A stretch of DNA of 64,000 bases from Malacoraja senta (Eukaryota): contig CM075994.1 in NCBI GenBank assembly GCA_038087875.1, positions 6,016,001 to 6,080,000 of the forward strand. The letters run 5' to 3'. Position numbers and translations under genes: made by a program. Positions 1 to 64,000 of the stretch are shown here, piece after piece (position 1 is the stretch's first letter; every line of letters begins with the position of its first letter). The notes below the pieces were generated by a model. That model made no database searches. It worked only from the letters and a program-made list of their open reading frames with translations, and was not told where the DNA came from.

Positions 1-314
1 CTAAATGCATTAATGTTAACGATATTGTCACTTATTGCACATTCCCACGTTACATTTGCTCTCTGAAAGTGCAACAGCTCACACACTCGGACTAAACTAC
101 TTATTCAATTTCTCCTCTAATGCCTGTTTCTGACCTATACACTAATTCATCCCTTGACAGCCTTCTTCACTCTCCACACCTCCACCAATTGTTGTGTCGT
201 CTGCATACCTACAAACCAAACCTTACAAACAAGAGAAATCTGAACAATTCCCGATGCAAAACTCCACTGTCCACAGCTAACAATACAAATTTGTATTTTA
301 CATTTTCTATACAG

Positions 315-350
315 AAATACTTGAATTAAAAAAACACATTAAAGAAGCAG
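315..350 (+). CDS. 36-nt micro-exon (E)ILELKKHIKEA
   Basis: ttttctatacag|...gaagcag|gtgaga; paralogs at 7016 and 11733. Confidence 0.85.
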
Positions 351-3300
351 GTGAGAGTTGAACCTTCAAGAAAAGTGCGGCGGCGCGGATTACTGCAGCG
401 GCCCCTACAGCCCGTCTGTCTTTCTTTTTATTTTTGTCTAGTTAAATGTAGTTGTTTGTGGGGTTTTTTGTACTGTTTTAATTGTGTATATGTGGGGGGG
501 GGGGGGGACTTTAAAAAAATCTCTTCCCTGCACGGGAGACCCGACCTTTTCCCTGTCGGGTCTCCGTTGTCGTTGGGGCCTAGCTCCGTGGAGCGGCCTC
601 TGACCGGGACGACCTGGCGGCTCCAGTAGCGGAGCCTGTGGAGCTGCGGACTCACCATCGTGGGGCTGGCCGGCCTCGGAGCGCGGGGGGCGGTGGTGGC
701 TCGCTGCTGCGGCCCGACTCCGGAGCTCCAGCTCCAGCTGCAGACCCGTGGACTGGGACATCGGGAGCTCGCGGGTCCGGGTGAGAGACCGCTTTCCGGA
801 GCTCCCGCAACGCAACCTCTCTTTAATGTTAAAGCCGCGGGATATTCCAGCGCCCGCCGGGGGCTCCAACTTGGTGACTTTTGGGCCCGGAGCGAAGCTG
901 TATATACCGCCCAGCGCGGCCTCAACGGCCGTGGGACTTAACATTGCCCGCCTGGGGCTTCAACATCGGGAGAAAATTGGTGCAGGGGAGAGAAAGGACT
1001 TTGCCTTCCATCACAGTGAGGAGGAGATTCACTGTGATGGATGTTTTTCTGTAAATTGAATTGTTGTGTGTCGTGTAGGAATTGTTTTATTTGTATGGCT
1101 GTGGAAACGGAGTTTCGTTTGAGCCTCTTTGAGGTTCAAATGACAAGGAATAAAATCAAAAATAGCATTTTCTCGTCAATGTCAGCTGCGTTGTAGCATT
1201 CTAGCTTCTGCTACTGGTGAAGACATTGTGTTATTTCGTCCTTGTGAAAGATGTCTGATCAGAAAATAACAATATGTATATGGTGATGTCCCACCGTTTC
1301 CCCTTGTACCGTAATAATCAAATTAGAATTCGTATGCGGTAAGGAACATTTGACCGGACCAAAATATCCCAAAGAAAACTGACAAGTGTATCGCATCGTT
1401 GATCAATTCCCTTTTAATTAACGTGGAAAGTTACATTTGGCCTATTGGAGCTCCTATGAGCATAAAATTAGGCCAAGATTGGTCAATTTAACTTGGGTTC
1501 CCCATGGGGAATGGAAGGTTATAAAATGTCAACGGAATTCAAAATGTGACATGCGTTTTCTTCACGCACAAGATAAAACAGAGACTAGATACTTGGAGAG
1601 CCAAGGGTTCTGAAACAATGGGGAAATAAAGTAAATATTACGTAAATAGAAGGAAAAACAATATGATCAGCCATGATCATATTGAATGGCGGTGCAGGCT
1701 CGAAGGGCCGAATGGCCTACTCCTGCACCTATTTTCTATGTTTCTATGTTTCTAAAACGTAAATCGACATGAAAATGAATTCAAAATTCAAAAGTTTGAG
1801 GCTCCATCACTGTATTTCGACATACGAAGCCGCGCAGAAAATGAAGGCTCCAGTAAACATAGTCCCATGCAACAGGCCTTAGAATGAACGAGAGCATGTT
1901 GAATAGCGGTTTAAAAAAAAGCCCGAGCGTATTTAAAGCATGTAACCTATCACGAATACGTAGCAAAACCATTCTGGTGATGCTGAAATCCATTTGAATA
2001 TTACAGTCATCCACAGTTTTGTTTGTCCAACCGTTCCGAATGCCTTGCTCTCACAGGATTGCCAGTAGGTGGAGATGTAGGCCAGTGATACATGTAAACA
2101 AATGGTGGATCCTGTGCACTTCAATCCGTTTGCGACTGGTGGGGTTAGATATGCCACAGGTCTCAGAAGGGTTTAAGCGGCTCGTTTAACGCGCCTGTTG
2201 CGTGGGGAAATTTACAGGCTTTAGTGTCGACCTAAATAATTTAAATATTTAAGAAGATGAGGAAAACATGTAGTCATGCACATTTGTGTTCGGAATTGAC
2301 TAATAACAAACTGTCAAGTAATGCGAACACCGGAGAGGCACGGTGGCACAGTGGTAGAGTTGCTGCCATAAAACGCCAGAAAAACTGGATCGATCCTGAC
2401 TACTTGTGCAGCCTGTCCGGAGTTTGTACTTGTTCCGTGATCTGCGTTGGCTTCCTCCGGTTGCTGCGGTTTCCTCCCACTTTCGAAAGACGTAGGATAA
2501 TTGATTTGGTAAATTTGTAAATGGTCCATAGTGTGTTGGATAATGTTCGCGTGCTGGTCCACGAGGGGTTGGTGACCCGAAGGGCCTGTATCCGCGCTGC
2601 ATCATAAATTCGCGTTCTTTTGTTTTCTCAATCAATCGACCTCACGGCGAGAGCTCAAATTCTGCAACTAACACCAGACATTCTTAAGGCAGACATGATA
2701 TATCGGCGAAGTAACAAAAAGTTTAATTAAAACAGCGGTTCAGACAGCATCTCCGGAGAAAAGGAATAGTTGATGTTTCGGATAGAGGTGGAGATACTGT
2801 TTGACCGGCTGAAATGCTCCAACCATTTGTGTCTATTTTCGCTTTAAACCAGCATCGGCTGTTCGTTCCTACACAAAAATATCGGCAGTTGCGCACATCC
2901 TTTACTATCACTGCACTTCTGACTCTCGGTGAAATTGCTATCTGTGGAGACGAGAAGGAAATGACTGCTATACCGTAATCCGTGTGTGCAGAACTGTGAT
3001 CTGCATATCAGTCTTGAAGGTGTAGGAAAGAACTGCAGATGCTGGTTTAAATCGAAGGTAGAAACAAAATGCTGAAATAACTCAGTGAGTCAGGCTGCAT
3101 CTCTGGAGAGAAGGATTATGTGTCGTTTCGGGTCCAGGCCCTTCTTAAACGAAGTAGCAATTTAAAAAAATCTTGTCAAGTATAACGGCAAGGAATTACA
3201 ATCATATGTGTTCAAGGTGGTGCTGGGAATCTGCAGATAACAGTCCCGATAATATCACATCCATCAGTTAAAACGTGCAGGAGAGCTCAGACGTCAAATC

Positions 3301-6300
3301 AAGGTTTATTCCGAACAGAATCAATTGCGCAAATGCATTTACCGTAAACTTTATTTGTTTTAGAAGAGAAAGCAATCTGCGAACCAGATGGTAAGCTAAA
3401 GACTCGATGGAAATTATAAACCTAAATTTTACATTTACCATCATGAGAATGGCGTGTTCAAAGTTGCATATTGAACTATTTATTCCTCGTTGTAGGAAGT
3501 AAGATTGGGACATCTCTGAATTTCCGCCAAGTCTTTAAATTCCTCAAACATATTCGACATTAGAAACAACCGTCAACATTATTAGAACAATATTGAAGAA
3601 GATGTATTCAATAAAATTGTTAGTATATTGATTCCTGCAACGGTAAAGGTTTAATTTACGGTAAGATGCAAACATAATGAACATCATTTACAATTCAAAT
3701 CTTGGTGTAGCTCCATTTTAAGCAGTGAAACAGGCAATCCGATTCAAATCCATTCGGTCATCCTGAAACTCAGAGGTTGATCGCTCAGGATGGATTTGGC
3801 GTGCTATCAACCATTGCAAAAGAGTTCTCTTGTTGACTTGCATGTGCAGTCCGTAATGCTGCAGGCTTAAGTTACGTTAATAGAATACCATGACACGCCG
3901 ATATATCATAGGAGGAACTAAAATTGTTTATTTTTCAGCAATTAAAAAAAATATATATTGTATTACAAAATAAAGCGTTATTCATTTCCATTTATTTCCA
4001 ATACACGAACTATAATCCTAAACATTGCGTTAAACTATAAAGAAAATAATAACCAATAGAGCTCTTCTTTTCACCTGACATGTCCTCTTTACATGTAAAA
4101 TTGTTTTACATTGCTCATGAACATAATCATGTGTCCATAAACACTACATCCCCTGACCCAACTTCCTAGGTGTCTTAAAATAATGGTATTGCGCAATTGA
4201 GATAGGAGAACAAGAAAATATACGAGATACAACCATTTATATAATCCGAAATTTAGGATTGACAACTGAATATATGCGTTTACTTTTTTGGTAGCTGTAT
4301 CCTGAAATTGTGCGGCATTCCGTGAGAAGTACTTGTTTTTTTTTATGTTATGTTAACTTTCAGTGTTTCTGCATTTTTGGCGACCTCTGATACTCGCAAG
4401 TCCCTAAAATGACTGCATAATTACAGCCAATTATTTCAGCAGTTATTATGTCCAAATATTAACTTTTTCATAACATGGAGTTTGAAGAATATCCCTGCAG
4501 GATAGTGTGGTGCGCTATTTCAACAACTGTAGTATCTTTACTTATATTTAGACACGTGTATACCAATTTCATTCTTTGATTTACTGTTAGTGGGAAAAAG
4601 ACATTGCCTTTTCTGCAGTAACATTGTTTTTCCAAATCATTCGCTGCTAAACAAAATAGATAAGCTGAAATAGGTAAACATTAATATTAAACTATGAGCG
4701 TTTTTCCGAACAGAAGAATTCCTGAAGAAATCAGATGAAGGTGAGCGCAAACTGGCCACCAGTAGCAATTCATTTTTTAAACGTAAGATATGTCAACAAT
4801 GTTTAATTTTGAGAGACACGTTTGTCGCTGATTGTATGTATGGGGAATTGTGACACTTCGTTGCCCTCCATTGATATGGATTTTTCATGTTAAAATAAGG
4901 TGTTATAGATCCCTAAAAATATTATGTGTTTTTACCTTTTTGGAGTGGTAACGCACAGCATATTAACTTTAGTAAGTGCATAACATCGGTAGCTAATTGA
5001 CTGTGCAAAATATCATTTTTATATTCGGAAGGACAGCTATCTCATTCTGCTATTTATTGACATGTCAAACGGACGCTATCATGAGCACAGTAAGGAAAGT
5101 TGTCAAGAACTAAGTTTTGAACAAAAATATACTTTTTTTTCATTGGTGAATTGTGTTGTGGTGTGACATTCAAATCCAATCCCTTTTCATAGCCTTTAAT
5201 TAAAGAGAACTAAATGCGCCGAATTGCACCAAGGTGTTGAAAGCGAATTATGTTACTTTCATGTCAGCATTGTCGGTTAAAGTGAAATCAAATAGCATCC
5301 AGTAGCAGGGATAGAAAGCGTTCTTGGACAATAAGGCAATATTGGAATTGGAAGCCAATTATCTCAGCCCGAGAGGATTACTAAAATAGTTTTTCAGAAC
5401 CTTGTCCTAGGATCTTGCATTTACGCCACCACGCCGCAAAACTACCATTCATATCTGTTGGGCTGAGCATTCTTTACCACATTTCAGTTGACCATGAACT
5501 AACTCCTACCTTAAATATATGAGAATTCCACGATGCTGGTGTTTTGTTCCTGGGCAAAGCATACGGCATTCCTGGCAGCAGTGCGTGTCGGGTGCCGAAG
5601 TGGGCTATAGGACCATTCATTTCAATGTCATTGAACAAGGTGTGTTTGGAAACTCGAAACGAAATTTCAACTTAATGGCTTTAATCTAGCGCTCATTGCT
5701 TTATAACCACGTATCTTTCGCATACCTAAAACACATGCTTCCAGCTGCAATTGCGAAGATAGGTCCAACAACTCCCTACGGTTTGATAGCGAGAAATGTG
5801 CCTTCTCCCTCACGAATTTATCGAAAGCATACACCCGTTCTATGTATATGCAAATAGTTAGAAATATTGTGACTTACAGTATTCCTTGTTTCTACGTGTA
5901 TGCAAATAGTTAGAAATATTCTGTAGTTTACTAGGCTTGATGCCAATGTTTAAAAACGAACTGTCGACATTTGGCAATGAACGTTAAGCCTAGCTATGGA
6001 AGAATATACGGAGATGATCTTGAGGTTCCGCTGTTGCATTGTTTTTAATCTCCACGATATTCGTTCGGAAACATATGTCCGAATGTTTTAACGACTCAAA
6101 TTGACCGATTTTCACTGGGGAGTCGATATGAAATTATTAATGGATCATGAGAACGATATAACATAAGACGCAGAACAGTGAATCCGTCCCATGATGTTTG
6201 TCCTGCACATGATGCAAAATAATAATAATCCCTTCTGCCTGTATCCCTGTATATTCATGGGTCTATCGAAAATAACATTAGCCACCTGCCGTATATTTTT

Positions 6301-9300
6301 CCACAATCACCATTGCAATGCGTAAAAGTTTGCTCCACACATCTCCTTTCATTTCCTTCCTCAACTCAGACATATGCTCAAACATTTGACATTTCCAATC
6401 TGGGGGGAAAAGATCGTGATATTCTTCCGTATCTATGCTTTTCATAATACTGTATCCATTTCTTTGGTGACCTCTCATCGTCCGACGTTTCAGCGAAACA
6501 AGCCAAACTGTTTCAAACTCTTTATAACAAATACAAATGTAATCCAGGTTGCGTTCTGTTAAAACTCTTCTGCACCCTCTGCAAAGTTTTCACATTTTTC
6601 ATGTAATGTGGCTAGCAAAAATGCACATAATACTCTAAATAGTCAACGACCAAGGTTTTTATGCTGCTACTTTGAGGGACCTATGGATTGAGACACCAAG
6701 GCCCATGTGTACATTAATGTTGTTAAATATACTGTCACTTACTGCACAATTCTCCGTTGCATTTGCTCTCTCGGTGTGCAACAGCTCACATACTTGGATT
6801 AAACTGCATGTTCAATTTCTCCTTTAGTACCTGTTTGTGACCGGAATACTACTGCATCCCTTAACAGCCTTCTTCGCTAATTGTTATGTCGTCTGCATAC
6901 CTACAAACCAAACCGTCAATGTTTTCGTCCATGTCTCTTGTAAACACATCACAAACAACAGAAATCAGAACATTGATCGATGCAGTAAAATTGTATTTTA
7001 CATTTTTCTCTTCAGAAATACTTGAATTAAAAAAACTAATTACAGAAGCAGGTGAGAGCAGAACCTTAAAATAGCATTTGCTCTTCAATTTCAGATGCGT
7101 TGTAGTATTCCAGCTCCTGCTACTGCAGAAGATGTTGTGTTATTTCGTCCTTATGAAAGTTATCTAATCAGAAAATAACAATATGGTGATGACGTCCTTT
7201 GCTTTCCCAGTGTATCGCAACAATCTACATAGAATTCAAATTTGGTGATCATCATGTGACCGGCCCAAAATATCCCAAGGGAAACTGACAAGAGGATCGC
7301 AACGTTAAACAATTCAATTGTAATAACGTGGAAAGTTACATTGGCCTATTAGAACTCATATAAGATTAAAATTATATCAAGATTAATAAACTTAACTTGG
7401 GTTCCCTTAAGGTCCCCCATGGAGAATGGGAATTTAATACAATGTCAAAGGAATTCAAGAAATACCATGTTTTTTTTTCTCATGGCAAGATAAATAAAAC
7501 AGAGGCACTGGAGTCTTGTGGAGCCAATGCTTCTGTAGAAATGGAGCATTAAATTAAACATTACGTAAATAGAACGAAAAACTTCAATCAGCTTTAAAAT
7601 GAATAACAAATTCCACGACGGTGCACTCCGTCGCTGTATTTCGACATAGGTAGCCACACAAAAGTGAAGGCTCTAGTAAACATATTTTACACGTGTGTAG
7701 ATGTTGATATTATTCCAGTGAATTAGAAGATAACAATTATAAATGACGTATTGAAATATAACAAATCTAACCCCTTTCATTCGGAAAAAGAGTGAAATAG
7801 AAGCTCATGAAAGAAATAGAACATAAAAGGAAAATTATGGAATATCTGAAAGGATTTTCTAGTCAAGATTGTTAAAATATAATTACAATTTAGAAAAATT
7901 AAAATGGATATGCAAAAGGGAAAGGGGCTTGTCCTAATGTACGGGAACTCGTTGAGAAGACAGGTGATTCGACAACTATGGGGAAACAGTTGGATATTTT
8001 GATTTTCAATATTTCAACATAGCCCCACACAACCGGCCTTTGAATGGTTGCACGGTTTTATAGCGGTAATAGCCCAGCACGTATTTAGGCATGTCACCTA
8101 TCACAAATGAACAGCAAAAAAAATCTGGTGATGCTGATATTAATTTGAATATTTACAATTATCCACAATTTTGTTTGTTCAACCGTTCCCAATGCCTTAC
8201 TGTCACCGGAGTGCAAGGAGGAGGAGATTTAGCCCAGTAGGTACATAGCAACAGATGGTGGATGATGTGATCCAAAAGAGAAAGCAGAGACACTGGAGTC
8301 TTGGGGAGGCAACGGTTCTGTGAAAATTGAAATATGAAATAAATGTTTATTAAATCGAACGAGAAACTTTAATCGTCATGAAAATGAATAATGCATTCCA
8401 AGACGATGCACTCCTTCGCTGCGTTTCGACAGATGGCCACATCGAAAATTAAGGCTCCAGTAAACATATTTTAAACGTGTGTAGATTTTGATTATGTTCC
8501 AACGAATTGGAAGATTACAATAATGAATGGCGATTGGAAGATACCAAATATGAACAATTTCATTCGGAAAAAGAGCGATATAGAAAAGTTTATGAAACTA
8601 TTAGAACATACAATAAAAATGGTGGAATGTATGAAAGGATTTTAAATACAAAATTGTTAAAATACAATTATAATTTTGAAAAGTTATAGTGAATTTGCAA
8701 AATGGAAAATAGGTGCTCCTGATGTACGGGAGCTCGTTGTGCTCTGCAACAACAGACTGTCTTTAGGCAGGCATGATATATCGGCGAAGATAGACATTAA
8801 AAGCTGGAGTAACAGCGGGTAAAACGGCATATCTGGAGATAAAATTATAGTTGACGTTTCGGATCCAGGTGCAGAAACGTCACCTATTCCTTTTCTCCAG
8901 AGATGCTGTCTGACCCGATGAGTTACTCCAGCATTTTGTCTCTTTTTTCGGTTTAAACCAGCATGTGCAGTTCCTACACAATATTTATAGGCGGTTGCCT
9001 ATGCACAGATTATCATATTATGCCTGTATGTCGCCGAAGTCCTCATTGCTGGAGCAATTGCTGCACCGTAAATATGGAATCCATGGACCGAAGATTCTTG
9101 GACGGATGTCAATGGATCTAACACTGTGTTCGGTGTTGCACTGATCCCACTGTTGCTCACTGTGCTAAGTGACATAAAGCCGCGTCTCCCTTAAAATGGA
9201 GCAGCTGGGCCACAAGTGACAAGAACTAATGTTGAGCTCATGGTGTACCTCGACGATCAAATGTCCGTCAAAGGACGTCCACAATTTCGTAAAAGTCCAC

Positions 9301-12300
9301 TTAGCCATCAGTTCAGGCTAAAATGATTGGGTTTACAGTCAACAATGACCTGAGGTGGAGACAGATGAAACCCATAGGCTTCCAGCTGCGTTCGGCGGTT
9401 CTTCACAGCAGGGTGCAGGGCTTAGAGACTGGATTGCTGACTAATTGCAAAATGATATTTGGACCACCTAACTTTAACATTAATCATTTCATAATCAAAA
9501 TTGCAGAACGATTTACCATTATTTTCTTTGTCTACGCATTGAAATATAACAAGTCATTGATATTACGATTTCAGCAATTGTAGGAACATGAAATGAAAAG
9601 GTGTCCTACACAATGCAATTGAGAATCAGATGTGGGTAACTTGACGAATAATGCATTAAAATAAATTACTCTCATGGCTATTCTTCATTTCATACCAGAA
9701 GAATCAAAAACTGATAAAGATACAGGTACGCATATGCGCGAATCTGAATATAGAAACATAGAAACATGGAAAATAGGTGCAGGAGGCCATTCGGCCCTTC
9801 GAGCCAGCACCGCCATTCATTGTGATCATGGCTGATCGTCCCCAACCAAAAACCCGTCCCCGCCTTCTCCGCATATCCCTTCATTCCATTAGCCCCTAGA
9901 GCTCTATCTAACTCTCTCTTAAATCCATCCAGTAATTTGGCCTCCACTGCCCTCTGTATTTTCTGCAGTAACATCGTTCTTTCCAAGCATTCGCTGCAAA
10001 ACAAAATAGTTCAGCTGAAATTAGTAAACATCAATATGATATAATGACGCATTTTTGAAACAGATAAATTGCTGAAGCAAAAAGACAATGGTAAGTGCAT
10101 AACCTTATTTTACTTGCCACCAGCAGCAGTTCTTTTATTTAACCATAAGCTATCTCAACAATATTTAGTTTTTAGATATCCATTTCATGCTGATTTTATG
10201 GGGAATGGTAACAATTTGTTGTCCTCCATTGTTATGGATTTTGCATGCTAAAATAAGTTGTTACATTTCCTTCAAAACATGATGTGTTTACAACTTTGTG
10301 TTATGGCAACGCATAGCATATTCACGTTAGTAAGTGAATGAAATTGGTAGCTACTTGACAGTGCAAAATAATATTTTTATATTCGGAAGGAAAGCAATCC
10401 AATTCTGCTATTTATTGGCATGTCAAACTATCGTCATCATGAGCAAAGTAAGGAAAGGTGGCATGAACAAGGTTTTGGGGAAAAATATCAACTTTTCATT
10501 TGCAAAATATGTTGCGGTGTGAACAGTCAATTCCAATCCCTCTTCATAGCCTTTAATCAAAGAAAACTCACTGTGCCGCATTGCACTAAGGTGTTGAAAG
10601 TGAATGATATTCATTTATTATCAGCATTGTCCGGAGTGCGATAGCACGGATCTCCGGTTAAAGTGAAATCAAACGGCATCCAGTTGCAAGGACAGAAAGG
10701 GATCTTGCACAAATAATTACAGTACACGATTTCCCGTTGCTAGATGAATGCAAACAGTTGCATATTTTGTAACTTACAGAATTATTTGCTTTTAAACTCC
10801 ACGTTACTCGGTCAGAAAATATTGTCCGAAGGTTTTACCGATTCAAATTCCCCGATTTGCACTGGTAAGTCGAGATAACAGTATTAACGTATCCTGAAAA
10901 CAATACAATTTAGGACTATCAAAAATAGCCTTCATGGTACCTACCGAAACTTCTTCCACCAGCACCATTGGAACGTGTTCCAAGCAGTAACTATCATCTG
11001 TGTAAACGTTTCCTCCGCACATCTCATTTCCTTTCCTTCCGCTCCTCAAATATATGCTCAAACACTTGATATTTCCAATCTTGGGGGAAATTATGATGAC
11101 ATTCTTCCATGCCTATGCCATTCATCATACTGTATTCGTCTATATGGTCATCGCTCAACCTCCGACGATGCGGCGGAACAATCCAACATTTTCCAGCCTC
11201 TGTATACCCAATACAAATGCAATCCAGAGATCGCGGTCTGCTGAAACTCTTCTGCATCTTCACAAAGTTTCACTTTATTCATGTAATGTGGCGAACAAAA
11301 CTGCACACAATACTCTAAATAGTCCCGACCAAAGGTACAATGCCGCTACTTTGAGGGAACTATGGACTTAGATTCCGAGACCCCTATGTGCATTAATGTA
11401 AACGATTTTGTCACTTATTGCACACTCCTGCGTTACATTTGCCCTCTCAAAGTGCAACAGCTCACACACTAGGACTAAACTACTTATTCAATGCCTCCTC
11501 TAATGCCTGTTTCTGACCTATATATTACTGCATCCCTTGACAGCCTTCTTCACTCTCCACACCTCCACCCAATTGGTGTGTCGTCTGCATACCTACAAAC
11601 CAAACCTTCGATGTTTTCGTCCAAGTCTGTTGCATACACATTACAAACAACAGAAATCTGAACATTTCCCGATACAAAACTCCACTGTCCACAGCTAACA
11701 ATACAAATTTATATTTTACATTTTCTGTACAGAAATACTTGAATTAAAAAAACTCATTAAAGAAGCAGGTGAGAGTTGAACCTTCAAATAGCATTTTCTC
11801 GTCAATTGCAGCTGCGTTGTAGCATTCTAGCTTCTGCTACTGGTGAAGACATTGTGTTATTTCGTCCTTATGAAAGATGTCTGATGAGGAAAGAAAAATA
11901 TGTATATGATGATGACGTTAAGGAACATTTGACCGGCCCAAAATATCCCAAAGAAAACTGACAAGTGTATCGCATCTTTGATCAATTCCCTTATAATTAA
12001 CGTGGAAAGTTACGTTTGGCGTTTTGGAGCTCCTATGAGAACAAAATTAGGCCAAGATTGGTCAACTTAACTTGGGTTCCCTATGGGGAATGGGTGGTTA
12101 TAAAATGTCAACGGAATTCAAAATGTGGCATGCGTTTTTCTTCACGCACAAGATAAAACAGAGAGATTGGAGTCTTGGAGAGCCAAGGGTTTTGTGAAAA
12201 TGGGGAAATAAAGTAAATATTACGTAAATAGAAGGAAAAACGTAAATCGACATGGAAATGAATTAATGATTCAAAGATTTGATGTTCCATCGCTGTATTT

Positions 12301-15300
12301 CGACACAGGTAGCCTGGCAGAAAATGAAGGCTCCAGTAAACATAGTCCCACGCAACAGGCCTTTGAATGAACAAAAGTATTTTGCATAGCGGTAAAAGCA
12401 AAAGGCCAAGCGTATTTAAGGCATGTCACGTATCACGAATAAGTAACAAAACCATTCTGGTGATGCTGAAATTTGTTTGCGTATTACAATTATGCATAAT
12501 TTTGTTTGTCCAACCGTTCCGAATACCTTGCTCTTGCAGGATTGCCAGTAGGTGGAGATGTGGCCAGTGATACATGTAAACAGATGGTGGATCCTGTGAA
12601 CTTGAACCCGTTTGCGACAGGTGGGGTTAGATATGCCACAGTTCTCAGAAGCTTTTAAGCGGTTCGTTTAGTGTAGTGTTAAAGAAGGAACTGCAGATGC
12701 TGGAAAATCGAAGGTACACAAAAATGCTGGAGAAACTCAGCGGGTGCAGCAGCATCTATGGAGCGAAGGAAATAGGTCACAAAAATGCTGGAGAAACTCA
12801 GCGGGTGCAGCAGCATCTATGGAGCGAAGGAAATAGGTCACAAAAATGCTGGAGAAACTCAGCGGGTGCAGCAGCATCTATGGAGCGAAGGAAATAGGTC
12901 ACAAAAATGCTGGAGAAACTCAGCGGGTGCAGCAGCATCTATGGAGCGAAGGACATAGGTTTAGTGTAGTGTTTGTTGACTTACAATTTTTAAATATATA
13001 AAAAGATCGGAAAACATGTAGTCATGCACATTTGTGTTCAGAAATGACTAATAACAAACTGACAAGTAATGCAAACACCGGAGAGGCACGGTGGCACAGC
13101 GGTAGAGTTGCTGCCATGCAACGCCAGTAAAACTGGATCGATTCTGACTACTTGTGCAGTCTGTCCGGAGTTTGTACTTGTTCCGAGACCTGCGTGGGCT
13201 TCCTCCGGGTGCTGCTGTTTCTTCCCACTCTCGAAAGACGTAGGATAATTGGTGTGGTAAATTTGTAAATCGTCCATAGTGTGTTGGATAATGTTCGTGT
13301 GCTGGTCCACGAGGAGTTGGTGATCCGAAGGGCCTGCATCCGCGCTGCATCATAAATTCGCGTTCATTTATTTTCTCAATCAATCGAGCTCACGGAGAGA
13401 GCTCAAATTCTGCAACTAACACCAGACAGTCTTAAGGGAGACATGATATATCGGCGAAGTTAAAAAAAAAAGCTTCATTAACTCAGCGGTTCAGACAGTA
13501 TCTCCCAAGAAAAGGAATAGTTGATGTTTCGGATACTGTTTGGCCGGCTGAAAGGCTCCAACCATTTGTGTCTATTTTCGGTTTAAACCAGCATCGGCAG
13601 TTCGTTCCTACACAAAAATATCGGCGGTTGCGCGCATGCTTTACTATCACTGCACTTCTGACTCCCGGTGAAATTGCTATCTGTGGAGACGAGAAAAGAA
13701 TGACTGCTATACCGTAATCCCTGTGTGCAGAACTGTGATCTGCATATCAGTCTTGAAGGTGTAGGAAAGAACTGCAGATGCTGGTTTAAATCGAAGGTAG
13801 AAACAAAATGCTGAAATATCTCAGTGGGTCAGGCTGCATCTCTGGAGAGAAGGATTAGGTGACGTTTCGGGTCGATGCCCTTCTTAAACAAAGGAGCATT
13901 TTGTTTTTAATGTGTCAATCATAATGGCAAGGAATTATCATCCTCTGTGTTCAAGGGTACTGGGAATCTGCAGATAGCAGTCCCGATAATATCACATCCA
14001 TCAGTTAAAACGTGCAGGAGAACTCAGACGTCAAATCCAGGTTTATTCCGATCAGAATCAATTGCGCTAATGCATTTATCGTAAACTTTATTTGTTTTAG
14101 AAGAGAGAGCAATCTGCAAAATAGATGGTAAGCTAAAGACTCGATGGAAATTATAAACCTAAATTTTACATTACCATCATGAGAATGACATGTTCAAGGT
14201 TGCATATTGAATTGCTTATTCCTCGTTGTAGGAAGTAAGATTGGGACATCTCTGAATTTCCGCCAAAGACTATAAACTCCTGAAAGATATTCGACATTGG
14301 AAACAACTGTCAAAATTATTAGAACAATATTGAAGAAGATGTATTCAATAAAATAGTTAGTATATTGATTCCTGCCACGGTAACGGTTTAATTTACGGTA
14401 AGATGCAAACATAATGAACATCATTTACAATTCAACTCCTGGATGTAGCTCCATTTTAACCAGTGAAACTGGCATTCCGAATTAAATCCATTCGGTCACC
14501 CTGAAACTCAGACGTTGATCGCTCAGGATGGATTTGGCGTGGTATCAAGCATTGCAAAAGAGTTATCGTGTTGACTTGCATGTGCAATCCGTAAAGCTGC
14601 AGGCTTAAGTAACGTTTACAGAATACCATGCCACGCCGATATAGCATAGGAGGCACTGAAATTGTTCATTTTTCTGAAATTAAAAAATATATATATTGTA
14701 TTACATAATAAAGCGTTATTCATTTCCATTTATTTCCAATACAATAGACAATAGACAATAGGCGCAGGAGTAGGCCATTCGGCCCTTCATGCCAGCACCG
14801 CCATTCAATGTGATCATGGCTGATCATCCCCAATCAGTACCCCGTTCCTGCCTTCTCCCCATATCCCCTGACTCCGCTATTTTTAAGAGCCCTATCTAGC
14901 TCTCTCTTGAAAGCATCCAGAGAATCCGCCTCCACCGCCCTCTGAGGCAGTGAATTCCACAGACTCGCCACTATCTGTGAGAAAAAGTGTTTCCTCGTCT
15001 TTGTTCTAAATGGCTTACTCCTTATTCTTAAACTGTGGCCCCTGGTTCTGGACTCCTCCAACATCGGGAACATGTTTCCTGCCCCTAGCGTGTCAAAACC
15101 CTTAACAATCTTATATGTTTCAATGAGATCCCCTCTCAACCTTCTAAACTCCAGAGTGTACAAGCCCAGCTGCTCCATTCTCTCAGCATCTGACAGTCCC
15201 GCCATCCCGGGAATTAACCTTGTAACCCTACGCTGCACTCCCTCAATAGCATGATTGCCCTTTCTTCAAATTAGGGGAGGAAAACTGCACACAATACTCC

Positions 15301-18300
15301 AGGTGTGGTCTCAATAGTGCTCTGTACAACTGTAGAAGGACCTTTTTGCTCCTATATTCGATTCCTCGTGTTATAAAGGCCAACATGCCATTCGCTTTCT
15401 TCACTGCCTCCTGTACCTGCATGCTTACTTTCACAGTCTGATGTACAAGGACCCCCAGGTCCCGTTGTACTTCCCCTTTTCCCAACTTGACGCCATTTAG
15501 ATAGTAATCTGCCTTCCTGTTTTTGCTACCAAAGTGAATAACCTCACATTTATCCGCATTTAACTTCATCTGCCATGCATCTGCCCACTCCCCCAACACG
15601 TCCATGTCACCCTGCATTCTCATAGCATCCTCCTCACAGTTCACACTGCCACCCAGCTTTGAGTCGTTTGCAAATTTGCTAATGTTACTGTGAATCCCTT
15701 CATCCAAACCATTGATGTATATTGTAAATAGCTGCGGTCCCAGCACCGAGCCTTGCGGTACCCCACTAGCCCCTGCCTGCCATTCTGAAAGGGACCCGTT
15801 AATCCCTACTCTTTGTTTCCTGTCTGACAACCACTTCTCTATCCATGTCAACACTCTACACCCAATACCATGTGCCCTAATTTTGCCCACTAATCTCCTA
15901 TGTGGGACCTGAAATGCTTTCTGAAAGTCCAGGTACACTACATCCACTGGCTCTCCCTTGTCCATTTTCCTAGTTATATCTTCAATTAATTCCAGAAGAT
16001 TAGTCAAGCATGATTTCCACTTCGTAAATCCATGCTGACTCGGACCGATCCTGTTACTGCTATCCAAATGTTCGGCTATCTCATCTTTTATAATTGACTC
16101 CAGCATCTTCCACACCGCCGATGTCAGGCTAACTGGTCTATAATTCCCTGTTTTCTCTCTCCCGCCTTTCTTAAAAAGTGGGATAACATTAGCTACCCTC
16201 CAATCCACAGGAACTGATCCTGAGGCTATAGAACATTGGAAAGGTATCACCAATGCATCCACGATTTCTAGAGCCACTTCCTTAAGTACCCTGGGATGCA
16301 GACCATCAGGCCCTGGGGATTTATCCGCCTTCAGTCCCATCAGTCTATCCAACACCATTTCCTGCCTAATGTCGATTTCCTTCAGTTCCTCCGTCACCCC
16401 AGATCCTCTGGCCACTACTATATCAGGAAGATTGTTTGTGTCATCCTTAGTGAAGACAGATCCAAAGTACCTGTTCAACTCATCTGCCATTTCCTTGTTC
16501 CCCATAATAAATTCACCTTTTTCGGTCTTCAAGGGTCCAACTTTGGTCTTATCTATTTTTTTTCCTCTTCACATACCTAAAGAAGTTTTTACTATCCTGC
16601 TTTATATTCTTGTCTAGCTTACCTTCGTACCTCATCTTTTCTCCCCGTATCGTCTTTTTGGTTATCTTCTGTGGTTCTTTAAACATCACCCAACACTCTT
16701 GCTTCCTGCTCATCTTTGCTACGTTGTACTTCTTCGCTTTAATGTTTATACTATCCCTGACGTCCCTTGTCAGCCATGGTCGTCCCTTTCTCCCCTTTGA
16801 ATCTTTCTTCCTCCTAGGAGTGAACTGATCCTGCACCTTCTGTATTATTCCTAGAACACCTGCCATTTATTGTTCCACTGTCATCCCTGCTAATGTATAT
16901 TTCCAGTCAACTTTGGCCAGATCCTCCCTTTTGACCCATAGTCCTCTTTATTGAATTGCAACACTGACACCTCCGATCTACTCTTCTCCATCTCCACTTG
17001 TAGATTAAACGTGACCATGTTATGGTCACTGCCTCCAAATGGATTATTAACCTCGAGGTCCTTTATCAAATCCGGTTCATTACATAACACTGAATCCAGA
17101 ATAGCGTTCTCTCTGGTAGGCTCCAATGCAAGCTTCTCTAAGAATCCATCACGAAGGCACTCTACAAAGTCCCTTTCTTGGGGTCCAGTACAAACCTGAT
17201 TTTCCCAGTCTACTTGCATGTTGAAATCTCCCATAACAACCACAGCATTACTTTTACTACATGCCAATTTTAACTCCTGATTCAACTTGCGCCCAATGTT
17301 CAGCCTACTGTTTGGGGGCCTGTAGATTAGTCCCATTAGGATCTTTTTACCCTTACAATTCCTTAGTTCTATCCATACTGACTCCACATCTCCTGTTTCA
17401 ATGTCACCCCTTGCAAGGAGCTGAATTTCATTCCTCACCAACAGAGCTACCCCACCCCCTCTTTTCACCTGTCCGTCTTTTTGATGGGAGGTATACCTTT
17501 GAATATTCCGTTTCCAGCCTTGGCCCTATTGCAGCCATGTCTCAGTAATTCCCACAACATCATACTTGCCTGTTTCTAACTGAGCCTCAAGCTCGTACAC
17601 TTTATTTCTTATACTGCGCGCATTCATATACAGCATTTTGAACTCCGTATTCACCCCCCCCCCCCCCGCGCATCGCTCGCAATTGGCCCTGACCTTACTC
17701 TGTTGTCCATTCTCGAGCTTTCCTTCCCAATAATTCGAGAATCTTTTGTATATTTCCTGTGGCCACTTCCCCTTCAACTCCATCTTTATACTCCCAGTTT
17801 GTCCAAAAAGAATGTCATTGTGCAATTGAGATAGGAGAACACGAAAATATTCGTGACACAACCATTTATATAATCCGAAGTTTAGGATTGACAGCCGAAT
17901 TTATGCGTTTACTTTTTTGGTAGCTGTATCCTGGAATTGTGCGGCATTCCGTGAGAAGTACTTGTTTTTTTTATGTTATGTTAACTTCCTGTATTTTTGG
18001 CTACCTCAAATACTCGCAAGTCACTTAAATGACTGCATTATTACAGCCAATTATTTCAGCAGTTATTAAAAAAATGTCCAAATATTAACTTTCATAACAT
18101 GGAGTTTCAAGAATATCCCTGCAGGATAGCGTGCAGTGCGCTATTTCAACAACTGTAGAATCTTTACTTATATTTAGGCATGCGTATACCAATTTCATTC
18201 TTTCGTTTAATGTTAGTGGGCGAAAAAACATTGCCTTTTCTGCAGTAACATTGTTTTTCCAAATCATTCGATGCTAAACAAAATAGATAAGCTGAAATAG

Positions 18301-21300
18301 GTGAACATACATATGAAACTATGAGGGTTTTTCCGAACAGAAAAATTGCTGAAGGAAAAAGAAAAAGGTGAGTGCATACTTGCCACCAGTAGCAATTCAT
18401 TTTTTTAACCATAAGATATTTCAACAATGTTTACTTTTGAGAGACCCGTTTGTCGCTGATTGTATGGGGAATTGCGACAATTCTTTGCCCTTCATGGATA
18501 AGGATGGTTCCTGTTAGAATATAGTGTTATAGATCCCTAAAAATATTGTGTGTTTTTACCTTTTTGGAGTGGTAACGTACAGCATATTAACTTTAGTAAG
18601 TGCATAACATCGGCAGCTAATTGACTGTGCAAAGGATCATTTTTATATTCGGAAGGAAAGCTATCTCATTCTGCTATTTATTGACATATCAAACGGACAC
18701 TATCATCTGCACAGTAAGGAAAGTTGTCAACGGAAGCAGGACGAGGATTATTAAACCTCATAGCTATCTGCATTGTAAACTTAATTAGACATTAGATTTC
18801 GCCTATGATTTATAAGAAATTTAGAATGTTTACAAGTATGTAGAGAATAATTCATTTCAATTTACTTAGCGTTCAACAAGTTGACCTTATTCTTAAACTC
18901 GTGAACAGGGCAGCCTGGAACACAAACTTAGTCACGGTCACATATTACGTGTGTTAAGACACACGTGCAAAATTCGGAAATGCTCTAATCAGCTGTAAAC
19001 CACGGTTTGACACGACAACCATTGCAACATAATCGGATTGAATGTCAAATATGTAATGCAACAGTTATATTCTGTACTGTTGTCTGTGCAGTCATTTGTA
19101 TTCAGTGGCAGATGTCTCTTGCGATTGTTGAACGCAGTCTATCAATTCAGTAGAAATAATGTCAGTTAATAGCAATGCTAATGTGGCTGTTTTACATTAA
19201 GTCGGGAAATAAACAGAAAAATAAAATGTATTAATTTTCAGAACTAAATGAAGTGTCACAAAAATTGAAGTTGAAAGGTAAGGGATAAAGCTGAGCATAC
19301 ATTAAAATTATGATATTTGCGCTCATGATTTAGTTTGTAAACAGCCAGAAATCTATACATACGAAGTTGCATAGTATATCATCGTCGAAGTGATTTATGT
19401 TTGAGGACCTCGATTTCAGGTACAGCAATCACCTCATGTTTTGACCAATTCGCGCATTCCGTTGGGAGAATCAGATAACCATCGGAATTCATTGGCAACA
19501 AGAAGAAGAAACAATTCCTCACCTCCGATTTCTTGTGGAATGAACATAAAACTGCAATTCATTAACAAAACTGATCACGTAAAACTGTGCTTTATATTCC
19601 ATTTCATGCAATGACTTGGGTGTTTTATTTCGTTTAAGGGAATTTCTTGCACTAAAATTATGTTATTTATCTTCATCACATTGTAAAAAAGATCGAAGAT
19701 TATAGCCAATGGAATTTATTAAATTATCCTCACAACACCGGCAGCTGGAAGTAGGTTGGGCCAGATGTTATCCATCTTTTGGCGGCGCCCCTGGAGGTTT
19801 ATAATTTCGTCCATGTTTCCCCGGAGGTTTTGGTGCGGTCAAACCTCTGCTGTTCCTGCTTGCTCAACTTCAGTTCAGTAAAATAGGCCATCCGAAATCA
19901 GAACAGTTGGTGAAAGCTGTTGAGGAACAAAGGTGCTAGCACGTCTGGCTCGGTAGAGATCTATATCGAGAAGTTAAAAGCAAGTTATCTTGTACCTCGA
20001 GGTTGCGATAAGCAATCCCATTTTAGTTAAGCGCAAGTGAAGGAAAGTTTCTATTTTGTTGGCACTTTGAACTTGACAAAATACCCTTGCAAGGAAAAAT
20101 TCTAGCCAGAAGAACTAAGGAATAAATTTGGAATTTCCATTTTACACGCTTTAATTTGATAACAGGTATTCAGCGTGATAATCAATTTCAAACAGTAATG
20201 GAGAATTTATGTTGGCAACATTACGTACATTCTTTAATTGCTCACATACCTGTTAATTGGCTTGATTACGTTCCTGCTTGCATGAACTGATGGGTGTGAG
20301 GAATGTTCTCAGCAAAGCTCGTTGCATTATTCAGCTAATGCACCTGGAATCGATGCTGGTATTATGAGGCGAATAGAATAATATCGTCCAAAATGCTATC
20401 TTGTGCCAGAAGGTACATAGCTGAGGAGACCGCAGATAGTTGAGGTTGACAGCGAATACCCTGGAGAATATGCTGAAATCGCCCGCCCCTCTCCTTCACA
20501 CACGGCACAGTAGCGCAACAGTAGAATTGCTGCCCTACAGCCCCAGAGTAAGGTCCAGGTATGATCCTGATACGAGTGCTGCCTGTACGGTGCCCGTTTC
20601 CTTCCACACTACAAAGGTTAATTGGGTTCTGTAAGTTGCAAATTTTCCCTAGTGTGTAGGATAGTGCTAGTGTAGGGGATGATCGCTGGTCGGCGCGGAC
20701 TCAATGGTTGGAAGAGCCTGTTTCCACGCTCTATTTCTAAAGTCTAGTCAAACAACTTAAATGTATAATTCATGTTAAATGTCCAAAGGGTGTTGGGGTG
20801 GGGGATATAAGGGATTAATATCGAGTGGTGGCTGAATGAATAAATGCGCAAATCCCCTTGGATGACTATCTACTTTGTTATTATATGGGGATAACATAAG
20901 AACACAATAAAATAGGAGCAAGAGTATGCCACTCCGTCCCTGCCATTCCATTGATCACAGCGGACTTCCTCACACCTCGACTCTCTTGCGTGCCAACTCC
21001 ATAGAACCCTTACTTTCACGATCTCTGAAAAGTATCTGCTTTTTTAGTTTAGTTCAGTTTAGTTTAGAGATGCAGCGCAGAAACAGATCCTTCCGTCCAC
21101 CGAGTCCGCGCCGACCAGTCATCCGCACATAAACACAAGCCTGCACACCAGGAACAATTTACACTTAAACCATGTGTACAAACCCGAGCCAATTAACCTA
21201 TAAACCTGTACATCTTTGTAGTGTTGGAGGAAACCGAAGATATTGGAGAAAACTCACGCGGTCACGGGAGAAGGTACAAACTCCATATAGACAGCACCCG

Positions 21301-24300
21301 TAGTCACGATCAAACCCGGATATCTGGCGCTGCAAAGGATTCAAAATGTTTCAAAGGTGTTTTATTGTCACGTGCACCAATTAAGGTACAGAGATATTCG
21401 TATTACCATACAGCTATACTAAAAAAAACACCAAGGCTGACAACTACATAAAAGTTAACATGAACATCCACCACAGCGGATTCCCCACATTCCGCACTGT
21501 GATGGAAGGCAAAAAAGTATAATCTTCTTCCCTCATTTTTCTCTCGCGGTCGGGGCAGTGGAACCATCTGCAGTAGGGGGGCGATCGATGCTCCCGCGTC
21601 GGGCTGTCGAAGTCCCTGCGGTTGGAGCTTCCAAACTCGGTCTCCAACCAGATACCGCGAGATCCACGATGTTAAAGTCCGTAGACTCCCCCTGCTGGAG
21701 CTCCGAGGTCGATCCCTGGCAAAGGGATCGCAAGCTCCACGATGTTAAGTCCCGAGAGGCTCCCGCGGTTGGAGCTCACAATTCGATCTCCAACTAAGGC
21801 CGCAAACTCCTCGATGTTAGGCCGCAGTGCGGACGGAGATACGATACGGAAAAGAATCGTATCTCCGTTGGGGTAAGAGATTTTAAAAAAGTTTCCCTCA
21901 GCCCCTACCCCCACCCCCTTCCAACATATACAAGCAAAAGAATCAACAAAGAAGGAAGGGACAGACAGACTGTTGGCGAGGCAGCCATTGCTCGCGCCAC
22001 CCATGTGTACTGAATCGCTGTGCCGCCCTGTATTCTCTTGGAATATAGTAATAATCTATTTTCACCACTGTTTCAGGTAGAGACGTCTACCGTCTCTTAA
22101 CCCTCTGCGTGCACTTTCCGAATTGGTGCAAATAGCCTTTATTGAACTGTCCACGTTTTCATTTCACAGTTGATCAACTGGAACATATAGACAAAGGTAA
22201 CTCGTTTAAACAAATTAATATTATCTTCTAAAATGTTGATGTGTTAGTTAGTGATTTGGTGTTTTTCATAGATTTAATTTTAAAACGATGTCATGTTGTA
22301 ACATATTTCCGATGCAATATATAATTGGCGTGTTCAAATATCTTTCATAACAGATTTGAAGAAGCATTTACATCTCGATGGTGAGTCTCTGAGTGATGAC
22401 CATAACAAAACGGTAGGATTTTTTTTCACTCTTTCTGACACCGAAAGGAGGTACGGGGTCCAAATGAGTGAAAATTGAGAGTTTTGATAAGGGAGAAATG
22501 AAAGGATAAGACAGCAGGGTGCTTCGCTGAGGAACTGGTGCAGGGAACGGGAATCGTTTTTTGGACATCAATTTCGGGTGTAGAGGCAACCTTTTAAAAG
22601 AGCGAGTGTTTGCTTTTGAATTGCCGGGAGACCGATGTCATTGAAGGAAGATATACCACTGCAAATCATGGGTTAGATGGGCGCAAAGGTCTAAAAGTGC
22701 AGAGAATAGGAAGATATAAAGTTGAGGGAAGAACTGTGGTCAATAGAAAACGCTCAGTGTACAGAACAGCCACAGGCACCGCGAAGATGGAAGGAGGACT
22801 AAGTGGTTTATAACTGAATTTATTCGGTGGAACACAGGATAAGACTATGACAGTGAATGGTAGTGCCCTGGGATGTGTTGCAGAGCAATGTAGATAAGTA
22901 CATAGCTCCCTGGACATGGTGTCGTAGACAGACGAGTTGTGAAGAACGCGTCTGACACACTAAACTTAATCAGAGAGGGCAATAATATCGTGAGTTAGGC
23001 GGTTACTTTGCAACTGTAGAAGGTGTTGGTGGGCCACTTCCGAATAATGATTTAATTCGTGAACAGGCTGCTAAAACAAAGGAATTGCGTTTCGTTGGTG
23101 CTGTTAACCCCAACTTACTTTCGATATTTGACATTACAGAAGAAAAGTTACGTGAGTTGAAATCAGGTAAAATCACTCAACATTAATTTGACAATGTTCA
23201 CTTGGAAATACATTTCAGGAACAGGAGAACAGACAACCTATTTTAATGATTTGCAATGTAAATGAACAACTAATATTAATTGCCATCGCGGTCAGTGGAT
23301 ATTTCCGGACCTTGCGTTGTTTCTGTGATTTATTTCAAGTTACTGACACAAAAGATCCAGGATAACGCGTTTCGTGACCTATCTCCTTGCAGTTCTCGCT
23401 ATTGTTGCAGTCACTGTAGATTGCTCAGCAATATCATACACTTTATGCTTTTGGCGGACCAATTGAATAACTACTTTGGTTCCGTCTTCACTAAGGAAGA
23501 CATAAATAATCTGCCGGAAATAGCAAGGGACCGCGGGTCAAAGGAGATGGAGGAACTGAGTGAAATCCAGGTTAGTCGGGAAGTGGTGTTGGGTAAATTG
23601 AATGGATTAAAGGCCGATAAATCACCAGGGGCTGCATCCCAGAGTACTTAAGGAAGTAGCTCCAGAAATAGTGGATGCATTAGTGATAATTTTTCAAAAC
23701 TCTTTAGATTCTGGAGTAGTTCCTGAGGATTGGAGGGTAGCAAACGTAACCCCACTTTTTAAAGAAGGGAGGGTTAGTCTAACATCGGTAGTGGGGAAAC
23801 TGCTAGAGTCACTTATTAAAGATGGGATAGCAGCACATTTGGAAAGCGGTGAAATCATTGGACAAGTCAGCATGGATTTACGAAAGGTAAATCATGTCTG
23901 ACCAATCTTAAAGAATTTTTCGAGGATGTAACTAATAGAGTGGATAGGGGAGAACCAGTGGATGTGTTGTATCTGGACTTTCAGAAGGCTTTCGACAAGG
24001 TCCCACATAAGAGATTAATATACAAACTTAAAGCACACGGTATTGGGGGTTCAGTATTGATGTGGATAGAGAACTGGCTGGCAAACAGGAAGCAAAGAAT
24101 AGGAGTAAACGGGTCCTTTTCACAATGGCAGGCAGTGACTAGTGGGGTACCACAAGGCTCAGTGCTGGGACCCCAGCTATTTACAATTTATATTAATGAA
24201 CTGGATGAGGGAATTGAAGGCATCATCTCCAAGTTTGCGGATGACACTAAGCTGGGGGGCAGTGTTAGCTGTGAGGAGGATGCTAGGAGACTGCAAGGTG

Positions 24301-27300
24301 GCTTGGATAGGCTGGGTGAGTGGGCAAATGTTTGGCAGATGCAGTATAATGTGGATAAATGTGAGGTTATCCACTTTGGTGGCAAAAACAGGAAAGCAGA
24401 CTATTATCTAAACGGTGGCCGATTAGGAAAAGGGGAGATGCAGCGAGACCTGCGTGTCTTGGTACACCAGTCATTGAAAGTAGGCATGCAGGTGCAGCAG
24501 GCAGTGAAAAAAGCGAATGGTATGTTAGCTTTCATAGCAAAAGGATTTGAGTATAGGATCAGGGAGGTTCTACTGCAGTTGTACAGGGTCTTGGTGAGAC
24601 AACACCTGGAGTATTACGTACAGTTTTGGTCTCCAGATCTGAGGAAGGACATTATAGCCATAGTGGGAGTGCAGAGAAGGTTCACCAGACTGATTCCTGG
24701 GATGTCAGGACTTTCATATGAAGAAACACTGGATAGACTCGGCTTATACTCGCTAGAATTTAGGAGATTGAGAGGGGATCTTATAGAAACTTACAAAATT
24801 CTTATGGGGTTGGACAGGCTAGATGCAGGAAGATTGTTCCCGATGTTAGGGAAGTCTAGGACAAGGTGTGACAGCTTAAGGATAAGGGGTGATCCTTTAA
24901 GACCGAGATGAGAAAAAACTGTTTCACACAGAGAGTGGTGAATCTCTGGAACTCTCTGCCACAGAGGGTAGTTGAGGCCAGTTCATTGGCTATATTTAAG
25001 AGGGAGTTAGATGTGGCCCTTGTGGCTAAAGGGATCAGGGGGTATGGAGAGAAGGCAGGTACGGGATACTGAGTTGGATGATCAGCCATGATCATATATT
25101 GAATGGCGGTGCAGGCTCGAAGGGCCGAATGGCCTACTCCTGCACCTATTTTCTATGTATCTATGTATGCCTTTGCTGCTGTTGAACCTGTCATTTTAGA
25201 TGGAGAGACTATTTGGAACATCACTCATTTCAAAGCATAGCAATATATTGTCGATATAATTTTCAAGCTGAAATTATGGCTATGGTCATGAAGGTCGCTC
25301 TATCTGTAATGTTGTAAGGACGAACAGCAAATGCTGATTTAAACCGAACAGAGACATAAAAAGCTGAAGTGACTCAGCGGGACAGTCAGCGTCTCTGGAT
25401 AGAAGGAATGAGTGACGTTTCGGGTCGAAACCTGAAGAAGGGGCGACCGGAAACGTCACTCATTCCTTCTCTCCAGAGTTGCTACCTGTCCCGTTGAGTT
25501 ACTCCAGATTTTTGTGTCTATCTTTAATGTTGTATATTTACTTGAAGCCTATCAATATGGATTTGAATTTTATATTTCGAGTTATTTAAATGCCATTAAA
25601 CTAAAATATATGTGCTGATTTTGCAACACGACCAGCCTAAATGTAAATCATGCATTCAAAAATGATCATTTGACGCAAGTTTTGGGCATTTTATTAGTTT
25701 CGTTGATTTACGGGTTTTTTAACGGGCTCGGGCATAGTTAGTTCATCGGTCACAGAAGTCAAATGTCATCTTGACTGGCCACAATAATTAGTACATTTCA
25801 ATGGGTCGACTGGGCTTGTATTCACTGGAATTTAGAAGGATGAGACTGGATCCTATAGAAACATAGCAAATTCTTAAGGGATTCGACAGGCGAGATGTAG
25901 GAAAAATGTTCCCGATGTTGGGAGTCCAGAACCAAGGGTCACAGATTAAGAATAATGTGCAGGCCATTTAGGATTGAGATGTGGATTTTTTTTTCACCCA
26001 GAGAGTTGTGAATCTGTGGATTCTCTGCCACAGAGGGCAGTGCAGACCAATCACTGGATGTTTTCAAGACTGAGTTGGATTTATCTCTTAGGCCTAACGG
26101 AATCAAGGGATATGGGGAAAAAGCTGGAACGGTTACTGATTTTGCCAAGCTCATCGTGAATCGCGGTGCTGGCTCGGGGCCGAATGGCCGAATGGCCTAT
26201 TCCTGCACCTATTTTCTCTGTTTCTTTGCCTCTAATCTGTAACCACTTGGTTTTGCTTCGCACCATACAGAATATGATGTTTAACAGCCGCAGAGCATCC
26301 CTGCCAGCGGTGCTCTTTTCTCATCTGAAACCGAGTTATATTTTCCATTTTATTTTATTATGAATAGAAAATGTATACATTTCTATTTTCAAAAAGTAAA
26401 AGTAATGAATCATCTCTAAGTAAAGTGTATTCAGTGACATCAAATGCCAATGCCTCTATGTTTTCCATTATAGACGTGTCAAAAGGTGATATCTACATAA
26501 TATGTGTCTTTATTATATCAAATCGGAATACATATTCTGGTTGACAGGTCGAGATTAATTAGAAGCCGCTGAGATAACAGACGAATAATCTAAAAATTAA
26601 ATTTGATCAATTGTACAATTTCTGTTTAAAGGATTTTGAAATATTCAATGTGTAATATGTTCGTAGAGCATGCGACATTGCAAACTATTCGCCAGGACCT
26701 TGGTAAGAAATTTACGGTGGAATACGTGCGTATATTTTCACGTTAAATGTGATTTATTTTCATTTTGTTGGCATCTCCTTTCTATTTCTGATGCAGGTAA
26801 AATTCAATCAACCCTGTAAACCGAGCTTTAGTTTATATCTTTGATGTGTTGGAAAACCAATACTGAAATCAAGAGTCAAGATTATGTCCTAAAACGTAAC
26901 AACGCAATTCTTACTTGCAGCAGCACAACAGATACGTAAACTCATCGTGTAGGAAAGAACTGCAGATTCTGGTTTAAATCGAAGATAAACAAAAAATGCT
27001 GGAGCAACAGCGGGACAGGCAGCATATCTGCGCTACTCTAGCAGTTTCTGTCTATCTTACGTAAACACAGTATTCTGTAAGCAACGTTTATCACGTAAAC
27101 AACAAAAAGATGTTCAATAGATCTGTGTTCAATTTATATATATATGGCTTTCTGGAGCGCTAGCATGGGTGTTGTGGGACGAAGGGACTGGTTTCCAAAG
27201 GGCTAGTATGGACATTCTGTTCACACACACACACATAGAGACACACACACCGGTACACACACACACTCACACAGCACCAATACTAAAATGCCAAGTTACT

Positions 27301-28299
27301 TCAGAACGTGGTAAACATACTGAATCCTGTTACTAACCATATACTCTATGTAAGAAGTTTGAAAATAAGAATACAGGTGTGTCTAAACAGAATAATTCAA
27401 ACGTTTGAAGCCATTTTTATTCTGAAACACTCCTCCACAGCTGCTGCTACAGCAAAAACGTGCTATAAATAACTATCAACAAACACACTCACCATATACA
27501 TGGCATTAAGCTCTCTTGAATTTCTCAAACGGTTCAGGGTTGCGTCTCCACTTTGGGCCTTCTGCACTCAGCGCCACCTCTCCACTAAGCGGAAATGACG
27601 CACTCAGCGCCATCTCTCCATTAAGCGGAAATGACGCACTCAGCGCCACCTCTCCACTAAGTGGAAGTCACGGAATGAGAGGCAATTTTGCATTAAACGA
27701 AGTCCTGATCTAATAAAACGTTTATTCACGCTTTTTCCTTCCAAAAACTGGTCCACACTTTTCAATAGGCACAGTTGAAAGGTGCATTTTCACAACAAAC
27801 CTGTTGCATTTGGCAAGGCAACTTTAATTTGGCAAGGCAACTTTAATTTGGCAAGGCAACTTTAATTTGGCAAGGCAACTTTAGCATTGTCAACCCAACT
27901 TTTCAATTAGGCAAGGCAACTTTTGCATTCTCAAAAACAAAAAAACACTTTTAGCAAGCATTTTCAAACCAAAAAAACACTTTTGCATTTTCAAACCACA
28001 TTAAGGGCACTCACAGTTTAGTAGACATGTGTTCAGTGTTACTCACAGCTCAGACTGAGAGACGTGACCCTCTCGCTCTCCCATCTTGCTGAGGCACACA
28101 ACACTTCCGGATTTTATAGTCCCTCCGGAAGGGGCGTGGCCTTCAGGAGAGAGAATCTCATCGATGGGAAAATCCTCTTGTCCTGCGCAGCGAAGGATGA
28201 CTCTGAGTAAGATGGCTAAAAATCACAGCCGTAAGTGGCAGCGTTTTTTCTAAAATCAATATACAGAACAACAGGAAGAGGTCAAGATCAGACTTTTAG

Positions 28300-28367
<68 letters not shown>

Positions 28368-31300
28368 CAGTGCACAGACAAGAACAATGCCCCCCAAGTC
28401 TATGTAGTTCGCAGCTAGTTTGAGATTGTAGTGTTTAGTCACCTGATGGGTATTGCACGCCTGAATCAACAGGCTCGTGCTTAAATTTATTGTAATAACG
28501 AAGGAAGTAAATGAAACGTCAGCTCTGTCCTACAAGATCGAGACTCTCCTTTAATGACATTTAAATTTAGACGAGACCTAGAGTAAATACAATATGCTTG
28601 TTTTAATGAACGAAGGTTCGTTGCCTGCTTTGCGTAAATCATCCGAGGTGCGGGAAAGATACAGGAACAATTCGAAGCGGTTCCACATTTGTATGTAAGA
28701 TGACTCGATATTTCACTTGCGTACTGTAAAGTGATATTTAATGTCTTCCTGTTAGCGGAACCGTAAACTGTACTTAGTATAGGCTACATTGTTTCCCACT
28801 GCCAGAAATGTTTCTTCCTCTTTATTAACCGATTGAAACATAATATTTGGTTTTGTTCTGCCTGAGCTGATTTATCATTAAATATTTGAGATGAGTATTA
28901 TTGTCAAAAACCTTCCAAAGATTTTTCTCAATTCTGCAAAAAAAGAGGTGTATCAGAACTGTTCGCAAGATGTATCTTCACATTTGAAATATTACTTTAG
29001 TAACAATAGCTTACGTCAGACAGAAAACCGAAGACGGGTTGCTTTCATCTCATCTGCACACATAACATGCATTGCTCAATTAGCTATGGCTTAACAAGGC
29101 GCAAGAATGTGTTGTAGACCACTCCATCATCCAATAGATATTACTAAGTCAGCACTAATAACTATCTCTCGAAAAGGAACACATGAGACTAGAGACTAAA
29201 GATCATCTCTGACCCCTCTCACGCTGGCCATAAATTCTTTGAATCGCTTCCCTCTGGAAGGCGACTCCGCCCAGTCAAAGCTGCCACAGCCAGACATAAA
29301 ACTGTTATTTTTCAAGAGTAGTTGCTCTACTCAATAACCAAAAATCTGTAGCGTCCTTTTGCTCTGCTATTTTATTTAGTTCACATGTTTAATCGGTAAT
29401 GTGTTATTATTAATTATTAATGTTTTATGTGTGATTACTAACTGTCACTGTATGTCATGTTGTCACTTGCGGTCGGAGCACCAAGGCAAATTCCTTGTAT
29501 GTGAATACTTGGCCAATAAACGTATTAATTAATTAATTCATCCATTCATTCATTCTACTCCGGTCCGCTCCATATTCCGCCGTCTCAGTCCACTGATTAG
29601 ATCTTGGATTTCTGGCAACTGACATCAGCCGGCGATGGGAATACCTCTTAGAATCGTTAGTTCCCCCAAATTACTTCCCAAATCAGGTTACCTTCTAATG
29701 TAAACGAAAAATCCAACGTGCAGCTCAGATTTCCTTACCAAAATGTAAGTGCCAGACTATTGGGCATTCTAATCGAATATATGCTTTAAGATTTCTAGCA
29801 CGTGGTGTCAATGTAGATTCTATTCACTCGACTCTCCTTGCACATGTAAAGCAACTGACCCATGTGCATTGGTGCATCTGCCGGTAAAAGCTAATTGTGC
29901 CACGCTGCATTCTTAAATTAAGCGCCATTTTGTCTCAGACTAGTGTCCTGGGATATTTGACAGTTATCTGACATTCGCATGATATATTATCGTTTAACTA
30001 ACAAATGTATTTTCTTCGTTTTTCCTACTGTAAGAACTACTATTGCGTACAGCAAATAAAGGTGATGTTAAAGCTTATTTGCGTTTTGTCACTTGTCTTC
30101 CGTACGTTCAAAATTATTTTAAATGAACGACAAAAATCGCGCTCTGTCACAAATTAGGTAAGTAAAGCAAAATACAGTTTGCAGTATTATATTTTACATT
30201 ATAATGCGATGACTTAATATTTGAGTAATTCTGTAAACGCCAATCAGTTGCGGAAAAGGTTAGTGGCATTCTCACAGCCCTTGTGTTATCTTAATCTGAC
30301 GGGAAGATAAGTGCGGATAAACAAGGACAGGTGACGCATATGACTACAATTAATGGAGACCCAGTTGAAATATCGGAATGTAGTGAGGAAATGTCAGAAA
30401 ACGTTTTGAGCACAGGAATGAACCTATAGAAGTAACATGATGTAAAACATTCCGCTGAATTGCGAAGTGGGATGAGAAATTTCACTAGGCTTTTATACGC
30501 ATTTAATTGCATTTAGTTGTATGCAATAATTTGCTGTCAAAGAACAATATCATCGCCACATATTTCAGGAGAATGACAGGACTCAATTACTGGTGCATCG
30601 TTGTTTTCTATATTTACAAATCCCCGGTATTCAACTTAACAATGACCAACTGTAGTTCCACAACGGACAAAGGACATTTATTGTCACATACAGCAATTGG
30701 TGCAGTGAAATTTGAGTTGCCATTGCAGCACATAAATAAGATAAACACAACACTATAGAATTTAACATTAAACATAAAAAAACATCTCCCCCAGCGGGAT
30801 CAACGTTTCCCACTGTGAGGGGAGGCAATAAAAGTTCAGTCCGCTTCCTCTTGCTCACCCGTGGTCGGATGAATGGAGGACGATGAAACCAATTTATATT
30901 TTTAACGTGTTTCGCACGCTTCTCGTAGTTTACTTACACACATGACTTAGTTCTGGCTTTTGTTTTAGAATTACAGCAAGGAAACAAGCCGTTCGGTCCA
31001 CCGAATCCGCACCAACCAACGATCACACGTACACCAGTTCTATCCTACTGATGAGAGACGCTTTGCACAAGCCAATTAATCTTCAAATCTATACGCCCTT
31101 TGAATGCCGGAGTAAATCCACGCGGTCACAGGGAGGACATGCACACTCCGTACCAACAGCACCCATACTCAGGATCGAACCCGGGTCTCTGGTGCTGGAA
31201 GGCCGCAATTATACCCCTGTACCACGGTTTCTATTTGCACTTTTAGCGTCGCTTAAAGAGTGATCGGAAATTTAGATTGATTATCACTGCTGCTGTTAAA

Positions 31301-34300
31301 TAGATACATTTTTAATTAGGCTGATATAATATTCTGCTGAAATGAAAGATACGTGTTCTACTGATTAGGTTATGTTATTGAACTTGGAACCGGAATAAAC
31401 AAAAACAAAGAGGAATAAAATCTAACAGCAAATAGCTAACTGCGAAACATAACTAATCATAATCTCTGTGCTATGTGATTTCTCACGTGAAATTTTACAA
31501 AGATTCGTTACATTTTTGAATATGATTTTTCATTTTTCCTGCATTGGACAGAGAACGAGAAACTTCGCAGAGATGTCGGTGAGCATTAATTTTAGAAGAG
31601 AATTTGTTATATAATCCTGTTCTGAGATTGGTGTAACACGAAGGTCATGAGCAACACTGAAGGCTGCAATTAAAATCATTTTTCCGTTGCTCCCTGTTGT
31701 AATAATAGCTTCATCATTCAAAGAAGTCTGATTATATTACTTAACAACTATCGATAAATGGGTTACACAAAAAAGAGCCACCAAACATCTTAGATTCCAC
31801 TCATTGTTATTGGTCAACAGAATGATGTAATAATTCTCCGTAAAATATAATTTCCTAATATTGTTTAAAATCTGATATTTACTGGACGGTAATAATTAGC
31901 TCAAAGCTGTTCATGTTGTTGCACTCCAGAAATAGAGAAGACTGTGAACATTTAGCACTGCAAAAGCAACTTCTGAAGTTTCTAGGGGAAGCAACCTGGG
32001 TACTCGTTGACGGAGTCGATATCGTCCAAATTAAGCTCCTTTTGCGATAGCGGTTTGTGGAAATCCTTCAGTACAATGGTTTCTTGGCTTCTACCCCATT
32101 GCTTAGAATGCGGAAGTCAAATGCTGCATTTGAGGTCAGAAGCCTCCAGGTCAGGTTCATTTGCCTGCTGCTGGGTCTATGATTGACTGAGAGACCCGAT
32201 AAGAGCATTCAGTAAAAAAAAAATGCTGGAGGTATTCAGCTGGTCTGCCATCATCTATGGAGGGGAATGGACAGCAAACATTTCGAATCTGGACGCTTTT
32301 CAAAATGGTGAGGGAAAATAGATAGACGGCGCTTCGGCTGATTCTCCTCGCAGCTTCTCTTGTTGGAGATTCAAGATCTGCAGTCTCTTCTGTCCGCCCT
32401 CGTTATTTAGCCATTATCTTCAAGTCACCTGTGGCCTGCGTTTGAGAGACTATTATTCGGGGTCAACAGCGCAGTATGAATCGATTAACACTGAGGGTGT
32501 GTGTTCTCCTGAAACTTTCAACACAATGGGTTATTTTAGGAATATCAATTTAGACATGGAAACATGGAAACATTGAAAACCAATGCAGGAATAGGCCATT
32601 CGGCCATTCGAGCCAGCACCGCCATGGTTGATCATCAAGAATCAGTACCCTGTTCCTGCTTTCCCCCCATATCCCTTGATTCCGTTAGCCATAAGAGTTA
32701 TACAGTATCTAACTCTCTCTTGAACACATCCAATGAATTGGCCTCCACTGCCTTATGTGGCAGAGAATTCGACAGATGCGCAACTCTCTGGCTGAAAAGG
32801 TTTTTCCTCATCTCTGTCCGAAATGGCCTACCCCTTATTCCTAAAATGTGACCCCTAGATCTGGATTCCCCCAACATGGGAAACGTTTTTCCTGCATCTA
32901 CCTTGTCCAATCCCTTAAGAATTTTATATGTTTCTGTAAGATCCCCTGCCGTCCTTCTAAATTCAAGTGAATATATGCCCAGTCGATCATCTGTCAGCCT
33001 CGCCATCCCGGGAATTAACCCAGTGAACCTGCGCTGCCCTCCCTCAAATGCAAGAAAGTCCTTTCTCAAATTAGGAGTCAAAAACTTCACACAATCCTCC
33101 AGGTGTGGCCTCACCAGATCCCTGTACAACTGCAGTAGGACCCCTTTTATCCTATACTCAAATCCTCTCGCTGTGAAGGCCAACATGACATAAGCCTTCG
33201 TCGCTGCCTGCTGGACCTGCATGCTTACTTTCAGTGACTAACGTACAAGGATACCTAGGTCTCGTTGCGCCTCCCCTTTTCCTAATCTGACACCATTCAG
33301 TTAATAATCTGCCTTCCTGTTCTTGCCACCAAAGTGGAGGACCTCACATTTATCGACATTCCACTGCACCTGTTATGCATCTACCCACTCACAAAACCTA
33401 TCCAAGTCACCCGCAGTCTCGTAGCATCCTCCTCGGAGCTCACACTGCCACCCAGCGTTTTGTCATCCGCAACCTGGGAGATGTTACATTTAATTCCTTT
33501 GTCTACATCGTAAATATATATTGTAAATAACTGGGGTCACAGCACCCAGCCTTGCGGCACCCCACTAGTTACTGCCTGCTCTTCTGAAAAGGACCCGTTA
33601 ATTCCTACTCTTTGCTTCCTGTCTGCCAACCACTTCTCTAGGTCCATACCCTCGGCCAATACCATGTGCTCTAATTTTGCACACTGATCTCTTGCGTGGG
33701 ACCTTGTCAAATGCATTTTGAAAGCCCAGATACACCACACCCACTTGCTCTCCCTTATCCATTCTAGTTGTTACATCCTCGAAAAATTCGGCAACATTAG
33801 TCAAGCATGATTTCCCCTTCATAAATCCATGCTGATTTTCACCTATCCTGTTACACCTTTCCAAATGCGCTGCTATTACATCTTTAATAATCGACTCAAG
33901 CATCTTTCCCACTGCCGATGTCAGGCTAACTGGCTATACTTCCCTGTTTTCTCTCCCCCCCCCCCCCTCCCCTTTCTTATAAAGTGGAATTACATTAGCT
34001 ACACATCAGTCCACAGGAACTGCTCCAGAGCCTCAAGAACATTGGGAAATGATTACCAATGCATCCACGATTTCTAGGGCAACCTCCTTGAGTACTCTGA
34101 GATGCAGACCATCAGGCCATGGGGATTTATCTGCCTTCAGTTGTAACCATTTACGCAGCACCATTTCATGAGTGATTTGAATTTCCTTCAGTTCCTCAGT
34201 CACGCTAGATCCTCGATCCCCTATTAGTTCTCTGAGATTTTTTTTGTGTCTTCCTGAGTGAAGACAGTACCATAGTACTTGTTCAACCGGTCTGCCATTT

Positions 34301-37300
34301 TCTTGTGTCCCATTATAAATTCACCTGTTTCTAATTATAAGAGACCTACTTCACTAATCTTCTCCTCTTCACATAGCTAAAGAAGCTTTTACAGTCAGTT
34401 TTTATATTCCCCGCAAACGTTCTTTCATGCTGTATTTTTCCCCTCTTAATTAAACCCCATGCCCTCTGTTGAATTCTAAACTTCACTCAGTCCTCCGGTT
34501 TGCTGCTTCCTCTGGCCAATTTATGTGCCTCTTCCTTGGATTTAACAGTATGCCTATTATCCCTACGGGTGGCCGCCTTCCCTGTTTTATTTTTACGCCA
34601 GACAGGGATGAACAATTGCAGTAATTTATCCATGCGATCTTTAAATCTATTGCCATTGCACATAATTTGCGTGTATGTTACATACATTTATTATCTGTAA
34701 TACAATCTTTACTCTCGACTTTGGAGATTCAGCTTGGAACCAGGCTCTTCGGCCCACCGAGTCCGCGGACTGGGGAGAATCTACAATTTGCAGAAGCCAA
34801 TTCACCGACAAAGCTGTACGTCTATGGAGCGTGCAACAAAATCGGAGCACCTGGACAAACCGCACGCGGTCACAGGGAGAACGTACACATTCCGTAGTCA
34901 GCACACACACTCAGGATCGAACCCGGGTCTTTGGCGCTGTAGGGCGCCAACTCCACCGCTGCGCCACCTCGCCAGGGTTCGTTTTCAAATCCAAATCGCT
35001 GAATTTTCCTTTGTTTCATTTGCAGACTATTTCGCTTTATGGAACTTGGATAGGATGGCGTTCATAAGTAAATGTTGAGTATTGCTGCGGTGGCTGTCCT
35101 TATGGGAGCTCGAAATGTGAGGAAAAGAATGATCCGGTCTTTCAATGCTACTTGATTTTCACAAACACGTTCAATGAAGGATTGAATTCCTGGTAACTTA
35201 CTTTTTCTGAACTTTAGAAGGAACTATGGATTTGGAAAGATGTGCAATATTATCGCATATCATCAAAATACAGATGGTAGAACAAGCTTGCCAATACAGG
35301 TTTGAGCCAACCTTCAGTAGGTTTACCGATGATTATGTTCATTGAATATATGTTTCTAGTTGTGCCGGTATTTACCATTTGCTTCAAGTCCCATATTATA
35401 GTCAGTCGGAGAAATGTCTAAAATTATGTGTTTTCCCTTGCACGTAGGATCAGCGATACTAAAGAAACTATATGGCGATACTGGCGATACTGGCGATACT
35501 GGTGAGTAACAGAACCAATATTTACCATGGACAGTGGCCTTTTGGTTCATATCGCTGAAAATAATCAGTATCCATGTACTGTCCAAATGTATTTTAAACT
35601 TTACTGCATCTTCCAAAACTACTACTTGGCAGCTCCTTCAATATACCCACCACCCTAGGTGAGAAAATGTTACCGCTCAGATTCCAACTTAATCTTTTCC
35701 CATCTGACTTTAACCCCCTGCGTTGAAAATCGCGATTTCCCTTCTCTGCGAAAAGGCTGTGCACGTCATCCTATCTTTGCACTTCAAGCTGTTACACACC
35801 ACTGTGAGATCATCGCCCAGTCACACGCTCTCTGAAGATTGAACTTCTAGTTAGTCAACCTTTCTCAACCTCAACCTAGCTCAGGGCGTTGAATCCTGGA
35901 ACATACTCATAAATTTTCTAGCAGCCTACCGACAGATTTCCTACAGCACTGCGACCAAAACTAAACATAACACTCCAAGTGCAGCCTCACTAACGTCATG
36001 TAAAACTACATCTTAATGTCCTAACTTCTGTACTTATAATTCCTTGATGAAGGCCAACGTGCGAACGACTTCTTCATGCACTCCGGATACTCTCGATGAC
36101 ACTTTCACGGAGGTATGTGCTTGCACTCAGAGCTCGCGCTGCTCGAAATCGCTCGCCATTGCCCTACTGTTCACTGTGAAGATCTCACCCTGGTTTGAAT
36201 TTCCAACAGCATCATGTCATTCTCATCTGAATTAAACTCAATTTTCGATTCCTCGGCCAACTTGCCAAGCTGATCAAGATCCCGCTGTATAATAGTGCTC
36301 CGGGTAGTATTATATACAGGACTGCAGGTAAATAGTTCCTTGCAAAGTAGCTTCGCAGGTGGATCGGGTGGCCAAGCAGGCTTTTAGCACATTGGCCATC
36401 ATCGTTCAGAGAGTTGAGTAGAGACGTTGCGAGGTTATGTTGAAGTTACATAAGAAGGCACTTCCGGTGGCGCTATGGAGGCTTGAGCCCAGCGTCAATT
36501 AGCTCCGCGCTGAAAAATCCGAAAACGGGAGAAAAATCGGGACCTACCTGAGGCGATTGCGAATTGAACGGCTGCCTGCTGCGAGTGACGTCATCAGGCG
36601 CGCGACTTTGCCGGTATGTCGATACAACATACCACCCCCCCCCCCCCCCCCACACACCCAGGGTGACAAAAAAAGCCGGTAAAGCGAGACAACCGACGGA
36701 AGAGGTAGGCCCAACCGAGGTCTCGGCCTCAGGTACAACGATGCTCCAGGAAGACTAATCGAAGAAACCAAAACAAAAAAAATCTGAAATGGAAGAACTT
36801 AAAAACTTTATCTCCAATGAGTATAAAAAATATTCAAACACAGCTGAAAACCTTTGAAGGAAAGCTGAATTTTAAAGAGGAACTTAAAGAGGAACTTAAC
36901 TCTTTTAAGGTAGATTTTAAAGCAGAAATGCTCTCTACCGTTCAGGATATATTGGAAATCTGGAAGAGGTCGAGGGACGACGAGGTCAAAGATCAGATGG
37001 AAGAGGTGGAAGGCAGGATCGCTTTGGTGGAATCGATCCTTAAGGGAGAGATTGACCCTATCCTTCAGACACCGAAGCAACATATTATAGCGATAACTGA
37101 ACTAGAGAAATGTGTGGCGACAAGTGCGGAAACGGTAAATCGACTCCTTACCGAAAATCAACGCCTCTCCGAAATGGTGGCTAAATTAAGTGGAAAGTGT
37201 ATCGACCTGGAGGGGCGTCAAAGACGCCAGAACCTAAGAATTGTAGGTGTGAAAGAAGGAAGTGAGAGGGATATGGGCACTCGGGATTTTGTGGCAGATC

Positions 37301-40300
37301 TACTACAAAAATCCTTAAAGTTGGATCAAAAACCTGTACTTGGTCGAGCACATAGAGCGCAGGGGCGTCGTACACGAGATGATGCCTACCCAAGACAAAT
37401 TATAGTGAAGGTGCAACTTGATCATGAATTTGACGAGATAATGAAGAAAATTGCCCGTACCAGAGACCTCTCTTTTGAAGGAGTGAGGATCAGTATCTAC
37501 AGAGACTACCCGGTGGAGGTCTTCAAGAAAAGAGCGCTGTTTACTGAAACAAAAAGAATACTGAAGAATATAGCGAATTTGAGATATGGCTTGCTTTATC
37601 CCGCAACATTAAGAGTCACCTACATGAGCAAGGAGCAATTTTTTACAGACCTTAAAAAAGCAGTGGAATTCGCCAAAGGTATCGGGAATGTGACCACAGA
37701 CTGAACAATATACATCACTCCTCAGGAGTCAAGGAATAACGGGACCTCGCCAGGTCTAAAAGGATTTTTCAAGTACTTTTAAGAGCTTTAAAGACGTTTG
37801 AAAATTGAAATGGACATTGGAGAAAACCTGGGGTTTTTTGATTCTCGGTTTTTTTTTAAATTTTTAATATCTCTAATTTTTTTTTATTATTCATTCTTCG
37901 CGTTTAGTATAAATTCTAAGAACAATAATATCACAATTATCAATTGTTACTAATCACTATTATTATTTAGTATTTTCATATTTAACCATACATGTAACTA
38001 CTAATACTTATTAAATATCATTATTACTATTAAAATTACTAAATCTATATTATTCATAAATATTTTTACCGTGTATGAATAATAACAATGATTAATAACT
38101 AACAGTTTCTGGTTAACGTAGAAATAGATTACATACATATATTCCATAGGAATATAAGTAAGAGGTAATTTAGCCCATGTATTAATAAGGGTTGATGGTT
38201 TTCCTCTTTATTTTTCAATTAAAAATTAAAAATACATACTTAAAGAAGATATTAATATGGTATTTAGAGAATAATAACGTTGTTAACTTTTACTGTTGTT
38301 TACCTTTTTTGGGTTTTTGAAAAGAAAACAAAAATTTTGCAACTCCCAAAGAAGTTATTTGATTGTTAGAAATATCATCTTTTTTTAAATTTTTTTTTAG
38401 CGCGGAGCTAGGATATTTTTTCTTTTACAAAGGCTACGGAAGTCTTTAGAATTCTAGCCATGCTAGTGTGGCTAACACTAACTACACTAATTGTAGTTGT
38501 AGTTTTTTTTCTTTCACCCTATACTATCTATATCACTTTTTTCACTTTAATTATTGTTATAATTTTAAGTTTGAATGGAATTACAAGGTTAATTCAAGGA
38601 GATGTGTTCGGAAGAGCGATGTATATTATTTAAAATTCATCTATTTGAGGTTCGGGAGCAGGGTCAGGTTTTATGTGTTGTACCTTCTGCTCGGCTATAG
38701 ACCACCCTAGAAACAATATGCAAGATGGTAATATGACAAGAGGGGGTGAGGGAATAACATTTTGTAGTTGGAATGTTAAGGGAATCAATGAACCAATTAA
38801 GAGAGGTAAAGTTTTGGCACATTTAAATTCAATCAAAACAGATATAATATTCCTTCAAGAAACACACCTTAAAAAGGAATCTCAACATAGACTTAAAGCT
38901 AAGTGGATTGCTGAATCGTATCATGCCTCTTTTTCACACAAGTCCAGAGGAGTTGCAATATTAATTCGTAAAGGAATACCTTTTACACATTCATCAACAA
39001 TAGCGGATATAGATGGTAGATATATTATATTAGTTGGAGAGTTAAATGGGATAAAAGTGATTCTTCTTAATGTATATGGACCTAATTTTGATAGTCCTAT
39101 GTTTTTTAATAAAACATTTAATATAATTCCTGAATTTACACAATATAAATTAATAATTGGAGGAGATTTCAATTGTACATTAGTCTCTTATTTAGATAGA
39201 TCATCAAGGCAAAAAAAAGTAAAATCTCAATCTAGTGTATTTTTAAATTCATTTATTAATACCACTAATATTAAGGATGTCTGGAGAATTGAAAACCCAA
39301 CTGGACGGGAATACTCATTTTACTCACCGATACATAAACCATACTCAAGAATAGATTCTTTTTTAGTCGACTCCACGTTTATCCCATTTACTTATAACTC
39401 AAAATACCATAATATTATAATCTCAGACCATGCACCGGTAACATTTATGATTAAATTAAATGGAATGTCCGAGAAACAAACATATTGGAGATTTAACCCA
39501 CAAATATTGAATGAAAGATCATGTCAGGAATATCTTATTAAACAGATGCAAACATTTTTCGAGGCAAATGACAACCCTGACACATCTGTCTCTCTTATTT
39601 GGGAAACATTCAAAGCGTTTGTCCGAGGCGCATTAATTTCTGCCCAAGTATTTTATAACAAAGAGAACCGGATTAAACAACAAACACTGGAAAGGGAAAT
39701 AAAGCAACTAGATATAGAAAATGCGAGAATGCCATCTACGTTAAAACATAACAAAATTGCTGTACTGAAATATAAACTAAACAAAATGTATTCAGAACAA
39801 GTAATAAAACTTTATCAACATACTAAACAATTACATTTTGAGTTTGGAGACAAACCACAAAAACTATTAGCACGTCAGCTACGAAAAATGGAGGGGGAAA
39901 AAATAATTCATAAAATTAGAGCAGATACAGGAGAATTATTAAAATTGCCCAAGGATATAAACGAGAGATTTCTCCAATACTATCATAATCTTTACTCAAC
40001 TAAAACTGTAGTACAACCAGAAGGAATAGCAGATTTTTTACAAAAATGTAATTTAAAAGGTTTAGATTCAAAAGATAGAGAATTACTAGAAGTGGAGATT
40101 ACGATAAAAGATATTGAAGAGTCTATTGGATCTTTAAAAAATGGTAAAGCAGTAGGACCAGATGGTTTAGGCTCGGAATTCTGTTAAAAAAAATATGATT
40201 TGCTTTCTCCACGTTTACAAAAGCTGTATGAACATATTTATACTCAACAGAAACTTCCAGATACCTTAAATGAATCTATAATAACACTTATTCCTAAAGC

Positions 40301-43300
40301 TGATAAGGATCCGGAAGATCCAGGATCATATAGAGCAATTGCACTTTTAAATACAGATCAGAATTACTAACAAAAATTTTAGCGCACAGATTAAGTACAG
40401 TGATGAATAAACTAATACACCCCGGCCAAACAGGTTTTATTCAGAAGCGGTATTCATATTCCAATCTAAGAAGATTATTTAATATAATATATTCAAAGAG
40501 AAATATTAATGAAGATTTAGCAATAATCTCACTCGATGCTGAAAAAGCCTTTGATCAGGTGGAATGGCCCTATTTATTCTCGGTGATGGAAAAATTGCGG
40601 CTGGGCGAGAAATTTTGTGCATGGATAAAACTGTTATATACAAACCCTACGGCTAGAATATTAACAAACCAAAGGTTATCATCTAAATTTAACCTATCTA
40701 GAGGTTGTAGACAAGGATGCCCGTTGTCTCCATTATTATTTGCGCTTGTTATAGAGCCACTCGCAGAAAGAGTCAGGACCCATCCGGAAATATATGGGTA
40801 TAACACAAAGGATACAGTGAATACAATTTCTTTATACGCAGATGATGTATTAATTTACATTACAAAACCAGAAATTAGTATTCCAAATTTATTAAAGCTA
40901 ATAACCCAATTCGCTTCACTCTCAAGATACAGAATAAATTGGAATAAAAGTGAAATTATGCCAATAAGGGAACATAATAAACATATAATACAACAATTTC
41001 CATTTAAAATAGTAAATGAAAAACTTAAATACCTAGGCATTTATGTTACTAAGATATATACATCATTATTTAAAGCAAACTTTCCCCCATTACTGAATAA
41101 ACTACGTACGAATATTCAGTATTGAAAAACACTTCCTATTTCAATGGTTGGCAAAATTAATGCCATAAAAATGATTTTCTTACCGCAAATATTATACCTT
41201 TTTCAAACAATTCCGATATATTTGTTAAAAAACGTTTTTAAAAAGTTAGATTCCATTGTCAGTGACTTTATCTGGGATTATAAGAATCATAGGATAAGCA
41301 AAAAACATCTGTGCAAATCAAAAATAAATGGAGGTTTGGTTTTACCAAACTTTTTGTTTTATTTTTGGGCAGTTAACATTAAAAATATGAATTTTTGGTT
41401 GAAAGAAATAGATCAACAACCAGATTGGTTAAAAATGGAAAAGGAAGATTGCTCACCTTTTGAAATCGGCTCGATACTATTTGCTACTTCTAAATTAAAT
41501 TAAAAAAATTATAGGGAAAATCCTATAATATATAGTACTATGCGAATTTGGAAACAATTAAAAAAGACATTAAAACTAGATAATTTATCACTTTTTCTTC
41601 CAATTGCGAATAACCCTTTGTTTAAGCCCTCATGGTTGGACAAATGTTTCACACAATGGAAAAATTATGGAATTAAAAAGATGGGACAACTTTATAAGGA
41701 AGGCACTTTTCTTTCATTTCAGGAGTTGCAACAGATTTATGGACTTCAGGTAAATGATTTTTTCAGATATCTCCAACTTAGAGATTACGTAAAAGCAAAT
41801 ACTCGAAATTTTAGAATTAGAAATTCAGAAATATTTGACGACTGTTGGAATAAACATCCTAATACCGAAAAACTAATATATTATATATATAATATTTTAT
41901 TAGACAGTGATATTCCATTGACGGACTTACACAGACAAACTTGGGAAAAAGAACTAAATCAAATAATAACGAAAGATACTTGGGAAGAAAGTTTACAACA
42001 CATACATCAATGTTCATTAAATGCCAGACATTCTCTAATACAATTCAAAGTAATACATAGGTTACATTATTCTAAAACAAAATTAAATAAAATCTTCCCA
42101 CATATCTCACCAATATGTGATAAATGTCAACATTTAGAAGCTAACTGATCTCATATGTTTGCAAATTGCATAAAAATTAAAAATTTCTGGGTAAATATTT
42201 TCACAATAATATCTAAAGTGACTAGCATTCAATTGGACCCGGATCCAAAATTGATAATACTTGGAACATTAGAACTAAATCAAACATTTACAACAACTCA
42301 AAGAAACTTTGTTGATTATAGTATAATAACTGGGAAAAAATTAATTCTAAAATTTTGGAAAGGCCCTATAACCCCCACAATTCAAATGTGGATTATAGAA
42401 ATGACGGAGACCTTACACTTGGAAAGAATTAGACTTGTCCTGCTGGACAAACAGGAACTATTCGTCGGAACATGGTCTCCCTTTATTGACTATTTAAAGG
42501 GTCAGAATGGTGCAGCACAGGAACCTGACTAACACCCGTGCCAAGGAATATATGAAAGGTTATACTCTGAAATGTACGAATATATCTCGAATGAAGTTTT
42601 TTATCGTAGTAAATTATTCCATTCTTCTTTATTATCTTTTTTTTTTGTTTGTTTTGTTTTTGTTTTTGTTTTTGTTTTGGTGGTTTTTTGGTTTTTTTCT
42701 TGTTTCTTCTCTTTTTTCTCTTTCTTTCTTTATTTCATCTATATCTTTTTAGTTCTATTCAGTTTTTAAAAAAAAGTTTAAAAAAGTATTGGAGACATTG
42801 TAATAATAATGGACGATATTAGTAATTTAAAAATGTAAGACTGGTATCGATTTTAATATGATATGTATCTACCTCCAATAAAAAATATCTTTAAAAAAAT
42901 GAAGTTACATAAGAAGTTGGAGAAGTCATATTTAGTTTACTGTGTTCAGGTTTTGGCACCGTATAATAAGAAACATGCTGCCAAGCTGGAAAGGGTGTAC
43001 AGACAATTTACGAGGATGTTGCCAGGACTCAATGGTCTAAGCTACAAGAAGAGCAAGTTAGGACTTTATTCCTTGGAGCGCATGGGGTATGATGGTGGTT
43101 TTGTAGAGGTGTAAAAAATCATGCGAAGAATAGATCGAGTAGACATATAATTTCCCCAGAGCAGAAGTATCTCAAACCAGAGGATATAAGTTTAAGATGG
43201 CCGGGGAGATGGAGGGGGTGGCGGTGAATATTATAGGAACCTGAGGGGTGACTATTTCGCACAAAGTATGGTGGGTCTATTGAACGAGCTGCCGGAGGAG

Positions 43301-44168
43301 GTACTTGAGTCAGGTGCCGCCGCAACATTTAAGAAACACGTAGACAGTTACATGGATAGGATAGGTTTAGAGGGATGTGGGCCAAAAGCAAACAGGTGGG
43401 ATGAGTGTAGCTAGGACACGTTCGGTGAGGGCAGTTTAGGACGAACGGCCTGTTTCCACGCTGTACGAATCTATGACTCTCAGACATTCATATTCACATG
43501 CCACGCATGTTGGGCGGCTAATCATTTAAGCAGTTTTGGGAACGTATTATGTTTGAAATGGTCTTTGTATATTAAAATCTTAAGTGACAGCCACAGATCC
43601 GTCACTTAAGTTTGTTAGTTTGTTTATGAATATCTTTTACTTTATTTGTAGACATGTATACGACTGGTGAGTACAACAGCTTTCTTTAATAATTTTCCTG
43701 GGAACCAAATTTATCCCGTCAGCTGTGAACTTGCGTTTCCCCAACACGTGGTACAATTTCAGTAATCGACTAATAGTCGGAATAAAATTGTCATCGGTAT
43801 CGAGAGCCAGAAATGTTATTATGTTTCATAATAGACAATAGACAATAGAGAATAGATGCAGGAGTAGGCCATTCTAATTCTCTCTTGAAAGCATCCATAG
43901 AATCGACCTCCACTGCCTTCTGAGGCAGAGAATTCCACAGATTCACAACTCTCTAGGTGAAAAAGGATTTCCTCAACTCCGTTCTAAATGGCGTACCCCT
44001 TATTCTTAAACGGTGTCCCTTGGTTCTGGATCCACCAAACATCGGGAACATGTTTCCTACCTCTAGCGTGAACAATCCCTGAATTATTTAATTATTTAAT
44101 CAATTATCTATCTATCTATCTATCTCTCGATCTATTGATCTATGTATATATGTATGTATGTATGTATG

Positions 44169-44218
<50 letters not shown>

Positions 44219-47200
44219 CCGATCTATCTATCTATCTTCTATCTATCTATCTATCTATCTTCTATCTATCTATACAGAAATAAAACTCTGATCTTGTGCT
44301 CTTCCGGTTTGCGGTTTTTTTCCTTTGCGCAAAAATGATACACAATAGCGCTACATTTTTCTCCTCCTGCTCACCATTTTCCTGTGCTCAAATGCACCAA
44401 GTTTAGTTCCAATCGATGGTATAGTTTCAAAGTTGTTAAGGTTTGAAAATCTTAAACATTTTGGTCTCCTCCTGTCAGTGACCGGCACGCAGATTGTTCT
44501 CCTGTCCTGTCATTCACCGGCGCCGCCGGAGCCGCCGCGGGCCACCGCTAGAGCCGCCGCGGGTCGCAGCCGGGGGAAAGGAGCGGCAACATCGAGATCC
44601 TGGGGAGGTGAGGAGGGAGAGAGGGGTTTTGGAGGGAGAGCGGGGGAAATGGGAGAGGTGAGCATGGAGCGTGGGGGAGAAGGGGGAATAGAGAGTAAGG
44701 AGGGGGAGGTAGGGAGTAGGGAATAGAGGGAGAGGAGGGCAGTGGGGGGGGTGAGGAGGGATAGTGGGGGGATAGGGGAAGGTGAGGAGTGGGATAGGAG
44801 GGGATATGGAGGGGAAAGGAGCTATGGAGGGAGGGAGGGAGTGACGGAGGGTAGGGTAAAGGAGAGGGAGGGCGAGGTGAGGGAGGGTTTGGAGAGAGGA
44901 GGAGGAGAGGGGAAAGAAGAGGGAGGACGATGTGGACGGGGATGGAGTGCTGGGGGATGAGGGGAAATGAGCCGCGCCTCCGCAGTTGGGGGGCGATGAG
45001 TGAGTGGTGGAACATTGCCTTGGGGGAACGGTTTGCGTTGGTGGAATAGGTGAGTGGTGGAATATTGCGTTGGGCAACGGGTTGCGTTGGGGACCAGGCC
45101 TCCAGTGTGACAGGGACCCAACGGGTCCCACTTAGTCTAGTGTTTCAATAAGATCCACTCTTATTCTTCTAAACTCCAGCGTATACATGACCACTCGCTC
45201 CATTCTTTTAACATATGTCAGTCCCGCCATCTCGGAATTAACCTCGTGAACCTACGCTGCCCTCCTCCAATAGCAAGGATATCCTTCCTCAAATTTGGAG
45301 ACAAAAGCTGCACACACTACTCCAGGTGTGGTCTCACCGGGGCCCTGCACAACTGGAAAAGGACCTCCTTGCTCCTATATTCACCTCCTCTTCTTATGAA
45401 GGCCAAATTGCCATTAGCTTTATTCACTGCCTGCTGTACCTGCATGCTTATTTTCAATGACTGATGTAAAAGGACACCCAGATCTTGTTGTACTTCCCTT
45501 TTCCTAACTTGACACCATTCAGATAATAATCTGCCGATGAGAGTCTGGTTAGATCTTCCGTGTGCATCTTAATTTTGGGTAACTGAAAAGTATAACCTGA
45601 AATTAGACTATCAGCCGAAGTGAATGAATCAGAATATTCAACAACATCAGATTAGACACCCAGGGTATGGGTGACATCAACTTCAGTCTGTTGGAATAAA
45701 TAAACTTTGCCGCAATTCGCTGGCTGGAACTATCTGAAAATTACCCATATCAGAATTTAAAACCTTGCATTTAATTATTACAGACAATAGACAATAGGTG
45801 CAGGAGTAGGCCATTTGGCCCTTCGAGCCAGCACCGCCGTTCAATGTGATCATGGCTGATCATCTGTAAAGAAGCGTTAACCTTTATTCATACTGCAGCA
45901 TTATAGAAGGCACTAGCTGTACGTGGTCTATCACAGGAACTAGAGAGCGATATGTGGGTGGGGAGATTGTAATTATACTTGTGATATGGGGAGTGGTTAG
46001 TAGTGATGAGGTAACTATATTAAAGGCACATGCATATCTCATCTACATCCTTCCCCTTGGAAACGAAAGGCAAATACAATAGTGACAGGGCGACCACGTC
46101 TCATGCGCTAGAACGGTTAAACAAAATCACCATAGCGGACAGGCGGTTTGACAACACGTCCCGACCGGGTTCGCATCTCGTCATCCTCCCTTCCAGCAGG
46201 AAGAAGTGGCACAGGTGAGGACAGACGAACTGGAAAGGGGGAAACTGGAGGGGACGGAGAAGATAATGGCAGAAAAGCAGGAGGAGATGCGGGTTCAGCA
46301 GCGGGCAGCGCGCGGGCAGGCAAGTGAGGACTAGCCGGAGGAGGATGGGATGGAAGGAGTTGAGAGGGTAGAGATCGTGGCATACGAGGAGTGGCGGGCA
46401 GAGCATCGCCCGGGTGCTGAAACTGCAGTGGGAGAGCAAAAGGATCCGCGGCACGCGGCCGCGGCTCATTGACGAGCCGCAGGTGTTGGCGGGACCGTCG
46501 GTAAACGGTTCCCGCATGGTCGACCAGATAGGATCTGGGCGACCCAGCAGAGCCGACGATGGTAGCGAGCTTCGAGTGACCGGAGGGGGTCTGCATGCGG
46601 ACCACCTGGCCGGGGAAGAGGCGCGGCAGTGGGTGGCAGGACCTGTCATGGGAACGCTTCTGAACATCGTGCCTAAAGGCAATGCGTTCCTGAACAGCAG
46701 CAGGCTTGAGGACGGAGGGGATGAGGGAGCGCTGGGCCACCGGGATCGGGGGTCTGGTAGCGCGAGACATGAGCCGCTGAGCAGGGGAGCCCATGGCAGG
46801 GTCGCGGGAGATGTTGCGGAGGTTGAGGAGGGCCAGATAGAAGTCAGAGTTGGACAAGCGACATTGTTCCAGCAAGTTCTTCGCACTGCGGACGGCGCGC
46901 TCGGCCAGACCGTTGCTTTGCGGGTACTCAGGGCTACTCGTGAAATGGCGGAAGTTCCATCTGGATGCGAAAGCTTTAAACTCGGAGCTCGTGAATTGGC
47001 TGCCATTGTCCGACTACAGGCTGGCCGGGGTGCCAAAAGTGCAAAAATGATGGCCTAACTTATCGACAACGGCCGAAGAGGTGAGGGAGTGCAGCTGGTC
47101 GACCTCAAACCAGCTGGAGTAGGAGTCAACGACGACCAGGAAGTGTTTGCCCCGCCACTCGAAAATGTCAACGGCAACCGCCATCCAGGGCAGTTCGGGG

Positions 47201-50200
47201 GCAGGCTGCTGCAGAAGCGGCTGTCGCTGCTGGTGGGGGGCGAGACTGTTGCAGGTGGAACACGAGGAGACCCTCTCCCGGATGTATTGAGCTATGCCAG
47301 GCCAGTAGAACTGGCTCTGGGCGTGAGACAAGGTGGGTTCGAATCCCACTTCTGACACCATCGTTACTTTACTACCTTTATTCATACTGCAGCATTATAT
47401 AAGGCACTAGCTGTACGTGGTCTATCACAGGAACTAGAGAGCGATATGTGGGTGGGAAGGTTGTAATTATACTTATGATATGGGGAGTGGTTAGTAGTGA
47501 TGAGGTAACTATATTAAAGGCACATGCATATCTCATCTACATCATCCCCAATCAGTACCCCGTTCCTGCCTTCTCCCCATATTCCCTGACTCCGCTATTT
47601 TAAGAGCCCTATCTAGCTCTCTCTTGAAAGCATCCAGAGAACCTGCCTCCACCGCCTTCTGAGGCAGAGAAATCCACAGACTCGCCACTCTCTTTGAGAA
47701 AAAGTGTTTCCTCGTCTCCGTTCTAAATGGCTTAATCCTTATTCTTAAACTGTGGCCAACATGCCATTCGCTTTCTTCACTGCCTGCTGGACCTGCATGC
47801 TTACTTTCATAGACTGATGTACAAGGACCCCCAGATCCTGTTGTACTTCCCCTTTTCCCAACTTGACGCCATTTACATAGTAATCAGCCTTCTTGTTTTT
47901 GCTACCAAAGTGGATAACCTCACATTTATCCGCATTAAACTTCATCTGCCATGCATCTGCCCACTTCCCCAACCTGCCCAAGTCACCCTGCATTCTCATA
48001 GCATCCTCCTCACAGTTCACACTGCCACCCAGCTTTGTGTCATCTGCAAATTTGCTAATGTTACTTTGAATGTTATCTGTTCTTGTCTGGTCAAAAGCAA
48101 ATACTACAGCGTATTTCACGTGGTGAGGGTGAAACATGGGACCTTAAAGGCATCGTATTGCGTGCTCGAGCATTGTGAATACATTTGAAATTTCGAAATG
48201 TTTTCTTGATTCATATTTTTTTGAAAACCACAGAAATAATGTTAAAAGTGTCCTCATAGCAAGAATGTCATTGGCTTCCTAGTTTGAGGAAGGGCATATT
48301 TGCTATTGAGTGAGTCTAGCGTGTGTTCAACAGGTTAATTCCGTGGATGGCGGGAGTGACAAGATTATTAAGGGATTGGACAGGCTAGATCCAGGAAAAA
48401 AATGGTCCCGATGTTGGAGGAGTCCAGAACCACAGGTCACAGTTTAAGAATAAAGGGAAGGTAATTTTGGGCTGAGATGAGGAAAAACATTTTCAACGAG
48501 AGAGTTGTGAATATGTGGAATCCTCTACCATTGATGTCAGTTGAGGCCAATTCACTGGATGTATTCAAGAGCGAGTTGGATATAGGTTTTAGGGCTAACG
48601 GAATCAAGGGAAATCGGGCGAAAGCAGGAACGGGGTACTGATTCTGCATCATCAGCCATGATCATATTGAATGGCTGTGCTAGCTCGAAGAAAGCCCTGT
48701 CATTTCCTTTCTCTCTATCCTTCCCCACCCAAGTCGCACCAGCTTCTCGTTATCACCCAACAAATAGCTAGCAATGGCCTGTTCCTTCAGGAGCGTTACA
48801 TTATTTTGCATATCTTTAATTTGTTGTTATTTATCTCACCACGTCATCGTCTATCCCCCATTGCACATAAACGGAGAAAGAGTGGACAGAGTCTCCAGTT
48901 GCAGGTTTCTGGGTACCCACATCTCAGCAGATCTCAGGTGGTCAACTAACAGGAACTACCTGGTAAAGAAGGCACAACTTCTTTAATCCATAAGATCACT
49001 CAGGAAAGTCAACCTGCCACAACAGCTGCTGGTGCCATTCTACCGTTGCTCCATGCAGCGTGTCCTAACACAAGGCATCAGTTCTGCGGCTGACAAGAAG
49101 GCTCTGCAGAGAGTCATCAACACAGCGCAGAATATTTTCAACACACATCCGCCTGCCCTGGAAGAGATCTATAGCTCTCGTTGCCTGCGAAAGGCATCAC
49201 GCATCCTAATGGGCTCATCTCATCCAACACATCACTTGTTTGCTCTTCTGCCCTCAGGAAAGCGTTACAGGTCCATCAAATCACACACCACAAGATTAAC
49301 CAACTGTTTGTACTCCAAGGCCATCACAACTGAACTCTGCACTGAATACAAACCAACGCATAGCCAATATTTGTGTACGGCTATAACACTATACTGTGGA
49401 ATATTGCACATTATGACTTGACGAAGATTTCATGCCATATTTGCTGTTTTCATTGTCGTTATTTATTCATCTGATACGTTGGAGCTCCGCTCGAGTAGTG
49501 CGCCGGATATTTCGTTGTATGTATTTACAATGACAATAAAATGTATTGTTATTATTATTACAGTATCTACAATGAATTGGCTCGCATTCAGTAATCCTTA
49601 ACAGGCAAATGAACGTTATAATCCCAAGTCACTTCTACAATTGGGGAATAGCAGGTCGTGTTTCTTGTTCACTAAATGATCATTTATTTGCCTAATCGCC
49701 TGAATTTAATGCAGGTGGATTTATCAATTGACCATGAATTTTGGTCAAATGGTCACGGCTGTGCAGCGCTTGGCATTGTGTGTGATAATACCCCACACTT
49801 TTCCGTATTTCCTGTACACAAAATTCAATTGGTGTTTGTGACTGTTTCTGGGCTCAAGTGTCCTGTGTATTTTAATTGTATTAATGTGCTTCCTTTAAAA
49901 AAAAGAAAGAAACAAACTCAAGGCAGAACTGGAGGAAACAGGTACGCATGATTTCACGGATTTTACCATGAAAGGCGACACGGTGGCACAGCGGTAGAGT
50001 TGCTGCCTTACAGCGCCAGAGATCCTGACAACGGGTTCTGTCTGTGCGGAGTTTGCAAGTTCTCCGCGTGGGATTTCTCTGTCCTACAGTTCCCCTCCGC
50101 ACTCAAAACACGTGCAGGATTTTAGGTTAATTGGCTTTGGTAAAAAATGTAAATTGTCACTTGTGTGCAGGATAGTGTTGGTGTGCAGGGATCATAGGTC

Positions 50201-53200
50201 GGCGCGGATTCGGTGGGTCGATAGGCCTGTTTCCACGTTGCACCTCTAAACTAAACTCAATAATGCCGCTTGCATATGCTTTATCCCAATGCAGGAATTA
50301 ATGCCACACTCATAGGTGGAGAATGGCTTGCAGATGGAATGGATCTTACACTAATTGAGCACTGGTGGCATACGAGCAAAGAGCCCTGTTTCTTTCCGAG
50401 CACGTGTTGCTGTATTTCTATTTTGTTTATGGCATACCGTTCTTGGGAGGGAAAATAATAGATAAGGAAGATTGGTGTTGGCACTGGCAGTATTTATTTT
50501 ATTATTGTACCAACGGGACCACTGCGAAAACCTGTACTGAAAGAAAACAACGCTGAATGGTTAGAAATTCTGTCCTAAGAAGTTTGTTGTACTTTCCGTG
50601 ACCGCATGACCAAAATGATTCTGTCTGGTCGATTTTGTAGATTGGTTGGTCTTTGTGCCCTTAACGCCAGGGGGCGTTCCAAATCCTTAAATTACAATGA
50701 ACATTGAATTCTCCCAATTCTGCTAGCCCTGGCTGTCCCCTCCCCTTCATCAGCCATCTGGTTGTCTCCTCCCCTCCCCCAGCCCTCGGGCTCCTCCTCC
50801 GCCTTTTCCTTTTTTCCTTTCTTCTCCCCACCCCCTATCAGTCTGAAGAAGGGTTTCGGCCCGAAACGTTACCTATTTCCTTCGCTCCATAGATGCTGCT
50901 GCACCCGCTGAGTTTCTCCAGCATTTTTGTGTACCTTAAATTACGATTGTCCAGTGCTCCTACTCTCGCTTATTTCGATGTAAAACTACTGGTGGCACTG
51001 ACGTGTGATGCCTCCCAATATGGACTAGGAGCTGCTTGCCTCCAGAATTCCGTCCAGGGTGACAGCAGACCTGTTGCTTACCCCTCCCATCCCTTGCCTG
51101 GGACGGAACATCGATACGCCCAGATAGAAAAGGAGTTACTAGTCGTGGTTTTTGCCTGCACGTAATTCAAGGACTTTATTTTTGGGACCATGACCGTTGA
51201 AACAGACCACCAACCTTTGGTCACTATTCTGAACGAACCCATTCATGCTGCTCTGCCTCGCCTTCAAAGCGTGATGATGCAGCTACAGAGTTTCGATTTC
51301 ACACTAATCTACAAAAGGGGCAAGGACATGCATCTGGCTGACACGCTTTCAAGAGCCCCACGAAAACCTGCGAACAACAACCGTCTGCAAATGACTAGTT
51401 CACTGTAATGATGGTGCCCTGCATCCCAACAGAATGCGTAAGCGACTTGACAGAGCAAATGGGTGCAGATAACTTTACAGCTACTGTCTTTAGTCATCCG
51501 GCATGGCTCGCCGGATAAACAATATACACTTTCACCCATACTAGTCCAGTCCGAGAAGAACTGGTGCTGCAGGACGGTGTCGTAATCAAAGGGCCGAATG
51601 GCCTACTCCTGCGCCTATTTTCTATGTTTCTATGTTTCTATGTTTCAACGGTCACGAGGCAGTGATCCCAACTGCCCTAATGGACAAATATTTTGATGCC
51701 GTCCGACAGGTGTCACCCCGGCGTGCAAGCAACCATACGCCGAACAAAGAGCATGTTTTTCTGGCGTGGAATGACCGAATTTATGCGTGGGAAAATTAAA
51801 GCCTGTGCTATCTGCAACAGCCTGATGCCACGCCAACAGAAGCAGCCCCTGCTCTTACATTCTGTTCCTCCTCTGCCTTTGTCCGCGTTTGCCACTGACA
51901 TAGTCGAGTGGCGTGGCAAACATTATCTGGTTCTCGTCGAAATTGACCTGCTCCAATGCTCAACATCTGCTGCAGTAATCCAAAAGCTGGCGCGCCATTT
52001 CTCCGTACACGGTGCACCCGCACGCCACCTGTCAGATAATGGCAGTCGGTTCACTAGCCAGTGTTTTAAAAACCTTGCTCAGCAATGGGATTTTCTCCAC
52101 GTCACCAGCAGTCCAGAATTCCCACAATCAAACGGACCTGCAGAACGGGCTGCCATGAGCGCCAAGCAATTGATGGAGCGCTCACACCTTGCAAAATCCG
52201 ATGTCTACCTGGACCTGCTCAACCTGAGAAATATCGCAGTGACCCAATACTAGGGTCTTCTGCCCAACGCCTGATGTCCCGATAGAGCCGTGCTGCAGTG
52301 CCTGTGCCCAAACAATTACTGCAGCCACAGGTTCGTTCACCATTTGCTGTACAGAAACAACTCCAGCTGAAATGCAATACCCAAACGCGATCATTTGACA
52401 ATTCCAGCAAACCACTGTAAACCTCTCTCCAGTGGCCAAGTCGTTCGCCTTCAAACCAACAAGGGCTATGGCCGTTTGAGTTTCATCCACTGTCCCGTCC
52501 CGCAATTGAGCCGCACTCATACCTGGTGAGTGTAGACGGAGGGATCTGCAGACGACACCGTCAACATCACCTTCCTGTGAAGGAACCACGTCCTGCTGTC
52601 TCGTATCCTGATGTTCCGCGTCCGATCTACCCATCCACTGACGGACATTCTCTTCCCTCACGACCTGCAGCTGCAGACCCACCCCTGGATCTTTCTCCAA
52701 CTCCCTCGACACGACGCTCGATGCCCCGCTCGCCGAGTGTGTCCCCCAGGTCCCTAGTGCTCCCGCCGCCCGGGACCCCGACATTTTCGCCGATGAAAGG
52801 AGGAGATGCGGATCTGTACCTTACGCGCGCGGGGCGGGTTTGTAGGCCGCCCCTTAGATACAAGGACTTTGTTTGAACCACCTGAACTCCCTTGTATGCG
52901 CTATTAGCGTTCTCGGTCGCATTATTAATCAGTCAGCAACCAGAAACATACTCATACATATATATCATTTCATTGTAGATGTGTTGCACTTTTCTTACAA
53001 GGAAAGATGTCGATTTGTTACATTACGTACGAACCAATGTAGTGCTTTATTATTATAAGCACCGCCTACTACTACACCATTCATATTATCGCAACCCGAC
53101 ATGTGCTGTTAGTTGGTGATGCAGCACGGTAGAATTGATATGCTGCTGAGTGTTGTATATGTTACTCAATAAATACGGTTGTACCAGATCCGTGAGTATG

Positions 53201-56200
53201 ATTAATTCACTCAACAATTAAACCGCCAAGACGCCTAACGCGTTCTTGTTGATATACTGTTTAGGAAAGAACTGCAGATGCTAGTTTAAATCGAAGGTGG
53301 ACACAAAATGCTGTAGTAATTCAGCGGTACAGGCAGCATCTCTGGAGAGAAGGACTGGGTGACGGTTCGTCTGACCCGAAACATCGCCCATTCCTTCTCA
53401 CCAGAGATGCTGCCTGTCCCACTGAGTTACTCCAGCATTTTGTGTCCACCTTGTTTTTATACTCGCTTCTCTATATCTACCAGGATTCTCTACGTAAATC
53501 AACCGTTCCTTTTTGTTTTGGCTGTGTTGGCATTAAAAGGGAAAAACAAGTTTAATGGCAGCAAATTATGACGTTGTGTTTACTAATTGCTTAAATCTAT
53601 TCTATGAGGTGGACAATGGGGATAGGAGGGAAAGATTGATCAGCCATGATTGAATGACGGAGTAGACAGGATGGGCCGAGTGGCCTAATCGTTCCTGTCA
53701 CAAGACCTTATGACCCTATTTCCGTGTTACCAGCTGAGAAGTTGCAGAAGAAAGAAGCAGGTAAGCTATAATTAGATCGCGTCAAAGCCATTGTTTATCA
53801 CTAGACTTTGGTAGAATTTTCTGCATGTTAAGTGCTTTCAATATTCATTTTCCAACAATAATTATAACTTAATGATCATTAGAAATGCTGAAACATCTGG
53901 AAAAAGATAGTAAGTAAAACTAACCAGTTGGTTATATTGAGAAATATACTTAAAAGTGCCTGTCAACCTAATCTAGGTAAAGAGGTAAAGAGGAGTAATC
54001 GGGTTATGGAACTTTGCAGAGTTAATTGAAAAAAAGTACAAGATCTACTAAAAGGGCGCCTCGCCAAGGTTAATGTTTACGACCCATGGTTATTGCTCAC
54101 CAGGTTTGTTTTTGACACTGAAGAATCAAAATTGCTTGAAAATCGCGATTTGAAAAGCAGCCCATGCAGTCGGAAGGGTGACCAGAACCCTCATTCCGCA
54201 TCAATTCCAACTTTATAATTCAAGCGGCCGGCAAGTAGTGGGGGAGATGCAGGGATGCATTTGTAGTCGGGCAGGCTACACCTGAAGAAGGATCCCCGAA
54301 ATGTGTCCCCAATTGTGCATGCTCTCCATGGATGCCGCCTGACTCATTGAGTTCCTCTGGCATTTTGTGTCCTTCTATGAAGTGTCTTCATGTTCTCCGC
54401 TCTGTGCACATGAAGGAAATATTGCTTAATATGACAGTCAATTTGACATACGGCAGTCAGGACAAGACAAATTGTGAATCCGTTGGCTTCCCTAGGACTA
54501 TTTGATGTATTTACATGCGAATGTCAGAAGTCATGGAATATCATAATCAGCATAAGAGACTGTTCCTAACATTATACTCTATTAATTTTCAACATCTTGC
54601 TTCATTTTATTATTAAAAACTGCTGTTTCTTGACCATTGTGATTTGTCTAAACCGTGCTATTTTCTGTTTATCGTTTCAATTTTATATTTTGTCACATAA
54701 TATTCAGAAACACGTTTCAAAGAATCAAATTCTGGTTAGTGCATTCGTCTATTTTATTTACGATCTTATAATTAAGTTTCTCCCCCAACAACTCCAGTAA
54801 CAAAATTCCGGATCTTGCAGTGAAGGACTCCAGATTCAATATATTGTTCGCTACTGTCTATGGCAATTCTTTCGCAATTTAGCAAATCAAATATTGCGTA
54901 AATGTGCGCGCACTTTTGCATTTGCACTCGCACGTAAGGAGTGGAAACGTTTTTTTCTTAATTATGCATAGCAAGAGGGATTTTTAAAGAAATCATCCTC
55001 TCGTAATGCTCTGGGACACAAAGCTGAAGAAATTATTAACGGTCATGGTGATGGTATATCATGCTTTGTTACTTTTGGGGTGTGGTATTTCTCGTGTAAC
55101 AAAGTGAGAACTGAGATATAATTGCAAAATACTTTTGATCTTGGCTGCTATTGGCGTCTTTTTGAGTGTCTGTGTTCAGACGACAGGGAGATCTGAGACG
55201 AAATTACTTTTTAATTTCAGAATGTGAAAAATTGGTAGTAATTCGCACGGACGTCGGTAAGGAGTGAAACATGTTTACTCGGGGAAAATACACGTGGAAT
55301 TTTATTAATTGTGCAAAACTCAAAACGAAATAAAGGATTTCATGCTGTTCTCCAACGATGTGCTTCATTTAGGAATACAAAAAAAACACTAAATGCTTCT
55401 GTGTACTGTCTATGTAACCTCTGCAAATAGCTACGCGTGAGAGTAACAGAGAAGCGACTAATATATATAATGAAGGTAGACATAAATGGTGAGTCAACAT
55501 CTATGGACGAAGGAATAGGCAACGTTTTGGGTCGAGACCCTTCTGTCGCCTATTCCTTCGCTCCATAGATGCTGCCTCACCCGCTGAGTTTCTTCAGCAT
55601 TTTTATCTACCTTCGATTTTTCCAGCATCTGCAGTACTTTCTTAAATATAAATAATGATGCACTTTAGAATGTAACACTGTCGCGATATCTAGGCGGAGA
55701 CATCTATACAAGGCTACAAAACGTCAGCCAGTCCTTCTGTCCAGAGTTGCTGCTTGTCCCGCTGAGTTACTCCAGCATTTTGTGCCTATTCCCTCATGGT
55801 AGCTTAGCTGAAATGATACAAAGACTCAGCGCGTAGTATGTGAAACCAGTATTATCCAGGATCAGAGTTAACTCTTTCAAATTTCAATATCAAAGGAAGC
55901 CGAGGGGTGACTATTTTGCACGAAGTATGGTGGGTCTATTCAACGAGCTGCCGGAGGAGGTACTTGGGTCAGGTACCGCCGCAACATTTAAGAAACACAT
56001 AGACAGTAACATGGATAGGATAGGTTTAATGGGATGAGGGCCAAAAGCAAACAGGTGGGCTGAGTGTAGATAGGACACGTTCGGTGAGGGCAGTTTAGGA
56101 CGAAGGCCCTGTTTCCACGCTGCACGAATCTATGGCTCTCAAACATTCATCTTCAACTTCTAAGCATTTTGGGCGGCTGGTCATTTAAACTGTCTTGGGA

Positions 56201-59200
56201 ACAGCTTATGTTTGAAATGTTACAGCCACTGGATATGGCCAGTTTGTTTATGAATATATTTTAATTTGTTTGTAGACCTATGTACGACTGGTGAGTACAA
56301 AGGCTTTCTTTAATAATTTGCCTGGGAACCAAATTTATTCCGTCAGCTGTGAACTTGCATTTCCCACAACACGTAGTCGGAATAAAATTGTCATCAGTAT
56401 CGAATGCATATCGAGAGTCAGAAATGTTACTATGTTTAGAGTAGACAATAGACAAGAGAGAATAGGTGCAGGAGTAGGCCATTTAGCCCTTCGAGCCAGC
56501 ACCGCCATTCACTGTGATCATGGCTGATCACTCACATTCAGAACCCCGTTCCTGCCTTCTATCAATTGACTTATCCAGCGAGTCCGCTATCTTTAAGAGC
56601 TCTATCCAACTCTCTCTTGAAAGCATTCAGAGAATAGACCTCTACTGCCTTCTGAGGCGGAGAATTCCACAGATTCACAACTCTTTGGGTGACAGCGGTT
56701 TTGCTGATCTCCGTTCTAAGTGGCCTACCACTTATTCTTAAACTGTGTCCCCTGGTTCTGGATTCCCCCAACATCGGGAGCATGTCTGCTGCCCCTAGCG
56801 TGTCCAATCGCTTAATAATCTTACATGTTTCCAATAAGATCCACTCTCATCCTCCTAAATTCCAATGTATACAAGCCGAATCGCTCTATTCTCTCAGCAT
56901 ATGACAGTCCCACTATCCCGGGAATTAACCCCGTGAAACTACGCTGCACTCCCTCAAAAGCAAGAATATCTTTCATCAAATTTGGAGACCAAAACTGCAC
57001 ACAATACTCCGGGTGTGGTCTCACCAGGGCCCTGTACAACTGCAGAAGGACCTCTTTGCTCCGATAATGAACTCCTCTTCTTATGAAGGCCAATATGCCA
57101 TTAGCTTTCTTCACTGCCTGCTGAACCTGCATGCTTACTTTCAATGACTGGTGTACAAGGACACCCAGATCTTGTTATAACTTCCCCTTATCCTAACTTG
57201 ACATCATTCAGAACTTCTTCTTCTTCTTGCATATGGCGTGCAGAGCCTAATGTTTAGGACAACTTGTTCTATTTGATCCTATTTGATTGTGCACATCAGG
57301 TTGATTGCATTCGTTGAAACAAGGCGGACCACGTGAAGGTTCAATCTCCCACCCCATATTTCAGATAATAATCTACCTATGACAGTCTGATTAGATCACC
57401 GTGTGCATCTTATGTTTGGATACGTAAAAAGTATAACCTGAAATTAGACTATCAGCCTCATTGATTGAATCAGAATATTCAACAAGATCAGATTAGACAC
57501 CCAGGGAATGGATGACATCAACGTCAGTCTGTTAGAATAAATAACCTCAGAATTTAAAACTAGTTGCATTTAATTATTATCTGTTCTTGTCTGAATTCAA
57601 AAACAAATACAACCGTGTATTTCACGTGGCGAGAGTGAAATATGGGACCTTAAAGGCAGCTTAATGAGTGCTCCGCATATGGATTACATTTGAAATTTGG
57701 AAACGTTGTCTTGATTCATACTTTTGTGAAACGACAGAAATAATGTTAAAAGTATCCTTAATAACAAGAATGTCATTGCCCTCATAATTTGAGGAAGGAC
57801 ATAGATACATAGAAATTAGGTGCAGGAGTAGGCCATTCGGCCCTTCGAGCCTGCACCGCCATTCAATACGATCATGGCTGAGGGAGTGCAGCGTGGGTTC
57901 ACCAGGTTAATTCCAGGGATGGCGGGACTGTCATAGGATGAAAGAATGGATCCACTGGGCTTGTATTCAGCAGAATTTGGAAGGATGAGAGGGGATCTTA
58001 TAGAATCTTATAGATAAAATTATTAAGGGGCTGGATCCAGGAAAAAATGGTCCCGATGTTGGTGGAGTCCAGAAACACGGGTCACAGTTTAAGAATAAAG
58101 GGTAGGTCATTTAGGACTGAGATGAGGGAAAACCTTTTCACCCAGAGAGTTGTAAATCTGTGGAAATGTCTGCCATAGAACGCAATGGAGGCAAATTCAC
58201 TGGATGTATTCAAGAGCGAGTTAGATATAGCTTTTAGGGCTAGCGGAATCAAGGGTTATGGGGCGAAAGCAGGAACGGGATACTGATTCTGGTTGATCGG
58301 CCATGATCATATTGAATGGCGGTGCTAGCTCTAAGGCAGCCCCGGCATATCCTCTCTCTCTCTCCTTCCCCTACCCGTCGCAGCAGCTTCTCGTTCTCAC
58401 CCAACAAACAGCTAACAATGGCCTGTTTCCTTTATCAGCGTTACATTATTTTGCATATCGTTAATTCGTTGTTCTTTATCTCTCCACTTCATTGTCTATA
58501 GCTCTCGTTTCCCTTATCATTAACCAGTCAGAAAAAGGGTCTCGACCCGAAACGTCACCCATTCCTTCTCTCCAGAAATGCTGCCTGTTCCGCTGAGTTA
58601 CTCCAGGTTTTTTTTAAAATCTAACTTCGGTTTAAACCAGCATCTGCAGTTCCCTCCTACAAATTACTTCCAATGCCTTCCGTTATTTCATGACACGATT
58701 TAGTGATTTTGTTTCCGTTGCATGGAAAATGAAGGAAAAGGCCAGAGTATCTACAATAATTTGCCTTGCACTCAGTAATCCTTAACAGATAAAGGATTAC
58801 CGTTATAAACGTGTATCTTGTTCACTAAATGATCTTTAATTCCCTAATAGTCTGAATTTAATGCAGGTGGATTTATCAAATTGACGATGCATTTTGGTCA
58901 AATGGACTCGACTGTGTAACGTTTGGCATGGTGTCTGATTATACCCTAACTTTTGCTGATTTGCAATATACAAAATTCAACTGGTGTTTGTGACTGTTTG
59001 TTTCTGGGCTCAGGCGTCCTATGTATTTTAATTGTATTAATGTGCTTCCTTTAAAAAAAAAGAAACAAACAAACTCAAGGCAGAACTGGGGGAAGCAGGT
59101 ACGCATGCTTTCACGGATTTGACCATAATGGGCGACACGGTGGCACAGCCGTAGAGTTGCTGCCTGACAGCGCCAGAGATCCTGACGACGGGTTCTGTCT

Positions 59201-61857
59201 GTGCGGAGTTTGCACGTTCTGCGCGTGGGATTTCTGCGGGTTCTCCAGTTTCCCACCGCACTCAAAACACGTGCAAAATTTAGGTTACTTGGATTTGGTT
59301 TAAAAAAATTTAATTGTCCCTTGTGTACAGGCCTGTTTCCACGTTGCGCTTCTAAACTAAACAAATCAATGCCGCTTGCATATGCTTTATCCCAATACAA
59401 AATTAATGCCACACTCATAGGTGGAGAATGGCTTGCAGATGGAATGGCGCTTACATTTATTTAGCATTTACGATCAAAGGGCGCTGTTTCTTTTCGAGCT
59501 GCATTTCTATTTTATTTATGGCATAACATTCTTGGGAGGGAAAATAACAGATAAGAAGGATTGGTGTTGACACTGAAAGTACTTATTTTATTACTGTACC
59601 AACGGGACTCACTGCGGCAATATGTACTGAAAGAAAACAACACTGTATATTCGTACATTCTCTCCTAAGAAGTAGTGGTACTTTCCGTGAGTTTCTCCAG
59701 CACTTTTGTCCACCAAAATTATTCTGCCTGGTCGATTAAACCTCCAAGACGCCTAACACGTTCTTGTTTTTATACTGTTTAGGAAAGAACTGCAGACGCT
59801 GGTTTAAATCGAATGTAGACACAAAATGCTGGAGTAACTCAGTGAGACAGGAAGCAACTCTGGAGAGAAGGAATGGGTGACGTTTCGTCTGATCAGTCTG
59901 AAGCAGGCTCTCGACCCGAAACGTCATCCATTCCTTCTCTCCAGAGATGCTCCCTGACCTACTGAGTTACTCCAGCATTTTGTGTCTACCTTGTTTTTAT
60001 ACTCCTCGCTGCCCTATATCTCCCAGGATTCTCTGCGTAAAGCAACAACTCCTCTTTGCTTTGGCTATGTTGGCATTAAAACGGAAAACAAGTTAGTGTC
60101 AGCAGATTATGACGATGTTTTTGTTTAAATCTATCCTATTCTATGGGGTGGAGAATGGGGTTAGGAGGCAGAGTTAGATCAGCCATGAATGAATGACGGA
60201 GTAGACTTGACGGGCCGAATGGTCTAATCCTGCTTCTGTAACATGACCTTATGACCTTCTTTCCGTTATTCTAGCTGAGAAGTTGCAGAAGAAAGAAGCT
60301 GGTAAGCTAGAATTAGATCGAGTCAAACTATTCTTCATCATTAGATTTTGGTAAACTTTTCTGCATGTTAAGCATTTTCAATATCCTTTTTCCAACAATA
60401 ATTATAACTTAATGATCAATAGAAATGCTGAAACATCTGGAAAACGATGGTGAGTAAATGTAACCAGTTCGTCATACTGAGAAAGAAAACAAATGTTAAA
60501 GTTCCTGTCAACATAATCTAGGTAAAGAGGAGGAATCGGGTTATGAAACTTTGCAGTTATTTTTAAAATGTACAAGATCTATTCAAAGGGCGCCTCACCA
60601 AGATTAATATTTACGGTCCATGGTTATTTCCCACCAGGTTTGTTTTTGACACTGAAGAATCAAGGTTACTCGAAAACCGTGATTTGAAAAGCAGCCCATG
60701 CAGTCGGACATGGTGTCCAGCACGCTCATTCAGCAGCAATCCCAACATTATAATTCAAGCCGCCGGCAAGGGAGGGGGGTGCCTTTGTTGACTGGCAGGC
60801 TACAACTGAGTCTGAAGAAGAATCCCCTGAAACGTGTCCCCAACTATGCATGCTTCCCATGGATGCCGCCTGACCATTGAGTTCCTCTGGTAGTGTGTAT
60901 CTTTCTATAAAGTGTCTTCATGTGTTCCGCTCTGTGCACAAGAAGGAAATACTGCTTAGCATGAAAGTCAATTTGACATATGACAGTCACGACAAAGGCA
61001 CGTCAAATTGTAAACCCGTTGGTTTCCCTGGGACTACTTGATTTATTTACAAGCGAACGTCAGAAGTCCTGGAATATCATAATTAACATAAGAGACAGTT
61101 CCTAACATTATAGTATGTTACTTTTTAACATTTCGCTTCATTTGATTACTAAAAACCGCAGGTTCATGATTATTGTGATTTGGCTAAACTTCGTGTAATT
61201 TTCTGTTGATCGTTTCAATTTTTATATCTTGTCACATAATATTCAGAAGCACGTTTTAAAGAATCAAAGTCTGGTTAGTACATTCCTCTTTTTTTACGCT
61301 CCCCCCACCAAATCCAGTAACACAATTTCGGATCTTGCAGTGAAGGACTCCTGATTCAAAATATTTATTTCGCTACTGTCTACTCCAGGGCAATTGTTTC
61401 GCAATTTAGCAAAGTAAATATTGCGTACATGCGCGCACACATACATATGTACTCGCACATTGAAGTAATTAAGGAGTGAAAACGTGCATTTAAATTATGA
61501 ATAGCAAGAGGGAAGTTTTTTTTAAGAAATCATTGCCATTGTCCCTCTTAGTTTTACTATATGTTGTCACTTGCACAGGGACATTTATTAAACTTCGTCT
61601 TGTAATGTTCTGGGAAACATTGCTGACGAATTTATTAACGGTCACTGGTAATGGTCTATCATGCTTTGTTACTTAAGGGGTGTGGGATTTCTCGTGTAAC
61701 AAAGTGAAAACTGAGAGATAATTGCAAAATACCTTTGATCTGCGCTGCTGATGGCGTCTATTTGATGCAACTGTGTTCAGACGACAGGGAGATCTGAGAC
61801 GAAATTACTTTTTAATTTCAGAATTAGAGAAATTTGTAGTAATTCGCACGGACGTCG
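315..61857 (+). CDS. Internal part of a multi-exon host gene built from ~29 phase-1 micro-exons encoding a coiled-coil-like E/K/L-rich region (5' end outside window)
   Basis: AG...GT-bounded segments of 27/36/15/54 nt, all multiples of 3 and phase 1-1. Joined translation has no stops: EILELKKHIKEA-EEKAICEPD-EEFLKKSDE-EILELKKLITEA-DKLLKQKDN-EILELKKLIKEA-EERAICKID-EKLLKEKEK-ELNEVSQKLKLK-VDQLEHIDK-DLKKHLHLD-EEKLRELKS-EHATLQTIRQDL-DFSQFCKKR-ELLLRTANK-ENEKLRRDV-GSAILKKLYGDTGDTGDT-DMYTT-ERNKLKAELEET-AEKLQKKEA-EMLKHLEKD-KTRFKESNS-ECEKLVVIRTDV-DLCTT-ETNKLKAELGEA-AEKLQKKEA-EMLKHLEND-EARFKESKS-ELEKFVVIRTDV. Confidence 0.85.
370..1160 (+). mobile_element. GC-rich non-autonomous retroposon (SINE-like) with an atgacaa...aataaa tail
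   Basis: Absent at the paralogous site (~11787); shares motifs such as tttgccttccatcacagtg with the minus-strand copy at 21343-22003. Confidence 0.7.
1661..1754 (+). mobile_element. CR1 LINE extreme 3' end
   Basis: gatcagccatgatcatattgaatggcggtgcaggctcgaagggccgaatggcc...(ttctatgt)n; absent from the paralog at ~12240. Confidence 0.8.
2337..2600 (+). mobile_element. tRNA-derived SINE (paralog 13086-13350)
   Basis: ggcacggtggcacagtggtagagttgctgcc head, central cggagtttgtac...ttcctccgg core, CR1-like 3' end. Confidence 0.75.
3364..3390 (+). CDS. 27-nt micro-exon EEKAICEPD
   Basis: tttgttttag|...cagatg|gtaagc; paralog at 14101. Confidence 0.85.
4714..4740 (+). CDS. 27-nt micro-exon EEFLKKSDE
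   Basis: tttttccgaacag|...gatgaag|gtgagc. Confidence 0.85.
6170..6960 (-). mobile_element. Highly degenerate CR1 RT/3' fragment (paralogs ~10900-11660 and 1-260)
   Basis: Minus ORF fragment ...DENIDGLVCRYADD. Confidence 0.6.
7016..7051 (+). CDS. 36-nt micro-exon EILELKKLITEA
   Basis: tttttctcttcag|...gaagcag|gtgaga. Confidence 0.85.
7500..8740 (+). repeat. Internal direct duplication within unit 2 (~7500-7955 vs ~8285-8740)
   Basis: Repeated cactggagtcttg...aaggctc(t/c)agtaaacatatttt...tttcattcggaaaaagag...gtacggga. Confidence 0.8.
9750..9955 (-). mobile_element. CR1 3' end fragment
   Basis: (atagaaac)n tail followed by ataggtgcaggaggccattcggcccttcgagcc. Confidence 0.8.
10064..10090 (+). 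CDS. 27-nt micro-exon DKLLKQKDN
   Basis: tttttgaaacag|...gacaatg|gtaagt. Confidence 0.85.
11733..11768 (+). CDS. 36-nt micro-exon EILELKKLIKEA
   Basis: ttttctgtacag|...gaagcag|gtgaga. Confidence 0.85.
12681..12958. repeat. Penelope-terminus-derived insertion containing four tandem 61-bp units, flanked by a 15-bp direct repeat
   Basis: (cacaaaaatgctggagaaactcagcgggtgcagcagcatctatggagcgaaggaaataggt)x4; gtttagtgtagtgtt at 12666-12680 and 12959-12973. Confidence 0.85.
14101..14127 (+). CDS. 27-nt micro-exon EERAICKID
   Basis: tttgttttag|...tagatg|gtaagc. Confidence 0.85.
14740..17803 (-). mobile_element. CR1 LINE, 5'-truncated, frameshifted ORF2 (APE endonuclease plus RT)
   Basis: YMNARSIRNK, GDFN, SDHN, KSPGPDG, YLDFQKAF, GVPQGSVLGP motifs; (acaatag)n tail. 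Confidence 0.95.
18341..18367 (+). CDS. 27-nt micro-exon EKLLKEKEK
   Basis: tttttccgaacag|...gaaaaag|gtgagt. Confidence 0.85.
19242..19277 (+). CDS. 36-nt micro-exon ELNEVSQKLKLK
   Basis: ttaattttcag|...ttgaaag|gtaagg. Confidence 0.8.
20503..20745 (+). mobile_element. tRNA-derived SINE
   Basis: cggcacagtagcgcaacagtagaattgctgcc head; gcctgtttccacgctctatttctaaa tail. Confidence 0.7.
21040..22030 (-). mobile_element. SINE interrupted by a nested GC-rich retroposon (21343-22003)
   Basis: (tttag)n tail and SINE body to ~21338, resuming at ~22010; the insert begins with a tttattgtcac tail. Confidence 0.7.
22170..22196 (+). CDS. 27-nt micro-exon VDQLEHIDK
   Basis: ttttcatttcacag|...gacaaag|gtaact. 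Confidence 0.8.
22354..22380 (+). CDS. 27-nt micro-exon DLKKHLHLD
   Basis: tctttcataacag|...ctcgatg|gtgagt; resembles EMLKHLEKD at 53883. Confidence 0.8.
22390..23050 (+). mobile_element. Degenerate CR1 fragments (ORF1 esterase-like region and RT 3' piece)
   Basis: ctgaggaactggtgcaggga...ttttggacat...ggacatggtgtcgtagacag resembles CR1 ORF1/ORF2 remnants. Confidence 0.45.
23140..23166 (+). CDS. 27-nt micro-exon EEKLRELKS
   Basis: tttgacattacag|...aaatcag|gtaaaa. Confidence 0.8.
23452..25168 (+). mobile_element. CR1 LINE, 5'-truncated, RT domain
   Basis: ORF 23940-24911 with YLDFQKAFDKVPH, GVPQGSVLGP, KFADDTKL; (tctatgta)n tail. Confidence 0.95.
25805..26225 (+). mobile_element. CR1 3' fragment
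   Basis: ctggaatttagaaggatgag...gagagttgtgaatctgtgg...gaatggcctattcctgcacc. Confidence 0.85.
26667..26702 (+). CDS. 36-nt micro-exon EHATLQTIRQDL
   Basis: tgttcgtag|...gaccttg|gtaaga; resembles ECEKLVVIRTDV at 55221. Confidence 0.8.
27563..27667. repeat. 36-bp minisatellite, ~3 copies
   Basis: gcactcagcgccacctctccactaagcggaaatgac. Confidence 0.9.
27809..27925. repeat. 19-bp minisatellite, 4 copies plus a degenerate copy
   Basis: tttggcaaggcaactttaa. Confidence 0.9.
28301..28366. repeat. (TA)n microsatellite
   Basis: Direct observation. Confidence 0.98.
28921..28947 (+). CDS. 27-nt micro-exon DFSQFCKKR (weak donor)
   Basis: ccttccaaag|...aaaagag|gtgtat; Cys at position 6 as in EEKAICEPD and EERAICKID. 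Confidence 0.55.
29090..29555 (+). mobile_element. Rex/Babar-like LINE 3' fragment
   Basis: gacccctctcac...cttccctctggaaggcgactccgc (LPSGRRLR); aataaa followed by an (attc)n tail. Confidence 0.65.
30035..30061 (+). CDS. 27-nt micro-exon ELLLRTANK
   Basis: Long pyrimidine tract, ...ctgtaag|...aataaag|gtgatg. Confidence 0.65.
30960..31225 (-). mobile_element. tRNA-derived SINE
   Basis: ggaaacaagccgttcggtccaccga...aggatcgaacccgggtctctgg. Confidence 0.7.
31552..31578 (+). CDS. 27-nt micro-exon ENEKLRRDV
   Basis: tttttcctgcattggacag|...gatgtcg|gtgagc. Confidence 0.8.
32553..34660 (-). mobile_element. CR1 LINE, degenerate ORF2
   Basis: ORFs with QHGFMKGKSCLTN, SGVPQG, LVRPHLE; (catggaaa)n tail. 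Confidence 0.9.
34720..34967 (-). mobile_element. tRNA-derived SINE
   Basis: caggctcttcggcccaccgagtcc...aggatcgaacccgggtc...ccgctgcgccacc. Confidence 0.75.
35026..35067 (+). CDS. Possible 42-nt phase-1 exon DYFALWNLDRMAFI (not counted in the 29)
   Basis: Strong acceptor tttgtttcatttgcag and donor a|gtaaat, frame-preserving; composition and size are atypical for the array. Confidence 0.25.
   Translation, partial: TISLYGTWIGWRS
35448..35501 (+). CDS. 54-nt exon GSAILKKLYGDTGDTGDT (36 nt plus two extra 9-nt repeats)
   Basis: ttttcccttgcacgtag|...gatactg|gtgagt; (GGCGATACT)x3. Confidence 0.75.
35560..36285 (-). mobile_element. Old degenerate CR1 3' fragment
   Basis: cccaccaccct...gaccaaaactaaacataacactccaagtg...ttgatgaaggccaac. 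Confidence 0.55.
36817..37704 (+). CDS. L1 ORF1p (coiled coil, RRM, CTD)
   Basis: DLEGRQRRQNLRIVGVKEG, RAHR, PRQIIVK, ISIYRDYP, LLYPATLRVT. Confidence 0.9.
   Translation: MSIKNIQTQLKTFEGKLNFKEELKEELNSFKVDFKAEMLSTVQDILEIWKRSRDDEVKDQMEEVEGRIALVESILKGEIDPILQTPKQHIIAITELEKCVATSAETVNRLLTENQRLSEMVAKLSGKCIDLEGRQRRQNLRIVGVKEGSERDMGTRDFVADLLQKSLKLDQKPVLGRAHRAQGRRTRDDAYPRQIIVKVQLDHEFDEIMKKIARTRDLSFEGVRISIYRDYPVEVFKKRALFTETKRILKNIANLRYGLLYPATLRVTYMSKEQFFTDLKKAVEFAKGIGNVTTD
38718..42532 (+). pseudogene. L1 ORF2p (APE endonuclease, RT, CCHC), disrupted
   Basis: SWNVKG, FLQETH, GGDFN, SDHAP, SLDAEKAFD, RQGCPLSP, YADD, CDKC; in-frame stops at ~40185, 41123, 41501, 42146 and a frameshift at ~40362. Confidence 0.93.
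43652..43666 (+). CDS. 15-nt micro-exon DMYTT
   Basis: ctttatttgtag|acatgtatacgactg|gtgagt; paralog at 56276 keeps both splice sites. Confidence 0.7.
44107..44272. repeat. (TCTA)n/(ATGT)n microsatellite
   Basis: Direct observation. Confidence 0.95.
44107..45140 (+). mobile_element. Non-autonomous Helitron-like element
   Basis: 5' TC start within (TCTA)n, 3' hairpin gggaccc-aac-gggtccc (45113-45129) then CTAG|T; no TSD; empty site ca|tg at ~56825. Confidence 0.75.
45781..48070 (-). mobile_element. Internally deleted CR1 split by an LTR element
   Basis: (acaatag)n tail at 45781; KFADDTKLGG ORF 47745-48137; sequence continuous across TSD tcatc. Confidence 0.85.
45865..47541 (-). mobile_element. 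Internally deleted Gypsy LTR retrotransposon (integrase only), ~180-bp LTRs, 5-bp TSD
   Basis: LTRs 45865-46047 and ~47361-47541; TSD tcatc at 45860-64 and 47542-46; PBS 47332-47360; PPT 46048-46058; integrase motifs CSTC, VVVDSYS, TRSGRVVKPPVRY. Confidence 0.93.
48282..48690 (+). mobile_element. CR1 3' fragment (paralog 57790-58330)
   Basis: ggtcacagtttaagaataaaggg...catcagccatgatcatattgaatggc. Confidence 0.8.
48850..49560 (+). mobile_element. Rex1/Babar LINE 3' fragment
   Basis: INGERVDRVSSCRFLGTHIS, LLPSGKRYRSIKSHTTRL; aatgacaataaa(tta)n tail; absent from unit 2. Confidence 0.85.
49906..49941 (+). CDS. 36-nt micro-exon ERNKLKAELEET
   Basis: cttcctttaaaaaaaag|...gaaacag|gtacgc; paralog at 59063. 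Confidence 0.7.
49975..50255 (+). mobile_element. tRNA-derived SINE (paralog 59131-59360)
   Basis: cacggtggcacagcggtagagttgctgccttacagcgccagaga head. Confidence 0.8.
50636..53216 (+). mobile_element. Degenerate Gypsy LTR retrotransposon (RNase H plus integrase, 3' LTR ~53008-53216) with nested Penelope-end and CR1-tail pieces
   Basis: TCDASQYGLGA, YAQIEKELL, ETDHQPL, SDNG, PQSNGPAER, TRAGRVCRPPLRYKDFV; aaggaaaga PPT then TG...CA; absent at paralog ~59735. Confidence 0.88.
53260..53452. mobile_element. Short palindromic Penelope-end-derived repeat (other copies ~2730, 3020, 8790, 13470, 13760, 25330, 26950, 55474, 58525, 59778, 63465)
   Basis: acacaaaatgctg...tctggagagaagga paired with tccttctc...ccagcattttgtgt inverted arms. 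Confidence 0.75.
53734..53760 (+). CDS. 27-nt micro-exon AEKLQKKEA
   Basis: tttccgtgttaccag|...gaagcag|gtaagc. Confidence 0.85.
53883..53909 (+). CDS. 27-nt micro-exon EMLKHLEKD
   Basis: tcattag|...aaagata|gtaagt. Confidence 0.8.
54708..54734 (+). CDS. 27-nt micro-exon KTRFKESNS
   Basis: taatattcag|...aattctg|gttagt. Confidence 0.8.
55221..55256 (+). CDS. 36-nt micro-exon ECEKLVVIRTDV
   Basis: tttttaatttcag|...gacgtcg|gtaagg. Confidence 0.85.
56276..56290 (+). CDS. 15-nt micro-exon DLCTT
   Basis: tttgtttgtag|acctatgtacgactg|gtgagt. Confidence 0.7.
56440..57380 (-). mobile_element. CR1 3' fragment
   Basis: ORFs 56571-57144 with LVRPHPEYCVQFWSP. Confidence 0.88.
59063..59098 (+). CDS. 36-nt micro-exon ETNKLKAELGEA
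   Basis: cttcctttaaaaaaaaag|...gaagcag|gtacgc. Confidence 0.7.
60275..60301 (+). CDS. 27-nt micro-exon AEKLQKKEA
   Basis: ttccgttattctag|...gaagctg|gtaagc. Confidence 0.85.
60423..60449 (+). CDS. 27-nt micro-exon EMLKHLEND
   Basis: tcaatag|...aacgatg|gtgagt. Confidence 0.8.
61247..61273 (+). CDS. 27-nt micro-exon EARFKESKS
   Basis: taatattcag|...aagtctg|gttagt. Confidence 0.8.
61822..61857 (+). CDS. 36-nt micro-exon ELEKFVVIRTDV
   Basis: tttttaatttcag|...gacgtcg|gtaagg. Confidence 0.85.
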
Positions 61858-62070
61858 GTAAGGAGTGAAACATGTTTACTTGGGATAATGCAAATGGAAT
61901 TTTAGTAATTGTGCAAAACGCAAAACGAAATAAAGGATTTCATGCTGCTCTCTAACGATGTGCTTTATTTAGGAATGCAAAAAATAGCTGAATACGTTTG
62001 TGTACTGGCTACGTAACCTCTGCAAATAACTACGCGTGAGAGTAACAGAGAAGCACTAATATAAATAATG

Positions 62071-62990
62071 TAGGTAGACAAAAATGCTGGAGAAACTCAG
62101 CGGGTGAGGCAGCATCTATGGAGCGAAGGAAATAGGCAACGTTGCGGGTCGAGACCCTTCTTCAGACTGATGTGAGGGTGGGGGCGGGAAGAAGAAAGGA
62201 AGGGGTTGAGACAGTGGGCCTGAGAGCTGAGAAGGGGAGGAGAAAGTGAGGGCTACCTGAAATTAGAGAAGTCAATGATCATACCGCTGGGTTGCAAACT
62301 GCCCAAGCGAAATATGAGGTGCTGCTCCTCCAATTTACGGTGGTCCTCACACTGGCCATGGAGGAGGCCCAGGACAGAAAGGTCGGATTCGGAATGGGAG
62401 GGGGGACTTGAAGAGCTGAGCCACCGGGAGATCAGGGTGGTTATTGCGATCCGAGCGGAGGTGCTAGGCGAAGCGATCGCCAAGCCTACGATTGGTCTCA
62501 CCGATGTACTGCTCTACATTGGTGAGACCAAGCGTCGGCTTGGCGATCGCTCCGCCCAGCACCTCCGCTCGGTTCGCAATAACTAACCTGATCTCCCGGT
62601 GGCTCAGCACTTCAACTCCCCCTTCCATTCCGAATCCGAGCTTTCTGTCCTGGGCCTCCTCCATGGCCAGAGTGAGGACCACCGTAAATTGGAGGAGCAG
62701 CACCTCATATTTCGCTTGGGCAGTTTACACCCCAGCGGTCTGAACATTGACTTCTCTAATTTCAGGGAGTCCTCACTTTCTCCTCCCCTTCTCAGCTCTC
62801 CCTCAGCCCACTGTCTCCACCCCTTCCTTTCTCCTTCCCGCCCTCCACCCTCACATCAGTCTGAAGAAGGGACTCGACCCGAAACGTTGCCTATTTCCTT
62901 CGCTCCATAGATGCTGCCTCACCCGCTGAGTTTCTCCAGCATTTTTGTCTACCTTCGATTTTACAGCATCTGCAGTTCCTTCTTAAACAT
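62071..62990. mobile_element. Penelope-like element: two inverted GIY-YIG endonuclease/3'-end arms
   Basis: LLYIGETKRRLGDR, AQHFNSP, RKLEEQHLIFRLGSL on both strands; axis near 62505. Confidence 0.9.
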
Positions 62991-63295
62991 CTTAAACATA
63001 AATAATGATGCACTTCAGAATGTTACGCTGTCGCGATAGAATCAAAAGCTTGTGATTTTTATTTTCAACTGTCTATGTGGAGACATGTATACAATCCTAC
63101 GAAGCTTCAGCCATTATTTCTGACCAGAGATGCTGCTTGTCCCGCTGAGTTACTCCAGCATTTTGTGCTTTTATCTCATGGTAGCTTGGCTGAAAATTAA
63201 AAAAGTCTCAGTGCGTTGTCTGGGAAACGATTCTTGTCCACGACCAGAGTAACTCTTTTATGTTTCTTTTCCTGCTCTTTCTCTCTACAATACAG

Positions 63296-63315
63296 GTGAC
63301 ACTAACAGAATGTAA
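63296..63315 (+). CDS. Candidate terminal coding exon (G)DTNRM-stop
   Basis: Long pyrimidine tract ending tacag|; phase-1 reading gt gac act aac aga atg taa; lies just beyond the duplicated block. Confidence 0.35.
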
Positions 63316-63614
63316 CTTTTATAACTGATCAATTCTGCTCTCCTCTCTGATGTTCTTGCTGTCTAAGCCGAAAGGTGTGACGCTTGAGCTAGTTTCTCTG
63401 CTGCAACGCTGCTTTAACTCTTCCTCTACGATGGGCACAGATAATTCACTGGTGATTCGGACGGATCTGCAGATGCTGGTTTACACGGGAAATATACACA
63501 CAATGCTGGATTAACTCAGCGGGGCAGGCAGCATCTCTGTAGAAAAGGAATGGGTGGCGTTTCAGATCGAGATCCTTCTTCAGAGTGAAGAAGGGTCTCG
63601 ACCCTGAAACGTCA

Positions 63615-63735
63615 CAATAGACAATAGACAATAAACAATAGACAATAGGTGCAGGAGTAGGCCATTCGGCCCTTGAGCCAGCACCGTCATTCAATCTGAT
63701 CATGGCTGATCATCCCCAATCAGTACCCTATTCCT
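63615..63735 (-). mobile_element. CR1 3' tail nested in a palindromic repeat
   Basis: (acaatag)n followed by gtgcaggagtaggccattcggccc. Confidence 0.8.
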
Positions 63736-64000
63736 TCATTCCAGAGATGCTGTCCGGTATGCTGAGTCATCCCAGCATTTAGTGTCCATCACAGATAGTT
63801 CAATTCTGCCCTTATGAAGTTTGTCTGAACGAAGACCCGACTTTGGGCAGTTCTGTACCCTTTAGCAGACGTGCTTTCTTCGAGGTGTGGAATGTGAGGG
63901 CTAATGTTGCGATTGGGGATGATCAACAAATCCTTTGGAGGGAAGAGTCAGGAGTTTCAAAAAACATGGTGTAAATGTCAATTCACTAGAGTTGGTACGC

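Follow-up and report, generated by a model that had tools for sequence, protein, structure and literature searches.

Tropoelastin and triadin are encoded by small exons whose lengths are multiples of three, which split codons uniformly and are spliced in a cassette-like manner; the lumenal region of triadin is of the KEKE type. In the stalk of CD23, each 21-aa repeat is encoded by its own 63-nt exon. ORF scans systematically overlook genes made almost wholly of exons no longer than 30 nt, and spliced aligners and gene predictors often do so too. CD23 has a heptad stalk (PMC6791321). Tails of chicken BG molecules are encoded by many tiny split-codon exons for heptads, which are 21 or 24 nt in length, number 13-36 per gene, and vary in number between paralogs (PMC4046983). 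A full-text literature search found no comparable 27/36-nt micro-exon coiled-coil gene, and one may exist in print.

We analysed a stretch of 64,000 nucleotides (the window), C18:6016001-6080000 on the + strand of a 1.94-Gb assembly. Its DNA was of ordinary vertebrate type, rich in SINE, LINE and LTR elements, and the Pfam matches among 108 open frames of the window were to reverse transcriptase, endonuclease, RNase H and integrase only. A cryptic gene of symmetric micro-exons had been proposed to run through this DNA, and with guidance from a paralogous locus we rebuilt the claimed set exactly: 29 AG..GT-bounded segments on the + strand between 315 and 61857, comprising 17 segments of 27 nt, 9 of 36 nt, 2 of 15 nt and 1 of 54 nt, with a sum of 867 nt (Table 1). 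As had been claimed, phase 1-1 held for all 29, and the join was free of stops over 288 codons and rich in E (18.4%), K (18.1%) and L (14.9%). Every intron separates the first base of a codon from the other two, usually in a codon for Glu or Asp. With G as the last base of the exons and AA, AT or AG as the first two, the junction codons are mostly GAA, GAT and GAG. Since the exons are symmetric, any exon or cassette can be duplicated, lost or skipped in frame, and in permitting cassette-like splicing the small exons here resemble those of tropoelastin and triadin. Five further exons of like kind were located upstream of the window (C18:6006850, 6008410, 6010780, 6012360 and 6014730). The array therefore contains 34 exons or more, with about 1020 coding nt, and extends over at least C18:6006850-6077857 (> 70 kb); its introns, of 0.1-8 kb, are full of transposons.

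Table 1. Recognised micro-exons, in window coordinates, and the four collinear loci, in C18 coordinates (PWM, splice-site weight matrix; a, acceptor; d, donor)
Feature	Position	Strand	Splice sites and comparison
36-nt exon class A (ILELKKHIKEA)	315..350	+	AG/GT, PWM a6.6 d6.9
27-nt exon class B (EKAICEPD), Cys/Pro linker	3364..3390	+	Locus 2 class B copies at C18:5523062 and 5509992: 27 nt, AG/GT, open frame
27-nt exon class C (EFLKKSDE)	4714..4740	+	Locus 2 class C copies at ~5528608 (27 nt), 5516656 (24 nt, in-frame 3-nt loss) and 5507016 (27 nt)
36-nt exon class A (ILELKKLITEA)	7016..7051	+	PWM a9.8 d6.9; class A alignment
27-nt exon in B position (ESKTDKDT)	9699..9725	+	PWM a6.2 d4.0; flanks unalignable to other B exons; weakest among cassette exons
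27-nt exon class C (KLLKQKDN)	10064..10090	+	Class C comparison
36-nt exon class A (ILELKKLIKEA)	11733..11768	+	Class A alignment
27-nt exon class B (ERAICKID)	14101..14127	+	93.5% copy of exon 3364, flanks included
27-nt exon class C (KLLKEKEK)	18341..18367	+	Donor score 8.4
36-nt exon (LNEVSQKLKLK)	19242..19277	+	Collinear matches in loci 2, 3 and 4; 3/3 copies read are 36 nt, gap-free, AG/GT, open frame
27-nt exon m1 (DQLEHIDK)	22170..22196	+	4/4 paralog copies: AG/GT, 27 nt, open frame
27-nt exon m2 (LKKHLHLD)	22354..22380	+	4/4 paralog copies intact
27-nt exon m3 (EKLRELKS)	23140..23166	+	4/4 paralogs intact: EKLRELKA x3, EILREWKA x1
36-nt exon (HATLQTIRQDL)	26667..26702	+	Acceptor a-2.3; locus 4 HQTLQIIRQDL at 3880384, equal length, AG/GT
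27-nt exon (LLLRTANK)	30035..30061	+	Locus 4 KLLRARDK at 3880988, equal length, AG/GT
27-nt exon (NEKLRRDV)	31552..31578	+	Locus 4 NEDLRKNS at 3882579
54-nt exon, with GDTGDTGDT	35448..35501	+	36-nt collinear locus 4 exon (VEELKKKLSEV) at 3885059
15-nt exon (MYTT)	43652..43666	+	PWM a6.8 d6.6; copy at 56276; locus 4 copy at 3888409
36-nt exon (RNKLKAELEET)	49906..49941	+	A-run acceptor a-4.0; copy at 59063; locus 4 counterpart at 3890955 (IKKLKDDLEEK), AG/GT and 36 nt kept
27-nt exon t1 (EKLQKKEA)	53734..53760	+	3/3 paralog copies intact
27-nt exon (MLKHLEKD)	53883..53909	+	Acceptor a-2.7; locus 4 IAEHLKND at 3894726
27-nt exon t2 (TRFKESNS)	54708..54734	+	3/3 paralog copies intact
36-nt exon t3 (CEKLVVIRTDV)	55221..55256	+	3/3 paralog copies intact
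15-nt exon (LCTT)	56276..56290	+	Copy of 43652; locus 4 copy
36-nt exon (TNKLKAELGEA)	59063..59098	+	Copy of 49906; acceptor a-4.0; locus 4 counterpart as for 49906
27-nt exon t1' (EKLQKKEA)	60275..60301	+	t1 paralog comparison
27-nt exon (MLKHLEND)	60423..60449	+	Acceptor a-2.7; locus 4 counterpart
27-nt exon t2' (ARFKESKS)	61247..61273	+	t2 paralog comparison
36-nt exon t3' (LEKFVVIRTDV)	61822..61857	+	Last recognised exon; t3 paralog comparison
Locus 1	C18 6.007-6.078 Mb	+	Exons collinear
Locus 2	C18 5.526-5.425 Mb	-	Exons collinear
Locus 3	C18 4.930-4.830 Mb	-	Exons collinear
Locus 4	C18 3.815-3.903 Mb	+	Exons collinear; internal duplication

Segments bounded by AG and GT and stop-free in phase 1 were numerous on both strands. 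Those of 27 nt numbered 163 (+) and 138 (-), and those of 36 nt 126 (+) and 128 (-), giving 289 raw segments on the + strand and 266 on the - strand, with a mean of 225 in 60 first-order Markov simulations. With hundreds of raw segments on both strands, the bare criterion of AG..GT ends and an open frame is therefore uninformative. Splice sites were scored with a weight matrix of general consensus frequencies, not a trained one. By this measure 22 of the 27/36-nt segments on the + strand passed versus 1 on the - strand, the simulations giving a mean of 1.08 (max 4; n=60). The remaining two + phases yielded 9 and 8 passes, which were mostly the identical AG/GT pairs open in a second frame. Segments with E+K+L of at least 50% numbered 32 (+) and 10 (-), and 7.6 in the simulations (max 14). 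In the minus-strand and simulation control the strands were thus alike by raw count, and the + strand stood out once splice signals were added. When the sequence read was extended to the window plus 100 kb per side (264 kb), good 27/36-nt candidates numbered 32 on the + strand and 1 on the - strand, clustered at C18:6.006-6.086 Mb. Weak acceptors were those of exons 26667, 49906, 53883, 59063 and 60423 (Table 1). Segments 41723-41749 and 38701-38745 were rejected as exons, as both lie within a LINE. An 87-nt AG..GT open segment with three copies upstream was also rejected, being inside the LTR of a retrotransposon; it is open in phase 1 with a strong donor, and was treated as spurious, with exonisation a possibility.

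Genome searches using exon-plus-flank queries produced matches on contig C18 only, in four collinear sets (Table 1). The other three loci carry the same exons in the same order, and their introns are alignable at ~65-80% identity. Seven exon families (19242, m1, m2, m3, t1, t2 and t3) retained AG, GT, exact length and an open frame in 24 of 24 paralog copies. Copies of A (3), B (2) and C (3) in loci 2 and 3 were likewise kept, barring one C exon that had lost 3 nt in frame (24 rather than 27 nt). All 8 aligned copies of class A, 3 of them in loci 2 and 3, had their length, splice sites and frame unchanged. Locus 4 confirmed seven more exons: it had intact counterparts of 26667, 30035, 31552, 43652/56276, 49906/59063 and 53883/60423, and a 36-nt counterpart of 35448. 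It also had two extra candidate exons past t3 (3902477 and 3903072) without a locus 1 counterpart. By comparison, 12.5% of 10159 intronic 27-nt windows were gap-free and stop-free with the four flanking bases kept. Gap columns amounted to 0/864 in exons versus 7.1% in alignable intron, and all changes of exon length were in frame (24 vs 27 nt, and 54 vs 36 nt). The latter change involved a 9-nt tandem repeat, GGCGATACT, present in three copies at window 35474-35500 within the 54-nt exon, the extra 18 nt being two more copies of the repeat.

Nucleotide identity between paralogs was 78.6% for exons and 79.2% for alignable introns. The dN/dS ratio was below 1 in 18 of the 19 defined pairs, mostly 0.25-0.85, with only 26-29 codons in each pair and the pairs not independent; the exceptions were one pair at 1.25 and one undefined pair (dS 0). 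Constraint is visible solely in frame, length, splice sites and dN/dS. In our reading, frame and splice sites are clearly selected, and amino-acid constraint is no more than moderate and mainly at hydrophobic positions. A kept frame with moderate amino-acid constraint is the pattern of rapidly evolving helical repeat proteins. The comparison across paralogs is the strongest support for real exons. The segments act as genuine micro-exons of a cryptic multi-exon gene, maintained by selection, and to that extent the sequence-only reading was supported.

The 5' part of the array is composed of three exon classes: A (36 nt, ILELKKxIxEA), B (27 nt, E[KR]AIC.., with Cys present and often Pro) and C (27 nt, xLLKxKDx). 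The unit repeated upstream of the window is C+A, 63 nt or 21 residues in three heptads, which occurs as 3 x 3.93 kb at 98% identity. The basic 27+36-nt cassette reads 'DKLLKQKDE-EILELKKQIEEA-E' (21 aa). Inside the window the unit is A+B+C, 90 nt or 30 residues; these units measure ~4.7-10.7 kb and share 70-95% identity, and a cassette of ~10.7 kb is duplicated (x2) at 91-95% identity. Further exons, of 36/27/27/27/36/15 nt, make up the middle (19242 to 43652) and the 3' part. A 3' unit of roughly 56 aa, consisting of 49906 or 59063, t1, the 53883-type exon, t2, t3 and the 15-nt exon, occurs twice, the copies being spaced 6.5-9 kb apart and 82-90% identical. These repeats show that the array grows by tandem duplication of exon cassettes. 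The basic cassette is the 27+36-nt pair encoding three heptads, which an optional 27-nt Cys/Pro linker exon extends to the 30-aa unit; the further 27/36/15-nt exons form the second unit of roughly 56 aa, duplicated in turn. Cassette duplicates at 98%, ~93% and ~85% identity offer snapshots of the growth of a micro-exon array, as do the in-frame microsatellite expansion within an exon and the solo LTRs at cassette boundaries.

A full-length young LTR retrotransposon, which has many ~95% identical copies genome-wide, lies at C18:6001301-6006698, immediately upstream of the first exon cassette. Solo LTRs are found at C18:6010163-6010628 and 6014112-6014578, each at the head of one of the next two 3.93-kb cassette repeats. 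Since an LTR stands at the head of the cassette repeats, the cassette may have multiplied with the LTRs, or by recombination between them. A 158-nt repeat family is also present in the window, at 2978-3135, 13717-13874, 25270-25427, 53217-53374, 59735-59892 and 63412-63569. Both class B exons and both t1 exons have a copy ~390-540 nt before them; the copies at 25270 and 63412 have no recognised exon downstream. The repeat common to class B and t1 exons hints at their descent from one ancestral cassette.

The joined peptide consists mostly of stretches such as KLLKQKDEEILELKKQIEEAE, EKLRELKSE and NKLKAELEETAEKLQKKEAE, separated by polar or Cys/Pro-containing breaks (EKAICEPD, ESKTDKDT, GDTGDTGDT and D[ML][YC]TT). 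Valine and alanine contribute 3.1% and 5.6%; with G at 1.7% and P at 0.3%, the product does not resemble elastin or collagen. Hydrophobic periodicity at 3.5 residues was not significant over the whole chain (z 0.4 vs shuffles), and 37% of 28-residue windows exceeded the 95th percentile of the shuffles. Of the long coiled-coil-like tail that had been envisaged, local heptad-like stretches were supported and one continuous coiled coil was not. As the periodicity is local only and interrupted by polar breaks, the predicted product is better called a segmented, highly charged helical rod. It would be a charged helical protein in which short amphipathic, heptad-like segments alternate with polar breaks, and it may serve as a segmented rod or a module for oligomerisation, with the number of cassettes setting its length.

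We consider it probable, from what the DNA holds, that these are real coding micro-exons of one + strand gene with at least 34 exons, a member of a four-gene family on C18. More tentatively, and as a possibility that we rate well below this, the family may be lineage-specific and fast-evolving, with an entire ORF of at least 34 symmetric micro-exons. Its members would be free-standing 'zipper' proteins without a receptor head, whose length changes through gain and loss of two- to six-exon cassettes, with the LTRs between cassettes as recombination substrates; such an exon 'accordion' would be independent of the BG tails of birds. The case for a micro-exon gene was made here from DNA alone, through four diverged paralogs that keep exon length, frame and splice sites. 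If transcription holds, the locus would be a second, independent vertebrate instance of a helical rod encoded in symmetric heptad-block micro-exons, after the chicken BG tails. It is also a useful locus on which to test the annotation of cartilaginous-fish genomes with micro-exon-aware methods.

The ends of the gene were sought in the flanks. Scans on both sides revealed no first exon, start codon, last exon or stop codon. On the 5' side, C18:5999001-6001320 contained no ATG-to-donor first-exon candidate, and a 186-nt block that this region has in common with paralog 2 had no exon features. On the 3' side, neither an E/K/L-type exon nor a convincing terminal exon was found in the 28 kb past 61857. 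Genome searches with sequence upstream of the array returned almost solely transposon copies, and those with sequence downstream of the window were swamped by transposons. When transposons are excluded, the homology between loci 1 and 2 ends ~2 kb upstream of the first (class C) exon, so that either the gene starts near the array or the loci could be duplicated gene fragments. The 20 kb upstream of paralog 2 consists of satellite and transposon sequence. Directly upstream of locus 2, a tandem satellite (C18:5536001-5546000, - strand) has long open frames with a ~24-residue repeat (FHFHCHCSFKHRAGQAKQL..), and these frames had no Pfam match. A 412-aa open frame upstream of paralog 2 was rejected as a part of the gene, being satellite repeat. 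One RRM_1 match (E 4.7e-8) was obtained in an open frame at C18:6115015-6115434 (+). This frame, 37 kb past the last micro-exon, probably belongs to a neighbouring gene as one of its exons and would mark the 3' bound of the micro-exon gene.

The sequence-only reading had further suggested that the array could be the tail of a BG/butyrophilin-like receptor; on that view it would encode the cytoplasmic part of a transmembrane protein whose Ig-V and TM exons lie upstream, perhaps with B30.2 downstream. The two systems are alike in design, both having symmetric micro-exons that each encode a block of heptad helix and vary in number between paralogs, and all 29 exons here split codons at their junctions; for BG genes, tiny split-codon heptad exons in varying number are on record (PMC4046983). 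BG tail exons measure 21 or 24 nt (PMC4046983), and the exons here are chiefly of 27 and 36 nt, those of 15 and 54 nt being few. The heptad register here is broken by Cys/Pro linker exons, and the defining parts of such a receptor were not found. The Ig-V pattern C..W..[DE]xGxYxC had 0 matches in six frames of C18:5916001-6180000 (264 kb), and Pfam scans of 404 ORFs (94, 108, 71 and 131; stop-to-stop, minimum length 60-95 aa, chiefly + strand) from C18:5946001-6180000 and from the 20 kb preceding paralog 2 gave no Ig, V-set, SPRY/B30.2 or lectin match. These scans returned transposon domains, the one RRM exon and a few sub-threshold matches. An upstream Ig-V exon was found neither by the pattern nor by Pfam within 100 kb, and no Ig or V-set domain was detected in + frames of at least 65-70 aa across C18:5946001-6110000 and the 20 kb upstream of paralog 2. 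Downstream, SPRY/PRY was absent from + frames of at least 70 aa as far as C18:6110000 and of at least 95 aa as far as 6180000. Hydrophobic TM-like stretches were low-complexity or transposon-borne only, in a scan that could miss a short TM exon. With no Ig or B30.2 exon found within ~100 kb on either side, the receptor tail is a highly improbable explanation. The 27+36-nt cassette of 21 residues also recalls the CD23-type stalk of 21-residue units. Unlike CD23 and other type II C-type lectin receptors, the locus had no lectin motif (CYxF, WIGL, WxDG and EPN/QPD..WND; 0 matches in six frames of 264 kb), no Lectin_C match within 100 kb downstream, and no TM exon was found. It also differs from triadin in its L/I-rich heptad pattern, and no membrane anchor was found. 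What stood of the original interpretation was the cryptic E/K/L-rich micro-exon gene; the BG/butyrophilin receptor was not supported.

Another explanation is that the array is the central rod of a known, conserved vertebrate coiled-coil gene of the golgin, centrosomal, cytoskeletal or synaptonemal type, with its terminal exons outside the sequence read. The composition and motifs are generic for coiled-coil proteins, and the missing gene ends in the scanned flanks would fit such a rod, but four tandemly arranged paralogs with alignable introns on one contig point to a family that is expanding and specific to its lineage, not to a conserved gene in single copy. Among + frames with a minimum length of 65-95 aa, in a region reaching from ~70 kb upstream to 100 kb downstream, only transposon Pfam domains were present, and the homology between loci stops near the first exon. 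We regard this explanation as unlikely. The loci might instead be a non-functional relic, made up either of the decaying exons that a dead gene has left or of chance AG..GT segments that segmental duplication has multiplied. The equal identity of exons and introns and the missing gene ends would agree with that, and recent duplicates inflate the exon count, so that their intactness says little. Against decay, all 24 copies remained intact across loci that are 20-35% diverged, versus the 12.5% expected per intron window; exon indels are in-frame only, and dN/dS is mostly below 1. The matches are also not dispersed as those of a transposon would be, being confined to the four collinear C18 loci. 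A relic is accordingly given very little credence, and the coding micro-exon family remains the reading that we prefer.

Two sequencing runs contained 0.80 and 0.71 of the words of the stretch. Their contigs cross exons and introns alike, and are therefore genomic DNA. They agree with the assembly with 0 differences, for example at window 21973-23479 and 34916-35598, and DNA contigs of the two runs gave the 54-nt exon with 0 differences. Transposon frames lie inside the introns at window 38649-42145 (+), 15243-17525 (-), 23853-24908 (+) and 50893-52250 (+); they represent LINE endonuclease and reverse transcriptase, and LTR-retrotransposon RNase H and integrase fragments. One LINE lies between the 54-nt exon and the 15-nt exon. 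A GC-rich insertion occupies window 378-1158, in the intron directly 3' of exon 315-350, and the conserved intron flank picks up again past it at ~1159. Further upstream on C18, a 30.6-kb direct duplication was observed at 99.65% identity (C18:5916001-5946617 vs 5965354-5995979). Its end coincides with a 200-N assembly gap, and it reflects either segmental duplication of very recent date or an artefact of the assembly.
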